From: a virus
Length of the DNA stretch: 64,000 nt
Direction: 5' to 3' (one strand)
Virus record (IMG/VR): IMGVR_UViG_3300042892_000474
Location: 42,075 to 106,074 of that record
Shown here: positions 1-64,000 of the stretch, piece after piece
Layout: each line of letters starts with the position of its first letter
Numbering within the stretch: the stretch's first letter is position 1
Program-made: the position numbers and the translations under genes
Notes under the pieces: model-generated
Databases searched by the model: none
What the model was told of the DNA's origin: nothing
What the model saw: the letters and a program-made list of their open reading frames with translations, nothing else

Positions 1-1242
1 GGTGGTAGTAATGCAAGGGTAACAAATGCTGTAGCCGGCGGTATCACTGCTATAGGCAGATTAAATTCAGCACAAAATCCCGCGCAAGCATTAAGAGGAT
101 TAACTGGAGTTATTGGAAGTATTGGTACAATAGGAACATCATTAGGAAACAAATCAGTAGCAAAGGCTTCAAGAGATGTTAATGCTATAATAGGTGTATC
201 ATCTAGAGTTAACAGGGGTCTTGCAACTATAGCTAATGCAAAAACTGCCTCACAAGCTTTGGGCGGTTTACTAGGGGTGTTTGGTGGAGTTGGCACCGGA
301 GCATCTATATTTGGCAATAAGAAACTAATCAAAACTACTAGAGATATTAATAAGATAATAACCAACACTGGTCAAATATTGAGAGCATCTCAAGTTTTAT
401 CAACAAGTAAAAACGTCAACCAAACATTGGGAGCATACGGTTCTATAATAAACGCCGCCGGCCGCATTGCAGGCGTGTTTGGTAAAAACAGTAAGAGTAC
501 TGGCTTGTTTGGACTTCCAGGAGGACAGTTAAGCGTAGGTTCTATCGTTAATAAATCTTTAGGGTCATTGGGTATTCCTAAAAATCCGGCGCTAAACGCT
601 ATCATAACTAGTGCAGTGACTTCTTCTCTTAACAAAATAGCGTTTCCTAAAGCTATTCAAGGTGCAGCAGGATTGGCAGCAGGATTACCTTCTAGTTTGA
701 ATTTACCTACAAGTCAAATTACTAACGCACTAAGTAGTTTACAAGCAAGTGGTCAAAACTTAGCAGGTCTTGCGATGGGAGACTTATCTCTAGGCGAAGC
801 TGGCCCATTAGGCGCCGCAATGTCTGCAATTGGATTTGGTGGCGCAGGCGCAATTAAGATGCCAAGTATAGGTTTAAATACTAATAATATTGCAGAAGTT
901 AACGCTCAAATCAGTTCATTGTTAGAAGATTCTAGAATTCCTAAACCTGAATTTGGCGATATAGATGAATCTGCGGCAGCGTTGTTAGATGCAATGTTAG
1001 CACAGAATGATCAAATTGACAGTGCATTTGACGAAATTGAAGGATTAACTGAAGAAGCTGAATCTGCGAGAGAAGAATACTTTGCATTAGAAAATGCATT
1101 ACCCGCCGGCGATCCGCAATTAGCCTCAGCTAGAGAAAATTGGATTTCATTAAGTCAAGACTTGCAAAGTAGACTAGAAGCGATTGATAGCGTAATAAAT
1201 CAATCAGTACTCATAGCTATTGATGATAACGATCTCGCATAA
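1..1242 (+). CDS. C-terminal part of a large virion/baseplate-hub-region protein (5' truncated by the window); Gly/Ala/Ser-rich repeats, then an acidic coiled coil
   Basis: Frame +1 is open from base 1 (GGSNARVTNAVAGG...) into the 259..1242 ORF, so the TTG at 259 is not the true start. It shows ~56-aa repeats (QAL-x-G...GNK) and lies directly upstream of the gp25-like gene. Confidence 0.6.
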   Translation, partial: GGSNARVTNAVAGGITAIGRLNSAQNPAQALRGLTGVIGSIGTIGTSLGNKSVAKASRDVNAIIGVSSRVNRGLATIANAKTASQALGGLLGVFGGVGTGASIFGNKKLIKTTRDINKIITNTGQILRASQVLSTSKNVNQTLGAYGSIINAAGRIAGVFGKNSKSTGLFGLPGGQLSVGSIVNKSLGSLGIPKNPALNAIITSAVTSSLNKIAFPKAIQGAAGLAAGLPSSLNLPTSQITNALSSLQASGQNLAGLAMGDLSLGEAGPLGAAMSAIGFGGAGAIKMPSIGLNTNNIAEVNAQISSLLEDSRIPKPEFGDIDESAAALLDAMLAQNDQIDSAFDEIEGLTEEAESAREEYFALENALPAGDPQLASARENWISLSQDLQSRLEAIDSVINQSVLIAIDDNDLA

Positions 1243-1245
1243 ATA
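1239..1245 (+). promoter_or_regulatory. Putative T4-like late promoter core ATAAATA
   Basis: Matches the T4 late consensus TATAAATA at 7/8 positions, 5 nt before the ATG at 1251; the same motif recurs in other intergenic gaps. Confidence 0.55.
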
Positions 1246-1250
1246 ATATC

Positions 1251-1700
1251 ATGCCTCAATATATTGGATTTAGCACAGTTGGTGCAAACTTACCCAGAAC
1301 AACTAATGCTCCTGTCGGAAATGATGGTGGTGCCGGTACCGTACAGAAATCAATTAATACTGGTAGAAAATTTAGATTAGTTGATCAACCATTAGTAATT
1401 CAAGATTTTGTGAATGCTTTAAACATCCGTCAAGGACAGAAGGTTGGAAATCCAGGATACGGAACTACATTATGGAGCTTTGTGTTTGAACCTAATACAG
1501 CAGATGTTCAATTTAAAGTAGAAAACGAATTGAAACGTGTTGCTAGCTTAGATCCTAGATTATTAGTAAACACTGTCAAAGCATATCCGCAAGAGAACGG
1601 AATTTTGTTAGAACTAGAAGTAGCCGTTGCTCCTTTTAATCAAGCAAATTTGTTGAACGTCTTTTTAAGTTCTTCAACCGGCTCAGCCGCAATTCAATAA
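1251..1700 (+). CDS. Baseplate wedge subunit, gp25/GPW-like
   Basis: 149 aa with the typical pattern GQKVGNPGYGTTLWSFVFEP...DPRL; directly precedes the gp6-like gene. Confidence 0.85.
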   Translation: MPQYIGFSTVGANLPRTTNAPVGNDGGAGTVQKSINTGRKFRLVDQPLVIQDFVNALNIRQGQKVGNPGYGTTLWSFVFEPNTADVQFKVENELKRVASLDPRLLVNTVKAYPQENGILLELEVAVAPFNQANLLNVFLSSSTGSAAIQ

Positions 1701-1729
1701 ACCCTAATAAAAGACGGTTTTTAGGTATG

Positions 1730-1736
1730 ATAAATA
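1730..1736 (+). promoter_or_regulatory. Putative late promoter core ATAAATA
   Basis: Intergenic, 18 nt upstream of the ATG at 1755. Confidence 0.6.
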
Positions 1737-1754
1737 CTTAAAAGAGATAAACCT

Positions 1755-4700
1755 ATGGCTACAAGCTCACGACAATCAGCATTATTTGGGGTCAACGATT
1801 GGCAAGCGATCTATCAAACGTTCCGCGAAGCCGATTTTAGAAGTTATGATTATGAAACTTTACGCAAAAGTTTCATCGATTATCTACGTGTGTACTACCC
1901 GGAAACCTTTAATGATTACATAGAGTCCAGTGAATTCATTGCACTATTGGACGTTATTGCATTTATGGGTCAAGGTCTTGCTTTCCGCAATGACTTGAAC
2001 ACACGTGAAAATTTTATTGATACTGCGGAACGTAGAGATAGTGTTATTAAACTTGCTAACCTAGTAAGCTATACCCCCAAGCGCAACTTGGCTGCTCAAG
2101 GTTATCTAAAAATCGTAAACATACAAACCACTCAAAACATCACAGATTTGAATGGTACAAATTTAAGCAATCTTCCAATTCTTTGGAACGATCCTGCGAA
2201 CCCTAGTTGGTTAGAACAATTCAACACTATTATTAATACGGCATTAGTTGACACACAACGAATTGGCCGACCCGGAAACACAGCAGATTTGTTAGGAGTA
2301 ACTACTAGCGAATACACTATGAAAATTCCTAATACGTCATTACCAATAGTACCGTTTACTTCAGTTGTAGATGGTATTGCAATGAATTTCGAACTATGCA
2401 GTGTAACCAGCGTTGACGAAAATTACATGTATGAGATTCCTCCTGCACCTAGCGGCAGATTTAACATGCTATATCGTAACGACAAATTGGGTTACGGTAG
2501 TCCAAACACTGGATACTTTTTCTACTTCAAACAAGGTATTTTACAAAATTACGATTTTACCTTAGAACAGCAAATTGCTAACCAAGTGGTAAATATTGAT
2601 ATTGAAGGAATCAACAATGAAGATACTTGGTTGTATCAGTTGAACACCAATAACGGTACTAGAGTTCTTTGGAATAAAGTTGAAAACATCTATGCTGATG
2701 CGTATTTGCAAACTGAAACTAGTAACAGAACAATATTTTCAGTGAACTCTAGATTCAACGACCAAGTTAGTTATGTGTTTGGTGATGGAGTGTTCAGTCA
2801 AATTCCAGTAGGTACATATCGTGCATACGTTCGTGCAGGCAACGCACTGACTTACACTATCGACCCTACAGAAATGCAGGGCATAACAGTGTCATTCAGT
2901 TATGTAAACCGTACAGGTAAAACAGAAATACTAACATTGGGTCTTGAACTACAACTTCCAGTATCTAATGCACAGTCACGTGAGCCATTAGCACAAATTA
3001 AACAACGTGCTCCAACTCGATATTATACTCAAAACCGTATGGTTAATGGTGAAGATTACAATAACTTCCCATATACATTGTATAGCTCTATCATTAAGAG
3101 TAAGGCAATTAATCGTAGCAGTATTGGTGTTAGTAAAAACTTAGACTTGTTAGATCCTACAGGAAAATATTCAAGTTTAAATAGTTTTGCAACAGATGGT
3201 GCTTTATGGCAAGACACTACTAATGGCTTTGAGTCGTTGACTATTAACACTGTTGGTAATATTATTACATTCTTAACTGACACATTGAATAGTGTGTTGT
3301 CCAGTAACCGTGTTGTTCAATACTACACTCAAAACTTCACACAGTATACTATTGATGCCGCATCTGGTGACGGTACAGTATATTGGAACGCTAGCACAGT
3401 TGATGGTAACTCGTTAACGGGTTATTTCTACAACATCACTGATGGCAGCGAATTACCTATTCCAATTGGTACATATTCTACTAACAACGTAAAATATATC
3501 ACATCAGGTTCACTTGTAAAATTTATAGCGCCTAGTGGTTTTTACTTTGATGCAAATAATAGACTAGTCTCAGGTATACCAGGTGCTAGTAACCAAACAT
3601 ATATTTGGACAACTACATTAGCCGTCATAGGTGATGGCTACAATAATGGTCAAGGCAATTTTGCTAACGGTACGGGCCCGGTAACATTGAATGGATATGT
3701 ACCAGCCGGTGCTATATTAACAACCGTACTTCCTGCATTTGATAACTCATTGTCTAACGAAATTGTTCAGGAATGTATCATTCGTATGGAACTACAACAA
3801 AACTTTAGTTTAGTGTTTAACAATTCATTGACTATTGCACAAGATCGTTGGAGTATTAAACAATACGATGATGCAAATTGGTTTGTAAACTTTCAATATA
3901 TAAACGGAAGATACATTGTAACTTATCGTTCTTTGCGCTATTATTTTGGTAGTGTAGAAGACACACGCTTTAGTTTTGAACGTGATAAGTTAGTATATGA
4001 TCCGCTAAGTGGAAAAATTCTACAAGATTTCATTAGCGTACTAGCAACAAATACTCAACCTAATAGTAACAATCCATTGTCTAAAGCAATCAGTGTGAAC
4101 ATCGTGGGACAAACAGTAGAAAGTGATGGCTACATCAATGACTTTGAAGTTGAAGTAGCTAGTAATGATATTAACAATCGTGGATTAATAATCAATCCTG
4201 ATTTCTTTCAAACAGTAACCGGGTATGTCACTGGTGGCGCAAACACAGGTATATACGTGTTTTTTGAATTAGTCGAAGATGCTATTAACTTATCTAGATA
4301 TCAGATTGTGCCTACAACAGATGTGGTGCAATACCAAACTAAGACTCAAATTGAAGTAGCTAAATATGAGTATCCACTAGGACAATTGTTTTATGCGTTT
4401 GGCGAAACAACTTTTTGGAAAACAGTGCAGGATAATACAGTGAATACACCCTTTTATATATTAGAAGAACAACCTCAGTATTCTATTAAGTTTGGTCGTC
4501 AAGGATTACAATTTCAGTATCGTCACAATAGTAACAATACAACTAGAATTGACCCTGCAACAACGAACATTATTGATTTATATGTAGTGACTCAGAGTTA
4601 TTACACTCAATATCAAAACTATATACAAGACACATCCAATACTGTGCCCATGCCACCTAAGCCAACTATCAATGAGTTGAGTGAAGAATATGGCGAATTG

Positions 4701-5120
4701 AATAATTACAAAATGCTTAGTGATAGTATGGTATTAAACAGTGTTGTGTTTAAACCATTGTTTGGAGCAAAAGCAAGTCCAAACTTACAGGCTACCATTA
4801 AGGTTATTAAAGCATCAAATACAAATGCCAGTGATAGCGAAATTCGAAGTGCAGTATTAACAGCTATGAACGCCTATTTTGAAATCAACAATTGGAACTT
4901 TGGTGATACGTTTTATTTCAGCGAACTGAGTGCATACTTGCATGATCAAGTAGGAGAATACATTAGTTCCGCAGTACTAGTTCCAAATGATCCTACAATG
5001 AAATTTGGAGACTTGTATGAAATAAAATGCGCACCGTATGAAATATTCGTCAACGCGGCTACTGCAAATGACGTATTGGTTATCGCTGCTTTAACACCAG
5101 CTGAATTACAAATTGCATAA
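1755..5120 (+). CDS. Baseplate wedge protein, T4 gp6 / baseplate J-like
   Basis: N-terminal DYETLRKSFIDYL...ENFIDTAERRDSVIKLANLVSYTPKR, then FGDGVF and QNRMVNGEDY motifs characteristic of gp6-like wedges. Confidence 0.85.
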   Translation: MATSSRQSALFGVNDWQAIYQTFREADFRSYDYETLRKSFIDYLRVYYPETFNDYIESSEFIALLDVIAFMGQGLAFRNDLNTRENFIDTAERRDSVIKLANLVSYTPKRNLAAQGYLKIVNIQTTQNITDLNGTNLSNLPILWNDPANPSWLEQFNTIINTALVDTQRIGRPGNTADLLGVTTSEYTMKIPNTSLPIVPFTSVVDGIAMNFELCSVTSVDENYMYEIPPAPSGRFNMLYRNDKLGYGSPNTGYFFYFKQGILQNYDFTLEQQIANQVVNIDIEGINNEDTWLYQLNTNNGTRVLWNKVENIYADAYLQTETSNRTIFSVNSRFNDQVSYVFGDGVFSQIPVGTYRAYVRAGNALTYTIDPTEMQGITVSFSYVNRTGKTEILTLGLELQLPVSNAQSREPLAQIKQRAPTRYYTQNRMVNGEDYNNFPYTLYSSIIKSKAINRSSIGVSKNLDLLDPTGKYSSLNSFATDGALWQDTTNGFESLTINTVGNIITFLTDTLNSVLSSNRVVQYYTQNFTQYTIDAASGDGTVYWNASTVDGNSLTGYFYNITDGSELPIPIGTYSTNNVKYITSGSLVKFIAPSGFYFDANNRLVSGIPGASNQTYIWTTTLAVIGDGYNNGQGNFANGTGPVTLNGYVPAGAILTTVLPAFDNSLSNEIVQECIIRMELQQNFSLVFNNSLTIAQDRWSIKQYDDANWFVNFQYINGRYIVTYRSLRYYFGSVEDTRFSFERDKLVYDPLSGKILQDFISVLATNTQPNSNNPLSKAISVNIVGQTVESDGYINDFEVEVASNDINNRGLIINPDFFQTVTGYVTGGANTGIYVFFELVEDAINLSRYQIVPTTDVVQYQTKTQIEVAKYEYPLGQLFYAFGETTFWKTVQDNTVNTPFYILEEQPQYSIKFGRQGLQFQYRHNSNNTTRIDPATTNIIDLYVVTQSYYTQYQNYIQDTSNTVPMPPKPTINELSEEYGELNNYKMLSDSMVLNSVVFKPLFGAKASPNLQATIKVIKASNTNASDSEIRSAVLTAMNAYFEINNWNFGDTFYFSELSAYLHDQVGEYISSAVLVPNDPTMKFGDLYEIKCAPYEIFVNAATANDVLVIAALTPAELQIA

Positions 5121-5130
5121 GTAATATATT

Positions 5131-8100
5131 ATGGCATCAAGAATAAGAACACTAAATTTTCTACCTGAAATTTTTCAGACAACAACCAATTCACAGTTTT
5201 TAGCCGCGACTTTAGATCAAATCGTAGCTCAACCTGAAACAAAAAAGATACAAGGGTACATTGGTACAAAGTTTGGTTATGGCATAAATGCCAAAGATTA
5301 CTATGTAACTGAACCTACTAAGACCCGCACAGATTATCAATTAGACCCGGGTGTTGTGTTTACAAAAACAAACGAATCTGTCGCTAAAGACTTTATTAGT
5401 TATCCAGGTATAATTGATGCATTAAAACTAGAAGGTGGTATAACAAACAATAATGACAGATTGTTTAATAGCCAATTCTATTCTTGGGATTCTTTTACTA
5501 ACCTAGATAAAATTATTAACTTTAATCAGTACTACTGGATACCAGAAGGCCCTGAACGAGTTATCGTTTCTAGTGAAACTGTTTTTTATGCTAACGACTA
5601 CGTAGTTTATGATTTACCCAACGGGTACAATATTGTTCCATTAACGTCTGCGGATGGCCTAGGTAGCACTAATCCCACACTGACATTATTACGAGGCGGA
5701 ACTTACACCTTTGCAGTAAATCAATCAACTCAATTTTGGATTCAAGGTGAACCAGGAGTTACAGGATACAGTCCTACTCAACCTAATGTACAAACACGTG
5801 AAATTTTAGGAGTTGACAACAACGGTGCTACTCAAGGCTTAGTTACGTTTACTGTACCTCCCAATGATGCACAGGATGAATATAACTTCCCTGGAAACAA
5901 CACAGTAAGCTTAGTTTCTACTTTACCGTTTGCCTCAATTAATGGTGCTAGACTAAGTGACTTAGTAAATGGTATTGATGGTATAACCTCACTCGATGGG
6001 TTGAGAGTTATGTTTTACAACACTGGAATTCCAAACGAAGTTGGATACGTATCAAACTTTTTTGACTATACACCATATGATGAAAATAATGATCTAACTG
6101 AATTAAAAACTATCAGCATTACTAATACTAATAGTGTAACAGATGCTATTACTTGTAATAGTACAGCCAATCTAACTGTAGGAAATGCTATAATTTTTAA
6201 TGGCAATCCTTTTGGTGGCATAGCATCATATTCAACCACATTACCAAATACAATTTATTACGTGCAGTCTATATTAAATTCTACAGAATTTACTATATCA
6301 TCTACACCGGCTGGTTCAGTATTACCATTGTCTACTGCATCTGGATCAATGACCGGGGTCATTAATCAAGGTCAATACGAGCAAGGTTACTATACAAACG
6401 TAAATGAATATTTTTACTCTATTCAATTATTAGGTGATCCTTCTGATCCAGTAATACGTTTAGTTCAATCATCAGAAATACCAGTTGATGAAAAAATTAC
6501 TGCTACTTTTGGTACTGAGTGGGGTACTAGAAATTTCTATAGAAATACGTCAGGTATAATTTTATTAATTCCCTACATAAGCGCTCCTCTAGATACACTG
6601 TACTACCAGGACGGTACTTCCCCAAATAAAGTAGGTATCATTCGTTTAATTGAAAGTAATATTTCTAACACGTTAAATGTAGAAGATGATATATTAGGCA
6701 ACGCTCAATTTACTTCTACTAATGGAGTAGCTTTTACCAATGGTCTTAAAGTTAGTTTTCAAGGGGATGTTATTCCTAAAAGTTACTTGTTTGGTGAATA
6801 TTATGTAGAAGGTGTGGGTGCTGCAATTGAATTACTACCTGTAGAAAATTTCATAGCACCGGAAAATTTTACTGCAAGTACATATGTAGCCTGGGATACA
6901 TTAGGTTGGGATACTGCGGCATGGGAAGGTAATTCATACGTTCCAGTCACACCGGACTATATTACTATCTCACGCAATAGTATTGACAAAAATGCCTGGT
7001 CACGTAGTAACCGTTGGTTCCATATTGATGTTATCAATGCAACTGCGACATATAATAATAATCCTAATCTAGTTACGTTATATGCAACCTCAGCATATAA
7101 AGCAAAAAGACCAATTATAGAGTTTTATCCTAACATAAAATTGTTTAATTCTGGTTCAGAAGGTAAAGATCCTGTAGATTTTATAGATACTAGAACAACT
7201 GACGCCTTTTCGCTTGTTGCAGGTCAAGAGAATTATTATCCTGATGTTGAAGTGTATACTGCATACACTGGTATTATCACAAGCACTGATTATACACCAA
7301 TCCGTGCCTTTAGCGGTGCAGCCGATGCCACAAACATCATCACCACTGTAACTGGTACGACTGGATTCAGAGTTGATGACCTAATTATTTTTGACGGTGT
7401 TACTCCAAGCTTGGGCATAGTGAATGGTTCTACATATTTTGTAGCAGAGATTGTGTCTGGTACTGAGTTTAAAATATCTAGTATTAAAGGCGGCGATGTT
7501 GTAGATTTCAGTAATATATCTTCAGGCGGAACATTTGCTTGGACACCGCAGAGTACTACTTTAACCATTGACGCAGATGATGTAACTGGTACAATGACTG
7601 TTGGTCAATATATCACTGATTCTACTAACCAATTGCCTAGAAATACTCAAATACTTTCTATCACTGGTAGTACTACATTAACCATTGAAGTAGGTTGGGA
7701 TGAAGGGTCTTCGGGTTATATTCCAACAACAACCGAATCATCTTTTGTTAGTACTGATACAACTAATGACAATTATTCATTGTTTGAAGGTGCAAGAGTT
7801 ATTTTCACTCAGGATACTGACACTAGCGTAAAAAATAAAATTTATGTAGCTAGATTTTCTATTATAGCCGAGTCATCTATTCCAGTTATAACATTAACTG
7901 AAGTAGATAACGGTAATGTTCATCCCGATCAACAAACAGTTGCATTGCGTGGATATTTTAATCAAGGTAAAGAATTTTGGTATGATGGTTTAGAATGGAT
8001 AGATGGTCAACAAAAAACTACACTAAATCAGCCTCCGTTATTTGACATTTATGATAGTAATGGTATAAGTTTTGGTGACCCGACTATTTACTTAGGTACA

Positions 8101-11100
8101 TCATTTATCGGTTGCAAGTTATTTGCATATGGTATAGGTGCCGGAATAGATGACACTGTATTGGGATTTCCTATTAAGTATAGTGCGATAGATAACGTTG
8201 GCGATATCAGTTTTGATGTTTCTTTAAACGCAGACACCTTCGATTATGTAAGTGGAACTAATCCTATTACGCAAAAAATAAATACTGGTTATGTGTATCA
8301 GTATAATAACAGAATAGAATATGAGCGTCAACTAGGATGGCAGACTGCTGTATCACCTAGTGTTCAATATCAAATTTTTGAATTTAACTATGATCCATTA
8401 AATCCTACAACTTCATATGTATGCGATATTGCAAAGTCTAGTGCTGATAGTACTAACTGGCCTACAATTGAAGTATACATTAACAATACCATTGTATCTC
8501 ATGGGGAATACACTGTGACTGTAGGACCTGATACTACAACAGTAGTGCTCAATGAAAATCCTATACTTGAAACAGTAATTCAAATATTGTTGTTGAGTGA
8601 CCAAGTAAGCAATACTGCCTACTATTCTATACCGAATAATTTAAATAACAATCCATTGAATGCTGATATTGTAGTTGCCAACATAGGTGATATTCGTGGG
8701 CAATATCAAAGCAGTTTCTACAATAACCCTAATTCAACAGGTAAAGTTTTTGGCCCAAATAACTATAGAGATTTGGGTAACATGGTTCCGTGGGGAGATA
8801 AGATTATACAAAACAGTGCAAGCTTAGTATTGCCTGGTGCATTCTTGCGTAAGCAGGAACATAATTTATTCAATGCACTGATGTTCAATAGTAAAGAATA
8901 TGTTAAGTTTAAAAATTTATTAGCATATACTGTGAATAATAGTGATTATGTTCAACGATATGATCCTGCCACAATGTTAGATGATGCGTTAGATCAAATA
9001 ACCTCGTCAAAAACTGATAATCAATCATTCTTTTGGTCTGATATGTTACCTAGTAAGGCAGCATATGTGTCCAATACATACTCATTTGCAAATAGCTTAG
9101 ATGTAAGTATATACCCATTGTCTAGAGTTTACGATTACACTACTGCAAATTACTATGGTGTATTGGTATATTTGATTCGCACTCAATCAGGTATTACAAC
9201 AACTCAACAGTTGATTAAAGGTCAAGACTATACTATAAGTGCAACTGCTCCGTCATTAACTGTAAGTTTAGACTTACAACCTGGTGATGTAATAACAATT
9301 AAAGAATACAATCAAACATACGGTTCTTATGTTCCTAATACTCCTACTAAATTGGGATTGTATCCAGCATATCTTCCTGAAGTAATTTTAGATAGCAATT
9401 ACACTAATCCTACATATTTCATCAGGGGGCATGATGGATCATATACTAAATTGTATGGAGAATACGATACTACTACCGAACTGTTATCTGATTTTAGAGA
9501 CCAAGTTTCATTAGAATTTGAATTACGTGTTTATAACAACTTAAAAATTAGCTCAGTAATTCCTATTAAGGAATATGAAATTTTGCCCGGATTCTTTAGA
9601 GATATCGATTATTCGTATCCTGAGTGGTTAGAGATATACAGTAATGGATTCTTAAATTGGGTTGGTCAAAATCGTTTAAATTATAAAACTCAGTTCTACA
9701 ATGCTGGTAACAATTATACATACAACTATTTCCAAAGCGGTAATGCAATTAACAAGGCTGTAATTACTCAAGGCTATTGGAGAGGTATATATCAGTATTT
9801 CTATGATACTACGACACCAAACACTACGCCGTGGGAAATGTTGGGCTTCACTGAAATGCCTACATGGTGGACAAATAGATATGGTCCTGCTCCATACACA
9901 AGTGATAACTTAGTTTTATGGAGTGATTTAGCAGAAGGCATAGATTGGAACAACGGTAACCCAGTTGTAATTCCTGAAGCCGTACGTGACGGATTGTTAG
10001 AAATAATTCCGGTTGACAGTGCTGGTAATTTGCTTCCTCCTATCGACACTGTAGTTGGTAGTTACAATCAAAAATTATTCCAACGTGATTGGAAAGTAGG
10101 AGACGGTGCACCAGTTGAGTTTAGCTATAGACGCAGTAGCACTTACCCATTCGATTTAATGAGAACATTGGCTCTAACTAAGCCAGCAGAATTCTTTAAC
10201 TTAGGGGTCGATATAGACCACTACAAATACAATGCAGAATTTAACCAATACTTAGTAAACAATCGTAGCCACTTGAGAATGAGTGACATTGATGTGTACG
10301 GCACCGGCACCCCTGTAACTAGCTATGTTAACTGGGTTGTTGATTATGAAAAACAAATAGGAATTGATGCAACTACTAATATAACTGAAATGTTAAACAA
10401 CATGGATGTTCGTTTGGTATACAGATTAGCGGGATTTAGCGACAAAACTTTATTAAAGTTTTTTGTTGAAAAGAGTACACCCAATAGTGCAAATGCTAGT
10501 TTGTTAATTCCTGATGAGAGTTACAGCGTGTTATTGTATGATAACCAACCGTTTAACAGAATCATTTATTCAGGTGTAATTATACAAACGGCATCTTCAG
10601 GTGGATTCACAGTATATGGCAATTCACAAACATATGCGTACTTTAAAACATTAAAGCCAAAATTTGGCGGCAAGTATGAAACCATAGATGTAGAAGACTT
10701 GTCAATAAGAGTGACTCCGGATCATTTTGACAAAGAACAAATAGTACCATATAACACTGCATTCTATACAGCACAGGAAGTTGCGCAGTTCTTAGCAGAC
10801 TACGGTGCATACTTAACTAGTTTAGGTATGAAGTTCGATGACATGGAAAATGAAATCGAAATAAATTGGGCTCAAATGATTGCTGAGTTCTTATACTGGG
10901 CTCAGACTGGGTGGTCAGCCGGCAGCATCGTTACATTAAACCCTTCTGCTAAAAAATTAATGATTGACAAAGATAGTAATATCGTACAACCATTAACATT
11001 GCAACAGTCAAACTTTATATTGAATCAGAATTTATATCCTATTCAATTGAATGACATGTCAGTCGTTCGTCAAGGTACTGCATTCAGTGTAGCGGCGTTA

Positions 11101-14100
11101 AATGCAGGTGATGTGTTATCATATGGTCAATTCAATCTAAGTAATTTTGAACATGGTATTGTGTTTGATAACGTAACATTGTTCGGTGACATTATCTATA
11201 ATTTAACTACAGGATTACGTCAAAACCGTATTGCATTACGAGGTACAAAGAGTGCTGATTGGAATGGTACAGTCAATGCTAGTGGATTCATTTACAATCA
11301 AGATAATATCAAAGAATGGAATCGAACTGCAAAATATACTAAGGGTGAAATCGTTAAGTATAAGAACAAATATTGGGTAGCTACTAAGGTTATCCAAGCC
11401 AGTGAACTCTTTAAAGAAGCTGATTGGAAACGCACTGATTATGATGAAGTACAAAAAGGATTGTTACCTAACTCAAGCACACGTAGTTATGAAAGTTCGT
11501 TGTACTACGATATCGATCAAGCTAACTTGGAAAAAGATGCTGACTTACTAAGCTTCAGTCTGATTGGATACCGTCCGCGTGATTATATGGCTCTTGCAGA
11601 CTTGACAGACATTACGCAAGTCAACGTATACAAGAACATGATTAAGAACAAAGGTACATTGAACGCAGCTAGTGCATTCAAAGGCGCCACTTTGCCTCAA
11701 GGCGGCATTGATTATGAAATTTTTGAAAATTGGGCTATAAAGGCCGGAGAGTTTGGCGGTGTACTAAACAACAATTTTGTAGAATTTAGAGTTAACGAAA
11801 AATCAATGACAGGAAATCCTGCAATAGTAGGGTTGACTCAGGGAATTTACAATCAAGGTGTACAACAAGAAGTCCCGTTATACTCATTGTTCAACTACGG
11901 TAGAACCATTACAAACGTTAATGTTTTGCCTACAACTACAGAAACTATCAGTACATTGTATCCTGATGCAGGATATGTAAATTACAATGACATTAAAATG
12001 TCTGCTTTCTTCTATTCTCAATTGGGAGTAGCAGTAGATAAAAATGGTTCTATCGTACCTATTCAAGACTTTTTTGTACGTGATTACGTATGGTTAGCCA
12101 ACTACTTAGAGCAATGGCAAGTTTACACACCTGTGTCAATGGGTCAAGTAACTACTGTAAAAAATAACTTAAATGAAACAATTACTGTAACATTTAACAA
12201 ACCTCATAATCTAACACAATATCAACCATTTGCTATTGTGAATTTTGATCCTGCGATTGATGGCTATTATCTAGCAACGATTGTGATTGATCAAAACAGA
12301 GTGTTGGTAAACAAAGTTTTAGACACTAGCATCAAGACCATTAATGGTCAAGGTGTTGCTATGAAGTTTACTTCTCAACGTGTTGCAACTCCTGCAGAAA
12401 TTGCAAACTTACCATTAACAGAAGCAGAATTTAGAAAGAATACAGTATGGGTAGATACTGATGCTTCTGGATCATGGGGCGTATACAGAAAAAATATAAA
12501 CTATACATTAGAAAATCAAGTAACTAAAGCATCTTCTCAATCATTGGGAAGTGCAGTTGCGATAAGTAGCCAATTAGGTTATGTGATCAGCGATGCAGAT
12601 TTGGGTCAAGTGTATCGTTACACCTTCAACGATTTGAATAATGCATATGAACTTGTACAAACTTTAGTTGGTAACCCTACATTTGGTAGTACTATTAGTT
12701 ACGCGGGTGATCTATATGCAATTGCGGAAACAACAGGTGCGGCTAGTAGTGTTAAATTGTATCAGTTGCAAAGTACAACAACATCAGATGATTTGGTATT
12801 AGTACAAACTATACCTTATGCTGCCGCGCTCGATGATCTTTGGGGAACAGCAATATCAATATCAAAAAATCAAAATTGGATTTATATATCTGATATTGAT
12901 AACAACACGGTACATGTGTATCAACGTTCAAATATTGTTACTACAGCGGGGAACTTTGAATCGACAGAAACATATATAATCAATTCAATCGGTACTACTG
13001 ACTTTACTAGTATTGGAGCAACATCTAACGATGTAGGCACGGTATTTATTGCAACAGGGGTAGGCACAGGCACCGGAGTAGCCACAAAGATTACATTCAA
13101 TGCAGTTACTACAATAGATGGTGATGCATTGGGATTGACTAACTCCGGTGATAAATTTGGATATTCAATCGCTACAGAATATGATAGCAATAAAATAATT
13201 ATAGGAACTCCCTACAAAGATGAAGGGTCTGTTGACAAATGGGGTCGCACCTATGTCTTTCAGCGTCTGTCTCAAAACCTAGAAATTCAATACAACACTG
13301 TATCTCCAAACACGCAAACATTGCAACTAGCTTGGACACCTTCTTCTACTGAATTCACAGTCACTGATACTAATGCTACAACAGATAGGATAACATTATC
13401 AACATTGCCTAATCCGGCTACTGACGTTGATAAGCCTATCATGTTTATTGGTTCTGGTTTTACTGGAACTGAAATAACTACATCAAAGGTATACTACATC
13501 GCTACGGTTTCGGGGTATGATATAACTATCAAGGAATCAAGAGAAAGTGCAACTGTTGTTCCTCTTGCAACAGTTGCCGGCATGACAAATGCTAAAGCAT
13601 ACTTACAAGACGATACATTGTTTGTATCTAACAACGGAACATTGATACAAGACAGTAATTATGCAGTAATCAGTGATACGTTAGTGTATACTGCTTCATT
13701 GAATGCAGGTGATATAATTGACGTAAATGGTCATGAGATAACGTTGTTACAAAACATTGCGCCTGCAGAAGCTCCTCAAACCGGCGCCCAGTTTGGTACA
13801 AGTGTAACAACCAATAATACTGCAAGCGAGATATTAATTGGAGCACCGTTCCAATTAAGTACACAAACTTCAGAGGGTGTAGTATATCGTTACACAGATC
13901 CAGGCGCCGCTTATGGTATGTATGTGGGTACAACTGACTGTAATGTCACTACAACTAGAAAAATATTATTAAATGGATTCTTAACCTACATACCTGTAGG
14001 TAACGCAACCGTAGTAGCGAATGCTATAAATTCATCTAACATAACTAATGTTGCCGCAACAGCAATTAACGGAAAATTAGTTATATTATTAGTGGATAAT

Positions 14101-17100
14101 AGTCTAGCTCCTATCAACGAAAAATTATGTTTAAGCATAACTGATACTACTACATTATCTGAATTGGGAATTACTGTATTTGACATGACTCAAGAAATTG
14201 TATGTCCACATAATATCGGCCCAACACAATTTGGTACAGTAGTTAAGTTTAATGAGTATGGTAGTTTTGTTGCTAGTGCCCCAGTTGGTACTAGATACTC
14301 TGCTACTACCTTTGACTTTGTTGATGACGAAAATCAAGACAATGATACGTTGTTTGATAACAATACTACATCTTGGATAGACGAATCACCAAATTTTGGT
14401 GCAGTGTACATGTTCGACTACATCTCACAGTACAATGAAAGTTTATTAAATCTAGGTAAATTCGTATATGCGCAAAGTGTTAACTCACCAAACTTAGCAT
14501 ATACACCGTTTAATACTTACGACCAAGCAACTGATGTAACTACAAGTAATCAACCACTGTATGGCACTGCGTTAGACTTTAATAATTACGGAGTAATTGT
14601 AGGTACTCCCGGTGATGTAGGTTCTACAACCGGATCCGAGTACGCCGGCTCTGCAACAGTTTATAACAACAGTACTGGTGTAAAAGATTGGGCTCTGTAT
14701 AGATACTCTGCTCCAATCGTAGACATTAACAAGATTTTTAATATTCAGTTGTTCAGCGCAGAATCGAATGAGACATTGATTAATATGGATTACATTGATC
14801 CATTGCAAGGAAAAATATTAGGAGCAGCAAGAGAAAATATTGACATTATTTCTAACGTTGATCCTGCAAATTACAACAACGGCGATACCGTTACAGGCGG
14901 CCTAGTATGGGGAGCAGATCATGTTGGTAAAGTTTGGTTAAACACTAAGAATCTTCGTTTTGTAAACTATCATCAAAACAATGACGTTTCTTATAACAGT
15001 CAATATTGGGGTACATTGTTTCCTGGTAGTGACGTATCAGTTTGTAGTTGGGTAGCAAGTAATGTACTACCTGGCGAATACAGAGGGCCAGGAATACCTG
15101 TTGATGTAACTTCATTCTCTATTCAATATGTAATAGACGCAGCCGGCGCACTTGCTCCTGTCTATTATTTCTGGGCTAGAAATACAAATACTATATTCTC
15201 AAACAATGGTAAGACATTAGCAGATTCTATCATTGCATCTTATATTGAAAATCCAAAAGCATCTGGTATAAGTTATTTTAGTCCTATTCTTCCTAGTGTT
15301 TACGGATTGTATAACTCTGGTGATTATATCAATGCCAATGATAGTGTATTACACATTGGATTTGCTACAGGTAACAACGATGACGTATCGCATGAACAAT
15401 TTAATTTAATTCGTTCAGGATTCCCTAGTGATTTCTTACCTGGAGTTCCAAATACAACTAATGAAATACCTGATAGCTTGTATGATCGTTTATTAGACAG
15501 CTTATGCGGTGTTGATGAAACAGGTGCAATTGTTCCTAATCCATATTTGCCAAAAGCAGTTCAAACGGGTATACTAGCAAGACCTCGACAGAGTTTTTTC
15601 CTAGATCGTTTTACTGCATTAAAAAATTATCTACAGTATGCAAATTCTATATTAACTCAGTTCCCCATAACTGAAATCAGACAATCTTCATTCTTGACAT
15701 CATCAGGTGAGTTCTATGATACTAGAGACTATTGGGAATTTATTAATTGGTGGGCAACAGGTTATGATGACAACATAAAATCTGCATTACAGGTTCCTAT
15801 CTATGCAGATTTATCTACACTGTCAGTCATCCCTGGCACTATAGTAACTGTATCTACTAACATGAGTGGTAAAGCAGAAACTTACATATTCGAGTTAACC
15901 GGTAATTGGAGACGTATTGGTTTAGAAAACGGCACAATACGCTTTAAATCATCATTATGGGATTATGAATCAGTTCGTTTAGGTTACGGTGATAACTTCT
16001 TTGACACTGATACTTATGATGTTTATCCTAGTGAAGAAACACGCAAAATTGTTCGTGCATTGAACGAACAAATATATACGGATGACCTATTGGTATACAG
16101 AAACCGTAGTTTGATTTTGTTGTTTGAATACATTCAAAGTGAAACCACAGAAAGTCAAAATTACTTACCATGGCTAAACAAAACATCATTCATTGATGTT
16201 GCACATACTATACGTGAACTACGACCAATCGAAGTATTCCAAACGGATAATCAAGATTTCTTGTCAGGGTACATGAATGAAATAAAACCATATCATGTGG
16301 TTATCAAAGAATTCTTATTTAAGTATACTGGTAGCGAAGTGTATAGTGGAAATATTACTGATTTTGATTTGCCTGCAAAATATGACAAATCTCAAGCACA
16401 GTTTATAACACCTCAATTAGTTTATAATAGCGGTAACGGAGTAAATCAATTTACTCCTGACAATCCTATATGGGAAGAACAAGAATACTCACAGTGGTTT
16501 GAAAACCATGGGTTGTCTATAACAGGTGAACTTGATGCACACATAACAACATTAGCGTCATATATTTCATTGAATACTAAATCTTTTGCAGTTGATAATG
16601 CTCAAGGTTTACCTATCAATGGTATTTTAAAAATGGGAACCGAACAAATTGGATACTCATCAGTGGATCGTGCGTTAAATGTATTGGCTGGGTTAACTCG
16701 CGGAGTTAACGGAACCCCAATTACAGAACATATTCCTGGTGAAAACATATTTATGGATCTTCCTGCTGTGCTATTACTTGATGGCGGCAGAGGATATATC
16801 GAACCTCCTAAGGTTACTGCATATATTGATCCAGTGTTGTATCCGGCACCAACAAAACCTGCGGTGTTGAATGCAGTAATGAATTTAGATAGTGTATTGC
16901 GTGTGGACGTTGTTGATCCTGGCCAAGGATATACAGTACTACCAAAAATAATCATTGACTCATCTATTGTTGTTCCATTCTCAAGTACGGATGTAAACAC
17001 ATTCTCTAGCACTATTCAAATTTATGCTCCGTTATTGCAAACAGGAGACCTAATTCAATACAAAGTAGGAACTAACAGTACACCAATTGGTGGATTAGAA

Positions 17101-20100
17101 AACGATCAATGGTATTATATCAATGTATTAGAAACTGTACCTTCAGTTGTTTTGGGATTTTATGATAACTATGCTGATTGTATTAATGATCACGATAGAC
17201 TCCCGTTATTCAGTACAGGAACAGGTGCAAATCACACAGTTAATCTAGGTGCAAAGGCAAGTGCAATTTCTAGTTCATTACCTATAAGGCAAAATGATAT
17301 TGTATTAAGGTTTGATAGAACTGCGTATACATCAAAAGTCATTGAATGGGTAACCGGTAGATACTATGGTGCTTTCTTCGCCGGCACATATTCTAATAGC
17401 GAATCAATAGCAAGCTCATCAATTACTTTACAAAGTACTCAGCCACCAATAGCTGATATATTGGCTAGTGCTCAAGGTGTAGCATTTGAAATAACTGATT
17501 TGAGAAACGAGAGAACAGTAACGTATAGTTCTTTTATTCGTAATGTGCATAGCACATATGCGTCAAATGATGTTGTTAGATTAACTCTACAAGACGATGG
17601 TTCTGGTAATCCAAACGCATCTGGTGGTACTAATGGATTCTATATAGGAATGCCTGTAACATTTATCGGTGACATTGGATCTAGTGGTATTGTTAATGAA
17701 CAAGTTTACTATGTCAATAGTATTGTAAATCAAACTGATTTTACTTTGTCAATAAACAGTACAGGTAGCCCTTTATTACCATTGACTAATTGGACAGTAG
17801 GCCCGGCTGGACTAGAATGTTTTGTAGGAGAAGTTACCGATATTGCAGTTATTACTGTAAATTATCCTGGAATACTTGATGTTACATCAACCTTAGCAGT
17901 TACTAACAACATAACAGTACCGTTAAATGTTACAGGTACTGGTGGCACCGCTGGCTTCTACATTGATTTGCCTATCTTCTTTACAGGTACTGACCCAACT
18001 AAGATACAAAACGGAGTGTTTGGTGGAATCATAGAAAATGAAGTTTATTATGTAACTACCGTAGTAGACAATCAAACATTTACTATGTCTGAAACACAGA
18101 ATCCGCAGACGTTTAATGTAACTGCAACTGTTGCGTCTAATGACACTGTACTGATTGACGGTGATACTAATAAACTTATTGTCAATGAGCCTATAATTTT
18201 TAACACCATGATACTTGCAGGAGTTGAAAGTGCTACATTTGGTGGCCTAGTTTCAGGAACAACTTACTATGTTTCTTCTATTGTTAGCCCTAGTGCATTC
18301 CAAATATCAGCTACTGTTAACGGTGCTGTGTTACCGTTGTCTGATGTTTCGCCGGCAAGCAACACTTCAGCGTTGGTAACTAGTCAGAAAAATACTGTTA
18401 CATTGACTACCGCTACAGGAAACAGTATGGTAGTTAACGTTAGCTTACCGGTAAGTCCAGGACAAGTTAATGGTCAGTTGTTCACACTATACGAAACTTC
18501 TGGTCAATATCCTGGGTTAGATGGAACAAATGGAAATCTAATTACTAGAGGTGTTGCGGCATTGATAGGTGAGCGCACTTCAGGAATTGACGGATTACCG
18601 GTTGATGTTAACTCAATTGTAATGACTAACTATAACGCAGGTGACACTGTTGCAAGAGGGTTGACTAACATATATGTTAATATGCCTATAGAAATCTCAG
18701 AAGACCTATTCTTTACAAATGTGCTTGTTCCTGGAACAACTTATTATGTAGTAGACAAAGGCACTATTGAAATTGAAGTGACAAACACATCATCTTCAAC
18801 TAATGAATTGACTTGTGATACTACTGAGATGTTATTTGCTGATATGCCAATCACATTCTCTGGATCAGGCATTGGTGGTGCAGAAATTGATGTTGAATAT
18901 TGGATTAAAGAAATAGTAAGTGACACTAGATTCACAATCACTAACACGCCCGGTGGTTTAGAACTAACATTATCTACTGCTAGCGGATTGATGACCGGTA
19001 CTGGATTACCGTATATCAAAGTCGCAGGCAACCTCGGCGACCCTGCTGAGTATCCAGGTGACTCCCAACAAAGTGCATCAATCACAGCCGCAAACCCTGC
19101 GGTTATTACAGTCGCTAATGCTCCTGAAAATGGAACTACAGTAATCTTTAGAAACGGTACTGTACCTTCAGGCATGTCTTTGGGAACGAGATATTATGTC
19201 CGTAATGCTAATAGCACTACGTTCAATGTTTCGTTAACCGCTAGCGGTGCGTTAATAAACACTTCTTCTGGTTCACTATCAACTTCTACCATGGTCATCA
19301 CTACTGAAACTACAGTAGATCAAACGCCGCTAACAGTAGCTGAATTTGATGTAAGTTATATTTTAGGTGGATATAGAGTATTAATTAGCAATTTGGGTAC
19401 AGGATATGCAGTAGATAACACAATTGTTATTCCGGGAAATGAAATAGGTGGCACATCACCGTTGAACGACTTAACAGTAACTGTTAACTCTATTGGAACT
19501 AATGGTGAAATTACAAGCGTAATCTGTAACGGAACGGTAGCCGGTGATTCAAACCAATATTACTTAAAAGTAATTTCATCTACTGAGTTCGAATTATATC
19601 AGAATCAATTGATGACAGTTCCTGTAAGTGGTCTGTCATTGCCCTACGTTGGTATTACTGAAGCTACAGTTACTGCTGTAAGTTCAGCCAATGATAGATT
19701 GACAATTGGTGACACTAGTGTGTTTGATGTTAATGATGCAGTTGTGTTTACTGGATCTGTTCAGACAAACATAACAAATATTACTGAAGGTGAAACATAT
19801 TATATCTATGATATTCCATCTAGTACACAGTTTAGAATTAGCACAGTACCCGGAGACGTTACTACTATTGTAAATATAGTGACCACAATTGGTGTTAACT
19901 TTACAATGGCTAAATCAGGTTCGTTTGCATTGTTACCAGAGCCATTCATCTTCAATCAAAGTATTGTCAAATATAACAACCGAGTATATGTTTGTGTGAT
20001 ATCTAACAACGACACTGAGTTTGTATTCGGTAAGTGGGAATTATTAACTAGTGGCGACAGAAGATTAAATGCAATGGATCGTGTATTTGGTTACTATCAA

Positions 20101-23100
20101 CCAACTGATAACATGCCAGGCAAAGATTTGTCTCAATTGTTTGAAGGAGTAATATATCCAAACAGTACTTATTTGGGTAATGCGTTTGCGCCCGATGATC
20201 AGTATCCAATCGACACCATATTACAAGATCAAGCGTTCTATCCTGCTGATGTAGATATACATGCTGTTGTTTGGGATGGTGTGCGTTATTTGGCAGCAGC
20301 CGACATGACTGATTATTCTAGTGTAATATCAAGTCTAACCGGAGACGAATGGTCAATTCAAAAGTTAGCAAATAGTCCGATAAACACTACTGATATGATT
20401 TATGCAGGTGGTTATTATATAATGACTACCAACAATCCAGCAACCCCTGTGTTTAGAAGTATAGATGGTATAACATGGACTACTAATGGCTACTATACCC
20501 CGTATGGTTCTGTTCCGTATGATACTACAACCTATGATTTTACTGCACTGAGCATATCTTCATTGAATTTAAATTCAGTTGGATACAGAGATAACTTATG
20601 GGTCGCTGTCGGAGAAGGAATTGTTTCTAGCGATGATACCTATATTTGGAGACAACGATTTACATTCAGTAACCCTACATTGACTAATATCCTATACGGT
20701 GTTAATGGAGTTAGCGTTCCAAACTACATTGGATTTATCGCTGTTGGTAAAGGTCAACAGTTAGATTATTCAACTGGCGTAGGAATTACGATTGATGTAA
20801 ACATTGTTTTAACAAGCACTGACGGAATTAACTGGAATCAAATTCCTGCATTAAGTTCTAAGGGCTTCTACGGTGTTACACACAACAGTTCAAAAATTGT
20901 AGCTGTGGGTGAAGATGGAGTAATATACATATCTGATAACGGTGCAAATTGGTTAGGTGTAAATGAAGTTACAGTGATTAGTGCAAACGACTCATCTAAC
21001 GAATTGAACGTAACTAGCACCGCTGGATTTATAGTTGGAGATCAAGTTAAATTCTCAGAGTCATTCAACGTCTTTGTCGCAGGAACAACATATTATGTAG
21101 TTAATATAATATCGCTCACTCAGTTACAAGTAAGTGCTACTCCTGGTGGATTACCAGTAACATTGAACGTGTTTGATCCTAGTGAGACAACATATATGTT
21201 TGCACCAAGAACAACATCATTGGTTGATGTGTATTATGCAAACAATAGATATGTTGCTGTCGGTGATGCGGGGCTCATTAAAGTATCGATTGACGGTTAT
21301 TCTTGGGCCCAGCATAGTTCCGGAACTTCAGAGAATTTAAATGGAATTACCTATAACTCTACAAGCGGAGAATGGATAGCAGTTGGTGATAATAACACTA
21401 TTTTAATTAGTTCTGATAATGGTGTCACTTGGACTAGCTCATCAGTATTTGCAATACAACCTACGATCTATGATGTACAGGGTGCAGAATTTACATATGG
21501 TTATGGACCAGAAGAATTAGTTCCTGGTGTCGTTACTGATAACATTACGATGACAGTTGCGACTCGCCCTGGCACTAATTGGGATGAAACAATTTATGCT
21601 CACGTTGGTTATAACGTTGTTAGCATAGAGTACACTCCTACTTCAGGAACACAGACATTATATAGTTTTGATATAGGTAATTTGTACAACGTTCAGACTC
21701 CTGCTCAAATTGCAGTTTACATTATTGACGGAACTACAGGACTAAGCACTGCAATATATGAAACATTAAATTATACAATCAATTGGATTGATTATACGAT
21801 CACCTTAAATACTCCTCTTACTTTCTCACCCGTAGCAAACAACCTACGTGTAGATGTGTATGAAGTGGGTAATGGAAATCAGTTAGTTAAGTCTAGTACA
21901 AAATCTGATCCTATAAGAATTAATTCTTCAACTGGATGGAATGAAATTTACGTAAATTGTAATTATTCTGGACAAATATACGATGGTTCAGGTATCATAA
22001 GACCAGATACTCAACCAGTTGATGTTATTGCTACTATGACTGATAGCACAAATAACTCAATACTATGTGCAAGCGTAGAAGATTTTGTATTAAACAGTCC
22101 AATAACCTTTCAAGGTAGTGTGTTTGGTGGTATTGCAGAAGACACTACATACTATGTAAAAACTATTAGTTATGTAACCAATAGAATTACAATCTCAACT
22201 ACAATAAATGTTAGTACTGGTACTGCAGGATCAACATTAGCGTTGACTGATGGTACTGGTTCTATGAATGTTGTTATTAGAGTTGGATACGGAGCAGTGT
22301 GGACTAGCCCTATTATCTATCACAACGGTAGTAAATTATTAATAGGAACAACTAGTACAATTACTAGAACAAAAGCTAGTAACAATGCAATAACAACAAA
22401 CACTACTAGTGGTATGGTAATAGGGGAAAGAATAGTGTTTAGTGACACTATGTTTGGTGGAGTATTGTTGCCACAAACAACTTACTACATCAAATCTATC
22501 GTTGATCCTAACGAATTTACAGTATCTGCGACACTCGGCGGCCCAGTTATAGCATTAACAAACGCCACCGGGGGTGCAGAGTTTATATCTAACGACTATG
22601 CTTTTGGTATTGCAGATAACGGTATTAGTGCGTCAATTATCTTCTCAACAGGAGATTATGATGACAATGTTGATTACATTAGCTATACTTTATTTGGAGA
22701 AACTACTCCTACTCAGTATGGTTACACTATACCTGAAGTTCAAGTAATAAGTGCTACCGGAGCAACAGGTCCGTTCTCATTAGATAATTTTGTTGGTGAT
22801 AATAATCCTGATAATGCAATTGTAGAAGTAAATGGATTACGACTATTAAACACTACTGCGTATACTATAGATAGTAACAATAACGAAATCACATTTGTAT
22901 CTGCGCCTACGTTAGGTAGTACTATTGCCGTAACGACATTTAATAATACTGACCGTCAGTATTTAAATACTCAGTATAACATAACTGGTGTAACAGTTGC
23001 TAACATCGTTGACGTTAACAATACCATAACACCGGTTGCCGCTATCACTAATTGTACAGCTTCAAATGGTACAACAGAGGTAATAACTTGCGTTTCAACT

Positions 23101-24612
23101 ACCGGATTTGTTCCAGGACAAACTATTCAGTTTAAAGGAGCAACTAGTTTTGGCGACATTGCGATTGATGGTACTGTATATTATGTTCGTGCTGTTCTTT
23201 CTTCAACTACGTTCACTATTCAAAATGAAAGTGGAACGATAATTAACCTATCTACTGGTACTGGATTAGTAATTGCATACGTTGGAGGACAATCAGCAGT
23301 ACGAGTTACAACTGGAATTGCTCACGGCTTAACGTCCGGTGATGTAGTAAGAATCGACGGTACATTAGGATCTGTTCAATTAAATAACAATACCTATTAT
23401 GTACATGTTATAAATTCTACTCAAGTAGACTTATACATCGACACACCTTACAATCCAGGATTGTCTGCGATTAACAACCCTGTTACTGCTATATCATCAT
23501 ATGTAAGTGGTGGTTATATTTGGGAATCAACTGCTTATATTATACAAAATCTTGAGGTCACGGATACTACTAATGACCCAGTATTGGGTAACTACTTAAC
23601 CGTAGCTAGTACGGAAACGTTAATCATTGGAACTCCTATCGTGTTCACCGGAGCTGTATTTGGAGGGGTGTCGGCAAACACTACGTATTATGTTAAATCA
23701 ATAGTCAGTGTTACTGAGTTTTCTATTACTGCGACTAGAGACGGTAGTGAAGTTATATTATCTACTGTATCCGGATCAATGTATGTAACTCAATGGGAAC
23801 AAGACAATGTTGATAGATTATGGGTAACAGTCAATGGATACCGTGTACCTTCAACAAGATTGCGTTTAAATGCAAATAATGAAGTTAGTATATTAGCATC
23901 AATTACAACTTTGGATAGCGTGACCATTACAAGCATGATGCCAAGTGCTACTCCAAACGAAGAAGTATTCTTAATCAACGTCAATCAAATTGGAACCAAT
24001 GTTGCGTATCGTGCAAACACACAGACTAGAACTTGGTTAGTTGAACCGTTGAGCAATACCGACACAGTGATGTATGTTGATGATGTAACTAGATTAACAG
24101 ATTTAGTTACTCAAAATGAGATAGTTCCTGCAGCAGTTGATGGGTATTTCTACATAGGTCTAGAAGCCGACAAGAGAATTATATCTAATGTCAGTGTTGT
24201 AAACAATACCATAGGACAAACTATCGCTAGTGAAAACTATGAAATTGTAATAGTAAACTTGTCTCCTGTATTAAAAATAGCAGCCGGCGCATATATTTCT
24301 GTTGGAAATCAGGTAACTATAACTATCTTAGAAGGAAACTTGTTATATGTTAACGGCGAGCAAATTAAGTTTAGCTCAGTTGATTTAGCAAATAATACTA
24401 TTTCTGGCCTACAACGAGGAACAAATGGCACCGGTGCTCAGTTCTTTATACCGTTGTACTCCGAAGTTTACGGATTGTTGTCTAATAATCAAATGTCCAT
24501 TCAGGATTATCAGGAAGTTTGGAACTCTAACGTGTACAATACAGTTGAGGGCGACCCGTTACAGATATCTACAACTCCATCCGCAATATTCTTACGCGGT
24601 GATATAAATTGA
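5131..24612 (+). CDS. Giant 6493-aa baseplate/tail structural protein with two putative beta-propellers and ~17 copies of a ~70-aa beta module
   Basis: 19.5-kb uninterrupted ORF after gp6-like gene; KPYH motif, FG-GAP-like and Asp-box-like repeats, recurring TYYV modules; Thr/Ser/Asn/Gly-rich. Confidence 0.8.
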   Translation: MASRIRTLNFLPEIFQTTTNSQFLAATLDQIVAQPETKKIQGYIGTKFGYGINAKDYYVTEPTKTRTDYQLDPGVVFTKTNESVAKDFISYPGIIDALKLEGGITNNNDRLFNSQFYSWDSFTNLDKIINFNQYYWIPEGPERVIVSSETVFYANDYVVYDLPNGYNIVPLTSADGLGSTNPTLTLLRGGTYTFAVNQSTQFWIQGEPGVTGYSPTQPNVQTREILGVDNNGATQGLVTFTVPPNDAQDEYNFPGNNTVSLVSTLPFASINGARLSDLVNGIDGITSLDGLRVMFYNTGIPNEVGYVSNFFDYTPYDENNDLTELKTISITNTNSVTDAITCNSTANLTVGNAIIFNGNPFGGIASYSTTLPNTIYYVQSILNSTEFTISSTPAGSVLPLSTASGSMTGVINQGQYEQGYYTNVNEYFYSIQLLGDPSDPVIRLVQSSEIPVDEKITATFGTEWGTRNFYRNTSGIILLIPYISAPLDTLYYQDGTSPNKVGIIRLIESNISNTLNVEDDILGNAQFTSTNGVAFTNGLKVSFQGDVIPKSYLFGEYYVEGVGAAIELLPVENFIAPENFTASTYVAWDTLGWDTAAWEGNSYVPVTPDYITISRNSIDKNAWSRSNRWFHIDVINATATYNNNPNLVTLYATSAYKAKRPIIEFYPNIKLFNSGSEGKDPVDFIDTRTTDAFSLVAGQENYYPDVEVYTAYTGIITSTDYTPIRAFSGAADATNIITTVTGTTGFRVDDLIIFDGVTPSLGIVNGSTYFVAEIVSGTEFKISSIKGGDVVDFSNISSGGTFAWTPQSTTLTIDADDVTGTMTVGQYITDSTNQLPRNTQILSITGSTTLTIEVGWDEGSSGYIPTTTESSFVSTDTTNDNYSLFEGARVIFTQDTDTSVKNKIYVARFSIIAESSIPVITLTEVDNGNVHPDQQTVALRGYFNQGKEFWYDGLEWIDGQQKTTLNQPPLFDIYDSNGISFGDPTIYLGTSFIGCKLFAYGIGAGIDDTVLGFPIKYSAIDNVGDISFDVSLNADTFDYVSGTNPITQKINTGYVYQYNNRIEYERQLGWQTAVSPSVQYQIFEFNYDPLNPTTSYVCDIAKSSADSTNWPTIEVYINNTIVSHGEYTVTVGPDTTTVVLNENPILETVIQILLLSDQVSNTAYYSIPNNLNNNPLNADIVVANIGDIRGQYQSSFYNNPNSTGKVFGPNNYRDLGNMVPWGDKIIQNSASLVLPGAFLRKQEHNLFNALMFNSKEYVKFKNLLAYTVNNSDYVQRYDPATMLDDALDQITSSKTDNQSFFWSDMLPSKAAYVSNTYSFANSLDVSIYPLSRVYDYTTANYYGVLVYLIRTQSGITTTQQLIKGQDYTISATAPSLTVSLDLQPGDVITIKEYNQTYGSYVPNTPTKLGLYPAYLPEVILDSNYTNPTYFIRGHDGSYTKLYGEYDTTTELLSDFRDQVSLEFELRVYNNLKISSVIPIKEYEILPGFFRDIDYSYPEWLEIYSNGFLNWVGQNRLNYKTQFYNAGNNYTYNYFQSGNAINKAVITQGYWRGIYQYFYDTTTPNTTPWEMLGFTEMPTWWTNRYGPAPYTSDNLVLWSDLAEGIDWNNGNPVVIPEAVRDGLLEIIPVDSAGNLLPPIDTVVGSYNQKLFQRDWKVGDGAPVEFSYRRSSTYPFDLMRTLALTKPAEFFNLGVDIDHYKYNAEFNQYLVNNRSHLRMSDIDVYGTGTPVTSYVNWVVDYEKQIGIDATTNITEMLNNMDVRLVYRLAGFSDKTLLKFFVEKSTPNSANASLLIPDESYSVLLYDNQPFNRIIYSGVIIQTASSGGFTVYGNSQTYAYFKTLKPKFGGKYETIDVEDLSIRVTPDHFDKEQIVPYNTAFYTAQEVAQFLADYGAYLTSLGMKFDDMENEIEINWAQMIAEFLYWAQTGWSAGSIVTLNPSAKKLMIDKDSNIVQPLTLQQSNFILNQNLYPIQLNDMSVVRQGTAFSVAALNAGDVLSYGQFNLSNFEHGIVFDNVTLFGDIIYNLTTGLRQNRIALRGTKSADWNGTVNASGFIYNQDNIKEWNRTAKYTKGEIVKYKNKYWVATKVIQASELFKEADWKRTDYDEVQKGLLPNSSTRSYESSLYYDIDQANLEKDADLLSFSLIGYRPRDYMALADLTDITQVNVYKNMIKNKGTLNAASAFKGATLPQGGIDYEIFENWAIKAGEFGGVLNNNFVEFRVNEKSMTGNPAIVGLTQGIYNQGVQQEVPLYSLFNYGRTITNVNVLPTTTETISTLYPDAGYVNYNDIKMSAFFYSQLGVAVDKNGSIVPIQDFFVRDYVWLANYLEQWQVYTPVSMGQVTTVKNNLNETITVTFNKPHNLTQYQPFAIVNFDPAIDGYYLATIVIDQNRVLVNKVLDTSIKTINGQGVAMKFTSQRVATPAEIANLPLTEAEFRKNTVWVDTDASGSWGVYRKNINYTLENQVTKASSQSLGSAVAISSQLGYVISDADLGQVYRYTFNDLNNAYELVQTLVGNPTFGSTISYAGDLYAIAETTGAASSVKLYQLQSTTTSDDLVLVQTIPYAAALDDLWGTAISISKNQNWIYISDIDNNTVHVYQRSNIVTTAGNFESTETYIINSIGTTDFTSIGATSNDVGTVFIATGVGTGTGVATKITFNAVTTIDGDALGLTNSGDKFGYSIATEYDSNKIIIGTPYKDEGSVDKWGRTYVFQRLSQNLEIQYNTVSPNTQTLQLAWTPSSTEFTVTDTNATTDRITLSTLPNPATDVDKPIMFIGSGFTGTEITTSKVYYIATVSGYDITIKESRESATVVPLATVAGMTNAKAYLQDDTLFVSNNGTLIQDSNYAVISDTLVYTASLNAGDIIDVNGHEITLLQNIAPAEAPQTGAQFGTSVTTNNTASEILIGAPFQLSTQTSEGVVYRYTDPGAAYGMYVGTTDCNVTTTRKILLNGFLTYIPVGNATVVANAINSSNITNVAATAINGKLVILLVDNSLAPINEKLCLSITDTTTLSELGITVFDMTQEIVCPHNIGPTQFGTVVKFNEYGSFVASAPVGTRYSATTFDFVDDENQDNDTLFDNNTTSWIDESPNFGAVYMFDYISQYNESLLNLGKFVYAQSVNSPNLAYTPFNTYDQATDVTTSNQPLYGTALDFNNYGVIVGTPGDVGSTTGSEYAGSATVYNNSTGVKDWALYRYSAPIVDINKIFNIQLFSAESNETLINMDYIDPLQGKILGAARENIDIISNVDPANYNNGDTVTGGLVWGADHVGKVWLNTKNLRFVNYHQNNDVSYNSQYWGTLFPGSDVSVCSWVASNVLPGEYRGPGIPVDVTSFSIQYVIDAAGALAPVYYFWARNTNTIFSNNGKTLADSIIASYIENPKASGISYFSPILPSVYGLYNSGDYINANDSVLHIGFATGNNDDVSHEQFNLIRSGFPSDFLPGVPNTTNEIPDSLYDRLLDSLCGVDETGAIVPNPYLPKAVQTGILARPRQSFFLDRFTALKNYLQYANSILTQFPITEIRQSSFLTSSGEFYDTRDYWEFINWWATGYDDNIKSALQVPIYADLSTLSVIPGTIVTVSTNMSGKAETYIFELTGNWRRIGLENGTIRFKSSLWDYESVRLGYGDNFFDTDTYDVYPSEETRKIVRALNEQIYTDDLLVYRNRSLILLFEYIQSETTESQNYLPWLNKTSFIDVAHTIRELRPIEVFQTDNQDFLSGYMNEIKPYHVVIKEFLFKYTGSEVYSGNITDFDLPAKYDKSQAQFITPQLVYNSGNGVNQFTPDNPIWEEQEYSQWFENHGLSITGELDAHITTLASYISLNTKSFAVDNAQGLPINGILKMGTEQIGYSSVDRALNVLAGLTRGVNGTPITEHIPGENIFMDLPAVLLLDGGRGYIEPPKVTAYIDPVLYPAPTKPAVLNAVMNLDSVLRVDVVDPGQGYTVLPKIIIDSSIVVPFSSTDVNTFSSTIQIYAPLLQTGDLIQYKVGTNSTPIGGLENDQWYYINVLETVPSVVLGFYDNYADCINDHDRLPLFSTGTGANHTVNLGAKASAISSSLPIRQNDIVLRFDRTAYTSKVIEWVTGRYYGAFFAGTYSNSESIASSSITLQSTQPPIADILASAQGVAFEITDLRNERTVTYSSFIRNVHSTYASNDVVRLTLQDDGSGNPNASGGTNGFYIGMPVTFIGDIGSSGIVNEQVYYVNSIVNQTDFTLSINSTGSPLLPLTNWTVGPAGLECFVGEVTDIAVITVNYPGILDVTSTLAVTNNITVPLNVTGTGGTAGFYIDLPIFFTGTDPTKIQNGVFGGIIENEVYYVTTVVDNQTFTMSETQNPQTFNVTATVASNDTVLIDGDTNKLIVNEPIIFNTMILAGVESATFGGLVSGTTYYVSSIVSPSAFQISATVNGAVLPLSDVSPASNTSALVTSQKNTVTLTTATGNSMVVNVSLPVSPGQVNGQLFTLYETSGQYPGLDGTNGNLITRGVAALIGERTSGIDGLPVDVNSIVMTNYNAGDTVARGLTNIYVNMPIEISEDLFFTNVLVPGTTYYVVDKGTIEIEVTNTSSSTNELTCDTTEMLFADMPITFSGSGIGGAEIDVEYWIKEIVSDTRFTITNTPGGLELTLSTASGLMTGTGLPYIKVAGNLGDPAEYPGDSQQSASITAANPAVITVANAPENGTTVIFRNGTVPSGMSLGTRYYVRNANSTTFNVSLTASGALINTSSGSLSTSTMVITTETTVDQTPLTVAEFDVSYILGGYRVLISNLGTGYAVDNTIVIPGNEIGGTSPLNDLTVTVNSIGTNGEITSVICNGTVAGDSNQYYLKVISSTEFELYQNQLMTVPVSGLSLPYVGITEATVTAVSSANDRLTIGDTSVFDVNDAVVFTGSVQTNITNITEGETYYIYDIPSSTQFRISTVPGDVTTIVNIVTTIGVNFTMAKSGSFALLPEPFIFNQSIVKYNNRVYVCVISNNDTEFVFGKWELLTSGDRRLNAMDRVFGYYQPTDNMPGKDLSQLFEGVIYPNSTYLGNAFAPDDQYPIDTILQDQAFYPADVDIHAVVWDGVRYLAAADMTDYSSVISSLTGDEWSIQKLANSPINTTDMIYAGGYYIMTTNNPATPVFRSIDGITWTTNGYYTPYGSVPYDTTTYDFTALSISSLNLNSVGYRDNLWVAVGEGIVSSDDTYIWRQRFTFSNPTLTNILYGVNGVSVPNYIGFIAVGKGQQLDYSTGVGITIDVNIVLTSTDGINWNQIPALSSKGFYGVTHNSSKIVAVGEDGVIYISDNGANWLGVNEVTVISANDSSNELNVTSTAGFIVGDQVKFSESFNVFVAGTTYYVVNIISLTQLQVSATPGGLPVTLNVFDPSETTYMFAPRTTSLVDVYYANNRYVAVGDAGLIKVSIDGYSWAQHSSGTSENLNGITYNSTSGEWIAVGDNNTILISSDNGVTWTSSSVFAIQPTIYDVQGAEFTYGYGPEELVPGVVTDNITMTVATRPGTNWDETIYAHVGYNVVSIEYTPTSGTQTLYSFDIGNLYNVQTPAQIAVYIIDGTTGLSTAIYETLNYTINWIDYTITLNTPLTFSPVANNLRVDVYEVGNGNQLVKSSTKSDPIRINSSTGWNEIYVNCNYSGQIYDGSGIIRPDTQPVDVIATMTDSTNNSILCASVEDFVLNSPITFQGSVFGGIAEDTTYYVKTISYVTNRITISTTINVSTGTAGSTLALTDGTGSMNVVIRVGYGAVWTSPIIYHNGSKLLIGTTSTITRTKASNNAITTNTTSGMVIGERIVFSDTMFGGVLLPQTTYYIKSIVDPNEFTVSATLGGPVIALTNATGGAEFISNDYAFGIADNGISASIIFSTGDYDDNVDYISYTLFGETTPTQYGYTIPEVQVISATGATGPFSLDNFVGDNNPDNAIVEVNGLRLLNTTAYTIDSNNNEITFVSAPTLGSTIAVTTFNNTDRQYLNTQYNITGVTVANIVDVNNTITPVAAITNCTASNGTTEVITCVSTTGFVPGQTIQFKGATSFGDIAIDGTVYYVRAVLSSTTFTIQNESGTIINLSTGTGLVIAYVGGQSAVRVTTGIAHGLTSGDVVRIDGTLGSVQLNNNTYYVHVINSTQVDLYIDTPYNPGLSAINNPVTAISSYVSGGYIWESTAYIIQNLEVTDTTNDPVLGNYLTVASTETLIIGTPIVFTGAVFGGVSANTTYYVKSIVSVTEFSITATRDGSEVILSTVSGSMYVTQWEQDNVDRLWVTVNGYRVPSTRLRLNANNEVSILASITTLDSVTITSMMPSATPNEEVFLINVNQIGTNVAYRANTQTRTWLVEPLSNTDTVMYVDDVTRLTDLVTQNEIVPAAVDGYFYIGLEADKRIISNVSVVNNTIGQTIASENYEIVIVNLSPVLKIAAGAYISVGNQVTITILEGNLLYVNGEQIKFSSVDLANNTISGLQRGTNGTGAQFFIPLYSEVYGLLSNNQMSIQDYQEVWNSNVYNTVEGDPLQISTTPSAIFLRGDIN
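12541..14720 (+). repeat. Seven FG-GAP-like blades (coding repeat) in the giant protein
   Basis: LGSAVAIS, FGSTISY, WGTAISIS, FGYSIAT, FGTSVTT, FGTVVKF, YGTALDF, several followed by G-[AT]-P and G-x-V-Y motifs. Confidence 0.65.
20260..21445 (+). repeat. Seven Asp-box/BNR-like repeats (coding repeat) in the giant protein
   Basis: SLTGDEW, SIDGITW, SDDTYIW, STDGINW, SDNGANW, SIDGYSW, SDNGVTW, with preceding AVG motifs. Confidence 0.7.
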
Positions 24613-24615
24613 AAG

Positions 24616-24622
24616 ATAAATA
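24616..24622 (+). promoter_or_regulatory. Putative late promoter core ATAAATA
   Basis: Intergenic, 4 nt upstream of the ATG at 24627. Confidence 0.55.
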
Positions 24623-24626
24623 AATC

Positions 24627-24779
24627 ATGAACGAAAAACATTTACAGAGCCAGGAATCTACTCAAAAAAAGCCTGAAACTAAGCCTAATGAGCATGGGGG
24701 CTTTTACTTTTCCTCGCATTTAAAGATTTTCGATCCAAACACAAAACAAGTTTTAGTACAAAAAAGAGGCGATAACTGA
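24627..24779 (+). CDS. 50-aa small protein, absent from the ORF track
   Basis: MNEKHLQSQESTQKKPETKPNEHGGFYFSSHLKIFDPNTKQVLVQKRGDN*. It fills the gap exactly and its TGA overlaps the next ATG (TGATG). Confidence 0.8.
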   Translation: MNEKHLQSQESTQKKPETKPNEHGGFYFSSHLKIFDPNTKQVLVQKRGDN

Positions 24780-25399
24780 TGTCAGTAATTACTTTATCAT
24801 ATAAAATTGAAGGTTTTCTAAAGGTCTACGACCCCAATAACGGGGAAGTTTTTGTGGACAAGAAGAATGCCATCAACTACGAAAATATGTCGGAAGCAAT
24901 TGCTGACACATTAAGCAGCCGCGGGTACGGAGAAATCTACGAAATGGCTTTTGGTAACGGTGGGGCAAGCGTTGATGAAACCGGAGTTATCACCTATTTA
25001 CCTCCTAATACTACTGGTCAAAATGCAGCATTATATAACCAAACTTATACTAAAATTGTTGACGACACTAGTGTGTTTAACTTGGATCCTACACGTAATA
25101 AAATGACAGTATCACATACTACTGGTAAGGTGTATACTGATATTTTGGTTCAGTGTTTGCTAGATTATGGTGAACCTGCAGGACAAAACGCATTTGACAA
25201 TAGTACTCAAACTGACGGGGAGTACGTTTTTGATGAACTTGGCTTATTGGCCAATTATGGCACAGATAACGACGGGAATGTTATAACTAGACTTTTAACT
25301 CATGTTATTTTTCACCCCGTACAAAAGTCTTTGAATAGACAAATTCAGATAGATTATACGGTTAGAATTCAAGCACTAACTAACTTGGTAACTATTTAA
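24779..25399 (+). CDS. Putative baseplate/tail structural protein (206 aa)
   Basis: MAFGNGG, FDELGL and HVIFHPVQKSLNR motifs of myophage baseplate-associated proteins; position in the tail module. Confidence 0.65.
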   Translation: MSVITLSYKIEGFLKVYDPNNGEVFVDKKNAINYENMSEAIADTLSSRGYGEIYEMAFGNGGASVDETGVITYLPPNTTGQNAALYNQTYTKIVDDTSVFNLDPTRNKMTVSHTTGKVYTDILVQCLLDYGEPAGQNAFDNSTQTDGEYVFDELGLLANYGTDNDGNVITRLLTHVIFHPVQKSLNRQIQIDYTVRIQALTNLVTI

Positions 25400-25400
25400 G

Positions 25401-25407
25401 ATAAATA
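25401..25407 (+). promoter_or_regulatory. Putative late promoter core ATAAATA
   Basis: Intergenic, followed by a GGAG Shine-Dalgarno and the ATG at 25432. Confidence 0.6.
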
Positions 25408-25431
25408 AGAAGAATATCGGAGTGATTTGAA

Positions 25432-26649
25432 ATGGCATATACAATTGTTAAAAGTGATGGGACAGTTTTAACGACAGTACCGGATGGTACGATTAATACT
25501 ACTAGTACATCTATCGGGCTTCCCGGCAGAAACTACGCCGGCTACGGCCAAACATTAGATACCAACTTTGTCCATCAACTAGAAAATTTTGCCGACACTA
25601 CCCCTCCGGCAAATCCTATACGTGGTCAGTTATGGTACAATACAAATAATAGCACACTATATGTTTGTCCCACAGACGGTGAAGCAAACGCATTAGCTTG
25701 GCTAGCATTGACTTCAACCAGTTCAGGTGGTACTACAACATTTGGTGCAGTTACAGTAACTGGAAACGTTCAGGCTAATAATTTGGCTGCAACTAATAAC
25801 GTTACCGGTAATGCTGGGTCATTTAACTATCTTACAGTATCAGCAAATGCTAATATTGCAGACGCAAACATCACTACTGCTAACATAGGAACGTTTAGAA
25901 CTACTGTTATTACAACAGGTTCAAACATAACTGCAGGTTCTATTACTGGTACATGGACTTCAAACGGTGGATTATCTGGTAACTCTATCATTATAACTAA
26001 TGGTAACTTGTTTATAGGTAATAGTGCAGGCGCAAACTTATATGGTGTTAGAACAGACAAGTATATGTATTCTAACGGTGATCCTATCAGTTTTGCAGGT
26101 ACATATAGTAACAGTAATGTAGCAAGTTATTTACCAGTATACAACGGTGCCATTCTTTCTACAACAACTCAAGCAACTACATTAACAACCGGTGCAAATA
26201 CGACTGCAGGTACTATTACTGGTAACTGGACGTTAAGTGCAGGATCAAGATTCAATGCAACATATGCTGACTTGGCTGAACGTTTTGCGGCTGATGCCGT
26301 GTATGATGCAGGTACTGTTGTTGAGTTAGGCGGCGAAGAAGAAATTACTGCTGTTCAGTACGAACTAAGTGAAGATGTATTTGGTGTTATTTCAGACACT
26401 GCGGCTTATTTGATGAATTCAGGTGCCGGCACTGATAAAACGCACCCACCGGTCGCAATGAGCGGCCGAGTTAAAGTAAAAGTTACTGGTATAGTTAAAA
26501 AGCATCAACGATTAGTAAGTGCAGGAAAAGGTATTGCAAGAGCTGCCGAAGAAGGTGAAGCAAACGCATTCAATACGATTGGAAGATCGTTAGAAAATAA
26601 GACTACATCTGGCGTTGGTACAGTTGAAGCTATTGTAATTATAAAATAA
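25432..26649 (+). CDS. Tail fibre/spike-like protein with C-terminal intramolecular chaperone (peptidase G2-like) domain
   Basis: N-terminal GRNYAGYG...LENFA...P-x-x-GQLWY baseplate-anchor motif; Thr/Asn/Gly-rich shaft; C-terminal YADLAERF...GVIS...PVAMSGRV. Confidence 0.7.
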   Translation: MAYTIVKSDGTVLTTVPDGTINTTSTSIGLPGRNYAGYGQTLDTNFVHQLENFADTTPPANPIRGQLWYNTNNSTLYVCPTDGEANALAWLALTSTSSGGTTTFGAVTVTGNVQANNLAATNNVTGNAGSFNYLTVSANANIADANITTANIGTFRTTVITTGSNITAGSITGTWTSNGGLSGNSIIITNGNLFIGNSAGANLYGVRTDKYMYSNGDPISFAGTYSNSNVASYLPVYNGAILSTTTQATTLTTGANTTAGTITGNWTLSAGSRFNATYADLAERFAADAVYDAGTVVELGGEEEITAVQYELSEDVFGVISDTAAYLMNSGAGTDKTHPPVAMSGRVKVKVTGIVKKHQRLVSAGKGIARAAEEGEANAFNTIGRSLENKTTSGVGTVEAIVIIK

Positions 26650-26658
26650 GGATAAAAG

Positions 26659-27609
26659 ATGAGTTACGCACAATTTGGTTTAATTGAAGCCACAGACTTC
26701 AACAATCTTGTTGGTGGTAACCCTGTAACCTCAAGCGGTAAATTGAATACTGTTTGGGCAACCGGTGGCACAAACGCAGGATATGGACAGACTGCTGTTG
26801 CTAACGTTGCAGTAGGTACAGCGGTTGCGGCATCGAACTGGGCCTCTCTAGTAAACAGTACAGCAAACTCTGCGTCACATCAGGGGACAAGCATTACCAG
26901 CGTTACTGCACCTTCAGCAGGTGGAACAGTAACATATTTGTCTGCAATACCAACTAACCTAACTACAATTTATAACAGTCGCTTAAATGCCGCAGCCCAA
27001 GGAAGTACTACTTCAAACACTGCAACTAGAGCGACCACATGGAGTTCAGCAATTACATTCACCCATACTGCTACATTTGCTAACGGCGATGCGGCTAGAT
27101 ACTTTTTTAATGCAGGTGGACAATTAGCAATTACGTGTGCGCATCCTAGTGGAACAGGTATCAATTTGTTATTAAATAACTTAGCCAGTAACGTAGGGAC
27201 CGTAGTATTAAGCAGTCCAACGTCAGGTGCTATCACAGTTGCCGGCACATCATATAATGGTATAACTAAAGTTGGTGGTGGTGGAAATGCCCCTACAATT
27301 AGTACCAACACTGGATATTATGCACTGACAGCATCAAACGTTACTGCTTTCACACAAACTGCATCAACCGGACCTAGTGGTTACCTAAGTACATTTATCC
27401 GTGTAATCGTTCAAAGTAACGGCACACAAGGTGCTAATGGTGATGCAGGATCCATAATTACAATTTATACTGTCTGGGATGAAGTTCCGGACGGCTTAAC
27501 AGCGGCTGCTAACTCGGCTACTACGTTGACAGTTCGACCCCCTGCGATTACTAACATATCAAATACTTGGGGTGCAGTCACCCTTTCTGGTACAGTCTCT
27601 GGTACATAA
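26659..27609 (+). CDS. Ser/Thr/Ala/Gly-rich virion structural protein (316 aa)
   Basis: GYGQT and ARYFFNAGG motifs, low-charge composition, position after the fibre gene. Confidence 0.6.
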   Translation: MSYAQFGLIEATDFNNLVGGNPVTSSGKLNTVWATGGTNAGYGQTAVANVAVGTAVAASNWASLVNSTANSASHQGTSITSVTAPSAGGTVTYLSAIPTNLTTIYNSRLNAAAQGSTTSNTATRATTWSSAITFTHTATFANGDAARYFFNAGGQLAITCAHPSGTGINLLLNNLASNVGTVVLSSPTSGAITVAGTSYNGITKVGGGGNAPTISTNTGYYALTASNVTAFTQTASTGPSGYLSTFIRVIVQSNGTQGANGDAGSIITIYTVWDEVPDGLTAAANSATTLTVRPPAITNISNTWGAVTLSGTVSGT

Positions 27610-27634
27610 TTTTTAAGCAGGTGCTTGTGTCTAT

Positions 27635-27641
27635 CTAAATA
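27635..27641 (+). promoter_or_regulatory. Putative late promoter variant CTAAATA heading the glycan operon
   Basis: TAAATA core in the intergenic gap, followed by an AGGAG Shine-Dalgarno (27647-27651) and the ATG at 27658. Confidence 0.5.
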
Positions 27642-27657
27642 CTCTTAGGAGTGATCT

Positions 27658-27963
27658 ATGGACACAAAAACTTTAATTAGCGAAGCTAAAGCCCGATTTA
27701 GCCACAACGCTGCCAAATCATATCTAAAAGAAAAGTACGAAACACGATTAATCGTTGCAGAGCAAGGCGGCCTTTGGAGAGCAAACCTTCAAACAATCAA
27801 TTTTTTAAATAATTCTCAATCTAATACGGTCATCTTAGTTGACAGTTTTGAAAATCCGGTTGAGGTAAATCGTACAGAACTTTTAGCTAAACTTAATGAA
27901 ACTTACGAATCTATAATGCGTGAGTGGCTAAATGAATGGGCAGAGCTAGAGAAAAAACGATGA
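27658..27963 (+). CDS. Hypothetical protein (101 aa), loosely resembling DUF4376-type tail-associated proteins
   Basis: Strong RBS; GGLWRAN...LVDSFENPVEVNRTELL pattern. The family resemblance is weak. Confidence 0.55.
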   Translation: MDTKTLISEAKARFSHNAAKSYLKEKYETRLIVAEQGGLWRANLQTINFLNNSQSNTVILVDSFENPVEVNRTELLAKLNETYESIMREWLNEWAELEKKR

Positions 27964-28769
27964 GTAGAGGCGCACTACTCTTTGCGTTTAACTCTCCCAA
28001 ATACGATTACTACGCTATGGCGGAGTACACTGCAAAGAGAATCAATCATTTTTTAGGACTTCCGGTAACAATTGTTACTGATGAATCCAGCATACCAAAT
28101 AATTCCAAATACAAGTTTGACAACACTATTGTTGTAGAACCGGACAAGAACAACATCCGAGACTATGTAGTTTGGATTAACAAAGGTCGATATCAAGCAT
28201 ATGACCTAAGTCCATATGATGAAACACTATTATTGGACACCGACTACGTAGTAAATAGTGACCGCTTACTAAGCACATTTGACATTTGTGATGATTTTTG
28301 TTGTCATGATACTACTTCATTTCTAATGCACCCAAAAGCACCTCAAGAAATATTAAGTGCGTATAGCTTTAAAACACTGTGGGCTACAGTCATAACATTT
28401 AAAAAAACTCAAAGAGCAAAACAAATCTTTGAATGCTTAGAAATGGTTCAAAAAAATTACGAGCATTACGCAAACATTCATAGTTTCATTGCCGGAGTAT
28501 ACCGCAATGATTACGCATTGACATTGGCCTTGCGTATTGCTAATGGGCATCTAAACATTAATTCAGACATTATTCCCTGGAATCTATTACACGTTGGTAA
28601 AAATACTTCAGTATACGCAGAAAGCACAGATGAATTCAATACAGAGTATACCGTAATGTTTGACAATTGGCAACGAGGTAAAATTCGTAAAGAATATATC
28701 AATATCAAAGATACAGACTTTCACGTAATGAATAAAGAAAACTTTTTGGAGTTAATTAAAAATGGATAA
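27960..28769 (+). CDS. GT-A fold glycosyltransferase (GT8-like)
   Basis: SPYDETLLLDTD DxD motif; probable start is the ATG at 27960 (ATGA overlap) rather than 27936. Confidence 0.75.
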   Translation: MSRGALLFAFNSPKYDYYAMAEYTAKRINHFLGLPVTIVTDESSIPNNSKYKFDNTIVVEPDKNNIRDYVVWINKGRYQAYDLSPYDETLLLDTDYVVNSDRLLSTFDICDDFCCHDTTSFLMHPKAPQEILSAYSFKTLWATVITFKKTQRAKQIFECLEMVQKNYEHYANIHSFIAGVYRNDYALTLALRIANGHLNINSDIIPWNLLHVGKNTSVYAESTDEFNTEYTVMFDNWQRGKIRKEYINIKDTDFHVMNKENFLELIKNG

Positions 28770-29565
28770 AGGTTTTGTAATCATTGCCCAGGATGGCGGC
28801 TCATTAGAGACATATCAGAAATGTGCCGATGCATTAGCTAAAAGCATCAAGCGTACTATGCCCGACGCTAAAGTATCCATTATTACTGACAATAAAATAA
28901 AAAACAAATCTTTGTATGATAAAGTTATACCCTTGCCCTACGGAGATCAAGCACCCAAAAGTTATTGGAAATTGAACAATGATTGGCAGGTGTATGATGC
29001 TAGTCCATATGAATACACTATAAAACTAGAAGCAGATATATATCTTCCCAGTTCAATAGACTATTGGTGGGATGCATTGAAGCATAGAGATTTAGTGATA
29101 TCTACTAACATTAGAGACTTTAAACAGGAATTATCCCCGTCCAGAGTATACCGCAGATTCATTGATGATAACAAATTGCCTGATACTTACAACGCAATCA
29201 CTTATTTTAAAAAGTCTGACACGGCAAAGAACTTTTTTGAAGTAGTTAGACACCTATTTGAAAACTGGGCTGAGTTCAGAGCTACATTAAAATGTAGTCC
29301 GTATGAAGAAGCTACTACTGATTGGGTATATGCTTTGGCAGCGCACATTGTAGGGGTCGAGAATTGTACACTACCTGATTTTAAAGAAATGAGTATGGTG
29401 CATATGAAAAGGTTAATAAATAACTTACCTACCGAAGACTGGACTGACGCACTAGTTTATGAAATATTGCCACATACATTGCGCATCAATTCATGTCCAC
29501 AGCTTTACCCGTTTCACTATCATGTGAAGACGTTTTCTACTAAAATACTAAAAGCCTATGACTGA
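28762..29565 (+). CDS. GT-A fold glycosyltransferase, paralog of the preceding gene
   Basis: SPYEYTIKLEAD (ExD variant), ITYFKKS, C-terminal HYH. Confidence 0.7.
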   Translation: MDKGFVIIAQDGGSLETYQKCADALAKSIKRTMPDAKVSIITDNKIKNKSLYDKVIPLPYGDQAPKSYWKLNNDWQVYDASPYEYTIKLEADIYLPSSIDYWWDALKHRDLVISTNIRDFKQELSPSRVYRRFIDDNKLPDTYNAITYFKKSDTAKNFFEVVRHLFENWAEFRATLKCSPYEEATTDWVYALAAHIVGVENCTLPDFKEMSMVHMKRLINNLPTEDWTDALVYEILPHTLRINSCPQLYPFHYHVKTFSTKILKAYD

Positions 29566-29914
29566 AACTACACAAGATGATGATATTCTAATTCTTTGGG
29601 AGGCTCCTGTAATACAGGCTCCTGAGTTTCGTTTGTATTATGACGAAGCTACCGGTAAAGTTATTTGCTACACATGCGAAAAACTTGAAGGTAAGTATCT
29701 AGTAATCGATGCTATTACGTATGCACAAGCAAGACCGGACCTTCGAATTATCGACGGGCGTATATCTACTGCTAGTAATCATGCAATTGTATCTAAGTTA
29801 ATGCCACATCTTACCCAAGGTCAACTATGTGAAGCAGAGGACATCAGTATAGTAGTTTCATCAGAAGGCGACAACATTAATAGATGGAAACTAAACACAT
29901 ATGAGCTTAAATAA
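29558..29914 (+). CDS. Hypothetical protein (118 aa)
   Basis: Overlaps both neighbours; FRLYYDEATGKVI start resembles small tail-associated proteins. Confidence 0.6.
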   Translation: MTETTQDDDILILWEAPVIQAPEFRLYYDEATGKVICYTCEKLEGKYLVIDAITYAQARPDLRIIDGRISTASNHAIVSKLMPHLTQGQLCEAEDISIVVSSEGDNINRWKLNTYELK

Positions 29915-30854
29915 TATAGTTGATGTAGCCGATTTGGACTGCATCTACCTAAGCTATGACGAGCCACAAAAAGAAGAATTTTGGCTAAAAATTAAAAACA
30001 TGGTTCCTTGGGCAAAGCGGGTAGACGGAATCAAGGGTTCAGATGCGGCACACAAAGCTGCCGGCGCCGCATCAGACACTGAGCGGTTCATATTGATTGA
30101 CGGGGACAATATGCCCGATGAATCATTCTTCAATATGCAACTAGACTTTACAGGCAGAGATCCATCATACACCAAAGCACAATTTCGTTGGAAGGCAGTT
30201 AATGCTATCAACGGATTGCGTTATGGTAATGGTGGCATGAGTTCTTGGACAAAGACTTATGTTGCTAACATGAAGACACATGAAAATCAAAAAGACGGAG
30301 ATGCGGCTCGTATTGCTGACTTCTGTTTAGATAGCAAAGATAACTTGTATTGGGCAATGTATGATTGTTACAGCACAACATACCCCAATCATACTCCGTT
30401 TCAAGCTTGGAGAGCAGGCTTTAGAGAAGGAGTCAAGATGTGTCTTAACAAAGGTGAAGTTCCTTCAGTAGATGAGTTTAAAGAAACAGTTGCTAGTCGC
30501 AATTTGAACAACTTGACTATTTGGCAGAACGTAGGTGCGGATGTAGAGAACGGCATGTGGGCTATCTACGGTGCTAGACTCGGTACATACATGACTCTCT
30601 TAACTGATTGGGACGCACATAATGTTCAATGGTTTGACAATTACACGGTGTTATGGGAAGAACATATTAACCGAGATCCTGAACGTGAAGCAACATTGTT
30701 AGGCGCGGCATTACATGACAAGTTAGGTTTGCCAATGTGTACGCTAGGTAAAGAACAAAGTAAGTTCTTTAAGCGTCATTATCAAACAGACTATCATAAT
30801 CAAGGCCCGTTAGTCACTGAGATGGAAGTTATTCGAAAAATTGAAGGATGGTAA
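29901..30854 (+). CDS. GT-A (GT2-like) glycosyltransferase
   Basis: DCIYLSYDEP, TERFILIDGD (DxD), NGLRYGNGG, AWRAGFREGVK. Confidence 0.7.
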   Translation: MSLNNIVDVADLDCIYLSYDEPQKEEFWLKIKNMVPWAKRVDGIKGSDAAHKAAGAASDTERFILIDGDNMPDESFFNMQLDFTGRDPSYTKAQFRWKAVNAINGLRYGNGGMSSWTKTYVANMKTHENQKDGDAARIADFCLDSKDNLYWAMYDCYSTTYPNHTPFQAWRAGFREGVKMCLNKGEVPSVDEFKETVASRNLNNLTIWQNVGADVENGMWAIYGARLGTYMTLLTDWDAHNVQWFDNYTVLWEEHINRDPEREATLLGAALHDKLGLPMCTLGKEQSKFFKRHYQTDYHNQGPLVTEMEVIRKIEGW

Positions 30855-32263
30855 TGAGCGAAAGTCATGAACAAAAAAGAATCAAAGACATTAGGATCAA
30901 GATCGAAAACGAAACTGGTCCTACTTTTTGCCTTGCTAAATGGCATCATGTAACAATGTATTTGCAATCAGGAGAGACTCATAGTTGTTACCATCCTCAA
31001 CCTCATAAGATTCCTTTAGAAGAATTATATGATAACCCTTCTGCATTACATAACACACAGCAGAAGAAAGAAGAACGTAAACTAATGCTTGATGGTGGTA
31101 AGCCCACTGGATGCCAGTATTGCTGGAACATTGAAGCTATGGGTCCTGATTACATCAGTGACCGTCACATTCGTAACGCAAGTATCTTTACCGAAGAACG
31201 ATATGAACAAACCGCAAAGGGTCCGTGGAATCAAAACATCAACCCCGAGTACATCGAAATCAACTTTGGTAACGAATGTAACTTCAAGTGTGGCTACTGT
31301 CATCCTAAGTATAGTACAAGCTTCTACAAAGAGATTGAGCAGAATGGTCCTGTCACTAATGTGAAGAATCACCGTTGTGATATTGACTGGATGCGATTGT
31401 ATCAACGTGAAGATGACAATCCATACGTTGATGCGTTTTGGGAGTGGTGGCCAGAGATGCGTAAGACATTGAATATCATGCGTGTAACTGGTGGCGAACC
31501 TACACTACATAAGAGCACATGGACATTGCTTGAAAAGATTGAAGAAGATCCTATGCCCTGGTTAGAGTTGAACATCAACAGCAACTTGGGTACTAAGCCT
31601 ATTCTTATCGAGCGTTTATCAGACAAAGTTAAAAAACTTACAGGTGAAGGTAAGATTAAAAACTTTAAGTTGTTCACTAGTTTAGATACTTGGGGTGAAC
31701 GTGCTGAATACATTCGTACTGGATTAGATTTAGAGTTGTGGGAAAAGAATTTTCACACGTATCTAACTCGCACAGACAGTCCGATCACATTCATGATTAC
31801 ATTCAATATCTTTAGTGTAACTACATTTAAAAGTTTCTTAGAGAAGTTTATTGAATGGCGCAAGATATATGGATGGTATGACGATCCTATAAACCCACAA
31901 CATCGTGTGCGTTTTGATACACCTTATCTACGTGATCCTATTCAATACGATATGAACATTCTTCCTAAAGAAGAATTCATGCCTTACATGTACGAAGCAC
32001 TGAAATACATGGAAGAAAATACTGACGATAAACGCAGTGATGCTTTTAGTAGCATTGAGTACGAAAAATTTAAGCGTGTAGTTGACTACATGGCCGAGAC
32101 TGTTTATCCTGAAGAAAAGCTAATTGAAGGACGTAGAGATTTCTATAATTGGTTCAACGAATTAGATGAACGTAGAGAAGCAGATATGTTATCTGTATTT
32201 CCAGAAATGCTAAGTTTTTACAGACTATGCCAAGAGACAAATCAACTGAATCCATTTAAATGA
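30848..32263 (+). CDS. Radical SAM enzyme with N-terminal twitch/SPASM-like domain
   Basis: CNFKCGYC and TGGEP; N-terminal FCLAKW...SCYH...CQYC. Start may be the ATG at 30854. Confidence 0.85.
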   Translation: MVMSESHEQKRIKDIRIKIENETGPTFCLAKWHHVTMYLQSGETHSCYHPQPHKIPLEELYDNPSALHNTQQKKEERKLMLDGGKPTGCQYCWNIEAMGPDYISDRHIRNASIFTEERYEQTAKGPWNQNINPEYIEINFGNECNFKCGYCHPKYSTSFYKEIEQNGPVTNVKNHRCDIDWMRLYQREDDNPYVDAFWEWWPEMRKTLNIMRVTGGEPTLHKSTWTLLEKIEEDPMPWLELNINSNLGTKPILIERLSDKVKKLTGEGKIKNFKLFTSLDTWGERAEYIRTGLDLELWEKNFHTYLTRTDSPITFMITFNIFSVTTFKSFLEKFIEWRKIYGWYDDPINPQHRVRFDTPYLRDPIQYDMNILPKEEFMPYMYEALKYMEENTDDKRSDAFSSIEYEKFKRVVDYMAETVYPEEKLIEGRRDFYNWFNELDERREADMLSVFPEMLSFYRLCQETNQLNPFK

Positions 32264-33489
32264 ACAAAGACTATTTACTAAACGACAGCAAAACATTTTG
32301 TATGTTTCCTTGGATTCATTTAAACGTGACTCCCAAAGGAGACATATATCCTTGCTGTTCAAACGACTATACAAAGCCCTTTGGTAACACTAAAGAAGTT
32401 ACTTTACACAAAGCATTCAACAGCCCTAAGATGAAAGAACTTAGATTGGATATGTTGAATGAGCGTAAGAATGAAATCTGCAAGTTCTGTTATCAGCATG
32501 AAGAAGCAGGACCACACAGTTTCCGTAACTATAGCAAAGAACACTTTGGTAAGTATTATGACGAAGTTGTGCCCACTACCCAAGAAGATGGAACAGTAGA
32601 CGAGTTTAAGATGCGTTACTTTGATATCAGATTCAGTAACATTTGTAACTTCAAATGTCGTACATGTGGTTCAGAGTTTTCTAGTCAGTGGGGCCTAGAG
32701 ATGAACAAGAATTACGATAAGGATCACCCGATTGTTATTCACGTAGACGATGGTAAGGGTAAAGTACTAGAAGAAGTATTGGATCAAGTAGAACACATAG
32801 ACCTAGCATACTTTGCGGGTGGAGAGCCCTTGATTACCGAAGAACATTATGTTATACTAGAAGAAATGATTCGTAAAGGCCGCACTGATGTAGTATTAAG
32901 ATATAACACCAATGCTAGTAATATCAAGTACAAGAACCATGATGTACTTGATCTTTGGAAACACTTTAAGAAGGTTGAGTTGAGTTGTTCAATTGACCAT
33001 TACGGCGAACGTGCTGAATTACTACGTTCAGGTACTGATTGGGGTAAAGTAGAAAGCAATCTATTAACCTTTAGAGATTTGGACTATGTTAGTTTTCAAA
33101 TGAATACTGTATTTTCTATTTTTAATTACTTGACGATTGGTGAGTTCTATCAATACTTGAAAGATAAGAATATTATCCGTAGAGAAGATTGGTATCATAG
33201 TTTATATCTTGCAGTTCATCCTATGTATTACAGTGCAAAAAGTTTACCAAAATCATTGAAGCCATTAGCACAGGAAAAAGCATTGAAATGGGCAGAAGCT
33301 AACGATAACGACGGCACTAGCTTGTCAAGATTAGTTCGTGATGCTGTAAATTTTGCTAATGAGAGTGATACTTGGAGTGACGTTAAGACTCAGTTCTTAG
33401 GACATACTAAATCGCTTGACAGAATACGTGAGGAAAGTTTCTGGAAAACATTCCCCGAGTTAAATAAATTATCTGAATTATTGGAGTAA
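32260..33489 (+). CDS. Radical SAM enzyme with N-terminal twitch/SPASM-like domain
   Basis: CNFKCRTC and AGGEP; N-terminal FCMFPW...PCC...CKFC. Confidence 0.88.
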   Translation: MNKDYLLNDSKTFCMFPWIHLNVTPKGDIYPCCSNDYTKPFGNTKEVTLHKAFNSPKMKELRLDMLNERKNEICKFCYQHEEAGPHSFRNYSKEHFGKYYDEVVPTTQEDGTVDEFKMRYFDIRFSNICNFKCRTCGSEFSSQWGLEMNKNYDKDHPIVIHVDDGKGKVLEEVLDQVEHIDLAYFAGGEPLITEEHYVILEEMIRKGRTDVVLRYNTNASNIKYKNHDVLDLWKHFKKVELSCSIDHYGERAELLRSGTDWGKVESNLLTFRDLDYVSFQMNTVFSIFNYLTIGEFYQYLKDKNIIRREDWYHSLYLAVHPMYYSAKSLPKSLKPLAQEKALKWAEANDNDGTSLSRLVRDAVNFANESDTWSDVKTQFLGHTKSLDRIREESFWKTFPELNKLSELLE

Positions 33490-33492
33490 TCA

Positions 33493-34764
33493 ATGGATAA
33501 CGTAACAGTAGAGAACCTGGTTAAGCACGGAAAACATTTCTGTGTATTGCCCTGGGTTCATTTTCACAGTTGGCCTGACGGTCGAGTAATGCCTTGCTGT
33601 ATTGCAGATAGCAATATGCCTGTTGCAGACTTAAAAGATGGTGAATCAATCATCAACATGATGAATAGTAGTGATTATAAGAAATTGCGCACTGCTATGA
33701 TGAATGATGAACCGGTCGAAGCATGTAAGCGTTGCTATGACTTAGAACTAATGGGTACTTGGACAATGCGCCAGTCTCATAATAAGCGCAAGGGCCTAGA
33801 GTACGTAAACTACATTGCAGAAAATACAATGGAAGACGGAAGCCTCATTGACTTTGAAATGAAGTACATGGACTTGCGTTTTAGTAGTATCTGTAATATG
33901 AAGTGCAGAAGCTGTGGTCCAGGATGTTCAAGTCAATGGGCACAAGAGTTTGTCGACCGTGTTGGTATGGACAACTATGAGAAATACTTCAAGACCACTA
34001 AGATTGTTATTAACTCAGCAGAAGAAATGGGATTCATGGCTAAACTTAAGCCATATCTCAAAGATGTAACAGAAGTCTATTTTGCAGGTGGCGAGATTAT
34101 CATTACTCCTGAGCACTATGAATGCTTAGACTATTGGATTGAAAACGGATTAACGGATCAAGTTGAATTGACATATACTACAAACTTTAGTAGCTTGAAG
34201 TATAAAAAAGACATTGACTTGATTGCGTATTGGAAGAAATTCCCTAAACTGAAAATTTGGGCATCACTTGACGCACATGGTGATGTAGCTGAATGTATCA
34301 GAAAGGGTACAGATTGGGATCGTATTGTTAGTAATATCAAGTTAGTAAAAGAGCAAGTACCGCATGCTGAATTTCAGATTACTCCAACCATCAGTATTTG
34401 GAATGTGTTTACTTTCCCTGACTTCTTTGATTATATGATCAATGAAGGGTTTATTGATACTAAATCTAGCCCACGCTTTAATTTAGCTACCAACCCCTGG
34501 TATGCTAACATTATGATCCTACCCGCTAGTGTAAAGCGAAGACTCGCTGAATTGTACCGTGTCTATCAGAATCGTTACAAAGATAACATTGATATCTACA
34601 ATGGATTTAAAATGATTATCTATAACTTGACTGTGGGCGATGAGAACAAGGGTGGCATTCAAGAGTTTATCAAGTTCAATGAAGAACTAGATGACTTTAG
34701 GGATGAAAAATTGGAAGAAGTTATTCCAGAACTAAAAGAGGTATTCGATTGGGCAAGAAGCTAA
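33493..34764 (+). CDS. Radical SAM enzyme with N-terminal twitch/SPASM-like domain
   Basis: CNMKCRSC and AGGE; N-terminal FCVLPW...PCC...CKRC. Confidence 0.88.
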   Translation: MDNVTVENLVKHGKHFCVLPWVHFHSWPDGRVMPCCIADSNMPVADLKDGESIINMMNSSDYKKLRTAMMNDEPVEACKRCYDLELMGTWTMRQSHNKRKGLEYVNYIAENTMEDGSLIDFEMKYMDLRFSSICNMKCRSCGPGCSSQWAQEFVDRVGMDNYEKYFKTTKIVINSAEEMGFMAKLKPYLKDVTEVYFAGGEIIITPEHYECLDYWIENGLTDQVELTYTTNFSSLKYKKDIDLIAYWKKFPKLKIWASLDAHGDVAECIRKGTDWDRIVSNIKLVKEQVPHAEFQITPTISIWNVFTFPDFFDYMINEGFIDTKSSPRFNLATNPWYANIMILPASVKRRLAELYRVYQNRYKDNIDIYNGFKMIIYNLTVGDENKGGIQEFIKFNEELDDFRDEKLEEVIPELKEVFDWARS

Positions 34765-35741
34765 TAGCGATTGAGGCTCCCCAGCCCTATCTCGCAATAA
34801 CATGGCAAGTAAACAATTTCTGCAACTATAAGTGCAGTTATTGTAACCCTGGCAACTGGGGAGGCACTGACCGTAACGAAGGTAACTTAGACATATACCT
34901 AAATAACTTAGAAACGATTATCAATCGCTACAAGTCAGCAGGGTATAAGAACTTTAAGTTCTTCTTCAGCGGTGGAGAACCTACAGCTTGGAAGAACTTT
35001 ATTCCTATCTGTGAATGGATTTACGAAAAGTTACCTCGTGCTACTCTTGCAGTTAACACTAACTTGAGTCGTCCACTAGAGTGGTGGAAGAAACACTATC
35101 ATCTATTTGACGATGTAGTGGGTAGCTTTCACATTGAATTCGCAGACAAACAGCGATATGAAGAAAACTCTATGTTCTTATGTGACAAGGTCAACTACCT
35201 TTCTACTAAGATGTTAATGCACGAAGAAAGATTCTGGGAAGTAGTTGACTATGGAAACTATCTTAAGACAGTAATGCCTAATTACTTCTTAGAGTGGACA
35301 CCGTTGTTTGATGAAATGTCAGTAAACACAGGCCCTTGGCACTACAAAGATCCTGCTAAAGAAGCATGGTTACGTGAGCATACAACGGAGATTCAACAAA
35401 CTAAACGTAAGCCGATGAAACGCACTACGTTGACAGTTAGTTATAACAAGTATGAAGATAATTCTACTGAAGTGTGTAACAGCAACGAAGTTATTGTAGC
35501 AGGAAACAACTTCTTTAACGGTTGGAGTTGCAACGTGGGTGATTGTATCTTTATCAATCCCGTAGGCGAGATGAGCCTAGCAAGTTGCGGCATGGGTGGT
35601 TACGTGGGTCATATATTAGATGATATTAATCGTGTAGGCCCAAAACAAATCATATGTGAGAAAGAACACTGTCATTGCGGAACAGATATTATTATTCCTA
35701 AATTTGATGGCGAATGGTTAGAAAAAAATGCAGTTAAATGA
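34749..35741 (+). CDS. Radical SAM enzyme with C-terminal Cys-rich (twitch-like) extension
   Basis: CNYKCSYC and SGGEP; C-terminal C...SC...CEKEHCHC; TTG start with AGAGG upstream. Confidence 0.85.
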   Translation: MGKKLIAIEAPQPYLAITWQVNNFCNYKCSYCNPGNWGGTDRNEGNLDIYLNNLETIINRYKSAGYKNFKFFFSGGEPTAWKNFIPICEWIYEKLPRATLAVNTNLSRPLEWWKKHYHLFDDVVGSFHIEFADKQRYEENSMFLCDKVNYLSTKMLMHEERFWEVVDYGNYLKTVMPNYFLEWTPLFDEMSVNTGPWHYKDPAKEAWLREHTTEIQQTKRKPMKRTTLTVSYNKYEDNSTEVCNSNEVIVAGNNFFNGWSCNVGDCIFINPVGEMSLASCGMGGYVGHILDDINRVGPKQIICEKEHCHCGTDIIIPKFDGEWLEKNAVK

Positions 35742-37068
35742 AAATGATCCGTTAAAAATTGTTTACAGCTGGATTGGACCAAGAGGTCCAATGGTGAACA
35801 CAGAGTTGCCTAACATTATGAGTTACGCTAGTGTGGGTGAAAGCACCGACGCACATGGTAGTAATTTCTTTTGGGCAGATGATATATATTGGCGAGTGTT
35901 TATGCACAACGGTAATCACCCGTTATCTTCTACATTTGGCTTAGAAGAACATGATCCGTTTATATACCCATATACATTAGCTTGGCGTATACAGTTTCAG
36001 AACTATTTCTTGAATGGTGGTGGTTTGTTAGAGTTCAGTCATACTCCTAATCACATAACACATCAAGTCAGAGATCGTAATGGCTTCTTCTTAATTGACT
36101 ATGCACCCGAAGCATGGGTACAAGATGGACAATTACGTGCAATGCATGCCTACTTCGGACATTACAATAGAATTCCAATGGGCAAGGTCATATACATTAC
36201 TGGTTGTATGAACGCAGAACAATTATACAACAACTGGTGTGATCGAAATGGAATCCCCGATGATCCAATGCATCGTATGATAATGATACCTTTCCCTATA
36301 TCACAACATGCATTATCATTACAGTTACAGAACACTCCGGAACCAGTGTACGACACTGACACTGTGCCTGAAAAAGTATTCTTATGCTGGAATCGTAGAT
36401 TTAGACCTCACCGTACACATCTTGCACTAGCATTAGACAAAGCCGGCATCGTTGACCGTAGCTATTATAGCATGAACTTGACTGACCCTGAGATGAACAG
36501 TGTTCATTTTAAGACTACAGTTGACTTATATTCAAACCCTATGCTACAAATAGGTAACAAAGATGTTGAAAACTTCATGGCTAAGTTACCGTTAGTAATT
36601 GACGGAGAGACAGAGATACAAAGAATGTGCGGTGACTTTGATGCAGCCGCTAGACCTTTTTATCAGAACAGCTTAGTTAGTATCATAACTGAAACAAATT
36701 TTGATTGGACTGAACTAACTGCTACAGAAAAGACATGGAAGCCTGCAAAAGAAAAACATCCATTCATTATGGTAGGAACTGCAGGTGCATTGCGTACATT
36801 ACGTGAGTTTGGATTTCAAACGTTTGATGACTTCTGGGATGAATCATATGACGAAATCGAAGATCCTAAGCGTAGACTGTTTGAGATTGTGAAAGTTTGT
36901 AAAGAAATTGCTAGCTGGACACCAGAGCAAATACTAGACTTTAAGCGTAAGGTAAAGCCTATAGTAGATCATAACTTTAAGATATTGACTACTAACACTT
37001 CTAAAACGGTAGCAGATAAGATACGTGTAGAAGCCTCTAAACGCTTAAGAGAAGAACCTAAGGATTAA
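35728..37068 (+). CDS. Putative GT-B glycosyltransferase (GT10-like ET...TEK domain), copy 1
   Basis: FLCWNRRFRPHR...SIITET...ATEKTWKP...HPFIMVG...GFQTF...DESYD. Confidence 0.6.
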   Translation: MQLNENDPLKIVYSWIGPRGPMVNTELPNIMSYASVGESTDAHGSNFFWADDIYWRVFMHNGNHPLSSTFGLEEHDPFIYPYTLAWRIQFQNYFLNGGGLLEFSHTPNHITHQVRDRNGFFLIDYAPEAWVQDGQLRAMHAYFGHYNRIPMGKVIYITGCMNAEQLYNNWCDRNGIPDDPMHRMIMIPFPISQHALSLQLQNTPEPVYDTDTVPEKVFLCWNRRFRPHRTHLALALDKAGIVDRSYYSMNLTDPEMNSVHFKTTVDLYSNPMLQIGNKDVENFMAKLPLVIDGETEIQRMCGDFDAAARPFYQNSLVSIITETNFDWTELTATEKTWKPAKEKHPFIMVGTAGALRTLREFGFQTFDDFWDESYDEIEDPKRRLFEIVKVCKEIASWTPEQILDFKRKVKPIVDHNFKILTTNTSKTVADKIRVEASKRLREEPKD

Positions 37069-37069
37069 T

Positions 37070-38050
37070 ATGAAAAAGATTTTAGTATGTGGAGCGGGTG
37101 GATTTATAGGCTCTCACTTAGTAGAGAGATTAAAGAAAGCTGGTCACTACGTAGTAGGTGTGGACTTAAAAGAACCCTTATACAGTAAGTCGCAGGCTGA
37201 TGAATTCTATGTGGTAGATTTAAGAGATCAACAGAATGTAGAGAGCTTATTTCATACAATTAGTTACGATGAAATATATCAATTAGCTGCCGACATGGGC
37301 GGCGCCGGCTACATCTTTACCGGCGAACACGATGCTGATATCATGCATAACAGTGTAATGATTAATTTAAACATATTAGATAATGTTCGTAGAAAGAATA
37401 AAAACGCTAAAATATTCTATAGTTCAAGCGCATGTATGTACCCAGAGCACAATCAACTAGACCCTGACAACCCAGTGTTGTCAGAATCAAGCGCATACCC
37501 TGCAAACCCTGACAGTGAGTACGGTTGGGAAAAGTTATTCAGTGAGCGATTGTATTTGACGTATGCTAAGAACTATGGCATAGAAGTACGTATTGCACGT
37601 TTTCACAATGTATTTGGTCCCTACGGATCTTGGAATAATGGCAAAGAGAAAGCACCTGCGGCTCTTTGCAGAAAAGTAGCAACTGTCGAGCCTGGCGGAA
37701 CAATAGAGATATGGGGTCCGGGCACTCAAACTCGTAGCTTTTTATTCATTGATGAATGTTTAGATGGCATACAGCGTTTGATGGAAAGTGATTTTTCAGA
37801 GCCAGTCAACTTAGGTAGCTCTCGAATGATATCAATTAACAATCTAGTCTATCTAATAGCCGATCTTGTTGGTAAAAAAGTTCATATTAAAAATATACCC
37901 GGGCCAATGGGAGTTATGGGTCGTACTAGTGATAACACATTGATACGTGAAAAATTAAATTGGGCTCCTACAGAATCGTTAGAAGTAGGTATACATAAAA
38001 CATATAAATGGATTGTTGAACAGATAGAATGCGGAACCGATGATAAATGA
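37070..38050 (+). CDS. NAD-dependent epimerase, GDP-mannose 3,5-epimerase-like
   Basis: GAGGFIG, LAADMGG, SSSACMYP, YGWEK, KEKAPAALCRK are hallmark GME motifs. Confidence 0.88.
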   Translation: MKKILVCGAGGFIGSHLVERLKKAGHYVVGVDLKEPLYSKSQADEFYVVDLRDQQNVESLFHTISYDEIYQLAADMGGAGYIFTGEHDADIMHNSVMINLNILDNVRRKNKNAKIFYSSSACMYPEHNQLDPDNPVLSESSAYPANPDSEYGWEKLFSERLYLTYAKNYGIEVRIARFHNVFGPYGSWNNGKEKAPAALCRKVATVEPGGTIEIWGPGTQTRSFLFIDECLDGIQRLMESDFSEPVNLGSSRMISINNLVYLIADLVGKKVHIKNIPGPMGVMGRTSDNTLIREKLNWAPTESLEVGIHKTYKWIVEQIECGTDDK

Positions 38051-39126
38051 CCCGCGTATATGTGTTACAAGTATTCCCTGAGACGGGAGTTGAATGGTAT
38101 ACTGATATCATTAAGGATATAAAATTAAAAAATCCTGATTATATTACCGTAATATCATTGGGCGAAATTAATGTAGAACTAATTTTTGATAATTTGTTCA
38201 ACCTAATCGAAAATTGGCTCATAGAAAATAAGAAATACATGTACGTATTGTGGGCCGGCCCCGACAAAGAGATAAGACCCTATATACACGGGGTCAATAC
38301 GTTAGGCAGTGCATATGGTAATTTAGCATGTGTTGAGGGCACTATAATTGATTACGGTGACGTAAACGTGTTTGAAACAAGCAATAAGCTATTCACTTCA
38401 TATAACAACAATCCAAAGTATGAACGTAAATTGTTTGTAGATTTACTAGTAAACAATGACTTAATCAATGATGGTATCGTCACATACAGATATCCAGACT
38501 TGCGCACTAATCCTATGTACGATTGGAAGTATCATGATGGTTCAGTATTGTCAGACGAACCTGATTTTCAATTAAACTCTAATCAAACTTTCAGTGCTGG
38601 ACGTCTACCAAAAAGCTATTTCACTGGCTTTATTGATATAGTAGCAGAAACTGACTATAGAAATGATTTCTTTGTGCCCACTGAAAAAACGGCTAAACCC
38701 TGGGGCGCATTAAAGCCTTACTTAGTGATATCTAGTATGAATTATCATAAGTGGTTGTATTCAGAATACGGTATCGAAATGTATGACGAATTGTTTGACT
38801 ACAACTTTGACAGTATGCTCACTGTCGAGGAACGCATACAGGGCATAATAGACAACTTGCTAAGATTAAAAGCACTATTTAATAGTGATCCAAGTGCAAA
38901 GTTTAAGATGTATGAACAAATTAAATCAAAATTAAAACACAATAGGAACATGGCTTTGCAGATGTTTAAAACATTACAAGACAAAGATAAATTAATTCCA
39001 GAGTGTTTAAAATTCATAACTACAGAAAATGATTATGAATTATTAGGAGAAGTGTATAATAACAAGGGTCATTTGCATTTCATCACTAATAAAGAATGGC
39101 ATTTACGCCCAAGATTAGGTATATAA
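38047..39126 (+). CDS. Putative GT10-like glycosyltransferase, copy 2
   Basis: FIDIVAET...PTEKTAKP...KPYL...YDELFDYNFD. Confidence 0.58.
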   Translation: MTRVYVLQVFPETGVEWYTDIIKDIKLKNPDYITVISLGEINVELIFDNLFNLIENWLIENKKYMYVLWAGPDKEIRPYIHGVNTLGSAYGNLACVEGTIIDYGDVNVFETSNKLFTSYNNNPKYERKLFVDLLVNNDLINDGIVTYRYPDLRTNPMYDWKYHDGSVLSDEPDFQLNSNQTFSAGRLPKSYFTGFIDIVAETDYRNDFFVPTEKTAKPWGALKPYLVISSMNYHKWLYSEYGIEMYDELFDYNFDSMLTVEERIQGIIDNLLRLKALFNSDPSAKFKMYEQIKSKLKHNRNMALQMFKTLQDKDKLIPECLKFITTENDYELLGEVYNNKGHLHFITNKEWHLRPRLGI

Positions 39127-39127
39127 C

Positions 39128-40003
39128 ATGAGCAAAAAGAAATACATTGTAGGTTTAGGATGCAGTTGGACGCAAGGCGAAGGCGGCTATCCTGAAGAAA
39201 TATGGAACCAATACAACGGAAAAGTTCAACTAAGGGGTGTTCCCGACTTTCATTTACGTAAGTATGAGCATGAAAACAGTTGGGTCAATCAACTGTGTGT
39301 GAATCATTTCCCTGAGTATACCCCTATGAACTTGGGAGTCCGTGGTATAGGAAATAATGCCGCCGTCAATCAATTACATTTCTGCGACCGCATTGATTGG
39401 GACAATAGTGAAGGATATATTATTCTTATGCTTAGTGGATTTGAACGATTAGACTTCTTTCATCAGTACCCCAAACGAAATGAAAATCAAGACGATGGGT
39501 ATAGTAACGGTGAATTTGTACATTACAAGTGGCGTAGCGCATGGCCTATTGCAGGTGAAGGTGGCGCAGAAGAACCTTTATGGGCGGTATACGGTAAAAT
39601 GCTATGGAGTGAACAATTTGCCGCAAATAATGCATTAATGGCTTTATTGAACTTGCAATCATTTGCTAAGGCGCATGGCTTTAAAGTAGTTGTTGCTAAC
39701 TCATTCAATCAATCACCGGGTGGATCAGTCACTAAATATCTACTAGAAAACGCCGGCAATGTGTTTAACAAGTTTGATTGGTCTACGTATTTGCATAATC
39801 AAACAAAATACGGTGCATTTGTACAGCGTTTTGTAGAATTAGACGGACTTATGAACCCTAAGGACTGGGGCGGACATTATGAGTTTTACAGTAAGAGGGC
39901 CTGGCCAGCTAAATATTTGACTAACTGTATTCATCCAACTGTTGAAGGATACAAGTTTATAGCCAAAGAATTGGCCACCTTCATACAGAATAAAAATGTC
40001 TAA
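39128..40003 (+). CDS. SGNH/GDSL-like hydrolase or acyltransferase
   Basis: GCSWTQG (block I), NLGVRGIGN (block II), C-terminal HPT. Confidence 0.7.
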   Translation: MSKKKYIVGLGCSWTQGEGGYPEEIWNQYNGKVQLRGVPDFHLRKYEHENSWVNQLCVNHFPEYTPMNLGVRGIGNNAAVNQLHFCDRIDWDNSEGYIILMLSGFERLDFFHQYPKRNENQDDGYSNGEFVHYKWRSAWPIAGEGGAEEPLWAVYGKMLWSEQFAANNALMALLNLQSFAKAHGFKVVVANSFNQSPGGSVTKYLLENAGNVFNKFDWSTYLHNQTKYGAFVQRFVELDGLMNPKDWGGHYEFYSKRAWPAKYLTNCIHPTVEGYKFIAKELATFIQNKNV

Positions 40004-41924
40004 AAAGATAATCAGCTTTGTCAGTCCTAACTTTCAACAGGGTCCTAAGGAATTAAACGCATATTACTTGCCGTATAGTCCGGGAATCCTGTGGAGCTAC
40101 GTAAATCAGTTCCCTACAATTAATGAAAACTATGAATTGGGGGAATTTATTTGGCGCCGCGAAGACATAGAAGATGCAGTAGAGATATTAAAAGACAGTG
40201 ATGTAATTGGCTTCAGTACATATATTTGGAATCGTAGTTATACTAAAGAATTGGGGAAAGCATTAAAATTAGCTAATCCTAATTTATTCATTATTGGTGG
40301 CGGCCCCGAATTCCCTATCGAAAAAGAAGATATCTTTGAACAATACCCTTTCTTAGATATATGCGTTAAGCTTGAGGGTGAAAAAACATTCCGTGCAGTA
40401 TTAGAAGAACATTTAAAAGACACCCCTGACTATAAATCTATTAAAGGTATGCTAGTTAATGACAACGGGGTAGCAGTTAGTACAGGTGATACCGTTCGTA
40501 TTGATGACTTAGATACGATTCCTAGTCCTTATCTGACGGGTATATTCGATAAACTAATGAAGAAGCACCCTGAGATTCGTTGGAACGGAACTATCGAAAC
40601 AAACAGAGGATGCCCCTATGCATGTACCTTCTGTGATTGGGGTAGCTTGACATACAATAAAGTAAAGATATTCGAATTAGAAAGAGTATTTGCTGAATTA
40701 GAGTGGATGGGTCAGAATCAATTTGATTTTATTAGCTTTACCGATGCGAATTTTGGTATCTTTGCAGAGCGTGATAGTTTAATTGCTGATAAATTAATTG
40801 CTGTACAAAAAGAATACGGCATGCCACGTGCATATACAATTGCCTGGGCGAAGAATCAAAAGAAAGAAGTTGTTGATATCGTTAAGAAATTAATCTATGA
40901 AGGTGGAGCCAAGATCGGCTTAAACTTGTCTGTGCAGACAATGGACGAGAACACATTAGAGATCATCAAACGAACCAACTTAGATACAAACAAGATTGGT
41001 GAAGTGTTTGTTATGTGTGAAGAGGCTAACATCCCGTTGTACACAGAGTTGATTCTAGGACTGCCGGGTGAAACATTAGCAAGTTGGAAAGAAAACTTCT
41101 ATAGATTGTACAAAGCAGGCAATCACACTGGTATCACTGTATATCAAGCACAACTATTAGAAAACGCTGAAATGAATCTGACTCAGCGTAAGATGTATAA
41201 GCTACAAGGTCAAGTTGTTTACGATTACTTAGTAGGCTCTAACAACGAAAAGAATCTACGTGAAGGTGTTGAAATTGTGGTAAGCACACGTGACTTACCA
41301 CTTGACAAGATGCTTCAAGCGCAATTACACAGTTGGTATCAAAACACATTTCACATTAACGGCATGACAAACTATATCAGTCGTGTATTGTTTAAATTGC
41401 ACGGTGTTGAATATAGAGATTTCTATGAAAAACTTTATCAATATATAGAAAAAGATCCATGGGTTAACAGTGAGATTCAACGTATTGGTAAACATTATGG
41501 GTTATGGGGTGAGAAGGGAATGATAGATCACCCATTATTAATGGGTATGCACATTCACGGATGGAACTTAATACATAGTACTATTATCATGTTACACAGT
41601 GATAATAAACATAAGCATATTTTTGACATTATTGAAAGTTTCTTACTAAAAGAGTATCCATTACCCAAAGACTTACACGATGAGTTAATGCTTATCCAAC
41701 GTAATTATTTGGTTGACTATACACAATGCGGAACATATCCTAAGGTTATTGACTTTAAGTATGATATATTCGGCTATCTACAGAATCAAAATGAATTAGA
41801 ATCTCCTGCTAGTTATGAGTTTGATTTCCCTGAGGATAAGACAATGACATTAGAGAAATTTTGTGAACAGATATTCTTTGCAAGACGTAGAAACTTTGGT
41901 AAGGCTTGGGTTACTAGAAAATGA
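39996..41924 (+). CDS. B12-binding-domain radical SAM enzyme (class B methyltransferase-like)
   Basis: GFSTYIWN, GGPE, GE (B12 domain); RGCPYACTFC, DANFG, ILGLPGET. Confidence 0.88.
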   Translation: MSKKIISFVSPNFQQGPKELNAYYLPYSPGILWSYVNQFPTINENYELGEFIWRREDIEDAVEILKDSDVIGFSTYIWNRSYTKELGKALKLANPNLFIIGGGPEFPIEKEDIFEQYPFLDICVKLEGEKTFRAVLEEHLKDTPDYKSIKGMLVNDNGVAVSTGDTVRIDDLDTIPSPYLTGIFDKLMKKHPEIRWNGTIETNRGCPYACTFCDWGSLTYNKVKIFELERVFAELEWMGQNQFDFISFTDANFGIFAERDSLIADKLIAVQKEYGMPRAYTIAWAKNQKKEVVDIVKKLIYEGGAKIGLNLSVQTMDENTLEIIKRTNLDTNKIGEVFVMCEEANIPLYTELILGLPGETLASWKENFYRLYKAGNHTGITVYQAQLLENAEMNLTQRKMYKLQGQVVYDYLVGSNNEKNLREGVEIVVSTRDLPLDKMLQAQLHSWYQNTFHINGMTNYISRVLFKLHGVEYRDFYEKLYQYIEKDPWVNSEIQRIGKHYGLWGEKGMIDHPLLMGMHIHGWNLIHSTIIMLHSDNKHKHIFDIIESFLLKEYPLPKDLHDELMLIQRNYLVDYTQCGTYPKVIDFKYDIFGYLQNQNELESPASYEFDFPEDKTMTLEKFCEQIFFARRRNFGKAWVTRK

Positions 41925-43966
41925 AAACAGTTTATGTAAGTCAGTTAGACGACCCCACACTAGATGATTTTATCAACGTTGTTTCTAATGAGAAACCAAA
42001 CATAATTATATTACTATGTGAAACTGAATGGCATTCACGTGAGTTAACCATTGACATGGCTAACCTATTGAATGATAACAATATTAAACTAATAGTTACA
42101 GTTGGTGCATTTATTAGCGATTACTATGTTGAACAAACAAAATATTTTAACAATATAGAAATAATCCACTGGCACACATACTGGATTCATTGGGCGGTGC
42201 AATGTAGCAATCAGTTAGATTTCAATAGAACATATACCGATTTTAAATATCCTTATATTTGTTTGAATAATAAGAATTGGATTCATCGTTGTATGTTAGT
42301 AGATGAGTTAACTGGTCAGGGTTTACTAGATAAAGGTATTGTAACCTGGAATAGATTTCCTGCAAGAAATCCTAGCTTATATCAATTCAAACACTATAAT
42401 GATGAGGTCAGATTAATATCAGACGACTTTGAAACTAAACTAGATTCATTTTTGATTCCTGATGAATATCATCAATCATTTTTACATGTAATAGGTGAGG
42501 CTACTACAACAGTGCCTTTTATTACTGAGAAGACTTGCTTACCTATATTGTTTAAAAAGCCGTTTGTCATAATGGCTGATCAGTATTTTCATCAAAAGTT
42601 AGTAAACATGGGTTTTGAGTTATATGATGAGATTATAGATTACAGTTTCGACAGTGAGCCCGACATGCTTAAACGTGCTGAGGCTATTGCAGTAAACGTT
42701 AAACGTATATCAGAACAGAATACTACTGAGTTATATCAAAGAATTAAAGCCAAAGCTGAACGCAATTATAATAATTATATGCGTATATTCAAAGACATTA
42801 ACACTATTCCCGAGATTATCAAAGACCGTATATACGCAATAAACAACGGCTTAGTAACAAAACAAAATGCAACAGATGGTAGATATGTTCACATGTGTCA
42901 TTTAATGGTTAACCGTCATAAGATTATACATTTTGATATATGGGACAGTCAACTAGTAGAAAAAATCAACAATTTTATAAACGACAGGGGACGAATATCC
43001 AAGATAATATTCAACAGTGCAATAGAGTTTGAGTACAATAAAGCCGCCGGATCTATAACATTGTTTAATGAGCTAGTAGAGTTTGCTAAACTTTATAACA
43101 TTGAGTTTCATCTTATAACCGGTATTAATAAACATAATACAATATCTATATCTGATTACGTGAAAATTTACTATTGGCCAACCTTTTGGCTTACAATGGC
43201 ATTGAGTAGACTTTTAGTAAGTCCTAACTATCAAATGAATAATAGTATATGTTTAGATGTAGAGGATGTGCATGTGTCTAGAAATATTCCTATCAAATAT
43301 CCTTTTATTAGCATGAATAAAGCACCTAAGATTCATAGAGCTATAATGATGGATATGTTAGCTAAACATGATGTAATTGACAAGGGTGTAGTAATCTGGC
43401 GTGAGACTACTGAATCTTATCCATTTAAGTATTGGAACCAAGAGATTATGTTGCGTGACCAGTTAGATAGATTTGTAAGTCAAGAAAGATTACCATTAGA
43501 ATATGCAATGTCTTTCATGCAATTGGTTCCAGAAACTAGTGAAATATTATTTGGTCTTTCAGAAAAAACAGCAATGCCGTTGTTCTTTAATAAGCCGTTT
43601 TTAGTAGCGGGTTGTATGGGTTTCCATAAACAATTACAAGAATTAGGATTTAAATTATACGATGAATTGTTTGATTATACGTTTGATAGTGAACCTGACA
43701 TTGATATTAGGTATGACTTAATAGCACAGAATATCAATCGTTACACTGATAAAACTCCGGGGCAGTTAAAAGAACTATATAATAGTGTATTTGAAAAGTG
43801 TGTGTACAATAAGAAAATAGCTTTGAAACTAGCTACACAATCATCATTGATTCCCACAGTGTGGCAAGACTTAGTTAATCATGTTGTTATCAATAAGTAT
43901 CCAGATTATTCAGATGACATAAACAACTTTATTAGAAACAATGAACATAGATTTAAAGAAATATAA
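41921..43966 (+). CDS. Protein with two tandem GT10-like domains (copies 3 and 4)
   Basis: Two units: IHR...VIGEA...ITEKT...KPF...YDEIIDYSFDSEPD and IHR...LVPET...LSEKT...KPF...YDELFDYTFDSEPD. Confidence 0.6.
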   Translation: MKTVYVSQLDDPTLDDFINVVSNEKPNIIILLCETEWHSRELTIDMANLLNDNNIKLIVTVGAFISDYYVEQTKYFNNIEIIHWHTYWIHWAVQCSNQLDFNRTYTDFKYPYICLNNKNWIHRCMLVDELTGQGLLDKGIVTWNRFPARNPSLYQFKHYNDEVRLISDDFETKLDSFLIPDEYHQSFLHVIGEATTTVPFITEKTCLPILFKKPFVIMADQYFHQKLVNMGFELYDEIIDYSFDSEPDMLKRAEAIAVNVKRISEQNTTELYQRIKAKAERNYNNYMRIFKDINTIPEIIKDRIYAINNGLVTKQNATDGRYVHMCHLMVNRHKIIHFDIWDSQLVEKINNFINDRGRISKIIFNSAIEFEYNKAAGSITLFNELVEFAKLYNIEFHLITGINKHNTISISDYVKIYYWPTFWLTMALSRLLVSPNYQMNNSICLDVEDVHVSRNIPIKYPFISMNKAPKIHRAIMMDMLAKHDVIDKGVVIWRETTESYPFKYWNQEIMLRDQLDRFVSQERLPLEYAMSFMQLVPETSEILFGLSEKTAMPLFFNKPFLVAGCMGFHKQLQELGFKLYDELFDYTFDSEPDIDIRYDLIAQNINRYTDKTPGQLKELYNSVFEKCVYNKKIALKLATQSSLIPTVWQDLVNHVVINKYPDYSDDINNFIRNNEHRFKEI

Positions 43967-44732
43967 GCGTATATTTGCATTTGGATGTAGTTTTACATTC
44001 TACAAGTGGCAAACTTGGGCAGACTTAATAGCAGTAGAAACAAAAGCAGAGTATTATAATTATGCTATTGCAGGGTTAGGTAATATGGGTATAATGGCTA
44101 GAGTTGCCGAAGCCAATGCCAAATATAAATTCAATGATACTGATCTAGTAATGATAATGTGGTCTACATTCAGCAGAGAAGATAGATGGATTAATACCGG
44201 TTGGTTTACTCAAGGTAATGTATGGAATTCAGAATACCCTAAGAGTTGGGTAAAAGATTATTGTGATCCTGCAGGCTATATGATTCGTGACCATGCTATA
44301 ATTAACTTAGTTAATAAGTCATTAGCACAAAGTAACTGTGGTACAATATTGTTGAAAAGTATTCCATTTAAGTATACTGAATATGGTAGTGTTGACAACG
44401 AACATGTAACAAACACCTTGTCTTCATTATATCAAAAAGAGTATGATGACATGCCAATATCATTATATGACTTTTTAGGACAAAACTGGTCTACAGATCC
44501 AGTGCCATATATAACGTTTGCCGGCCATATGCAAAGGGATCCTCACTCTAAACCAACATTATATTATGATTACTTAAAAGCATGTGGGTTAGAATTGAGT
44601 AAAACAACACATGAGTATGCCTTAGAAGCTACACACTTGTTAACTCAGTGCAAAACTGAACAAGATATCCAACAAAAGTTTGGAACCCCATTACAATGTT
44701 TAATCAGTAAAGATTTCACATTTTTACTATGA
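43941..44732 (+). CDS. SGNH/GDSL-like protein
   Basis: FGCSFT, NYAIAGLGN, DPH. Confidence 0.68.
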   Translation: MNIDLKKYKRIFAFGCSFTFYKWQTWADLIAVETKAEYYNYAIAGLGNMGIMARVAEANAKYKFNDTDLVMIMWSTFSREDRWINTGWFTQGNVWNSEYPKSWVKDYCDPAGYMIRDHAIINLVNKSLAQSNCGTILLKSIPFKYTEYGSVDNEHVTNTLSSLYQKEYDDMPISLYDFLGQNWSTDPVPYITFAGHMQRDPHSKPTLYYDYLKACGLELSKTTHEYALEATHLLTQCKTEQDIQQKFGTPLQCLISKDFTFLL

Positions 44733-45793
44733 AATACCTTTATGTACGCATTGCTCCTTACTTAGGAAAAACCGTCAGCCTTGAAGGCTTAGTTCAGGAA
44801 ATTAATAATACCGTAACGTTATATTATGAACCCGGCGATGAGATAATGTTTACTGCTATAGTTGAAAAATTAAGCACATTTGACAAAAGTTTTTTTGATT
44901 CAATATTAGATAACGCGGGAGCTTACGCACAATCGATAAACATACCACATCATTATCTATTGCATGATACCGCAAGAGAATTGACTAAAGATAGAAAAAA
45001 TGTCTATTATATAAACACTTGGGCTTACATTACGTATAAGCACAGTGTAACTAGACATAGAAATAAATGGTATCCAGAAAGTAAAAAAGCATTATTTTTA
45101 ATAGGGAAACCTGTTAGACGCCATAGGATAGGTTTGATGTATTACTTCTACGCTAATAATCTATTAGAGTACTTAGACTACTCATTATACTTTCCCCCAA
45201 CACCAAACAATATAAATGCTATAAAAAATGCAGACATACATTATCTACAGGATGAACAGTATATTATCAAGTTTTTAATAGACATACAAAAGCCTAGTAT
45301 GGACATTGATATTTCAAAATGTTATGATACCAATGTATTTGAATATACTGGTTTTCCAACTAACCTTAAATATTATAAAAATACTTGTCTAAGCATTGTC
45401 AGTGAAAATTCAGTTGAATTAACACCTAATCCAATGGGCAAAATCGATATGCCTTACTTGACAGAAAAACTATATAGAGCAATGATCAATCACCATCCCT
45501 TTATAATTGTAGGGGATATAGGAATTGATGAACATCTAACCCAATTGGGGTACAAGACATTTAACAAGTTTTTTCTACCGCCGGCCACTGAGATTGATCT
45601 GATATTAAATTGGACAGCAAAAAGTGTCAAACACTTTATAGATAATTTAGACAAGAACGTAGATGAAATAAGAGAAATGGTAACACATAATTACAATCAT
45701 TACATGCAACAATCTGTTAATGAAATAGAATATTTAAAGAAAATGTTGCCCTCTATAGAGTTAGAACACGTTGACCTATTAGGTAAATTGTAA
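44729..45793 (+). CDS. Putative GT10-like glycosyltransferase, copy 5
   Basis: RRHR...SIVSEN...YLTEKLYR...HPFIIVG...GYKTF. Confidence 0.58.
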   Translation: MKYLYVRIAPYLGKTVSLEGLVQEINNTVTLYYEPGDEIMFTAIVEKLSTFDKSFFDSILDNAGAYAQSINIPHHYLLHDTARELTKDRKNVYYINTWAYITYKHSVTRHRNKWYPESKKALFLIGKPVRRHRIGLMYYFYANNLLEYLDYSLYFPPTPNNINAIKNADIHYLQDEQYIIKFLIDIQKPSMDIDISKCYDTNVFEYTGFPTNLKYYKNTCLSIVSENSVELTPNPMGKIDMPYLTEKLYRAMINHHPFIIVGDIGIDEHLTQLGYKTFNKFFLPPATEIDLILNWTAKSVKHFIDNLDKNVDEIREMVTHNYNHYMQQSVNEIEYLKKMLPSIELEHVDLLGKL

Positions 45794-45809
45794 TAAATTT
45801 AAATGACTG

Positions 45810-45834
45810 TACCTAAACAAATAAATATTAGGTA
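45810..45834 (+). promoter_or_regulatory. Late promoter core ATAAATA (45821-45827) enclosed by inverted repeat TACCTAA/TTAGGTA
   Basis: Read directly from the sequence; GAGGT RBS and the ATG at 45850 follow. Confidence 0.55.
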
Positions 45835-45849
45835 TACATGAGGTATTAA

Positions 45850-48800
45850 ATGAAAAAAGTAGCAATGATTGGTGTAGGTAAATTGGGTCAAGACTGTGCA
45901 GAGGTTATGGCTGACGCAGGGTATGACGTTGTAGGATATGACGTAGAGCCTAGACTTCCAATGTTCCCTATGAAGGATACAATTGAAGAAGCAGTTAAGG
46001 ATAGAGACTTTATTTTTATAGCAGCTCCTACTCCACACAATCCAATTTACGGGGGAGAAACTCCAACAAGTCATCTCCCCAACAAAGATTTTGATTACAC
46101 TATCGTTACTGATATTCTTACAGAGGTCAATAGACACGTTACTAGAAGTCAATTAGTTGTTCTTATCAGTACAGTGCTACCCGGAACAGTTCGAAACATC
46201 CTAGAGCCTTGTATCACTAACGCAAGATTCATTTACAACCCTTACCTTATTGCTATGGGTACCGTAAAATGGGACATGGTAAATCCAGAAATGGTAATTA
46301 TCGGTACAGAAGATGGTAGCCTAACAGGTGATGCTAGTGAACTAATTGACTTCTATAAAGTGTTTATGCAGAATGATCCACGCTATGAAGTTGGCACATG
46401 GGACGAAGCTGAGTCAATTAAGATTTTCTACAATACATTCATCAGTACCAAACTAGCATTAGTTAACATGGTTCAGGATGTTGCAGAGACTAACGGCAAC
46501 ATCAACGTAGATGTAGTTACACAAGCATTGGCTAAGAGCACACATCGCATCATGGGTCCAGCATACATGAAAGCCGGACTAGGAGACGCCGGCGCGTGTC
46601 ACCCACGGGATAACATTGCATTACGTTATCTAGCAGACAGATTAGATTTGGGTTATGACTTGTTTGATTCAATCATGACCGCACGTGAAGTACAAGCTGA
46701 ACGTATGGCCTTGCGTTGCTTAAAGAATGGCCGTAATGTAACAATCATCGGTAAAGCATACAAGCCATGTGTCCCCTATACAAACGGTAGTGCAAGTATG
46801 TTAGTGGGGTACTACATTGAAAAACATGGTGGTAACTTAAACTACTACGATCCAAATACTGAGGATCATGACATGCGTGAAGACTGGACTCATGTGTATC
46901 TAATTGGATATTGGGAGAGTTGGGTTGAGAATTTAAAGTTTAAAGATCCGGGCGCTGTGATTATTGATCCATGGCGCATGATGACTAGTCATCAACATAG
47001 TGGTGAAATTATACATTACGGTGATACTAGAACAAAGCACAATTACCGTGTTCCTTCTACTACAACTGAAACAATGTTACGTCAAGTGTTTGAAATGTTT
47101 CCAGACATTAAGGACTATGAAAATGCTATTCATTTGATTGACGCTACAATTAATTTTGAAACAATGTTTGTACGTAGACCTACAGAAGATATTGTTAAGG
47201 AAATGCGTGAAGCTCATAAGAATGGTAAGTCAAAGTTCTTGTTCTTTGCGGCTACTGAAGCATTTATGCCACATGTTCAAAGTAAGATACAACGTATTGC
47301 TAACATTGTTGATGATACTATTTCGGAAGAAGACATCATTGTAGTCACTGGTGTCGTTGATGCTGATAAAGTATATGAAAAATTAATTGATAAGAATGGT
47401 TGGAACAAACGTGTTTCATTGTTAAATTGTCATTTCTTCAACTACATTACTACGACATATGCTCAAGGATATGAATACATTGGTGGGTATGATATTAGAT
47501 TTAGGGGTAAAATATTCACATGTTTTAATAAACTAAATCGTGAGCATAGATTAATGCTACTTGAAAGAATGTTGCATGAAAATTTAGTTGATAAAGCCTG
47601 GTACAGCTTTGAGGGTGACACTGACTTTAAAGAAAAGATTCCGTTATTACGTACTCAAAAGTTTCCATTAATTAAACAAAATGCAGAACTATTTCCATTG
47701 CGATTGAATATCACAGAACATAGACACAATCCAGTGGACATTCAACCCGATGATTTGCAATACTATAAAGACAGTTATTTCAGTGTAATCACTGAAACAT
47801 TGTTCTATGATAAGAATCGTCCGGATCAAGCGCATCGTCCTTTTGTTGAAGATAGCTTGTTTTTAACTGAAAAAACATATCGTTGCTTTGCATTAAATCA
47901 CCCGTTCGTATTAATGGCTAGACCACATTGCTTGCGTGAATTACGTAAACAAGGGTATAAAACATTTAGTCCATACATTGATGAATCATATGATGACATT
48001 CAAAATGATGACCTGCGTTTTGAAGCAGTTGTTAAAGAAATTAAACGACTAAATAACTTTACAGGTGGCGATTGGGAAGTATGGCAAGCTGGTATAAAAG
48101 AAATTGTTGAATTCAATCAACAACATTTCCATACTAATAAGGATTTTGCAATCACTAAAAATTATCAACAATTGTTTAATAATGTTGTTATTACTAAGCC
48201 AGTTGTTCACGTAGCTCAAAAAGTGCAAACAATAACATATCCAATTGATCAGCCTATTATTAAGCCAGAACCGTTGTCTGTAATCATACCTGTACAGGAT
48301 ATGCCTGCACCCAATTTGAATCTTGATTCGGTTAGGTCTTTTCCGATGCCGGCCGAATCAAATCCCGATCAATTAGATTGGTCTAAACAAACTCGCAGTT
48401 TTGAAAATGGTTTCGTGCTAGAATATCCTACGCACATGGATGGCGGCGGCTTTGAAATCAAAGATGAGTTATATTCATTGATTGAACGAATCGGAAAAGA
48501 ACATTACGGACGTGCGTTAGATTGGTGTTCAGGAGTGGGCCCATTAGGCTATGATCTCCTAGACAAAAACAAAGTTGATACTATAGCATTTGTTGATATA
48601 CACGGACCTTCTATAAAGTCTTGTTTATCTAATGCATCTGCTAACAAAATGACTGACCGAGTTAGTGCATATGTATGTGATAACATAATGCAAATACCTT
48701 CTGCGGAAAAATTTGACTTAGTTATAGCAAATCCCCCGCATAGTGGTGACAGGCAAGCTTTTATTGAATCGCTTGAACACTTAAACTGCTTAGATAATAC

Positions 48801-49014
48801 ATGTAGGTTAATAGTTGATGATGGGTATGAAGCACTGCAGGATTTCTATGAAAATATTAAAAAGTACCTAAATCCAGGTGCCGATATTTTCATCACTACC
48901 GGCGCCAACCAAGAACATTACATTGCGTGGGCTACAAGCGGTGGGTTGAAGTTTAAGGGTTTTTGCCCAATGGCAGATAACCCCAATAGTGGCATATACC
49001 ATTATACTGTATAA
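45850..49014 (+). CDS. Fusion: UDP-glucose/GDP-mannose 6-dehydrogenase-like + GT10-like domain (copy 6) + class I SAM methyltransferase
   Basis: GVGKLG, PTP, AESIKIFYN, GACHPRD (dehydrogenase); SVITET...LTEKT...HPF (GT10-like); LDWCSGVG and ANPPH (methyltransferase). Confidence 0.85.
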   Translation: MKKVAMIGVGKLGQDCAEVMADAGYDVVGYDVEPRLPMFPMKDTIEEAVKDRDFIFIAAPTPHNPIYGGETPTSHLPNKDFDYTIVTDILTEVNRHVTRSQLVVLISTVLPGTVRNILEPCITNARFIYNPYLIAMGTVKWDMVNPEMVIIGTEDGSLTGDASELIDFYKVFMQNDPRYEVGTWDEAESIKIFYNTFISTKLALVNMVQDVAETNGNINVDVVTQALAKSTHRIMGPAYMKAGLGDAGACHPRDNIALRYLADRLDLGYDLFDSIMTAREVQAERMALRCLKNGRNVTIIGKAYKPCVPYTNGSASMLVGYYIEKHGGNLNYYDPNTEDHDMREDWTHVYLIGYWESWVENLKFKDPGAVIIDPWRMMTSHQHSGEIIHYGDTRTKHNYRVPSTTTETMLRQVFEMFPDIKDYENAIHLIDATINFETMFVRRPTEDIVKEMREAHKNGKSKFLFFAATEAFMPHVQSKIQRIANIVDDTISEEDIIVVTGVVDADKVYEKLIDKNGWNKRVSLLNCHFFNYITTTYAQGYEYIGGYDIRFRGKIFTCFNKLNREHRLMLLERMLHENLVDKAWYSFEGDTDFKEKIPLLRTQKFPLIKQNAELFPLRLNITEHRHNPVDIQPDDLQYYKDSYFSVITETLFYDKNRPDQAHRPFVEDSLFLTEKTYRCFALNHPFVLMARPHCLRELRKQGYKTFSPYIDESYDDIQNDDLRFEAVVKEIKRLNNFTGGDWEVWQAGIKEIVEFNQQHFHTNKDFAITKNYQQLFNNVVITKPVVHVAQKVQTITYPIDQPIIKPEPLSVIIPVQDMPAPNLNLDSVRSFPMPAESNPDQLDWSKQTRSFENGFVLEYPTHMDGGGFEIKDELYSLIERIGKEHYGRALDWCSGVGPLGYDLLDKNKVDTIAFVDIHGPSIKSCLSNASANKMTDRVSAYVCDNIMQIPSAEKFDLVIANPPHSGDRQAFIESLEHLNCLDNTCRLIVDDGYEALQDFYENIKKYLNPGADIFITTGANQEHYIAWATSGGLKFKGFCPMADNPNSGIYHYTV

Positions 49015-49026
49015 TGTCCATATGTG

Positions 49027-49055
49027 TTGTACTACTTGTAACAGAGTAGTATAAT
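49027..49055 (+). promoter_or_regulatory. Sigma70-type promoter TTGTAC-N17-TATAAT with an overlapping palindrome
   Basis: -35 at 49027-49032, -10 at 49050-49055, 17-nt spacer; TACTACT (49030-49036) / AGTAGTA (49045-49051); AGGAG RBS at 49065-49069. Confidence 0.6.
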
Positions 49056-49075
49056 ATAGAAAATAGGAGCACATT

Positions 49076-51340
49076 TTGGATTTTACCTTAAGATCATTGG
49101 CTGTTGACGAATTAAAGCCTAAGGAGCGTCCCACCGAGGATATAGCTGATGCGCGCCATCGTAGTATGATGGAAGCAATTGCTCCTTATGCCAAAGCAAC
49201 AGTTCAAAAGAACTTAACCCCTGTATATGTTGACTACAAGACAAGAAACACTAAGTTAGTTCTTGTACTGTGCCCCGAATGGAGCCCTTATATGCCTCCG
49301 TTTAGTCTTGCACGATTAAGCGGTGTTGCCAAGAGTTCGGGCTATGAAACACACATTATTGATTTGAATGTTAAAGCGTATAACGCATTCAAGAAAGACT
49401 GGTGGCCTAAACAGCGTATTCCATTTAGACTATGGGATCCGTCTAGTTCATGGCATTGGCTGGGCGATACTTACATGAATGATATTCATCCATTGTTGGG
49501 CCCTGAGATACTAGAACCAGCAGTAGATAAGATCATTGAAATGAACCCGGATGTAGTTGGCTTCAGTGTTTATTACATTAGCGAAGAACCTACGAAGTGG
49601 ATGTGTCGTGAAATCAAGCGTAGAGCACCTCACATTAAGATTGCAGTCGGTGGACCTAACGTACACAAGAGTTGGTTTGCAACACATCCGTACTATGACT
49701 ATGTTGTGGTAGGTGAAGGTGAGCAGAATCTATTAGTAATGCTTGACGAAATAGAAGACAAGATAGAAGTAGAGTATCCTCGCTATCTTACACAGCCCGA
49801 AGATCAACGTATCAACATCAACGGCTTGCCTATGCCCGACTATGAGAGCATTGACTTTTCACAGTACGAATTACCTAACGGCGTTAATAGTGAAATCAGT
49901 AGAGGTTGCACTGCTAAATGTACATTCTGTGAAGAAACACACTTTTGGAAGTATCGTCAGCGTCAAAGTGTTGACTTGATTACAGAAGTTGAATGGCTGT
50001 ACTACAACAAAGGCACAGATATTATCTGGTTCATCGATTCGTTAATCAATGGTAACCCTAAAGAACTACGAGCCTTTGCCCTTGCTCTTAAAGAGAAAGA
50101 CTTGAAAGTCAAGTGGACAGGATACGCACGTTGCGATGGTCGTATGGACTTAGAGTACTTGCAAGACTTAGCAGCCGGCGGCGCTATCATGTTTAACTTT
50201 GGTGTTGAATCCGGAAGTCAGAAAGTACTTGATGATATGGCTAAAGGTGTTACTATCGCTGAGATGGAACAGAACTTTATCGACTGTAAAAAGACAGGCA
50301 TCTGGGCAGCTACTAACTGGATCGTAGGCTTCCCGACAGAAGACTATCAAGACTATTCAGACACTATGACATTCTTCTGGCGTATGCGTAACAACAACAT
50401 TAACAATGCAGGTTTAGGTGTTGGCTATGGCATGGGTCCTGAGACTATTGTAGGGCAGCACCCTCACAAGTTTAATATCAGTTGGCACAAGTATCAAGGT
50501 CACTGGATACGCAATGACTTTACGTTCGGTGGCACACACTTGATGATTCGTGTCAAAACATGGCACATGTTTGCTGACTTCTTTCGCGGAGTAACCGATG
50601 TACCTATCAGCTATCCGGTGCGTCATGCATTAGAGAAAGAACACTACAAAATCAAACTCAATCATACTGATATGGCTAGAGAGATTGAGTATGAGAAGTT
50701 TGATTACAACATTATTAAGCCAAACATTAATCCTTTTGCTGATGCATTAGTAAATGAAATGTGGCCCTTCTTGCGCATGTTATGGAAATGTCGTGGTGGA
50801 TACGAAGCAGAGATACGATACAATCCTGAGATTGACTTAAAAGAATTTGGTCAACAATTTGGCCCCGGGATGTTTAATGCCGTGTACAAGTTTAAGATTA
50901 GTGACAGCGGTAAGTGGGAAGCAGACTTTGATATGAAGTTTGAGCAGATTGATAATCCGTTTGATGACCGTGAGCGTCCGCCCCTAGGTCGTAAAGGTCC
51001 GTTCTATGCACAAGATTATTCACGTATGATGAGCAACACTGCACTACGAGCCCGTAAACTTGCAAAGCCTACATGGAGTGACGCTGAAGGTCGTGATGGT
51101 CAAGACTTTAGTGATTTGTTAGATGAAGAAACAGAACTTAACAAGAACGTTGACTTTACGTTTGACTATCATTACATTGGCTACGGTAACTGGGGCAATT
51201 ACAAAGACTTTGAAGTTGCTGTATCTAATACTTCACGTGAAGTTATTCCGGAAAAAGAAGCAATGTTTGCTTTAGATTTTGCAAAGCAACCACAAACCAT
51301 TAGTATAGATTCAATCAAACGTAAGAAAGATATAGAATGA
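49076..51340 (+). CDS. B12-binding-domain radical SAM enzyme (754 aa)
   Basis: PPFSLARL, VGFSV, VGGP, VVGEGE; SRGCTAKCTFC; GVESGS; IVGFPTE; TTG start with a good RBS. Confidence 0.88.
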   Translation: MDFTLRSLAVDELKPKERPTEDIADARHRSMMEAIAPYAKATVQKNLTPVYVDYKTRNTKLVLVLCPEWSPYMPPFSLARLSGVAKSSGYETHIIDLNVKAYNAFKKDWWPKQRIPFRLWDPSSSWHWLGDTYMNDIHPLLGPEILEPAVDKIIEMNPDVVGFSVYYISEEPTKWMCREIKRRAPHIKIAVGGPNVHKSWFATHPYYDYVVVGEGEQNLLVMLDEIEDKIEVEYPRYLTQPEDQRININGLPMPDYESIDFSQYELPNGVNSEISRGCTAKCTFCEETHFWKYRQRQSVDLITEVEWLYYNKGTDIIWFIDSLINGNPKELRAFALALKEKDLKVKWTGYARCDGRMDLEYLQDLAAGGAIMFNFGVESGSQKVLDDMAKGVTIAEMEQNFIDCKKTGIWAATNWIVGFPTEDYQDYSDTMTFFWRMRNNNINNAGLGVGYGMGPETIVGQHPHKFNISWHKYQGHWIRNDFTFGGTHLMIRVKTWHMFADFFRGVTDVPISYPVRHALEKEHYKIKLNHTDMAREIEYEKFDYNIIKPNINPFADALVNEMWPFLRMLWKCRGGYEAEIRYNPEIDLKEFGQQFGPGMFNAVYKFKISDSGKWEADFDMKFEQIDNPFDDRERPPLGRKGPFYAQDYSRMMSNTALRARKLAKPTWSDAEGRDGQDFSDLLDEETELNKNVDFTFDYHYIGYGNWGNYKDFEVAVSNTSREVIPEKEAMFALDFAKQPQTISIDSIKRKKDIE

Positions 51341-51927
51341 AAGAAGTTCAGCAATTTGAAAGATTGATTGCTGACTACTACAACGCACCGTATGCAGTTG
51401 CAGTAGATTGTTGTACACACGGTATAGAGTTAGCATTACGCTATACTAAGTTTGATAACGTAACATGTCCGACTAATACATATCTAAGCGTTCCTATGAC
51501 GTTTGAGAAGTTGAACTTAGATTGGCAGTTCAATCAACAATACTGGAAAGATTATTACTATGTAGGCAACACTAACATCATCGATGCCGCTGTCTATTGG
51601 AAGAAGAATGGATACATACCTAATACGTTTATGTGTCTAAGCTTTCAGTACCGAAAGCATTTGAATGTTGGACGTGGCGGCATGATCTTAGTAGAACATG
51701 ACTATGAATATGTTGCACTAAAGAAAATGAGTTATGATGGTCGTGTGCCTGATACTCTCTGGGCTGAACAAGATATAGATATGTTGGGATACCATTACTA
51801 TATGACCCCGGAGACAGCAGTATTAGGTATGAATAGATTCGAACAGATTAAAGACACTGACCCAAAACAATGGTCACACACAGATTATCCTGATATATCA
51901 AAAATGAAGGTATTTAATGTTAAGTAA
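51337..51927 (+). CDS. Shortened DegT/DnrJ/EryC1/StrS-family PLP aminotransferase
   Basis: FE...YAVAVDCCTHG, IDAA, SFQYRKHL..GRGG (catalytic Lys motif); only 196 aa. Confidence 0.78.
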   Translation: MKEVQQFERLIADYYNAPYAVAVDCCTHGIELALRYTKFDNVTCPTNTYLSVPMTFEKLNLDWQFNQQYWKDYYYVGNTNIIDAAVYWKKNGYIPNTFMCLSFQYRKHLNVGRGGMILVEHDYEYVALKKMSYDGRVPDTLWAEQDIDMLGYHYYMTPETAVLGMNRFEQIKDTDPKQWSHTDYPDISKMKVFNVK

Positions 51928-52903
51928 GAACGAATGGGATCCTTTGCTATCAGTTATAGTAGGAGTAGCCGACGATGCTAGAGTTCCTATTGTAGATCCT
52001 AGTTTACGAATGGTAAACTATGCTGATGTAAAGAAAATATATAATATTCCAAACGCGGGCCTATACCCAGAACAAGTTATCAATGAGGCTAATGAAGATT
52101 TAGATTTATTCAGCAAATTCTTAGAGTCATGTAATGTTAGAGTACACAGACCAGATAGGTCTGTAGTGCCTAGCTATTATAACTATTGCCCACGTGATAG
52201 TGTATTGATACACGATGATAAAGTTATAGCAACGCCCATGCCTTTGCGTAGTAGACAAGACGAGTATAAAGCACTATTGCCAGTGTTACAAAACTATAGC
52301 GATGTACTAGTACCTAGGTTTCCTAGAGATAGTAGCTTATACAATAGCGAGTGTTTAGGTAACCCGGACATTCTAGCATTGACTGAAACCGAACCAGCAT
52401 TTGATGCGGCAAACATACTTAGAAGCAACGATGATTTGTTTTATCTTGTAAGTAATAGCGGAAACAAAAGCGGTGCTGAACTATTACAGCTTGCACACCC
52501 AGATAAGAAAGTACATACTATCGAAGGCGTGTACAGTTATATGCACCTTGACAGCACGATTGCATTACTACGTGAGGGATTGATGTTATTGAATCCTGCA
52601 CGTATCAAGTCAGTAGAACAACTACCTAAGCCACTACAATCGTGGGATGTTATTTGGGCACCCGAACCAGTAGATATAGGTCATTACCCTGGCTACTGTA
52701 ATGCAAGTACCTGGGTTAGTGTGAACTTATTCAGCGTTAATCCTAACCTTGCTGTAGTAGAAGCACACCAAGAACCGTTACGAATAGAATTAGAAAAGCA
52801 TAAGATTGATGTACAGATGATGCCTATGCGTCACGCACGTACATTGGGAGGCTGCTTCCATTGTGTAACTTTAGACATAGAAAGGAATCACAATGGCAAA
52901 TAA
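51917..52903 (+). CDS. Amidinotransferase (StrB1 / glycine amidinotransferase family)
   Basis: NEWDPL, CPRD, FDAAN, HLDST, GGCFHCVT catalytic Asp/His/Cys motifs. Confidence 0.9.
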   Translation: MLSKNEWDPLLSVIVGVADDARVPIVDPSLRMVNYADVKKIYNIPNAGLYPEQVINEANEDLDLFSKFLESCNVRVHRPDRSVVPSYYNYCPRDSVLIHDDKVIATPMPLRSRQDEYKALLPVLQNYSDVLVPRFPRDSSLYNSECLGNPDILALTETEPAFDAANILRSNDDLFYLVSNSGNKSGAELLQLAHPDKKVHTIEGVYSYMHLDSTIALLREGLMLLNPARIKSVEQLPKPLQSWDVIWAPEPVDIGHYPGYCNASTWVSVNLFSVNPNLAVVEAHQEPLRIELEKHKIDVQMMPMRHARTLGGCFHCVTLDIERNHNGK

Positions 52904-54677
52904 ATGGACAAGAGGACACATAAGTAGATTCTGGAATACAGATGATGTAAAGAAGTTTGATTATGTTAGACAACCTTTAATGGATTCTGAACTTGAAGAA
53001 TGGAAAGCTAAAGGCTATGACTATGTAAAAAGTTTTTCAGGGTCTATGTATGATAGTCGTAATCCTATGCCTGAATGGGTTAATAGGTTTGGCAACATAT
53101 TCGACTTTAAAAACATGACGTATAATTTCTACAAAATGCAACAATTAGAAATTATGCCAACGCACGTAGACCATTTTCAAACCTATATGAGATTGTTCAA
53201 TGTAGAGTATGAAAATGCAGTTAGAATTTTAGTAATGTTAGATGATTGGAAGCCTGGCCATTACTTAGAAGTAGATGGAGTAGGTATAGTTAATTGGGTA
53301 GCCGGCGATTATTTTATGTGGGACAGTGACGTTCCGCATGCAGCCAGTAATATAGGGATTGAAGATAGATACACCCTACAAATTACAGGCACTAGAATTA
53401 ATTCAGAAGATGTATATAAGCATGTGCATTGGTATAATGTTCCTGGGTTAGTAACAAAGAAAGAATCATTGTTCAGTCCTGAAATGACTGAAATGAAAAA
53501 GCGCATGAATAAAAATTCTCCGTACTACATTTATATGTACAACAGAGAGTTACCAGATTTAGAAACTATCAATCACAGCGCAGAAGATACAGCCTATTTA
53601 AATGATAATGGATTAGAAATCTATCTGTATGAGCCGTTGTGTTCGTATCGCAAGAATGACCAACAAATGTATCCTCCGCATGGATCTAAGCATTCATTAA
53701 TTTTCTATTCTGAGTTCCACTATGATCATGTGCAGAAAACAGATGACATGCGGGCAGTAGAATTAGACAGTATTGTAGAATACATTGACAGAAACAAATT
53801 AACAAATGTCACAGTGAAAACCTGTGACTATAACATAGAAAAGTTTTACACTCATTACCTATCCAAAATGAAATTGGAAGCTGATGATTTGTTTGTAAAG
53901 TATTTTGACACTAATGAATTTGAGAATTTATCTAGTGAAGATGAATTCATGGGAAATTTTAGCAAACGGTTTATATCAATGAACTGGAGATATGCCCCGC
54001 ATAGACAATTAGTGGCAGCGTATTTGGCTAGCTACAGCGATACTAGTTACTTAACATGGTATTTTAAAGCAGACATGAGTATAGTCAGTGTAGAACCTTG
54101 GTATAGTATACACGATTGGTTGAGAAAAAATCCAGAAGTTTTTCAAAAGATGATAAAGGGGTTTAACCAATTAAATCTACGTTCACCGTGGAACATCGAT
54201 TTGAATGTGAAAGAACACACTCTTATCAATGACAAATACTTTAAAAAGATGTTCCCGACAGGTGTTATCTATGATCATAAAAAAGAAAAGTTTGGTGATA
54301 ACCAAGACAGATTAAAATCAACATACGCTGATGTATTCTTAGATGTAGTCAATGAATCTCGGTTTGCACAACCTACAAGTAACTACAGCGAAAAAGTATA
54401 TAGAGCTATGTTCTATAAAAAGCCTTTTATTATGGTTGGGCCACCACACACATTGCATTATTTAAAAGAACAAGGCTTTGAAACTTTTAGTGAGTTTTGG
54501 GATGAGTCATATGATGCAATGGAAGATCATGAGTCTAGGTTATTTGCTATATTCAAACTGATTGATTCTATCAACAACATGCCCATTTCAAAACTGAAAG
54601 ACATGTATACACAAATGTTACCTATTGTAGAACACAATCGTAAACTGTTATTAGAAAAATGCCCTATACGGAATTGA
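52893..54677 (+). CDS. Fusion: Fe(II)/2OG dioxygenase-like cupin + GT10-like domain (copy 7)
   Basis: PTHVD...PHAASN...RYTLQ in the first ~170 aa; PHR...DVVNES...YSEKV...KPFIMVG...DESYD in the C-terminal part. Confidence 0.72.
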   Translation: MANKWTRGHISRFWNTDDVKKFDYVRQPLMDSELEEWKAKGYDYVKSFSGSMYDSRNPMPEWVNRFGNIFDFKNMTYNFYKMQQLEIMPTHVDHFQTYMRLFNVEYENAVRILVMLDDWKPGHYLEVDGVGIVNWVAGDYFMWDSDVPHAASNIGIEDRYTLQITGTRINSEDVYKHVHWYNVPGLVTKKESLFSPEMTEMKKRMNKNSPYYIYMYNRELPDLETINHSAEDTAYLNDNGLEIYLYEPLCSYRKNDQQMYPPHGSKHSLIFYSEFHYDHVQKTDDMRAVELDSIVEYIDRNKLTNVTVKTCDYNIEKFYTHYLSKMKLEADDLFVKYFDTNEFENLSSEDEFMGNFSKRFISMNWRYAPHRQLVAAYLASYSDTSYLTWYFKADMSIVSVEPWYSIHDWLRKNPEVFQKMIKGFNQLNLRSPWNIDLNVKEHTLINDKYFKKMFPTGVIYDHKKEKFGDNQDRLKSTYADVFLDVVNESRFAQPTSNYSEKVYRAMFYKKPFIMVGPPHTLHYLKEQGFETFSEFWDESYDAMEDHESRLFAIFKLIDSINNMPISKLKDMYTQMLPIVEHNRKLLLEKCPIRN

Positions 54678-54678
54678 G

Positions 54679-54721
54679 TTATAAATACATGGGAATTTTA
54701 AAGGATATCCCATGTTTATAA
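54679..54721 (+). promoter_or_regulatory. Perfect T4 late promoter TATAAATA (54680-54687) in the 5' arm of a hairpin covering the downstream start codon
   Basis: ACATGGGA (54687-54694) pairs with TCCCATGT (54708-54715); flanking TTATAA at both ends extends the stem; AAGGA RBS in the loop; ATG at 54712 in the 3' arm. Confidence 0.7.
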
Positions 54722-54810
54722 TCAGATTTTTCAAAAACCTAATCAAAGAATACAAATATCGCAAGCGCATAAAAGAACTACGCAAACGTGATCCATTTAT
54801 CTACAAGTGA
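54712..54810 (+). CDS. 32-aa basic peptide ending DPFIYK, absent from the ORF track
   Basis: MFIIRFFKNLIKEYKYRKRIKELRKRDPFIYK*; has an RBS and ends 5 nt before the carbamoyltransferase ATG. Confidence 0.75.
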   Translation: MFIIRFFKNLIKEYKYRKRIKELRKRDPFIYK

Positions 54811-54815
54811 TTTGA

Positions 54816-56294
54816 ATGAACTACGTAGGAATAAGCAACGGCTTCCATGACGCCGGTATCTCTGTTGTGGATTCGAATGGAAACATTCTATTTGCGGGTC
54901 ATAGTGAGCGTTATAGCAAGAAAAAGCATGACGCTGAACTATGTTCTGAACTAGCGATAGACGCAGCCAAAACTCTAACTGGTGAATGCGAAGTTCATTA
55001 TTATGAACGTCCTTGGATGACTGCATTACGTCAATTAAGAGCAGGACAAAAATTAGATTTACGCACTGCTAAAATGCGTATAGGTAAATCTATTCTCAAT
55101 GTGTTTAACAACCCAAAAGTCGTTACACACAATCATCATTTGAGTCATGCCGCCGCTGGCTTTCAAACAAGTCCATACAATGATGCCACTGTTGTAGTAA
55201 TTGATGCTATCGGTGAGATAGATTGTATCTCTATATGGGATGCTTGGTACGATGAAAATGGCTATGCCCAATACAAGAAACTTTGGACTAAAAAATATCC
55301 ACACAGCATTGGTTTATATTATAGTGCAATGACTCAACACGTTGGTCTACGTCCATTAGATGAAGAATACATTCTAATGGGTATGGCTGCGTACGGTAAA
55401 CCTATACATTTTAATACCATTGAATCTAAGTTGTTAGAAAATAGCACCAAAATAGATTTCAAAGAAAATTTACACATTGGTGTCCCTGAAAACTTTTTAG
55501 AAGGTGCCAATGAAATGGACGTTGCTGCCAGTGCTCAAGCATTAGCAGAATATCTAATCAACGCAGTGATGGCAAAAGCTCGTATGTTGGGCAAGAGTCG
55601 TAACTTGGTATATGGTGGAGGAGTCGCACTTAACTGTTTAGCAAATAGAAACTTAGGTGATTACTTCAATGACATGTGGATAGTACCTAATCCCGGAGAC
55701 TGTGGCTCTAGTTTAGGTGCCGCCGCTTTAGGATATGGCAAAAAGTTGAACTGGATTGATGCTTTCTTAGGGCACGACATTCCAGGCAATTATCCCAGTA
55801 ATCGTATCATTGATGAACTAGTTAAGACTAAAATAGTAGGTGTAGCCTCAGGTCGTGCAGAGTTTGGTCCACGTGCATTGGGTAATAGGTCATTGCTAGC
55901 AGACCCCAGAGGTGATACAATAAAGGATACTGTAAATGAAATTAAACGCAGACAAAAATTCAGACCATTTGCGCCCATTATTTTGGAGGAGCATGTTCAC
56001 AATTATTTTGACATGCCTCGCAATTGGAGTGACAGTAGGTATATGCAAGTCATCGCTCGTTGCAGGCATCCTCAGTTATTTCCTGCTATCGTTCATCATG
56101 ACGGGACTAGTCGTGTCCAGACTGTGCCAAAAGATGGAAGCGGAGTCAGAGAACTCCTAGAGAAATGGTATGTATTGACTGGATGCCCTATACTGTTAAA
56201 CACCTCTCTTAATATCAGAGGAGAGCCAATGGTAAATGACAGACTTGATGCTGATAGATTCGAAAAATTGTACAATGTTAAAGTGATATCATAA
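54816..56294 (+). CDS. O-carbamoyltransferase (NodU/CmcH/TobZ family)
   Basis: HDAG, ERYS, HHLSHAA, DAIGE, MGMAAYG, GGVALN, EFGPRALGNRS, FRPFAP, LNTSLN. Confidence 0.93.
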   Translation: MNYVGISNGFHDAGISVVDSNGNILFAGHSERYSKKKHDAELCSELAIDAAKTLTGECEVHYYERPWMTALRQLRAGQKLDLRTAKMRIGKSILNVFNNPKVVTHNHHLSHAAAGFQTSPYNDATVVVIDAIGEIDCISIWDAWYDENGYAQYKKLWTKKYPHSIGLYYSAMTQHVGLRPLDEEYILMGMAAYGKPIHFNTIESKLLENSTKIDFKENLHIGVPENFLEGANEMDVAASAQALAEYLINAVMAKARMLGKSRNLVYGGGVALNCLANRNLGDYFNDMWIVPNPGDCGSSLGAAALGYGKKLNWIDAFLGHDIPGNYPSNRIIDELVKTKIVGVASGRAEFGPRALGNRSLLADPRGDTIKDTVNEIKRRQKFRPFAPIILEEHVHNYFDMPRNWSDSRYMQVIARCRHPQLFPAIVHHDGTSRVQTVPKDGSGVRELLEKWYVLTGCPILLNTSLNIRGEPMVNDRLDADRFEKLYNVKVIS

Positions 56295-59200
56295 ATGCTA
56301 AGAGATGTTTTTTATTACGGAAAAAAACCCAATGTTCATCCTAAGGAACAACCTGCTAAAAATCTAGTAGATGCTAGAAAGAAAGCAACGACAGAACATT
56401 TTTGGGTTATAAATGAATTCTGTGATTACACCAAATTCGATTGGAATTTTGATTTTGAGTTTTTATCTGACGGTGATGTTTGGGCAGAAGAACACAATAA
56501 TGTGTGGCCAAGTAAGCACCAGAAAGATAGCGGTACCTGGCTGTGTACAAAGAAGCGTAGTGATGTTATTGTGTATCGGTGCGATGTTGAACCTCTCAAG
56601 AGGAAGAATATAGTATCTGATAATTGGAAGATATTAGAAAACATCAATATAGAAAAGTGGGACTTTAGTTGGCACCCAGATCCAACTGACCCTCCGTTTG
56701 TTTACAAGTGGGGTTCTAAGTATGCGCCTGCAGAACTAAACACTTGTTTAGAATATACGGTAGAAGGTGCTACTGATATAAAGTACATGAACACCATTGT
56801 GGAATTGTTACCTAATTGGGATTGCATTGTTGAAGTACAAAAAGTAGATCAGATTCGATGGGATATGAGTTGGAGACCTGATCCAATGGATCCTCCATTC
56901 ATATATGTATGGGGTAACAAATATGTAGATGGTAAGCTAAAATCAACATTAGAATATCATGTGCCGAATGCAACTGAAAAGAAGTATATGAATGAATTAG
57001 TTCCAGTGTTACCTGAATGGGACCGCTGGGATATTCTACATGACATAGACAAAACATCATTTGATTTCTGCTGGAGACCTGACCCGCGTGAACCTGATTA
57101 TATCTATGTATTCGGTAATGAGCAATACGAAGGTGGGGTAATGCCTACCGTAGAGTATCGTATGCCTTTGGCTACTGAAAGAAAATATCTGTACGATATG
57201 AAAGCTAAGTTGAGTCCTCATCCAGAGAAGTTTGAGCACCTAGAAAAAGCAGATGGTATAGATTATAGTTGGGTACCTGATCCAACTGCACCTCCTTACA
57301 TCTATGCATGGGGAAATCAATGGAACAAACCTGAAGATAAAGTATCGATACAATATGTAGTTGATGGTGCTACTGAATACAGATACATGGAACAACGTAG
57401 TAAACGTAAGCCATCAATGGACAATTGGATAGTACCGGACAATGTTGATACAACTGGATTTGACTTTTCATGGGAACCTAGTCCAGCAGACCCTGCATAC
57501 ATATACGAGTTTGGCACTCAATGGCAAAAGACAGGTGGACCTCGCTATATAGTAGAGGGAGCAACAGAAGTTAAGTATGTTGAATTTCAAAAAGTAAAAG
57601 CATTATCTACTACAGCTAATTGGTCTATCCCTACTAACTGTGATGTAACCGGATTTGATTTTAGCTGGCATCCCGATAGCACAAGCCCACCATATACATA
57701 TCACTTTGCTACTCAATGGGCATTAACAGGCGGACCTATATATAACATGGAAGGGGCAACAGAAGTTAAGTATGTTGAACATCCATCTGCTATAGCATTA
57801 CCAAGTAAAGAAAATTGGGAAGTTCCTAGTTATATTGATAGCACACAATTTGATTTCTCGTGGCATCCATATGTAGAAGATCAACCATATGTCTATCAGT
57901 TCGGCACACAACATCAAAAGACAGGTGGCCCTCGGTATGTTACCCCTGGGGTAATTCCTTCGAGTCCAATAAAATATGTTGATACTCGTATCATTAGCTC
58001 TGTTCGAAAGCCAAACAAAAATAACTTTGCGATATTGAACAACTACAAGATCAAAAATTTCGATTGGTCGTGGCACCCAGATGACACCGATGAACCATAC
58101 ATTTATGTATTTGGTAATACACAACATCCGGCAGAAGTTATGCCCACGATTGAATACGCTGTCGCAGGCGCAACTCAGGTAAAGTATGTTAGTAATGTAG
58201 TAGCAACATTGGATGTTGATATGACTAACTGGGAAGTACCTTCGGATATAGATACAACTGACTTTGACTTCACTTGGAAACCTAATCCTAAAGATCCGGC
58301 GTTTATATATCAGTTCGGTACACAATGGCAAAAGACCGGCGGACCTCGTTACGTAGTACCTGACGCTGACGAAGTTAAGTATGTGACCACACATAAAGTA
58401 AAGGCTTTAGTTTCACGTGATCACTGGACCGTACCTACTAATATTGAAGTAACTGATTTTGATTTTAGCTGGCACCCGGACGATACAAGTCCTCCTTATA
58501 TATATTATTTTGCCACTCAGTGGGCATTGAGTGGCGGCCCGATATACACTGTACCCGGGGCGACAGAAGTTAAGTATGTCGAAGACCTTGTGGCAAGAGC
58601 CCTGCCGGACAAAACTAATTGGGAAATTCCCGAGTCAGTTGACAAAGAATTGTTTGATTACTCATGGCATCCGTACGTTGAGGATGAACCATATATCTAT
58701 CAGTTCGGCACACAACATCAAAAGACAGGTGGACCTCGGTATATAACACCCGGAACTATTGCTTCTAGTCCTATAAAATATATTGATACACGTATCATAC
58801 GGTCTATCAGAAAACCTAGCAAGAAAAACTTTGCTATATTAAACAACTACAAAATCAAAGAGTTTGACTGGTCATGGCATCCTGATGAAACAGATGAACC
58901 ATATATTTACGTATTCGGGAACAATCAGTATCCTCCTGAAATAATGCCTACGATTGAATATGTTGTTCCTGGGGCTAAACAAATAAAATATGTATATGAT
59001 GTGATTGCAACTTTAGGAGAAGATAAAACCAATTGGGTAATTTCTAGTCCTATAGACGAATCAGCATTTGATTTTAGTTGGAAACCTAATCCCAAAGACC
59101 CTCCCTACATATATCGTTGGGGTAATGCGTATGTTAGTAATAAATATAAGCCTACCGTAGAATATCATGTATCTGACGCAACAGAAATCAAATATATGGA

Positions 59201-62200
59201 TGATTTGGTTAATGTAACTCCTGAGTGGGATCGATGGATCATACCAAGCAATGTAGATGTTACTGGGTTCGATTTTAGTTGGAGACCTGACCCATTAGAA
59301 CCAAATTTAATTTGGCAATTCGGAACACAGTGGCAAAAGACAGGTGGGCCTACTTACACTATGCCTGACGCAGTAGACATAAAGTATATAGACTTTCAAA
59401 AAGTTAGGATTTTGCCTAACTCAACTGCAAGTAACTGGGAGCTTCCTAAAACAGTTGACGTTAGTAACTTTGATTTTAGCTGGCATCCAGACGATACTAG
59501 TCCTCCATACATCTATCATTTTGCTACTCAGTGGGCGTTAACTGGTGGACCAGTGTATACTGTCCCCGGAGCTACTGAAACAAAATACTTAGAAGAACCA
59601 AATGCGGTAGCTCTAGTAAACAAAGATAATTGGGAAGTACCTGACAACATAGACGTTGATGCATTTGATTTTTCTTGGCATCCATATGTAGAAGATCAAC
59701 CATATATATACCAGTTTGGTACTCAGTGGCAAAAGACAGGTGGACCTCGTTATATTACACCGGGTGTTATTCCTTCAAGTCCCGTAAAGTATATTGACAC
59801 ACGTATTCTTAAGGCAACTAGAAAAGTAAGTAAGAAAAACTTTGCAATTTTAAACAACTACAAAATCAAAGAATTTGATTGGTCATGGCACCCGGACGAA
59901 ACTGATGAGCCATACATTTATGTATTTGGTAATACACAACATCCGGCCGAAATAATGCCTACAGTTGAATATGTAGTTACAGGCGCAAAGCAAATCAAAT
60001 ACATCAATGATGTTATTGCGGTGTTAGACATTGATATGACTAACTGGGAAGTACCGTCAGACACTGATACTTCTGCATTTGATTTCAGTTGGAAACCTAA
60101 TCCCAAAGATCCAGCGTTTATATATCAATTTGGTACGCAATGGCAAAAGACAGGTGGCCCTCGTTATGTAGTACCCGGTGCTGACGAAGTTAAGTACGTG
60201 ACAACACATCAAGTAACTGCATTGCCTACTAAAAATAACTGGACAGTTCCTACGTATGTTGATACTACTGGATTTGATTTTAGTTGGCACCCAGACGATA
60301 CTAGTCCTCCATACATCTATCATTTTGCTACTCAGTGGGCATTGACTGGCGGACCTATATATACTGTATCTGGCGCTACCGAAACAAAATACTTAGAAGA
60401 ACCAAGCGCAGTTGCATTGCCTAATAAAGATAATTGGGAAGTACCTGACTATGTTGATATTAGTGATTTTGACTTTTCATGGCACCCGTACGTAGAAGAT
60501 CAACCATATGTCTATCAGTTCGGCACTCAATGGCAGAAGACAGGTGGACCTCGGTATGTTACCCCTGGGGTAATTCCTTCGAGTCCTATCAAGTATATTG
60601 ATACACGTATTCTAAAATCTAAAAGATTACCTAACAAAAAGAACTTTGCAATTTTAAACAACTACAAGATCAAGGATTTTGATTGGGCATGGCATCCAGA
60701 TGACACTGATGAACCATACATTTATGTATTTGGTAATACACAGCACCCGGCCGAAATAATGCCCACAGTTGAATATGTAGTGCCAGGAGCAAAACAAATC
60801 AAATACATCAATGATATTGTCGCTACATTAGATGTTGACATGACTTGTTGGAATATACCCAACAATGTAGACATAACCGATTTTGATTTCAGTTGGAAGC
60901 CTAATCCTAAAGATCCTGCTTTCATATATGAGTTTGGCACTCAATGGCAAAAGACAGGTGGCCCTCGTTATGTAGTACCTGATGCAACAGAAGTCAAATA
61001 TGTTACTACCCAACATGTAACAGCTTTAGCTAATCATGACAATTGGACGTTGCCTGCTAACATTGACGTAACTGATTTTGACTTTAGCTGGCACCCAGAT
61101 GCAACAAGTCCTCCTTATAATTATCACTTTGCAACTCAGTGGGCATTGAGCGGTGGTCCTATCTATAAGATGAATGGAGCTATTGCAACTAAGTACATGG
61201 ATTCTCCAAGTGCAAAAGCATTACCCAATAAAGATAATTGGGAAATACCTACTGACATTTCAGAAATTGAATTTGATTTCTCATGGCATCCTTACGCAGA
61301 AGACGATCCATACATATATCAGTTTGGTACTCAATGGCAAAAGACAGGTGGACCTCGGTACGTGACCCCGGGTGCGAAAAGAAGTGCACCAGTCAAGTAC
61401 ATTGATACACGTATTCTTACTGCAAAGAAATTGCCTACTAAGGACAAATTTACAGTATTAAACAACTTATCAGTTGCATCATTTGATTGGTCATGGCACC
61501 CGGATGAAACTGACGGAGAGTTTATATATGTGTTTGGTAACACTCAATATTCTGCCGAAGTCATGCCTACGATTGAATATCGTTCAAGTCCTTATGCAGA
61601 AAAAGTAAAGTATGTCAATGACGTTAAAGCCGTTCTTGCAACTGATCTTAAAGATTGGGAGATACCTACTAACATTGATGTAAGTGAGTTTGACTTTAGT
61701 TGGAAACCTAATCCAAATGATCCTCCTTATATCTATCAATTCGGTACTCAATGGCAAAAGACAGGTGGACCTAAGTATTCAGTAGAAGGTGCTACTGAAA
61801 TCAAATATGTTGAAGGATCTACCGCAAAATCAATTGCTTCTAAAAAGCAATGGATCGTTCCTGCAACTATTGATAGCACACAGTTTGACTTCAGTTGGCA
61901 TCCTGACGAAACTGAAGAACTATATGTGTATCAATTCGGTACACAATGGCAGAAGACAGGTGGACCTAAGTATATTACTACAGGCTCTACTAGTGATACC
62001 CCGGTAAAGTATTGTGCTGATGTTAAAGCAAGACAATTGCCAAACAAGAAAAACTTTAATACGCTGATAGAGCATGAGATAAAAGAGTTTGATTATTCTT
62101 GGCATCCTGATGACAATGACAAGCCATACATTTATGTATTCGGTAACAACCAATATTCTGCTGAAGTAATGCCTACAGTTGAATATATAGTGCCAGGTGC

Positions 62201-64000
62201 AGTGCAAACAAAATACGTGCATGATGTAGTCGCCACGTTGAATAACAACAAAAAGAATTGGGAAATACCTAAGGATGTAATTGCAGAGAGTTTTGACTTC
62301 AGTTGGTTACCTCATCCAAAAGACCCTCCTTATATCTATCAGTTTGGTACTCAATGGCAAAAGACAGGTGGCCCTCGTTACGTAGTACCTGAGGCAACAG
62401 ATATTAAGTATATCACTGAATCAGTTGCTAAACGAAAGCAAGTAAAGACTAATTGGGTTATTCCTGCAGGAGTAGATACATCTACCTTCGACTTTAGTTG
62501 GCACCCAGATGAGTTAGCACCACCGTACATTTATCAGTTTGGTACAGTGACTGATGATAAAGATGGCCCTAGATATGTGCCAACAATCAACAACAGCGAA
62601 GTTGTGTTCAAACAACGAATATATAAACCAATAGAAGATGATGCTCCTTTAGTTGAAGATGTTACCATTGGTCAGTATTACATTGAAACAACACTAGAAG
62701 ATTTGGTAAATAAACATCCTAATGAAATATTCTGGGCATTGAATCCAAGCATTGATTATAAGTTATTTGATTTCGCATGGAGACCTGAGATTGTAACAAT
62801 CTCTTGGGAATCTGATTACGTTCACGTATTTGGTTCACCCGACTCACCTCTAACACAAACATACTTTGTTAACGCAAAGTCGTACATGTCAGGAAAGAAA
62901 GATTTTAAGTTTGTCGAAAACATTAAGTTGAGCGAAGAATATCTATCTACCTTGTTCGTAAAACCAGACATGTTCTTTGTTGACCGTGGTAACAGTGAAT
63001 CATCTGAACGTTTTGCATTATTAAAGAGTAAGTTTGGTAATATACAAAAGACCCGATATCTAAACAGTTGGGTTGATACCATCAATCGTTGTATTAATCG
63101 AAGCAGTACAGAACTATGCTGGATATTAAACAGCGAATTAGATTACAGTGATTTTGACTTCCACTACTATCCTAATCCATGGCAGATGAAAATGGTTCAT
63201 GTATTTGGGACCCAGTGGTCACACTGGGGTACAACCTTTATAGTTAACCGTGACACATTTTCTGCTGATACAAAATACATCAAGATTATTGAACACTTGA
63301 GCAATCTTAATTTTGTTAAGGATAGAATTGCTAAAGCTACTAACGTGTTGTATGATGTTTATTACATAGATCACGGTAACTCAGATAACTTGCCTAGCAC
63401 AAATGTTGTTCCGTACGACACTGATTACTTTACTACTTTCAAAAATATATTGTCAAAACTTCCTGAAAAGAAAGAACAATATATTTGGATAGCAAGTACA
63501 GTCTGTGACTATGAAGGTTTTGACTTTACTTATATTTGTGATCCATTTGCACGTGAACAGTTGCATGTATTCCCTAGCGACAGGCAAAAATTTGGTGATA
63601 CATTCTTAGTGAATGTTAACAAGTTGCGTGAGTTGATCGATAACATGGAGTCATTGAAAGATTATGACAAGATAAACTTTAACCAACATCAACGTACAAA
63701 ACGTTTAGCACCTCCTACTATCGTAACTGAGTTTGATACTCATGTTGCAAGCGTAATGCAAGACTTTGACTTCCCTTATGCTGTGTTTGTAACTGAGGAT
63801 AACAAAGACATAGTTGCTGTCGAGGAAGAACCAATGAGTTTATGGAATGTCGAGTCTAAAAACATTCTTATCACTAGCACCGGTGGTACACGCATCGTTG
63901 TTCCTAAAGAAGCAAAACAATATGTTGAGACACAACTATATGACTACCCATACATTAAAACATCGTCACGATTAGCAAGAAGTAATCCTTTAGACATTGT
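56295..64000 (+). CDS. Giant repeat protein (>2568 aa, 3' truncated): degenerate GT-A-like domains flanking 30 FDFSW-x-P repeats; absent from the ORF track
   Basis: ATG directly follows the TAA of the carbamoyltransferase. Manual translation (MLRDVFYYGKKP...RSNPLDI) found no in-frame stop up to base 64000. Confidence 0.9.
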   Translation, partial: MLRDVFYYGKKPNVHPKEQPAKNLVDARKKATTEHFWVINEFCDYTKFDWNFDFEFLSDGDVWAEEHNNVWPSKHQKDSGTWLCTKKRSDVIVYRCDVEPLKRKNIVSDNWKILENINIEKWDFSWHPDPTDPPFVYKWGSKYAPAELNTCLEYTVEGATDIKYMNTIVELLPNWDCIVEVQKVDQIRWDMSWRPDPMDPPFIYVWGNKYVDGKLKSTLEYHVPNATEKKYMNELVPVLPEWDRWDILHDIDKTSFDFCWRPDPREPDYIYVFGNEQYEGGVMPTVEYRMPLATERKYLYDMKAKLSPHPEKFEHLEKADGIDYSWVPDPTAPPYIYAWGNQWNKPEDKVSIQYVVDGATEYRYMEQRSKRKPSMDNWIVPDNVDTTGFDFSWEPSPADPAYIYEFGTQWQKTGGPRYIVEGATEVKYVEFQKVKALSTTANWSIPTNCDVTGFDFSWHPDSTSPPYTYHFATQWALTGGPIYNMEGATEVKYVEHPSAIALPSKENWEVPSYIDSTQFDFSWHPYVEDQPYVYQFGTQHQKTGGPRYVTPGVIPSSPIKYVDTRIISSVRKPNKNNFAILNNYKIKNFDWSWHPDDTDEPYIYVFGNTQHPAEVMPTIEYAVAGATQVKYVSNVVATLDVDMTNWEVPSDIDTTDFDFTWKPNPKDPAFIYQFGTQWQKTGGPRYVVPDADEVKYVTTHKVKALVSRDHWTVPTNIEVTDFDFSWHPDDTSPPYIYYFATQWALSGGPIYTVPGATEVKYVEDLVARALPDKTNWEIPESVDKELFDYSWHPYVEDEPYIYQFGTQHQKTGGPRYITPGTIASSPIKYIDTRIIRSIRKPSKKNFAILNNYKIKEFDWSWHPDETDEPYIYVFGNNQYPPEIMPTIEYVVPGAKQIKYVYDVIATLGEDKTNWVISSPIDESAFDFSWKPNPKDPPYIYRWGNAYVSNKYKPTVEYHVSDATEIKYMDDLVNVTPEWDRWIIPSNVDVTGFDFSWRPDPLEPNLIWQFGTQWQKTGGPTYTMPDAVDIKYIDFQKVRILPNSTASNWELPKTVDVSNFDFSWHPDDTSPPYIYHFATQWALTGGPVYTVPGATETKYLEEPNAVALVNKDNWEVPDNIDVDAFDFSWHPYVEDQPYIYQFGTQWQKTGGPRYITPGVIPSSPVKYIDTRILKATRKVSKKNFAILNNYKIKEFDWSWHPDETDEPYIYVFGNTQHPAEIMPTVEYVVTGAKQIKYINDVIAVLDIDMTNWEVPSDTDTSAFDFSWKPNPKDPAFIYQFGTQWQKTGGPRYVVPGADEVKYVTTHQVTALPTKNNWTVPTYVDTTGFDFSWHPDDTSPPYIYHFATQWALTGGPIYTVSGATETKYLEEPSAVALPNKDNWEVPDYVDISDFDFSWHPYVEDQPYVYQFGTQWQKTGGPRYVTPGVIPSSPIKYIDTRILKSKRLPNKKNFAILNNYKIKDFDWAWHPDDTDEPYIYVFGNTQHPAEIMPTVEYVVPGAKQIKYINDIVATLDVDMTCWNIPNNVDITDFDFSWKPNPKDPAFIYEFGTQWQKTGGPRYVVPDATEVKYVTTQHVTALANHDNWTLPANIDVTDFDFSWHPDATSPPYNYHFATQWALSGGPIYKMNGAIATKYMDSPSAKALPNKDNWEIPTDISEIEFDFSWHPYAEDDPYIYQFGTQWQKTGGPRYVTPGAKRSAPVKYIDTRILTAKKLPTKDKFTVLNNLSVASFDWSWHPDETDGEFIYVFGNTQYSAEVMPTIEYRSSPYAEKVKYVNDVKAVLATDLKDWEIPTNIDVSEFDFSWKPNPNDPPYIYQFGTQWQKTGGPKYSVEGATEIKYVEGSTAKSIASKKQWIVPATIDSTQFDFSWHPDETEELYVYQFGTQWQKTGGPKYITTGSTSDTPVKYCADVKARQLPNKKNFNTLIEHEIKEFDYSWHPDDNDKPYIYVFGNNQYSAEVMPTVEYIVPGAVQTKYVHDVVATLNNNKKNWEIPKDVIAESFDFSWLPHPKDPPYIYQFGTQWQKTGGPRYVVPEATDIKYITESVAKRKQVKTNWVIPAGVDTSTFDFSWHPDELAPPYIYQFGTVTDDKDGPRYVPTINNSEVVFKQRIYKPIEDDAPLVEDVTIGQYYIETTLEDLVNKHPNEIFWALNPSIDYKLFDFAWRPEIVTISWESDYVHVFGSPDSPLTQTYFVNAKSYMSGKKDFKFVENIKLSEEYLSTLFVKPDMFFVDRGNSESSERFALLKSKFGNIQKTRYLNSWVDTINRCINRSSTELCWILNSELDYSDFDFHYYPNPWQMKMVHVFGTQWSHWGTTFIVNRDTFSADTKYIKIIEHLSNLNFVKDRIAKATNVLYDVYYIDHGNSDNLPSTNVVPYDTDYFTTFKNILSKLPEKKEQYIWIASTVCDYEGFDFTYICDPFAREQLHVFPSDRQKFGDTFLVNVNKLRELIDNMESLKDYDKINFNQHQRTKRLAPPTIVTEFDTHVASVMQDFDFPYAVFVTEDNKDIVAVEEEPMSLWNVESKNILITSTGGTRIVVPKEAKQYVETQLYDYPYIKTSSRLARSNPLDI
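56620..62600 (+). repeat. 30 tandem coding repeats of 195-210 nt with an 804-nt four-unit higher-order period
   Basis: FDFSW-like anchors at e.g. 57654, 57849, 58059, 58263, 58458 and 59469, 60273, 61077; spacings 195+210+204+195 = 804. Confidence 0.92.

Follow-up and report, generated by a model that had tools for sequence, protein, structure and literature searches.

A soluble glycan assembly and tailoring island behind the tail-fibre genes of a lake-water jumbo phage: a candidate virion-glycosylation system

Glycan islands linked to tail-fibre genes have been published for pelagimyophages and cyanomyophages. Here we describe a comparable island of at least 36 kb, located directly behind the tail-fibre genes of an abundant, uncultured giant (jumbo) phage from lake water. 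The IMG/VR contig analysed is 106 kb long and the window covers its final 64 kb; the island (27658-64000) is therefore cut at position 64000.

Organisation and conservation of the island

The island contains 24 ORFs with a length of 100 aa or more, every one of them on the + strand, and one micro-ORF of 32 codons (Table 1), in line with the about 25 co-oriented, mostly overlapping genes after the fibre genes reported in a preliminary description. Most ORF junctions overlap (15 of 23); at the other eight, the ORFs are separated by 0-3 nt (four junctions) or 48-138 nt (four junctions).

Table 1. Features of the island and of the virion-module genes preceding it.
Feature	Position	Strand	Assignment	Basis
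o24779	24779-25399	+	206-aa virion-module protein	phrog_11259 E 7e-69; synteny
o25432	25432-26649	+	tail fibre/spike-like, C-terminal intramolecular-chaperone domain	Pfam Peptidase_G2 IMC, phrog_14394
o26659	26659-27609	+	fibre-like, Thr/Ala/Gly/Ser/Asn-rich	composition; island-specific
o27658	27658-27963	+	101-aa conserved protein, first after fibre genes	conserved 61-97%
o27936	27936-28769	+	GT8-like GT-A, paralogue 1, invariant DTD	hhalign, alignment
o28762	28762-29565	+	GT8-like GT-A, paralogue 2, invariant EAD	ESM Atlas, phrog_1903
o29558	29558-29914	+	118-aa conserved protein	conserved in relatives
o29901	29901-30854	+	GT2-like GT-A candidate, invariant D-G-D	alignment, Foldseek, Atlas
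o30848	30848-32263	+	N-terminal-twitch rSAM	NCBIfam NF033640
o32260	32260-33489	+	N-terminal-twitch rSAM	NCBIfam NF033640
o33493	33493-34764	+	N-terminal-twitch rSAM	NCBIfam NF033640
o34749	34749-35741	+	short 330-aa rSAM, core N-terminal	Pfam Radical_SAM 29.9 bits
o35728	35728-37068	+	GT-B, founder of seven-copy family, ET...TEK...PF motif	AF2, Foldseek, structure comparison
o37070	37070-38050	+	GDP-mannose 3,5-epimerase	phmmer vs PDB 2c59, Pfam Epimerase
o38047	38047-39126	+	GT-B paralogue	blastp, family alignment
o39128	39128-40003	+	SGNH-like, GCSWT ... NxxHPTxxGY	motifs
o39996	39996-41924	+	B12-binding rSAM	Pfam B12-binding and Radical_SAM; NF033712
o41921	41921-43966	+	tandem double GT-B in one ORF	matches to o38047
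o43941	43941-44732	+	second SGNH-like, GCSFT ... DPH	motifs
o44729	44729-45793	+	GT-B paralogue, C-terminal domain recognisable	blastp, family alignment
o45850	45850-49014	+	fusion: NDP-sugar 6-dehydrogenase, GT-B, HemK/MTS-like methyltransferase	Pfam, PDB, TIGR03026
o49076	49076-51340	+	class B generic B12-binding rSAM	Pfam, NCBIfam
o51337	51337-51927	+	half-size DegT/LegC/PseC-like PLP protein, 196 aa	Pfam DegT, NCBIfam
o51917	51917-52903	+	amidinotransferase nearest StrB1	profile vs PDB, full length
o52893	52893-54677	+	HxD...H (2OG-oxygenase-like) domain fused to GT-B paralogue	motif, blastp
TATAAATA	54680-54687	+	sole T4 late-promoter consensus of the window	within 138-nt gap
micro-ORF	54712-54810	+	32 codons, ending ...YRKRIKELRKRDPFIYK*	23 loci and RsoM2USA
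o54816	54816-56294	+	NodU/CmcH-family carbamoyltransferase, short form, 492 aa	Pfam, NodU
o56295	56295-64000	+	giant protein >2568 aa, cut by contig end	tandem repeats

The same gene order (baseplate wedge, giant virion protein, o24779, o25432, o26659, two GT8 genes, o29901 and the radical SAM (rSAM) array, followed further on by the carbamoyltransferase and repeat protein) was found in 80 IMG/VR loci, three complete relatives (335-364 kb) and divergent MAG-binned contigs (L104, L110, L113, L122, L123 and L145). Additionally, the cultured Ralstonia phage RsoM2USA carries a minimal island core at the same placement. The linkage to tail genes, proposed earlier as a check, was present in all of these, which supports retention of the post-fibre position across the whole phage lineage.

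Upstream counterparts in RsoM2USA (ORF361, ORF359 and ORF356) were detected in virions by mass spectrometry, ORF356 being a 21-kDa virion protein upstream of the fibre gene (PMC8504454). Judging from position and size, o24779 (85-94% identity in relatives) may be the counterpart of ORF356; a tblastn comparison of the two gave no match. The fibre gene o25432 preceded the island in every case examined (relatives, divergent contigs and RsoM2USA), and its product matched Peptidase_G2 IMC (25.7 bits; cut-off 25) and the virion structural protein family phrog_14394. Relatives and divergent contigs carry o26659 (T 17%, S 11%), a candidate glycan acceptor, immediately before the island. It had no full-length tblastn match among 50,697 phage records, and its single match was weak and partial, to ORF355 of RsoM2USA, the only phage in culture that has the core. 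Fibres very rich in Ser/Thr are encoded in the genome, and the long Gly-X-Ser fibre is unevenly present across relatives.

Both TATAAATA (1 found, 11 expected) and ATAAATA (11 found, 35 expected) were depleted in the window. On the + strand, six of the nine ATAAATA boxes lay in intergenic sequence, which totals 587 nt, before structural genes and, in the island, at 45821 (ahead of o45850) and 54681. By their motif, these boxes are late-promoter-like. The two island boxes agree with the claim that the island shares the late-promoter motif of the structural genes; the first gene has only an imperfect box, CTAAATA. Meanwhile, near-identical short contigs across the island in one metatranscriptome library, which may be DNA carry-over, give a weak hint of transcription. 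Physical joining of the island to the fibre and baseplate module is supported, and the two are probably also joined transcriptionally.

The micro-ORF, ending in ...KRDPFIYK, precedes the carbamoyltransferase gene, whose start its stop overlaps in several loci. Its DNA was found in 20 distinct versions, in which the residues K, D, P, F, I, Y and K were invariant while each of their codons varied synonymously; no NCBIfam match was found. This invariant micro-ORF and the minimal island of RsoM2USA are new here. The last protein, o56295, contains about 29 tandem units of 65-70 aa (FDFSWHPD..PYIY.FG..W..GGP.Y) and had no PDB or Pfam match; the end domain of its 1234-aa homologue in G001 is related to o29901 (hhalign 97%, E 1e-10).

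Glycosyltransferases and decorating enzymes

The preliminary description counted about 10 GT-like domains, which resolved into seven paralogous GT-B domains, two GT8-like paralogues and one weakly supported GT2-like protein. The GT-B family is Pfam-less: none of its 423 metagenomic homologues carried a Pfam domain. Specifically, the AF2 model of o35728 (pLDDT 91.4) matched GT-B enzymes with a Foldseek probability of 1.0, and its structural Z scores were 11.9 for EXT1, 11.2 for Gtf3 and 10.3-10.5 for alpha1,3-fucosyltransferases (VIA). Structural neighbours of the family include direct protein glycosylators (Gtf3, SdgB, GtfA, POGLUT and OGT). Two separate matches to o38047 were found in o41921 (residues 112-301 and 462-645), and the GT-B domain of o52893 spans residues 468-588. 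At the N-terminus of o52893, the invariant H91, D93 and H149 form the HxD...H motif of a putative oxygenase, as claimed earlier, but Pfam Asp_Arg_Hydrox reached only E 0.065 (residues 75-164).

Among the GT-A-type proteins, o27936 matched the family of o28762 (hhalign probability 97.8%, E 9e-13) and is homologous to RsoM2USA ORF353. The ESM Atlas neighbours of o28762 (scores 0.95-0.98) belong to nucleotide-diphospho-sugar transferase, GT8 and Nucleotid_trans clusters, and RsoM2USA ORF352 is 34% identical to it. The most conserved island protein, o29901 (mean column identity 83%; 39% identity to RsoM2USA ORF350, E 6e-59), gave a poor AF2 model (pLDDT 62); its top Foldseek rows were all GT-A folds, with PBCV-1 A64R first, but at E >=0.1, and an ESM Atlas lead at 0.87 hints at GT2. 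Profile searches gave no family match for o27658 and o29558. Because of the ten GT domains, an oligosaccharide product is favoured over a small aminoglycoside. Domain searches found no cyclitol or aminoglycoside core enzyme among the island proteins.

Most of the previously claimed sugar-converting and decorating enzymes were recovered. The epimerase o37070 is of the GDP-mannose 3,5-epimerase type (PDB 2c59, full length, E 2.1e-98; Pfam Epimerase E 6e-44). In o45850, whose parts are separate genes in some relatives, a dehydrogenase (residues ~1-380; UGDH E 6e-19, GDP-Man DH E 1e-15, TIGR03026 E 3e-41) is followed by GT-B (~496-783) and a methyltransferase (~854-1042; MTS E 8.5e-18). StrB1 (1bwd) was the best PDB match of the amidinotransferase o51917 (E 7.9e-78), ahead of AGAT (E 2e-45), and HsvA and SxtG also matched. 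The carbamoyltransferase o54816 belongs, at family level, to NodU/TobZ (Carbam_trans_C 163 bits, Carbam_trans_N 123 bits, NodU E 2e-37) and is 44% identical to RsoM2USA ORF199. The claimed aminotransferase, o51337, is DegT-like (E 1.5e-15 over two stretches; partial LegC/PseC matches) and keeps the SF..K..G.GG lysine motif, but is a half-protein, of 192-196 aa in relatives. The two SGNH proteins carry the motifs GCSxT...GxN...(D/N)xxH, suggestive of that family, but had no profile match in Pfam or PDB searches. DUF6071 gave E 0.16 for o43941 and E 6e-7 for a G001 ORF (L084:3524-4273) likewise of GCS-type layout.

Radical SAM enzymes

All six rSAM enzymes described earlier (o30848, o32260, o33493, o34749, o39996 and o49076) were confirmed by Pfam and NCBIfam. 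The proposed BtrN/NeoN identity of the twitch trio was ruled out: these proteins belong to NF033640 (317, 373 and 357 bits; cut-off 170), a separate family with an N-terminal auxiliary cluster and no assigned function. Four N-terminal Cys and CxxxCxxC were invariant in 14 paralogues. o34749 showed weak viperin/MoaA-type matches and is 69-98% identical in relatives. The claim of a B12 rSAM methylase held at family level (class B), since o39996 best matched the KedN5 family of C-methyltransferases (NF033712, E 1.5e-74, under the curated cut-off), a family of sugar C-methylases.

Copies of o49076, 62-63% identical, occur in rSAM operons of Halobacteriovorax MAGs. Moreover, Bacteriovoracia MAGs contain GT-free operons with island-like rSAMs (N-twitch, o34749-like and B12; <=63% identity). 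The rSAM enzymes thus need not act on sugars, and for this reason we treat their sugar substrate as an inference. Across relatives, rSAM copy number ranges from 3 to 11, and GT-B copy number varies too.

Proposed function

No transmembrane segment was found in any of the 24 island proteins (no 19-residue window reached Kyte-Doolittle 1.6), and domain searches found no polyprenol-phosphate transferase, flippase, polymerase or ABC domain among them, in agreement with the exporter-free, soluble enzyme set described earlier. These results support a soluble, lipid-carrier-free, phage-encoded glycan assembly and tailoring line. Its most likely role would be to coat the virus particle with exotic sugars, and we give virion (fibre) glycosylation, the best reading, a probability of about one half. 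Attachment to virion proteins is suggested by position, promoter-like boxes, solubility and analogy. A role in DNA modification is weakened by the single, canonical ThyA of the relatives (E 1e-104 to 1e-109).

For virion glycosylation, we infer the late timing, substrates, reaction order and acceptor as follows. The island would be expressed late and act wholly in the cytoplasm, needing neither lipid carrier nor exporter. Host nucleotide sugars would be converted by island enzymes, the epimerase giving GDP-L-galactose or GDP-L-gulose, the 6-dehydrogenase a uronic acid, and the KedN5-like rSAM adding a C-methyl group. About ten GT domains (two GT8-like, one or two GT2-like and seven GT-B) would then build the oligosaccharide directly on a phage-made macromolecule. 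The chain might be aminated and guanidinylated (mini-DegT and StrB1-like amidinotransferase), O-carbamoylated (NodU-like), methylated (HemK-like) and acyl-edited (SGNH-like), while the N-twitch array may perform redox or C-H chemistry on it. The acceptor would most likely be a virion fibre protein encoded by the island-specific Thr/Ser-rich fibre genes (25432-27609); further possibilities are the giant virion protein of 6493 aa and the collagen-like Gly-X-Ser fibre encoded elsewhere in the genome. If so, variation in GT-B and rSAM paralogue number could make the surface chemistry of the host-recognition apparatus differ from strain to strain.

A different reading has been published: for comparable pelagimyophage islands, the authors favoured a product that modifies the host O-chain (PMC7029224).

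Layout and conservation of the island

The island comprises 24 ORFs on the plus strand, which run from 27658 to the end of the contig; the shortest protein has 101 aa and the longest more than 2568 aa. Overlaps were found at 15 of the 23 ORF junctions, and gaps longer than 3 nt occur at only four. The window is the final 64 kb of a linear 106-kb IMG/VR contig with a CheckV completeness of 26%. Its baseplate wedge protein (1755-5120) shares 32-34% identity with the wedges of Rak2/GAP32/Atu_ph07/Phosso-type jumbo myoviruses and 69-92% identity with the wedges of five relatives known from uncultured phages; three of these genomes, at 335-364 kb, are complete or nearly so. In this lineage, the island takes approximately one-tenth of a ~360-kb genome. 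Near-identical DNA was present in lake/freshwater metagenomes from at least 17 studies (2020-2025).

The preliminary description attached the island to the tail module, and this linkage to fibre genes held up in related jumbo phages, namely in four uncultured relatives (G001-G004) and in 80 IMG/VR loci. In G001-G004, the order is baseplate wedge, a giant protein of ~6,300-6,500 aa, the virion-module protein o24779 (85-94% identity across the four genomes), the fibre protein o25432, the fibre-like protein o26659, the island, the carbamoyltransferase and the repeat protein. The 80 loci, found by scanning IMG/VR for the GT-B glycosyltransferase (GT) family, kept the order o26659, o27658, two GT8-like genes, o29558, o29901, radical SAM genes, GT-B genes, the epimerase gene and so on. 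Copy number varied within this order. Specifically, the NF033640 N-terminal-twitch (N-twitch) radical SAM genes number three in the window and four to five in G001 and G003, whereas G004 has an uninterrupted series of 11, and GT-B genes were gained or lost between related loci. The eleven consecutive paralogues (L091 5541-19948; G004:C1:54440-68847) encode proteins of 383-521 aa.

A divergent phage block with a fibre gene, two GT8-like genes, o29901, radical SAM genes, the carbamoyltransferase gene and the repeat protein gene was also found in an N-twitch scan of bacterial genomes (contigs L104, L110, L113, L122, L123 and L145). These contigs belong to GenBank MAGs assigned to Legionellales, Verrucomicrobia, Rickettsiales, Haliscomenobacter and Betaproteobacteria and are probably phage DNA mis-binned into bacterial MAGs.

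Two large proteins encoded outside the island were observed in this lineage. In the window, the giant that follows the baseplate wedge and precedes the fibre genes is an ORF of 6493 aa (5131-24612, plus strand; T 11%, S 8%, N 8%); its relatives share 37-70% identity by segments, and the full-length identity in G003 is 62%. Outside the window (G000:C1:8448-17456, minus strand), a collagen-like (Gly-X-Ser/Thr)n fibre of 3002 aa (G 28%, S 24%, T 14%) is encoded, and a homologous C-terminal domain occurs in relatives on proteins of 287 to 2625 aa. Because the long Gly-X-Ser fibre co-occurs non-uniformly with the island in relatives, it provides no test of the acceptor.

Based on tblastn searches of 50,697 GenBank phage records, the cultured Ralstonia phage RsoM2USA was the only match for the GT8-like protein and o29901, and the GT-B family and o26659 had no full-length match among these records. 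RsoM2USA carries a minimal core at the same position, including ORF362 (baseplate wedge), ORF361 (giant), ORF355 (fibre, weakly similar to o25432 as well as to o26659), ORF354, ORF353 and ORF352 (GT8-like), ORF351, ORF350 (o29901-like, 39% identity), ORF349 (N-twitch radical SAM, 38% identity) and ORF348 (a second o29901-like protein). A second locus contains ORF202 (radical SAM), ORF200 (SGNH-like) and ORF199 (carbamoyltransferase, 44% identity). All of them are annotated as "hypothetical". ORF361, ORF359 and ORF356 were found in virions by mass spectrometry (PMC8504454); ORF361, a confirmed virion protein, is the much shorter counterpart of the 6493-aa ORF. With this minimal core, what gets modified becomes directly testable.

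Enzyme repertoire

Main features of the island; ORFs are named by their start positions in the window
Feature	Position in window	Strand	Evidence
Three N-twitch radical SAM enzymes (o30848, o32260, o33493)	30848-34764	+	NF033640: 317.1, 372.6 and 357.1 bits (curated cut-off 170)
Short radical SAM enzyme	34749-35741	+	
o37070, GDP-mannose 3,5-epimerase		+	PDB 2c59, E 2e-98, full length; next family only 1e-28
o39996, B12-dependent radical SAM enzyme		+	Best score with KedN5 C-methyltransferase family, E 1.5e-74, below family cut-off
o45850, fusion protein		+	NDP-sugar 6-dehydrogenase, GT-B domain and HemK/MTS-like methyltransferase
o49076, B12-dependent radical SAM enzyme		+	Generic; best-scoring models are RiPP C-methyltransferases, far below cut-offs
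Micro-ORF, 32 codons, MFIIRFFKNLIKEYKYRKRIKELRKRDPFIYK	54712-54810	+	In the 138-nt gap upstream of the carbamoyltransferase; C-terminus ...KRDPFIYK
o54816, NodU/CmcH carbamoyltransferase		+	Carbam_trans_N 123.5 bits and Carbam_trans_C 163.1 bits, both above Pfam cut-offs
o56295, giant protein	56295-64000 (gene cut by contig end)	+	~29 tandem units of 65-70 aa

Six radical SAM enzymes had been claimed for the island, and Pfam and NCBIfam confirmed all six. A weak Pfam Radical_SAM match in o45850 (residues 441-516, 22 bits) was left out as a seventh. The proposed BtrN/NeoN type was not supported: in the N-twitch enzymes, the Pfam SPASM domain (residues 14-82) precedes Radical_SAM (124-290), a reversed order that places the auxiliary cluster at the N-terminus instead of the C-terminus, and no BtrN-family model was among the NCBIfam matches. 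The invariant cysteines (C14, C33, C74, C77, C129, C133 and C136) belong to two features that o30848, o32260 and o33493 have in common with the NF033640 N_Twi_rSAM family, a four-Cys domain at the N-terminus and a CxxxCxxC core. What sets them apart is their setting within a glycan island, where they form tandem arrays whose size ranges from 3 to 11 paralogues.

GT-free operons with this combination of radical SAM genes (N-twitch, o34749-like and B12-dependent) were found in Bacteriovoracia/Bdellovibrionota MAGs (e.g., L135 9986-17954, L124, L126, L134, L119 and L138), with o49076 homologs at 62-63% identity. These operons reflect mis-binning of viral DNA or an exchange of genes with the phages. 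Because they contain no GT genes, sugar is a presumed substrate of the radical SAM module in the island. The neighborhood of the Halobacteriovorax operon (a TPR protein, an OMP and Lnb_N) gave no clue to the substrate.

The existence of this set without GTs could mean that the island combines two modules, in which the GT and nucleotide-sugar genes glycosylate the fibres and the radical SAM array modifies amino acid side chains of those fibre proteins by epimerization, C-methylation or cross-links, comparable to proteusin-type maturation. The RiPP-like best scores of o49076, the 11 tandem N-twitch paralogues in one relative, the resemblance of the o52893 N-terminus to protein Asp/Asn hydroxylases and the HemK-like domain of o45850, from a family of protein glutamine methylases, are in line with such a division. 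However, none of the supporting matches comes near its family cut-off, the best score of o39996 is with a family of sugar C-methylases, and the radical SAM genes are translationally coupled between GT genes, so we regard two separate modules as unlikely.

Approximately ten GT-like domains had been proposed; this count was reached, with support ranging from a clear GT-B fold to weak matches for o29901. No island protein matched a Pfam GT model, including Glyco_transf_10 and Exostosin, with the GT-B paralogues searched to E 10. All-against-all BLAST revealed a GT-B domain family of seven copies in o35728, o38047, o41921 (two copies), o44729, o45850 and o52893, and none of its 423 metagenomic homologs carries a Pfam domain. 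The AF2 model of o35728 (pLDDT 91.4) has a clear GT-B fold, with a Foldseek probability of 1.0 to OtsA, VldE, T4 BGT, SdgB and TarM. Its VIA-align Z scores were 11.9 for the EXT1 GT47 domain, 11.2 for Gtf3 and 10.3-10.5 for alpha-1,3-fucosyltransferases (FucT and FUT9). The family shares the GT-B fold with the GT10 alpha-1,3-fucosyltransferases and GT47 exostosin, and its E...(T/S)EK motif, in which E and K are invariant in the seven copies, recalls the YxTEK of FucT. Unlike GT10 and GT47 enzymes, it lacks the corresponding Pfam matches, and many other GT-B families score within 2 Z units of them. The neighboring GDP-mannose 3,5-epimerase makes a GDP-L-sugar plausible as the donor.

The T4 beta- and alpha-glucosyltransferases among the structural neighbors of this model raise the question of DNA hypermodification, in which soluble GTs and tailoring enzymes would decorate modified phage bases; T-even phages glucosylate their DNA in this way, and other phages carry more complex DNA glycans. 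Every island enzyme is indeed soluble. However, T4 BGT and AGT match no better than other GT-B enzymes. DNA modification is needed at replication, whereas the island lies in, and is probably read with, the late structural module; moreover, the relatives carry a single canonical thymidylate synthase (ThyA) and no second ThyA-family hydroxymethylase. The island position and the single ThyA thus make DNA a very improbable target.

The remaining GT candidates are less clear-cut. The proteins o27936 and o28762 are paralogues (hhalign 97.8%), and the language-model neighbors of o28762 are GT8/nucleotide-diphospho-sugar transferase clusters (0.95-0.98). The GT2-like candidate o29901 has the highest conservation of the island proteins (alignment A5), with DGD as an invariant motif and a beta-alpha-beta pattern near the N-terminus. 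Its AF2 model (pLDDT 62) was of too low quality to assign the fold firmly and gave weak GT-A fold matches, of which PBCV-1 A64R was the first. PDB sequence profile searches with the alignments of the GT-B (A1), GT8-like (A3/A4), o29901 (A5), repeat unit (A8), o52893 (A9) and SGNH-like (A11) families returned nothing meaningful.

Among the tailoring enzymes, the claimed amidinotransferase and carbamoyltransferase were both verified. No Pfam or NCBIfam match to o51917 was found by direct search, and a profile of five orthologs identified StrB1 as its best solved relative in the PDB (1bwd, E 7.9e-78, residues 4-323), followed by AGAT (E 2e-45, full length), with HsvA and SxtG also matching. In the alignment of the o51917 family (A10), C313 in the C-terminal GGCFHC is invariant together with several His and Asp residues, which makes them candidates for the catalytic Cys-His-Asp triad of these amidinotransferases. 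Both family domains of the NodU/TobZ O-carbamoyltransferases are present in o54816, which lacks the first ~120 positions of the N-domain profile. The aminotransferase claim was partly sustained: o51337 (196 aa) is DegT/LegC/PseC-like and keeps the lysine motif, but it is a half-size protein, equal in size in relatives, from which the middle of the fold and its C-terminal portion are missing. Similarly, the two proposed SGNH proteins show the motifs GCS-x-T, G-x-G-N and (N/D)xxH, to be set against GDS, GxND and DxxH of SGNH/GDSL blocks I, III and V, but match no Pfam or PDB profile, and the oxygenase at the o52893 N-terminus stands at the motif level (HxD...H; Asp_Arg_Hydrox at E 0.065).

The StrB1-like o51917 with a DegT-like gene immediately upstream resembles the streptidine branch (StrB1 and StsC-type aminotransferase). 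In contrast to that branch, the island has no inositol or 2-deoxy-scyllo-inosose synthase, its aminotransferase is half-size, and it belongs to a phage tail module with ten GTs. No Pfam domain of a cyclitol core enzyme (2-deoxy-scyllo-inosose or inositol-phosphate synthase) was detected in the 24 proteins.

The giant protein o56295 had no Pfam or PDB match, and Tandem Repeats Finder detected no DNA-level repeat in its gene. Its homolog in G001 (L084 6610-10314, 1234 aa) has a C-terminal domain related to o29901 (hhalign 97%, E 1e-10), which has lost the DxD and contains the repeat motif FDWNWQPD...HYVF...NGLVYG in the segment after the DxD position. The presence of this motif inside an o29901-like domain supports the idea that the repeat is an amplified GT-A sub-domain, and the repeat of o56295 looks like a derivative of a piece of the GT-A fold. 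The link runs through the G001 domain, as hhalign gave no match between the o29901 family and either the repeat unit or the C-terminus of the giant in the window.

Solubility, promoter-like boxes, micro-ORF and proposed acceptor

The enzymes had been described as soluble and without an exporter, which agrees with our results. In none of the 24 island proteins does a Kyte-Doolittle window of 19 residues exceed 1.35, indicating no transmembrane segment, and no Pfam match to flippase, polymerase, ABC or polyprenol-phosphate transferase domains (Wzx/Wzy/ABC pathways) was found in the island.

A late-promoter motif common to the island and the structural genes had also been proposed. ATAAATA is depleted in the window (11 copies vs 35 expected), and six of the nine plus-strand copies fall within 587 nt of intergenic sequence. 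These intergenic copies precede o1251, o1755, o24779 and o25432, and, within the island, o45850 and the micro-ORF/carbamoyltransferase pair. The motif is shared by both groups, but the gap upstream of the first island gene, o27658, contains only CTAAATA. As judged from sequence, the boxes would fit T4-type late promoters. TATAAATA is even rarer (one copy, at 54680, vs 11 expected); this single copy precedes the micro-ORF. The depletion of both motifs is consistent with spurious late promoters being selected against. In a metatranscriptome library, short contigs that differ at 0-9 positions were spread over the island; DNA carry-over is possible there, so they are no proof of transcription.

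These features bear on conversion of the host surface, whereby cytoplasmic remodeling of host nucleotide sugars or O-chain/capsule precursors would let host export display an altered glycan, blocking superinfection or the sticking of virions to lysed cells. Such a role is the published reading of a comparable island (PMC7029224), and the GT8-like genes and nucleotide-sugar enzymes are compatible with it. However, the island encodes no membrane initiating transferase, flippase, polymerase or transmembrane protein, and its ten soluble GTs would need lipid-linked substrates without a membrane anchor. The late-promoter-like boxes and the strict fibre-gene linkage also speak against it, and a late surface change would be of little benefit to a lytic jumbo phage. 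Mainly because of the missing membrane component, we consider O-chain conversion quite unlikely.

The micro-ORF was found in 23 loci and in RsoM2USA (as ...IRKQDPFIYK). Among 20 distinct DNA versions, each D-P-F-I-Y-K codon varies synonymously with zero replacements, and the stop frequently overlaps the following start as ATGA. The synonymous-only variation and the stop/start overlap indicate that the micro-ORF is translated and strongly constrained, and it is translationally coupled to the carbamoyltransferase gene. It could encode a ribosome-arrest/leader peptide or a modified peptide.

The latter option leads to a free product, either a soluble glyco-metabolite or a modified or glycosylated 32-aa peptide (RiPP- or cofactor-like, core ...DPFIYK), with the radical SAM enzymes as peptide maturases. 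The purifying selection at the amino acid level is strong, and the micro-ORF accompanies the island even in RsoM2USA. Moreover, twitch/SPASM radical SAM enzymes are typically peptide maturases, several of which gave weak matches, their operons in bacteria are GT-free, and StrB1-, KedN5- and NodU-type enzymes are best known in natural-product pathways. Nevertheless, the micro-ORF adjoins the SGNH-like and carbamoyltransferase module far from the radical SAM array, its coupling to the next gene fits a leader peptide equally well, and no DPFIYK-like micro-ORF or other precursor-like ORF was seen in the bacterial radical SAM operons. The island also has no exporter, protease, immunity gene or cyclitol/aminoglycoside core enzyme, and ten GTs far exceed the need of known glycopeptides or aminoglycosides. 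A free product is therefore doubtful.

Considering how strictly the island goes with fibre genes even in distant lineages, the virion proteins neighboring the RsoM2USA core, the absence of membrane parts, the promoter-like boxes in the island, the ten GT domains and the variation in paralogue number, the island is best read as a soluble, lipid-free and probably late glycan line that would act on a phage-made macromolecule. Fibre proteins would be the most economical acceptor, and we assign a probability of about 0.5 to the reading that the phage glycosylates them. Should the product coat the fibres, phages would have a previously undescribed means of varying or shielding their host-recognition apparatus.

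We further speculated that the island is an autonomous, lipid-free factory for protein glycosylation and glycan editing, similar to those of chloroviruses and mimiviruses, in which the N-twitch arrays carry out C-H chemistry on a virion-bound guanidino/carbamoyl/C-methyl glycan and the micro-ORF is a metabolite-sensing arrest peptide or a peptide primer. This bolder proposal is doubtful as well; if true, both the radical SAM chemistry and the GT-B family would be new, and the host-recognition fibres of lake jumbo phages that rank among the most abundant would bear a charged "designer" glycan. With a fibre coat as its product, the island would also offer unexplored enzymology, including a radical SAM family whose arrays reach 11 copies, a Pfam-less GT-B family of more than 400 members, a branch for guanidino/carbamoyl sugars that is not part of an antibiotic pathway and a giant with a probably GT-derived sub-domain in ~29 copies.

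Comparison with known systems

Tail-fibre-linked glycan islands are already known (PMC7029224). The "host recognition cluster" (HRC) of pelagimyophages and cyanomyophages is a large variable island in the structural region beside the tail-fibre genes, located between VrlC and gp14 in T4-like phages (Zaragoza-Solas et al. 2020, mSystems, PMC7029224). It contains GTs (most commonly GT8), UDP-glucose 6-dehydrogenase and radical SAM cassettes, and close relatives differ by the gain or loss of cassettes (PMC7029224). Similarly, the island in the window and in G001-G004 sits by fibre genes in the structural region, holds GTs, nucleotide-sugar enzymes and radical SAM cassettes, and varies by copy number (3, 4, 5 and 11 N-twitch genes, plus GT-B paralogues). 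However, HRC phages are far smaller than the 335-364 kb relatives (one marine genome with 12 radical SAM genes is 183 kb), whereas the backbone here is that of a ~360-kb jumbo phage related to Rak2/GAP32/Atu_ph07. In addition, the amidinotransferase, the carbamoyltransferase, the micro-ORF and the repeat-GT2 giant are unreported in HRCs. The island GT-B, GT8-like, GT2-like and N-twitch radical SAM proteins had no tblastn match in GenBank cyanophages and pelagiphages, which indicates that the likeness to the HRC is positional and functional, not by descent.

Literature searches for jumbo phages with radical SAM enzymes and GTs, for N-terminal twitch enzymes and for phage amidino- or carbamoyltransferases found nothing relevant, and no description of the combination of N-twitch arrays, Pfam-less GT-B enzymes, StrB1-like and NodU-like enzymes, micro-ORF and repeat-GT2 giant was retrieved. 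The "moraphage" paper (PMC12619734) was set aside as a parallel because it concerns a different lineage.

Virus-encoded virion glycosylation provides another comparison. The chlorovirus PBCV-1 glycosylates its own capsid with enzymes including A64R (PDB 2p72), the protein at the top of the weak fold matches of o29901. In mycobacteriophages, glycans made by virus-encoded enzymes decorate the capsid and tail tube (Freeman et al. 2023). The products of both systems were demonstrated by mass spectrometry, whereas the product of the island is predicted from its genes. These systems employ one to six GTs and are not known to use radical SAM, amidino- or carbamoyl-transfer chemistry. What they have in common with the island is a set of soluble, virus-encoded GTs beside structural genes, cytoplasmic and independent of lipid carriers.

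Follow-up and report, generated by a model that had tools for sequence, protein, structure and literature searches.

A wide reading frame that matches no annotated family closes the stretch of viral DNA analysed here (64,000 nucleotides, hereafter the window), and the question that it raises is what kind of protein it encodes. The original prediction was that most of this protein consists of 30 tandem repeats representing an excised sub-domain of a glycosyltransferase (GT) fold. The carrier of the gene is an uncultured T4-like giant phage. The sections below consider whether the frame is real and complete, where the repeat might come from, how far the architecture is shared with homologues, and which function would fit best. 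The features on which the argument relies are collected in Table 1.

The giant gene and its completeness

The giant frame runs through 2,568 codons with zero stops and continues past the window end, which coincides with the end of the 106,074-base viral contig (CheckV completeness of 26%). Since the frame is still open where the contig stops, the gene has been cut by the assembly and not by biology. Its missing end is provided by two metagenome proteins. P0002 overlaps the last 484 residues of the window protein without a mismatch and then extends for 216 further residues. P0394, encoded on an independent 16-kb contig, is 2,784 aa long and shares 2,567 of 2,568 residues with the window protein, whereby the length of the complete giant protein is set at 2,784 residues. 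With a pI of 5.0 and no hydrophobic segment, the protein is probably soluble.

Table 1. Positions of the giant gene, its modules and the associated features in the window.
Feature	Position (nt)	Strand	Basis or remark
T4 late-promoter consensus, TATAAATA	54680..54687	+	129 nt upstream of carbamoyltransferase start codon
NodU/CmcH-type O-carbamoyltransferase gene	54816..56294	+	stop codon abuts start codon of giant gene
Giant repeat-protein gene	56295..63998	+	2,568/2,784 codons present; full form is P0394
N-terminal module (residues 1-108), cut-down GT-A-like unit	56295..56618	+	alignments; present in all homologues
Repeat array, 30 units of 62-70 aa (residues 109-2113)	56619..62633	+	motif scan, MAFFT alignment
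Module D1 (residues 2114-2219), partial GT-A-like unit	62634..62951	+	hhalign to D2 and repeat
Module D2 (residues 2220-2349), complete GT-A-like nucleotide-binding domain	62952..63341	+	strand at DxD position is NSELD
Module D3 (residues 2350-2461), homologue of D2 over full length	63342..63677	+	hhalign 97.9%, 107 columns
Linker L4 (residues 2462-2563), beta-rich	63678..63983	+	unrelated to other modules by hhalign
First strand of D5, NPLDI	63984..63998	+	P0002 and P0394 continue identically; other 216 residues past contig end
Stand-alone D5 paralogue, 317 aa, canonical DGD kept	29901..30854	+	BLASTP, joint alignment, own-genome search

Organization of the repeat array

A motif scan detected 33 copies of the FDFSW-type core, 30 of which are spaced 62-70 residues apart and form the array. 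The MAFFT alignment agreed with this count, which is the one predicted originally, and gave the repeat signature FDFSW-x-P ... PYIY-x-FG ... KY. The units belong to four types and follow the order DDDD ABCD ABCD D ABCD ABCD ABCD A A D A plus a terminal variant, the ABCD super-repeat being 268 aa long. The array is acidic (net charge of -94), and aromatic residues make up 15.7% of it.

Tandem Repeats Finder detected no repeats in the DNA of the array, because units of the same type have diverged to a DNA identity of only 64-87%. In repeat-to-repeat comparisons the synonymous sites were near saturation (pS 0.5-0.8) and dN/dS was 0.05-0.3, which points to old duplications with every copy held under purifying selection. 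Such old, selected copies make a collapsed or inflated assembly of the array very unlikely. Although the gene is cut at a contig end and long repeats often break assemblies, the notion of a mis-assembled or non-functional, decaying repeat expansion can be dismissed: the 7.7-kb frame has no in-frame stop, the units diverged in DNA are conserved in protein at this low dN/dS, the independent contig yields the same protein with a single residue different, and the homologues form more than 1,200 clusters.

Eight repeats (window residues 1249-1785) were modelled with AlphaFold2 from a 45-sequence alignment. The model had a pLDDT of 93.1 and a pTM of 0.67 and was all beta, with no helices and with a 12-residue strand bridging neighbouring units. 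Foldseek of this model against the PDB returned nothing at E <=0.001, and an all-against-48,161 fold search gave only 20 matches, all weak. We take 17 of these 20 entries to be GT-A (nucleotide-sugar transferase) or nucleotidyl-transferase folds, including B4GALNT1, STIV A197, CesA, Chs1, MurU, FKRP, SpsA, LARGE1, IspD, MobA, UGPase, R699, HAS and GfsA. In the matched GT-A entries one repeat unit was aligned, over about 58-70 residues, with an rmsd of 2.3-3.4 A. Though the scores are weak, a GT-A bias of this kind in a modelled structure is not what chance would give.

End modules and the origin of the repeat

Compared by hhalign with the modules that flank the array, the repeat matched the N-terminal module at 97%, D1 at 98% and D2 at 96%, followed by D5 at 74% and D3 at 40%. 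The modules were also related to each other, D1 to D2 at 98.5% and the N-terminal module to D1 at 96%, in addition to the full-length relation of D2 and D3 (Table 1). L4 reached a probability of at most 1% with every other module. The segment of D2 aligned to the repeat starts at the strand of the DxD position and takes in the F-D-F loop together with the two strands that follow it. Taken together, the GT-A-biased fold list and the hhalign matches between repeat and modules support the view of the repeat as a segment excised from a GT-A domain. Both the profile alignments and the models argue firmly for its derivation from the GT-A core, namely the DxD-bearing strand plus the following two strands. 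The predicted excision of a GT sub-domain is thereby upheld, with single repeats aligning almost only to GT-A chains.

The constant modules were modelled in a one-repeat homologue (841 aa) by AlphaFold2 with a 122-sequence alignment, resulting in a pLDDT of 84.8. In this predicted structure D2 and D5 adopt GT-A / NDP-sugar-transferase folds, that is, alpha/beta/alpha Rossmann-like domains with the GT-A strand order. Foldseek against the PDB matched the model to SunS, PcManGT, WrtF and Mimivirus R699 with probabilities of 0.99-1.0, and the multi-GT-A proteins LH3 and K4 chondroitin polymerase were also among the matches. The fold match of the homologue model was modestly above the stated background of 7-8 and agrees with Foldseek. 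The GT-A likeness that had been proposed for the repeat and the terminal domains is thus seen at both levels, in the models of D2 and D5 and, weakly, in the mostly GT-A matches of the repeat.

As to the layout of the protein, the repeat core had been noticed inside longer N- and C-terminal domains, and it was confirmed in the N-terminal module and in three C-terminal ones. The latter had been placed at ~62690, ~62960 and ~63350; their starts lie at nt 62634, 62952 and 63342. The PLDI at the window end, which had been likened to the start of the GT domain at 29901, is the opening strand of one more domain, D5, in full-length homologues. The architecture of the giant protein is firm, and the protein is best explained as being built entirely of modules from one GT-A fold.

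Distribution of the family and copy-number variation

For the constant C-terminal part, 870 homologous clusters were found in the protein size range of 30-1,411 aa and 384 in that of 1,412-4,494 aa, all of them unnamed or 'hypothetical'. Two family members are present in BFVD as uncharacterised proteins of 'uncultured Caudovirales phage'. The family comparison, which used 75 loci from IMG/VR, revealed a common layout: an N-terminal module of ~108 residues, a variable array, and a constant tail of ~670 residues (D1, D2, D3, L4 and D5). Complete genes encode from 841 aa (L031, with one repeat) up to 3,330 aa (P0400), and the repeat number varies from 1 to about 36, whereby the protein length follows the counted motifs at ~61 residues each (r = 0.96). 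Near relatives also vary in the number and order of their units, with 30 here as opposed to 28 in L002, the tail of which is 87% identical. Copy-number variation of the array is thus firmly established.

No part of the giant protein had a Pfam match at E up to 1 beyond noise, and there was no CBM family among its Pfam matches. PHROG gave no match for any part, a PDB sequence-profile search with 122 homologues none at E up to 5, and the named ESM Atlas clusters contained no named look-alike of the repeats or modules. Hence, the repeat did not turn out to belong to a described unrelated family in Pfam, PHROG, the PDB sequences or the named ESM Atlas clusters, an outcome that would have spoken against the GT origin. 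Neither a structural PHROG or Pfam match nor a significant fold match for the array was obtained. A tblastn search of D2-D3-L4 against 50,697 phage records was negative; among the phage records only D5 and its paralogue find a relative, in RsoM2USA. A literature search retrieved no paper describing the repeat-protein family. The moraphage paper (PMC12619734) deals with a different lineage.

The terminal domain and its DGD paralogue

The same genome encodes a stand-alone relative of D5, the product of ORF 29901-30854, with a BLASTP E-value of 1e-9 and 25% identity over 233 residues. In a joint alignment D5 has FAKLK where the ORF 29901 family has DGD, and the two share the RVDG strand end, Q-x-D, N-x-x-N-x-L-x-YG, a DF pair and WR..FRE. 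Judged by this alignment, D5 is a DxD-less derivative of the DGD family, and it is firmly indicated that the terminal domain has lost its DxD. No DxD-type motif is present in the repeats, the N-terminal module, D1 or D3. At the DxD position of D2 stands NSELD, with near-invariant E and D (E-x-D), which is ambiguous as a metal motif. A tandem GT-A polymerase would have two GT-A domains each with a DxD; D2 and D5 are both without the canonical form.

Two expectations of the original prediction were only partly borne out. One was an active GT beyond the window: a GT-like domain does lie there, D5, a paralogue of the ORF 29901 product, but it has FAKLK and no DxD. The other was that the longer domains lack DxD, which is right for the canonical motif, whereas D2 keeps its E-x-D. 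Most of the columns that are invariant across the entire protein fall in D2 and D5. Being the best-conserved part, D5 looks re-tooled and not obviously dead, and, with the conservation of both domains and the E-x-D of D2, we regard the description 'catalytically dead' as unproven. Some GT-A enzymes work without DxD. By analogy, a metal-independent or re-tooled site in D5 or D2 is equally possible as a dead one.

Outside the giant protein the D5 type is widespread. A profile search with D5 and its paralogues collected 1,401 clusters at 50% identity. Among the distant D5 relatives there are fusions with radical SAM, PfkB kinase or RmlD/epimerase domains, and Pfam Glycos_transf_2 (PF00535) was matched by only 3 of 68; these fusions and matches place the wider D5 family in sugar-nucleotide contexts. 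In the cultured Ralstonia phage RsoM2USA, gp350 (317 aa) is an orthologue of the ORF 29901 product with 39% identity, and gp348 (233 aa) is D5-like with the DGD still present.

Genomic neighbourhood

The gene that abuts the giant one was identified as an O-carbamoyltransferase by both Pfam (Carbam_trans_N and Carbam_trans_C, E from 1e-35 to 1e-48) and PHROG ('Nol-like carbamoyltransferase', E 1e-90). In 50 of 60 loci it immediately precedes the homologous giant gene, the two being separated by gaps of 4-14 nt, and their pairing is firm. When the carbamoyltransferase was modelled in complex with the N-terminal module and D5 of the closest complete relative, each supplied with an alignment and without control runs, the score was 0.00, which speaks neither for nor against binding. 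Genes for radical-SAM and B12-radical-SAM proteins, UDP-glucose dehydrogenase, an epimerase and an aminotransferase are also found upstream of the giant gene.

In front of the carbamoyltransferase gene stands TATAAATA, the only copy in the 64-kb window as compared with 11 expected from shuffles. A late-promoter box is present at -131/-134 in the three closest relatives, and upstream in just 9 of 41 distinct loci. Because the box is not conserved across the family, late expression is only weakly suggested.

Possible function

The reading that we tentatively prefer, at somewhat below an even chance, is a late glycan-pathway protein in which the C-terminal block would handle an activated sugar and the array would serve as a non-catalytic arm or multivalent holder. 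Judged from alignments and models, the repeats, having no nucleotide-binding half of the fold, would be non-catalytic and would form a rod or arm of variable length. The conserved C-terminal block, with E-x-D in D2 and the lysine-bearing FAKLK in D5, would be the working end and might bind or transfer a nucleotide-activated sugar or a related phospho-activated group. The giant protein may be made late, in the same transcription unit as the carbamoyltransferase, and the two proteins together might carry out the last steps of the preceding 27-kb glycan island. The arm would then be either a spacer or a multivalent holder, the substrate held being a long glycan or a glycosylated fibre. A functional protein is supported by the dN/dS of 0.05-0.3 among the repeats, by the invariant columns being mostly in D2 and D5, and by the conserved residues that D5 has in common with the DGD family. 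The link to a sugar pathway draws on the pairing with the carbamoyltransferase gene, on the sugar-nucleotide and radical-SAM genes further upstream, and on the domain fusions and Glycos_transf_2 matches of distant D5 relatives. What counts against an enzyme is that D5 is fully without DxD and that no part has a Pfam, PHROG or PDB sequence match or an NCBI-type name. Moreover, a range from 1 to about 36 repeats would be more usual for a surface or fibre protein than for an enzyme.

This last point leads to a virion decoration or fibre, which appears doubtful but deserves consideration. The repeat rod would be a particle stalk (head fibre, whisker or side fibre), and the GT-A-derived ends would be lectin-like, sugar-binding and non-enzymatic tips. 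Position speaks for it: the giant gene closes a block opening with tail-fibre genes and has the T4-late-type box upstream, and in RsoM2USA the stand-alone relatives directly follow the genes for tail sheath and baseplate. So does shape, the array being confidently predicted as extended and all-beta, with weak Foldseek neighbours that are stalk-like (SHIRT, the Sap S-layer protein and protocadherin) and with a repeat number that changes between near relatives (30 here, 28 in L002). However, structural PHROG and Pfam matches are absent, the confident monomer fold is unlike that of intertwined trimeric fibres, conservation is highest in domains of an enzyme fold, which include invariant polar residues, and the giant gene is closely tied to a gene for an enzyme.

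We consider it unlikely that the protein is, as in the original reading, a pseudo-enzyme scaffold or ruler with all modules dead, its array binding the nascent glycan or organising the enzymes of the island and setting the chain length in the manner of the WbdD/WbbB coiled coil, with the carbamoyltransferase as the cap. The canonical DxD is indeed absent from every module, a rod connects a constant head with a constant tail, strains differ both in rod length and in the glycan island, and the conserved neighbouring gene encodes a candidate cap. The ruler principle itself is established for O-antigen terminators (PMC11231755). Against this stand the acidic E-x-D of D2 and the retention in D5 of all other family-wide conserved residues, as well as an N-terminal module of only 108 residues without a recognisable active site; furthermore, the repeats are beta and not coiled coil, no membrane anchor was seen, and the repeat count did not follow the longest fibre gene in four genomes.

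Quite improbable is the narrower idea of the array as a ruler or template, each unit of which would hold one segment of a glycan or glycosylated fibre, the copy number encoding the length or valency of the product.

A dependence of the repeat number on the length of the giant fibre gene was rejected after the comparison of repeats with the longest frame in the four genomes, where the pairs 6/1600, 7/3010, 21/1679 and 30/3002 follow no simple relation. Fibre orthologues are not assignable, because the N-terminal module of the collagen-like fibre matches up to 11 fibre paralogues per genome.

Whichever function applies, the preferred one of a glycan-pathway protein or another, the family is a clean natural example of an enzyme-fold fragment, three strands from the middle of a GT-A domain, turned into an autonomously folding repeat. 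Amplification of this fragment up to about 36 times under purifying selection is an uncommon way for a protein to evolve, and the array offers a ready test case for fold-fragment models. With more than 1,200 clusters, the family sits beside a sugar-synthesis island in freshwater jumbo phages that form a large, abundant group. D5, with a lysine in place of the metal-binding DxD, and its DGD paralogue make a matched pair for the question of how GT-A domains are re-tooled. If the ruler were true, it would be a beta-repeat counterpart of the O-antigen coiled-coil rulers that evolved inside a virus, the C-terminal block and the carbamoyltransferase building and capping the product.

Comparison with known systems

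In WbdD/WbbB the length of a coiled-coil spacer sets the glycan length of the O-antigen (PMC11231755). The likeness to the giant protein is a spacer between modules in one protein or complex. However, the WbdD/WbbB proteins are membrane-associated, and their spacer is an alpha-helical coiled coil with a proven terminating enzyme at its distal part, whereas the spacer of the giant protein is modelled as all-beta and its 108-residue N-terminal module is without a recognised enzyme fold or motif. The SHIRT repeats found in surface proteins of streptococci (7avh) and the Sap S-layer protein share with it small beta domains in an extended array and a strain-variable copy number. They are nevertheless chance-level Foldseek neighbours (E >0.8) of another fold origin, and are secreted surface proteins.

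True homologues of D5 are found in the stand-alone DGD family (ORF 29901-30854 and gp350 and gp348 of RsoM2USA, all annotated as hypothetical), with E-values of 1e-9 to 1e-16. Its genes adjoin radical-SAM genes and come after structural modules. Unlike the giant protein, its members are single domains with DGD kept and with neither repeats nor the N-terminal module.

Tandem GT-A proteins in which one domain has an accessory or second role are represented by human LH3/PLOD3, Mimivirus R699 (9dyt), E. coli K4 chondroitin polymerase (2z86), Pasteurella heparosan synthase 2 and LARGE1. Like the giant protein, they have several GT-A domains per chain. In some of them one GT-A copy is non-catalytic, and Foldseek placed these proteins highest for the homologue model, with no sequence-level relation in Pfam and PDB profile searches. 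Unlike it, they have no fold-fragment array and keep DxD in their catalytic domains. The giant protein thus belongs to the known kind of multi-domain GT-A proteins, and what is new and without precedent in it is the array of fold fragments.

Genomic surroundings of the giant gene

L002, the relative that is closest among the complete ones, has a porin gene approximately 3 kb 3' of its homologous giant gene. The product is possibly a phage-borne outer-membrane protein, and the gene's presence hints at a Gram-negative host. The 360-kb relative L066 has a wholly different gene content 3' of the repeat-protein gene. As the 3' neighbors differ entirely there, the glycan island (the block of sugar genes upstream) has the giant gene as its conserved 3' boundary.

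The T4 late-promoter consensus TATAAATA occurs far less often in the window than expected, with a single copy against 11. Between this sole copy and the start of the carbamoyltransferase gene lies a small open frame of 32 codons (approximately 54713-54811) whose predicted product is very basic.

The Gly-X-Ser collagen-like fibre begins with an N-terminal module of 160 residues that was found again in up to 11 distinct open frames per related genome, ranging from 441 to 3,010 aa, which points to one attachment module underlying a large paralogous fibre repertoire.

Positions of the features discussed
Feature	Location	Remarks
Gly-X-Ser collagen-like fibre	G000:C1:8447-17456	minus strand; outside the window
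TATAAATA and small basic frame, up to carbamoyltransferase	window 54680-54815	
Porin gene, Gram-negative type	L002:15896-16777	Pfam Porin_4, E 2e-18
MoxR-type AAA+ ATPase adjoining DUF2201 metallopeptidase/VWA protein	L002:18500-21426	3' of giant gene
GNAT acetyltransferases and DNA methylase fusion	L066:14266-16821	3' of repeat-protein gene
DGD protein gene, then radical-SAM gene	window 29901-32263	

The stand-alone DGD protein and its radical-SAM neighbor

The stand-alone DGD protein (317 aa), a paralogue of the giant protein's terminal domain D5, is matched by more than 8,000 database proteins, the best 120 with identities of 82-100%; its conservation is extreme. Its gene is followed by a radical-SAM gene, and in one metagenome protein (P0362) the two parts are fused in a single chain. 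The DGD and radical-SAM proteins look like a conserved putative enzyme couple, the same pair, together with a second DGD protein, being encoded by gp350-gp349-gp348 of Ralstonia phage RsoM2USA.
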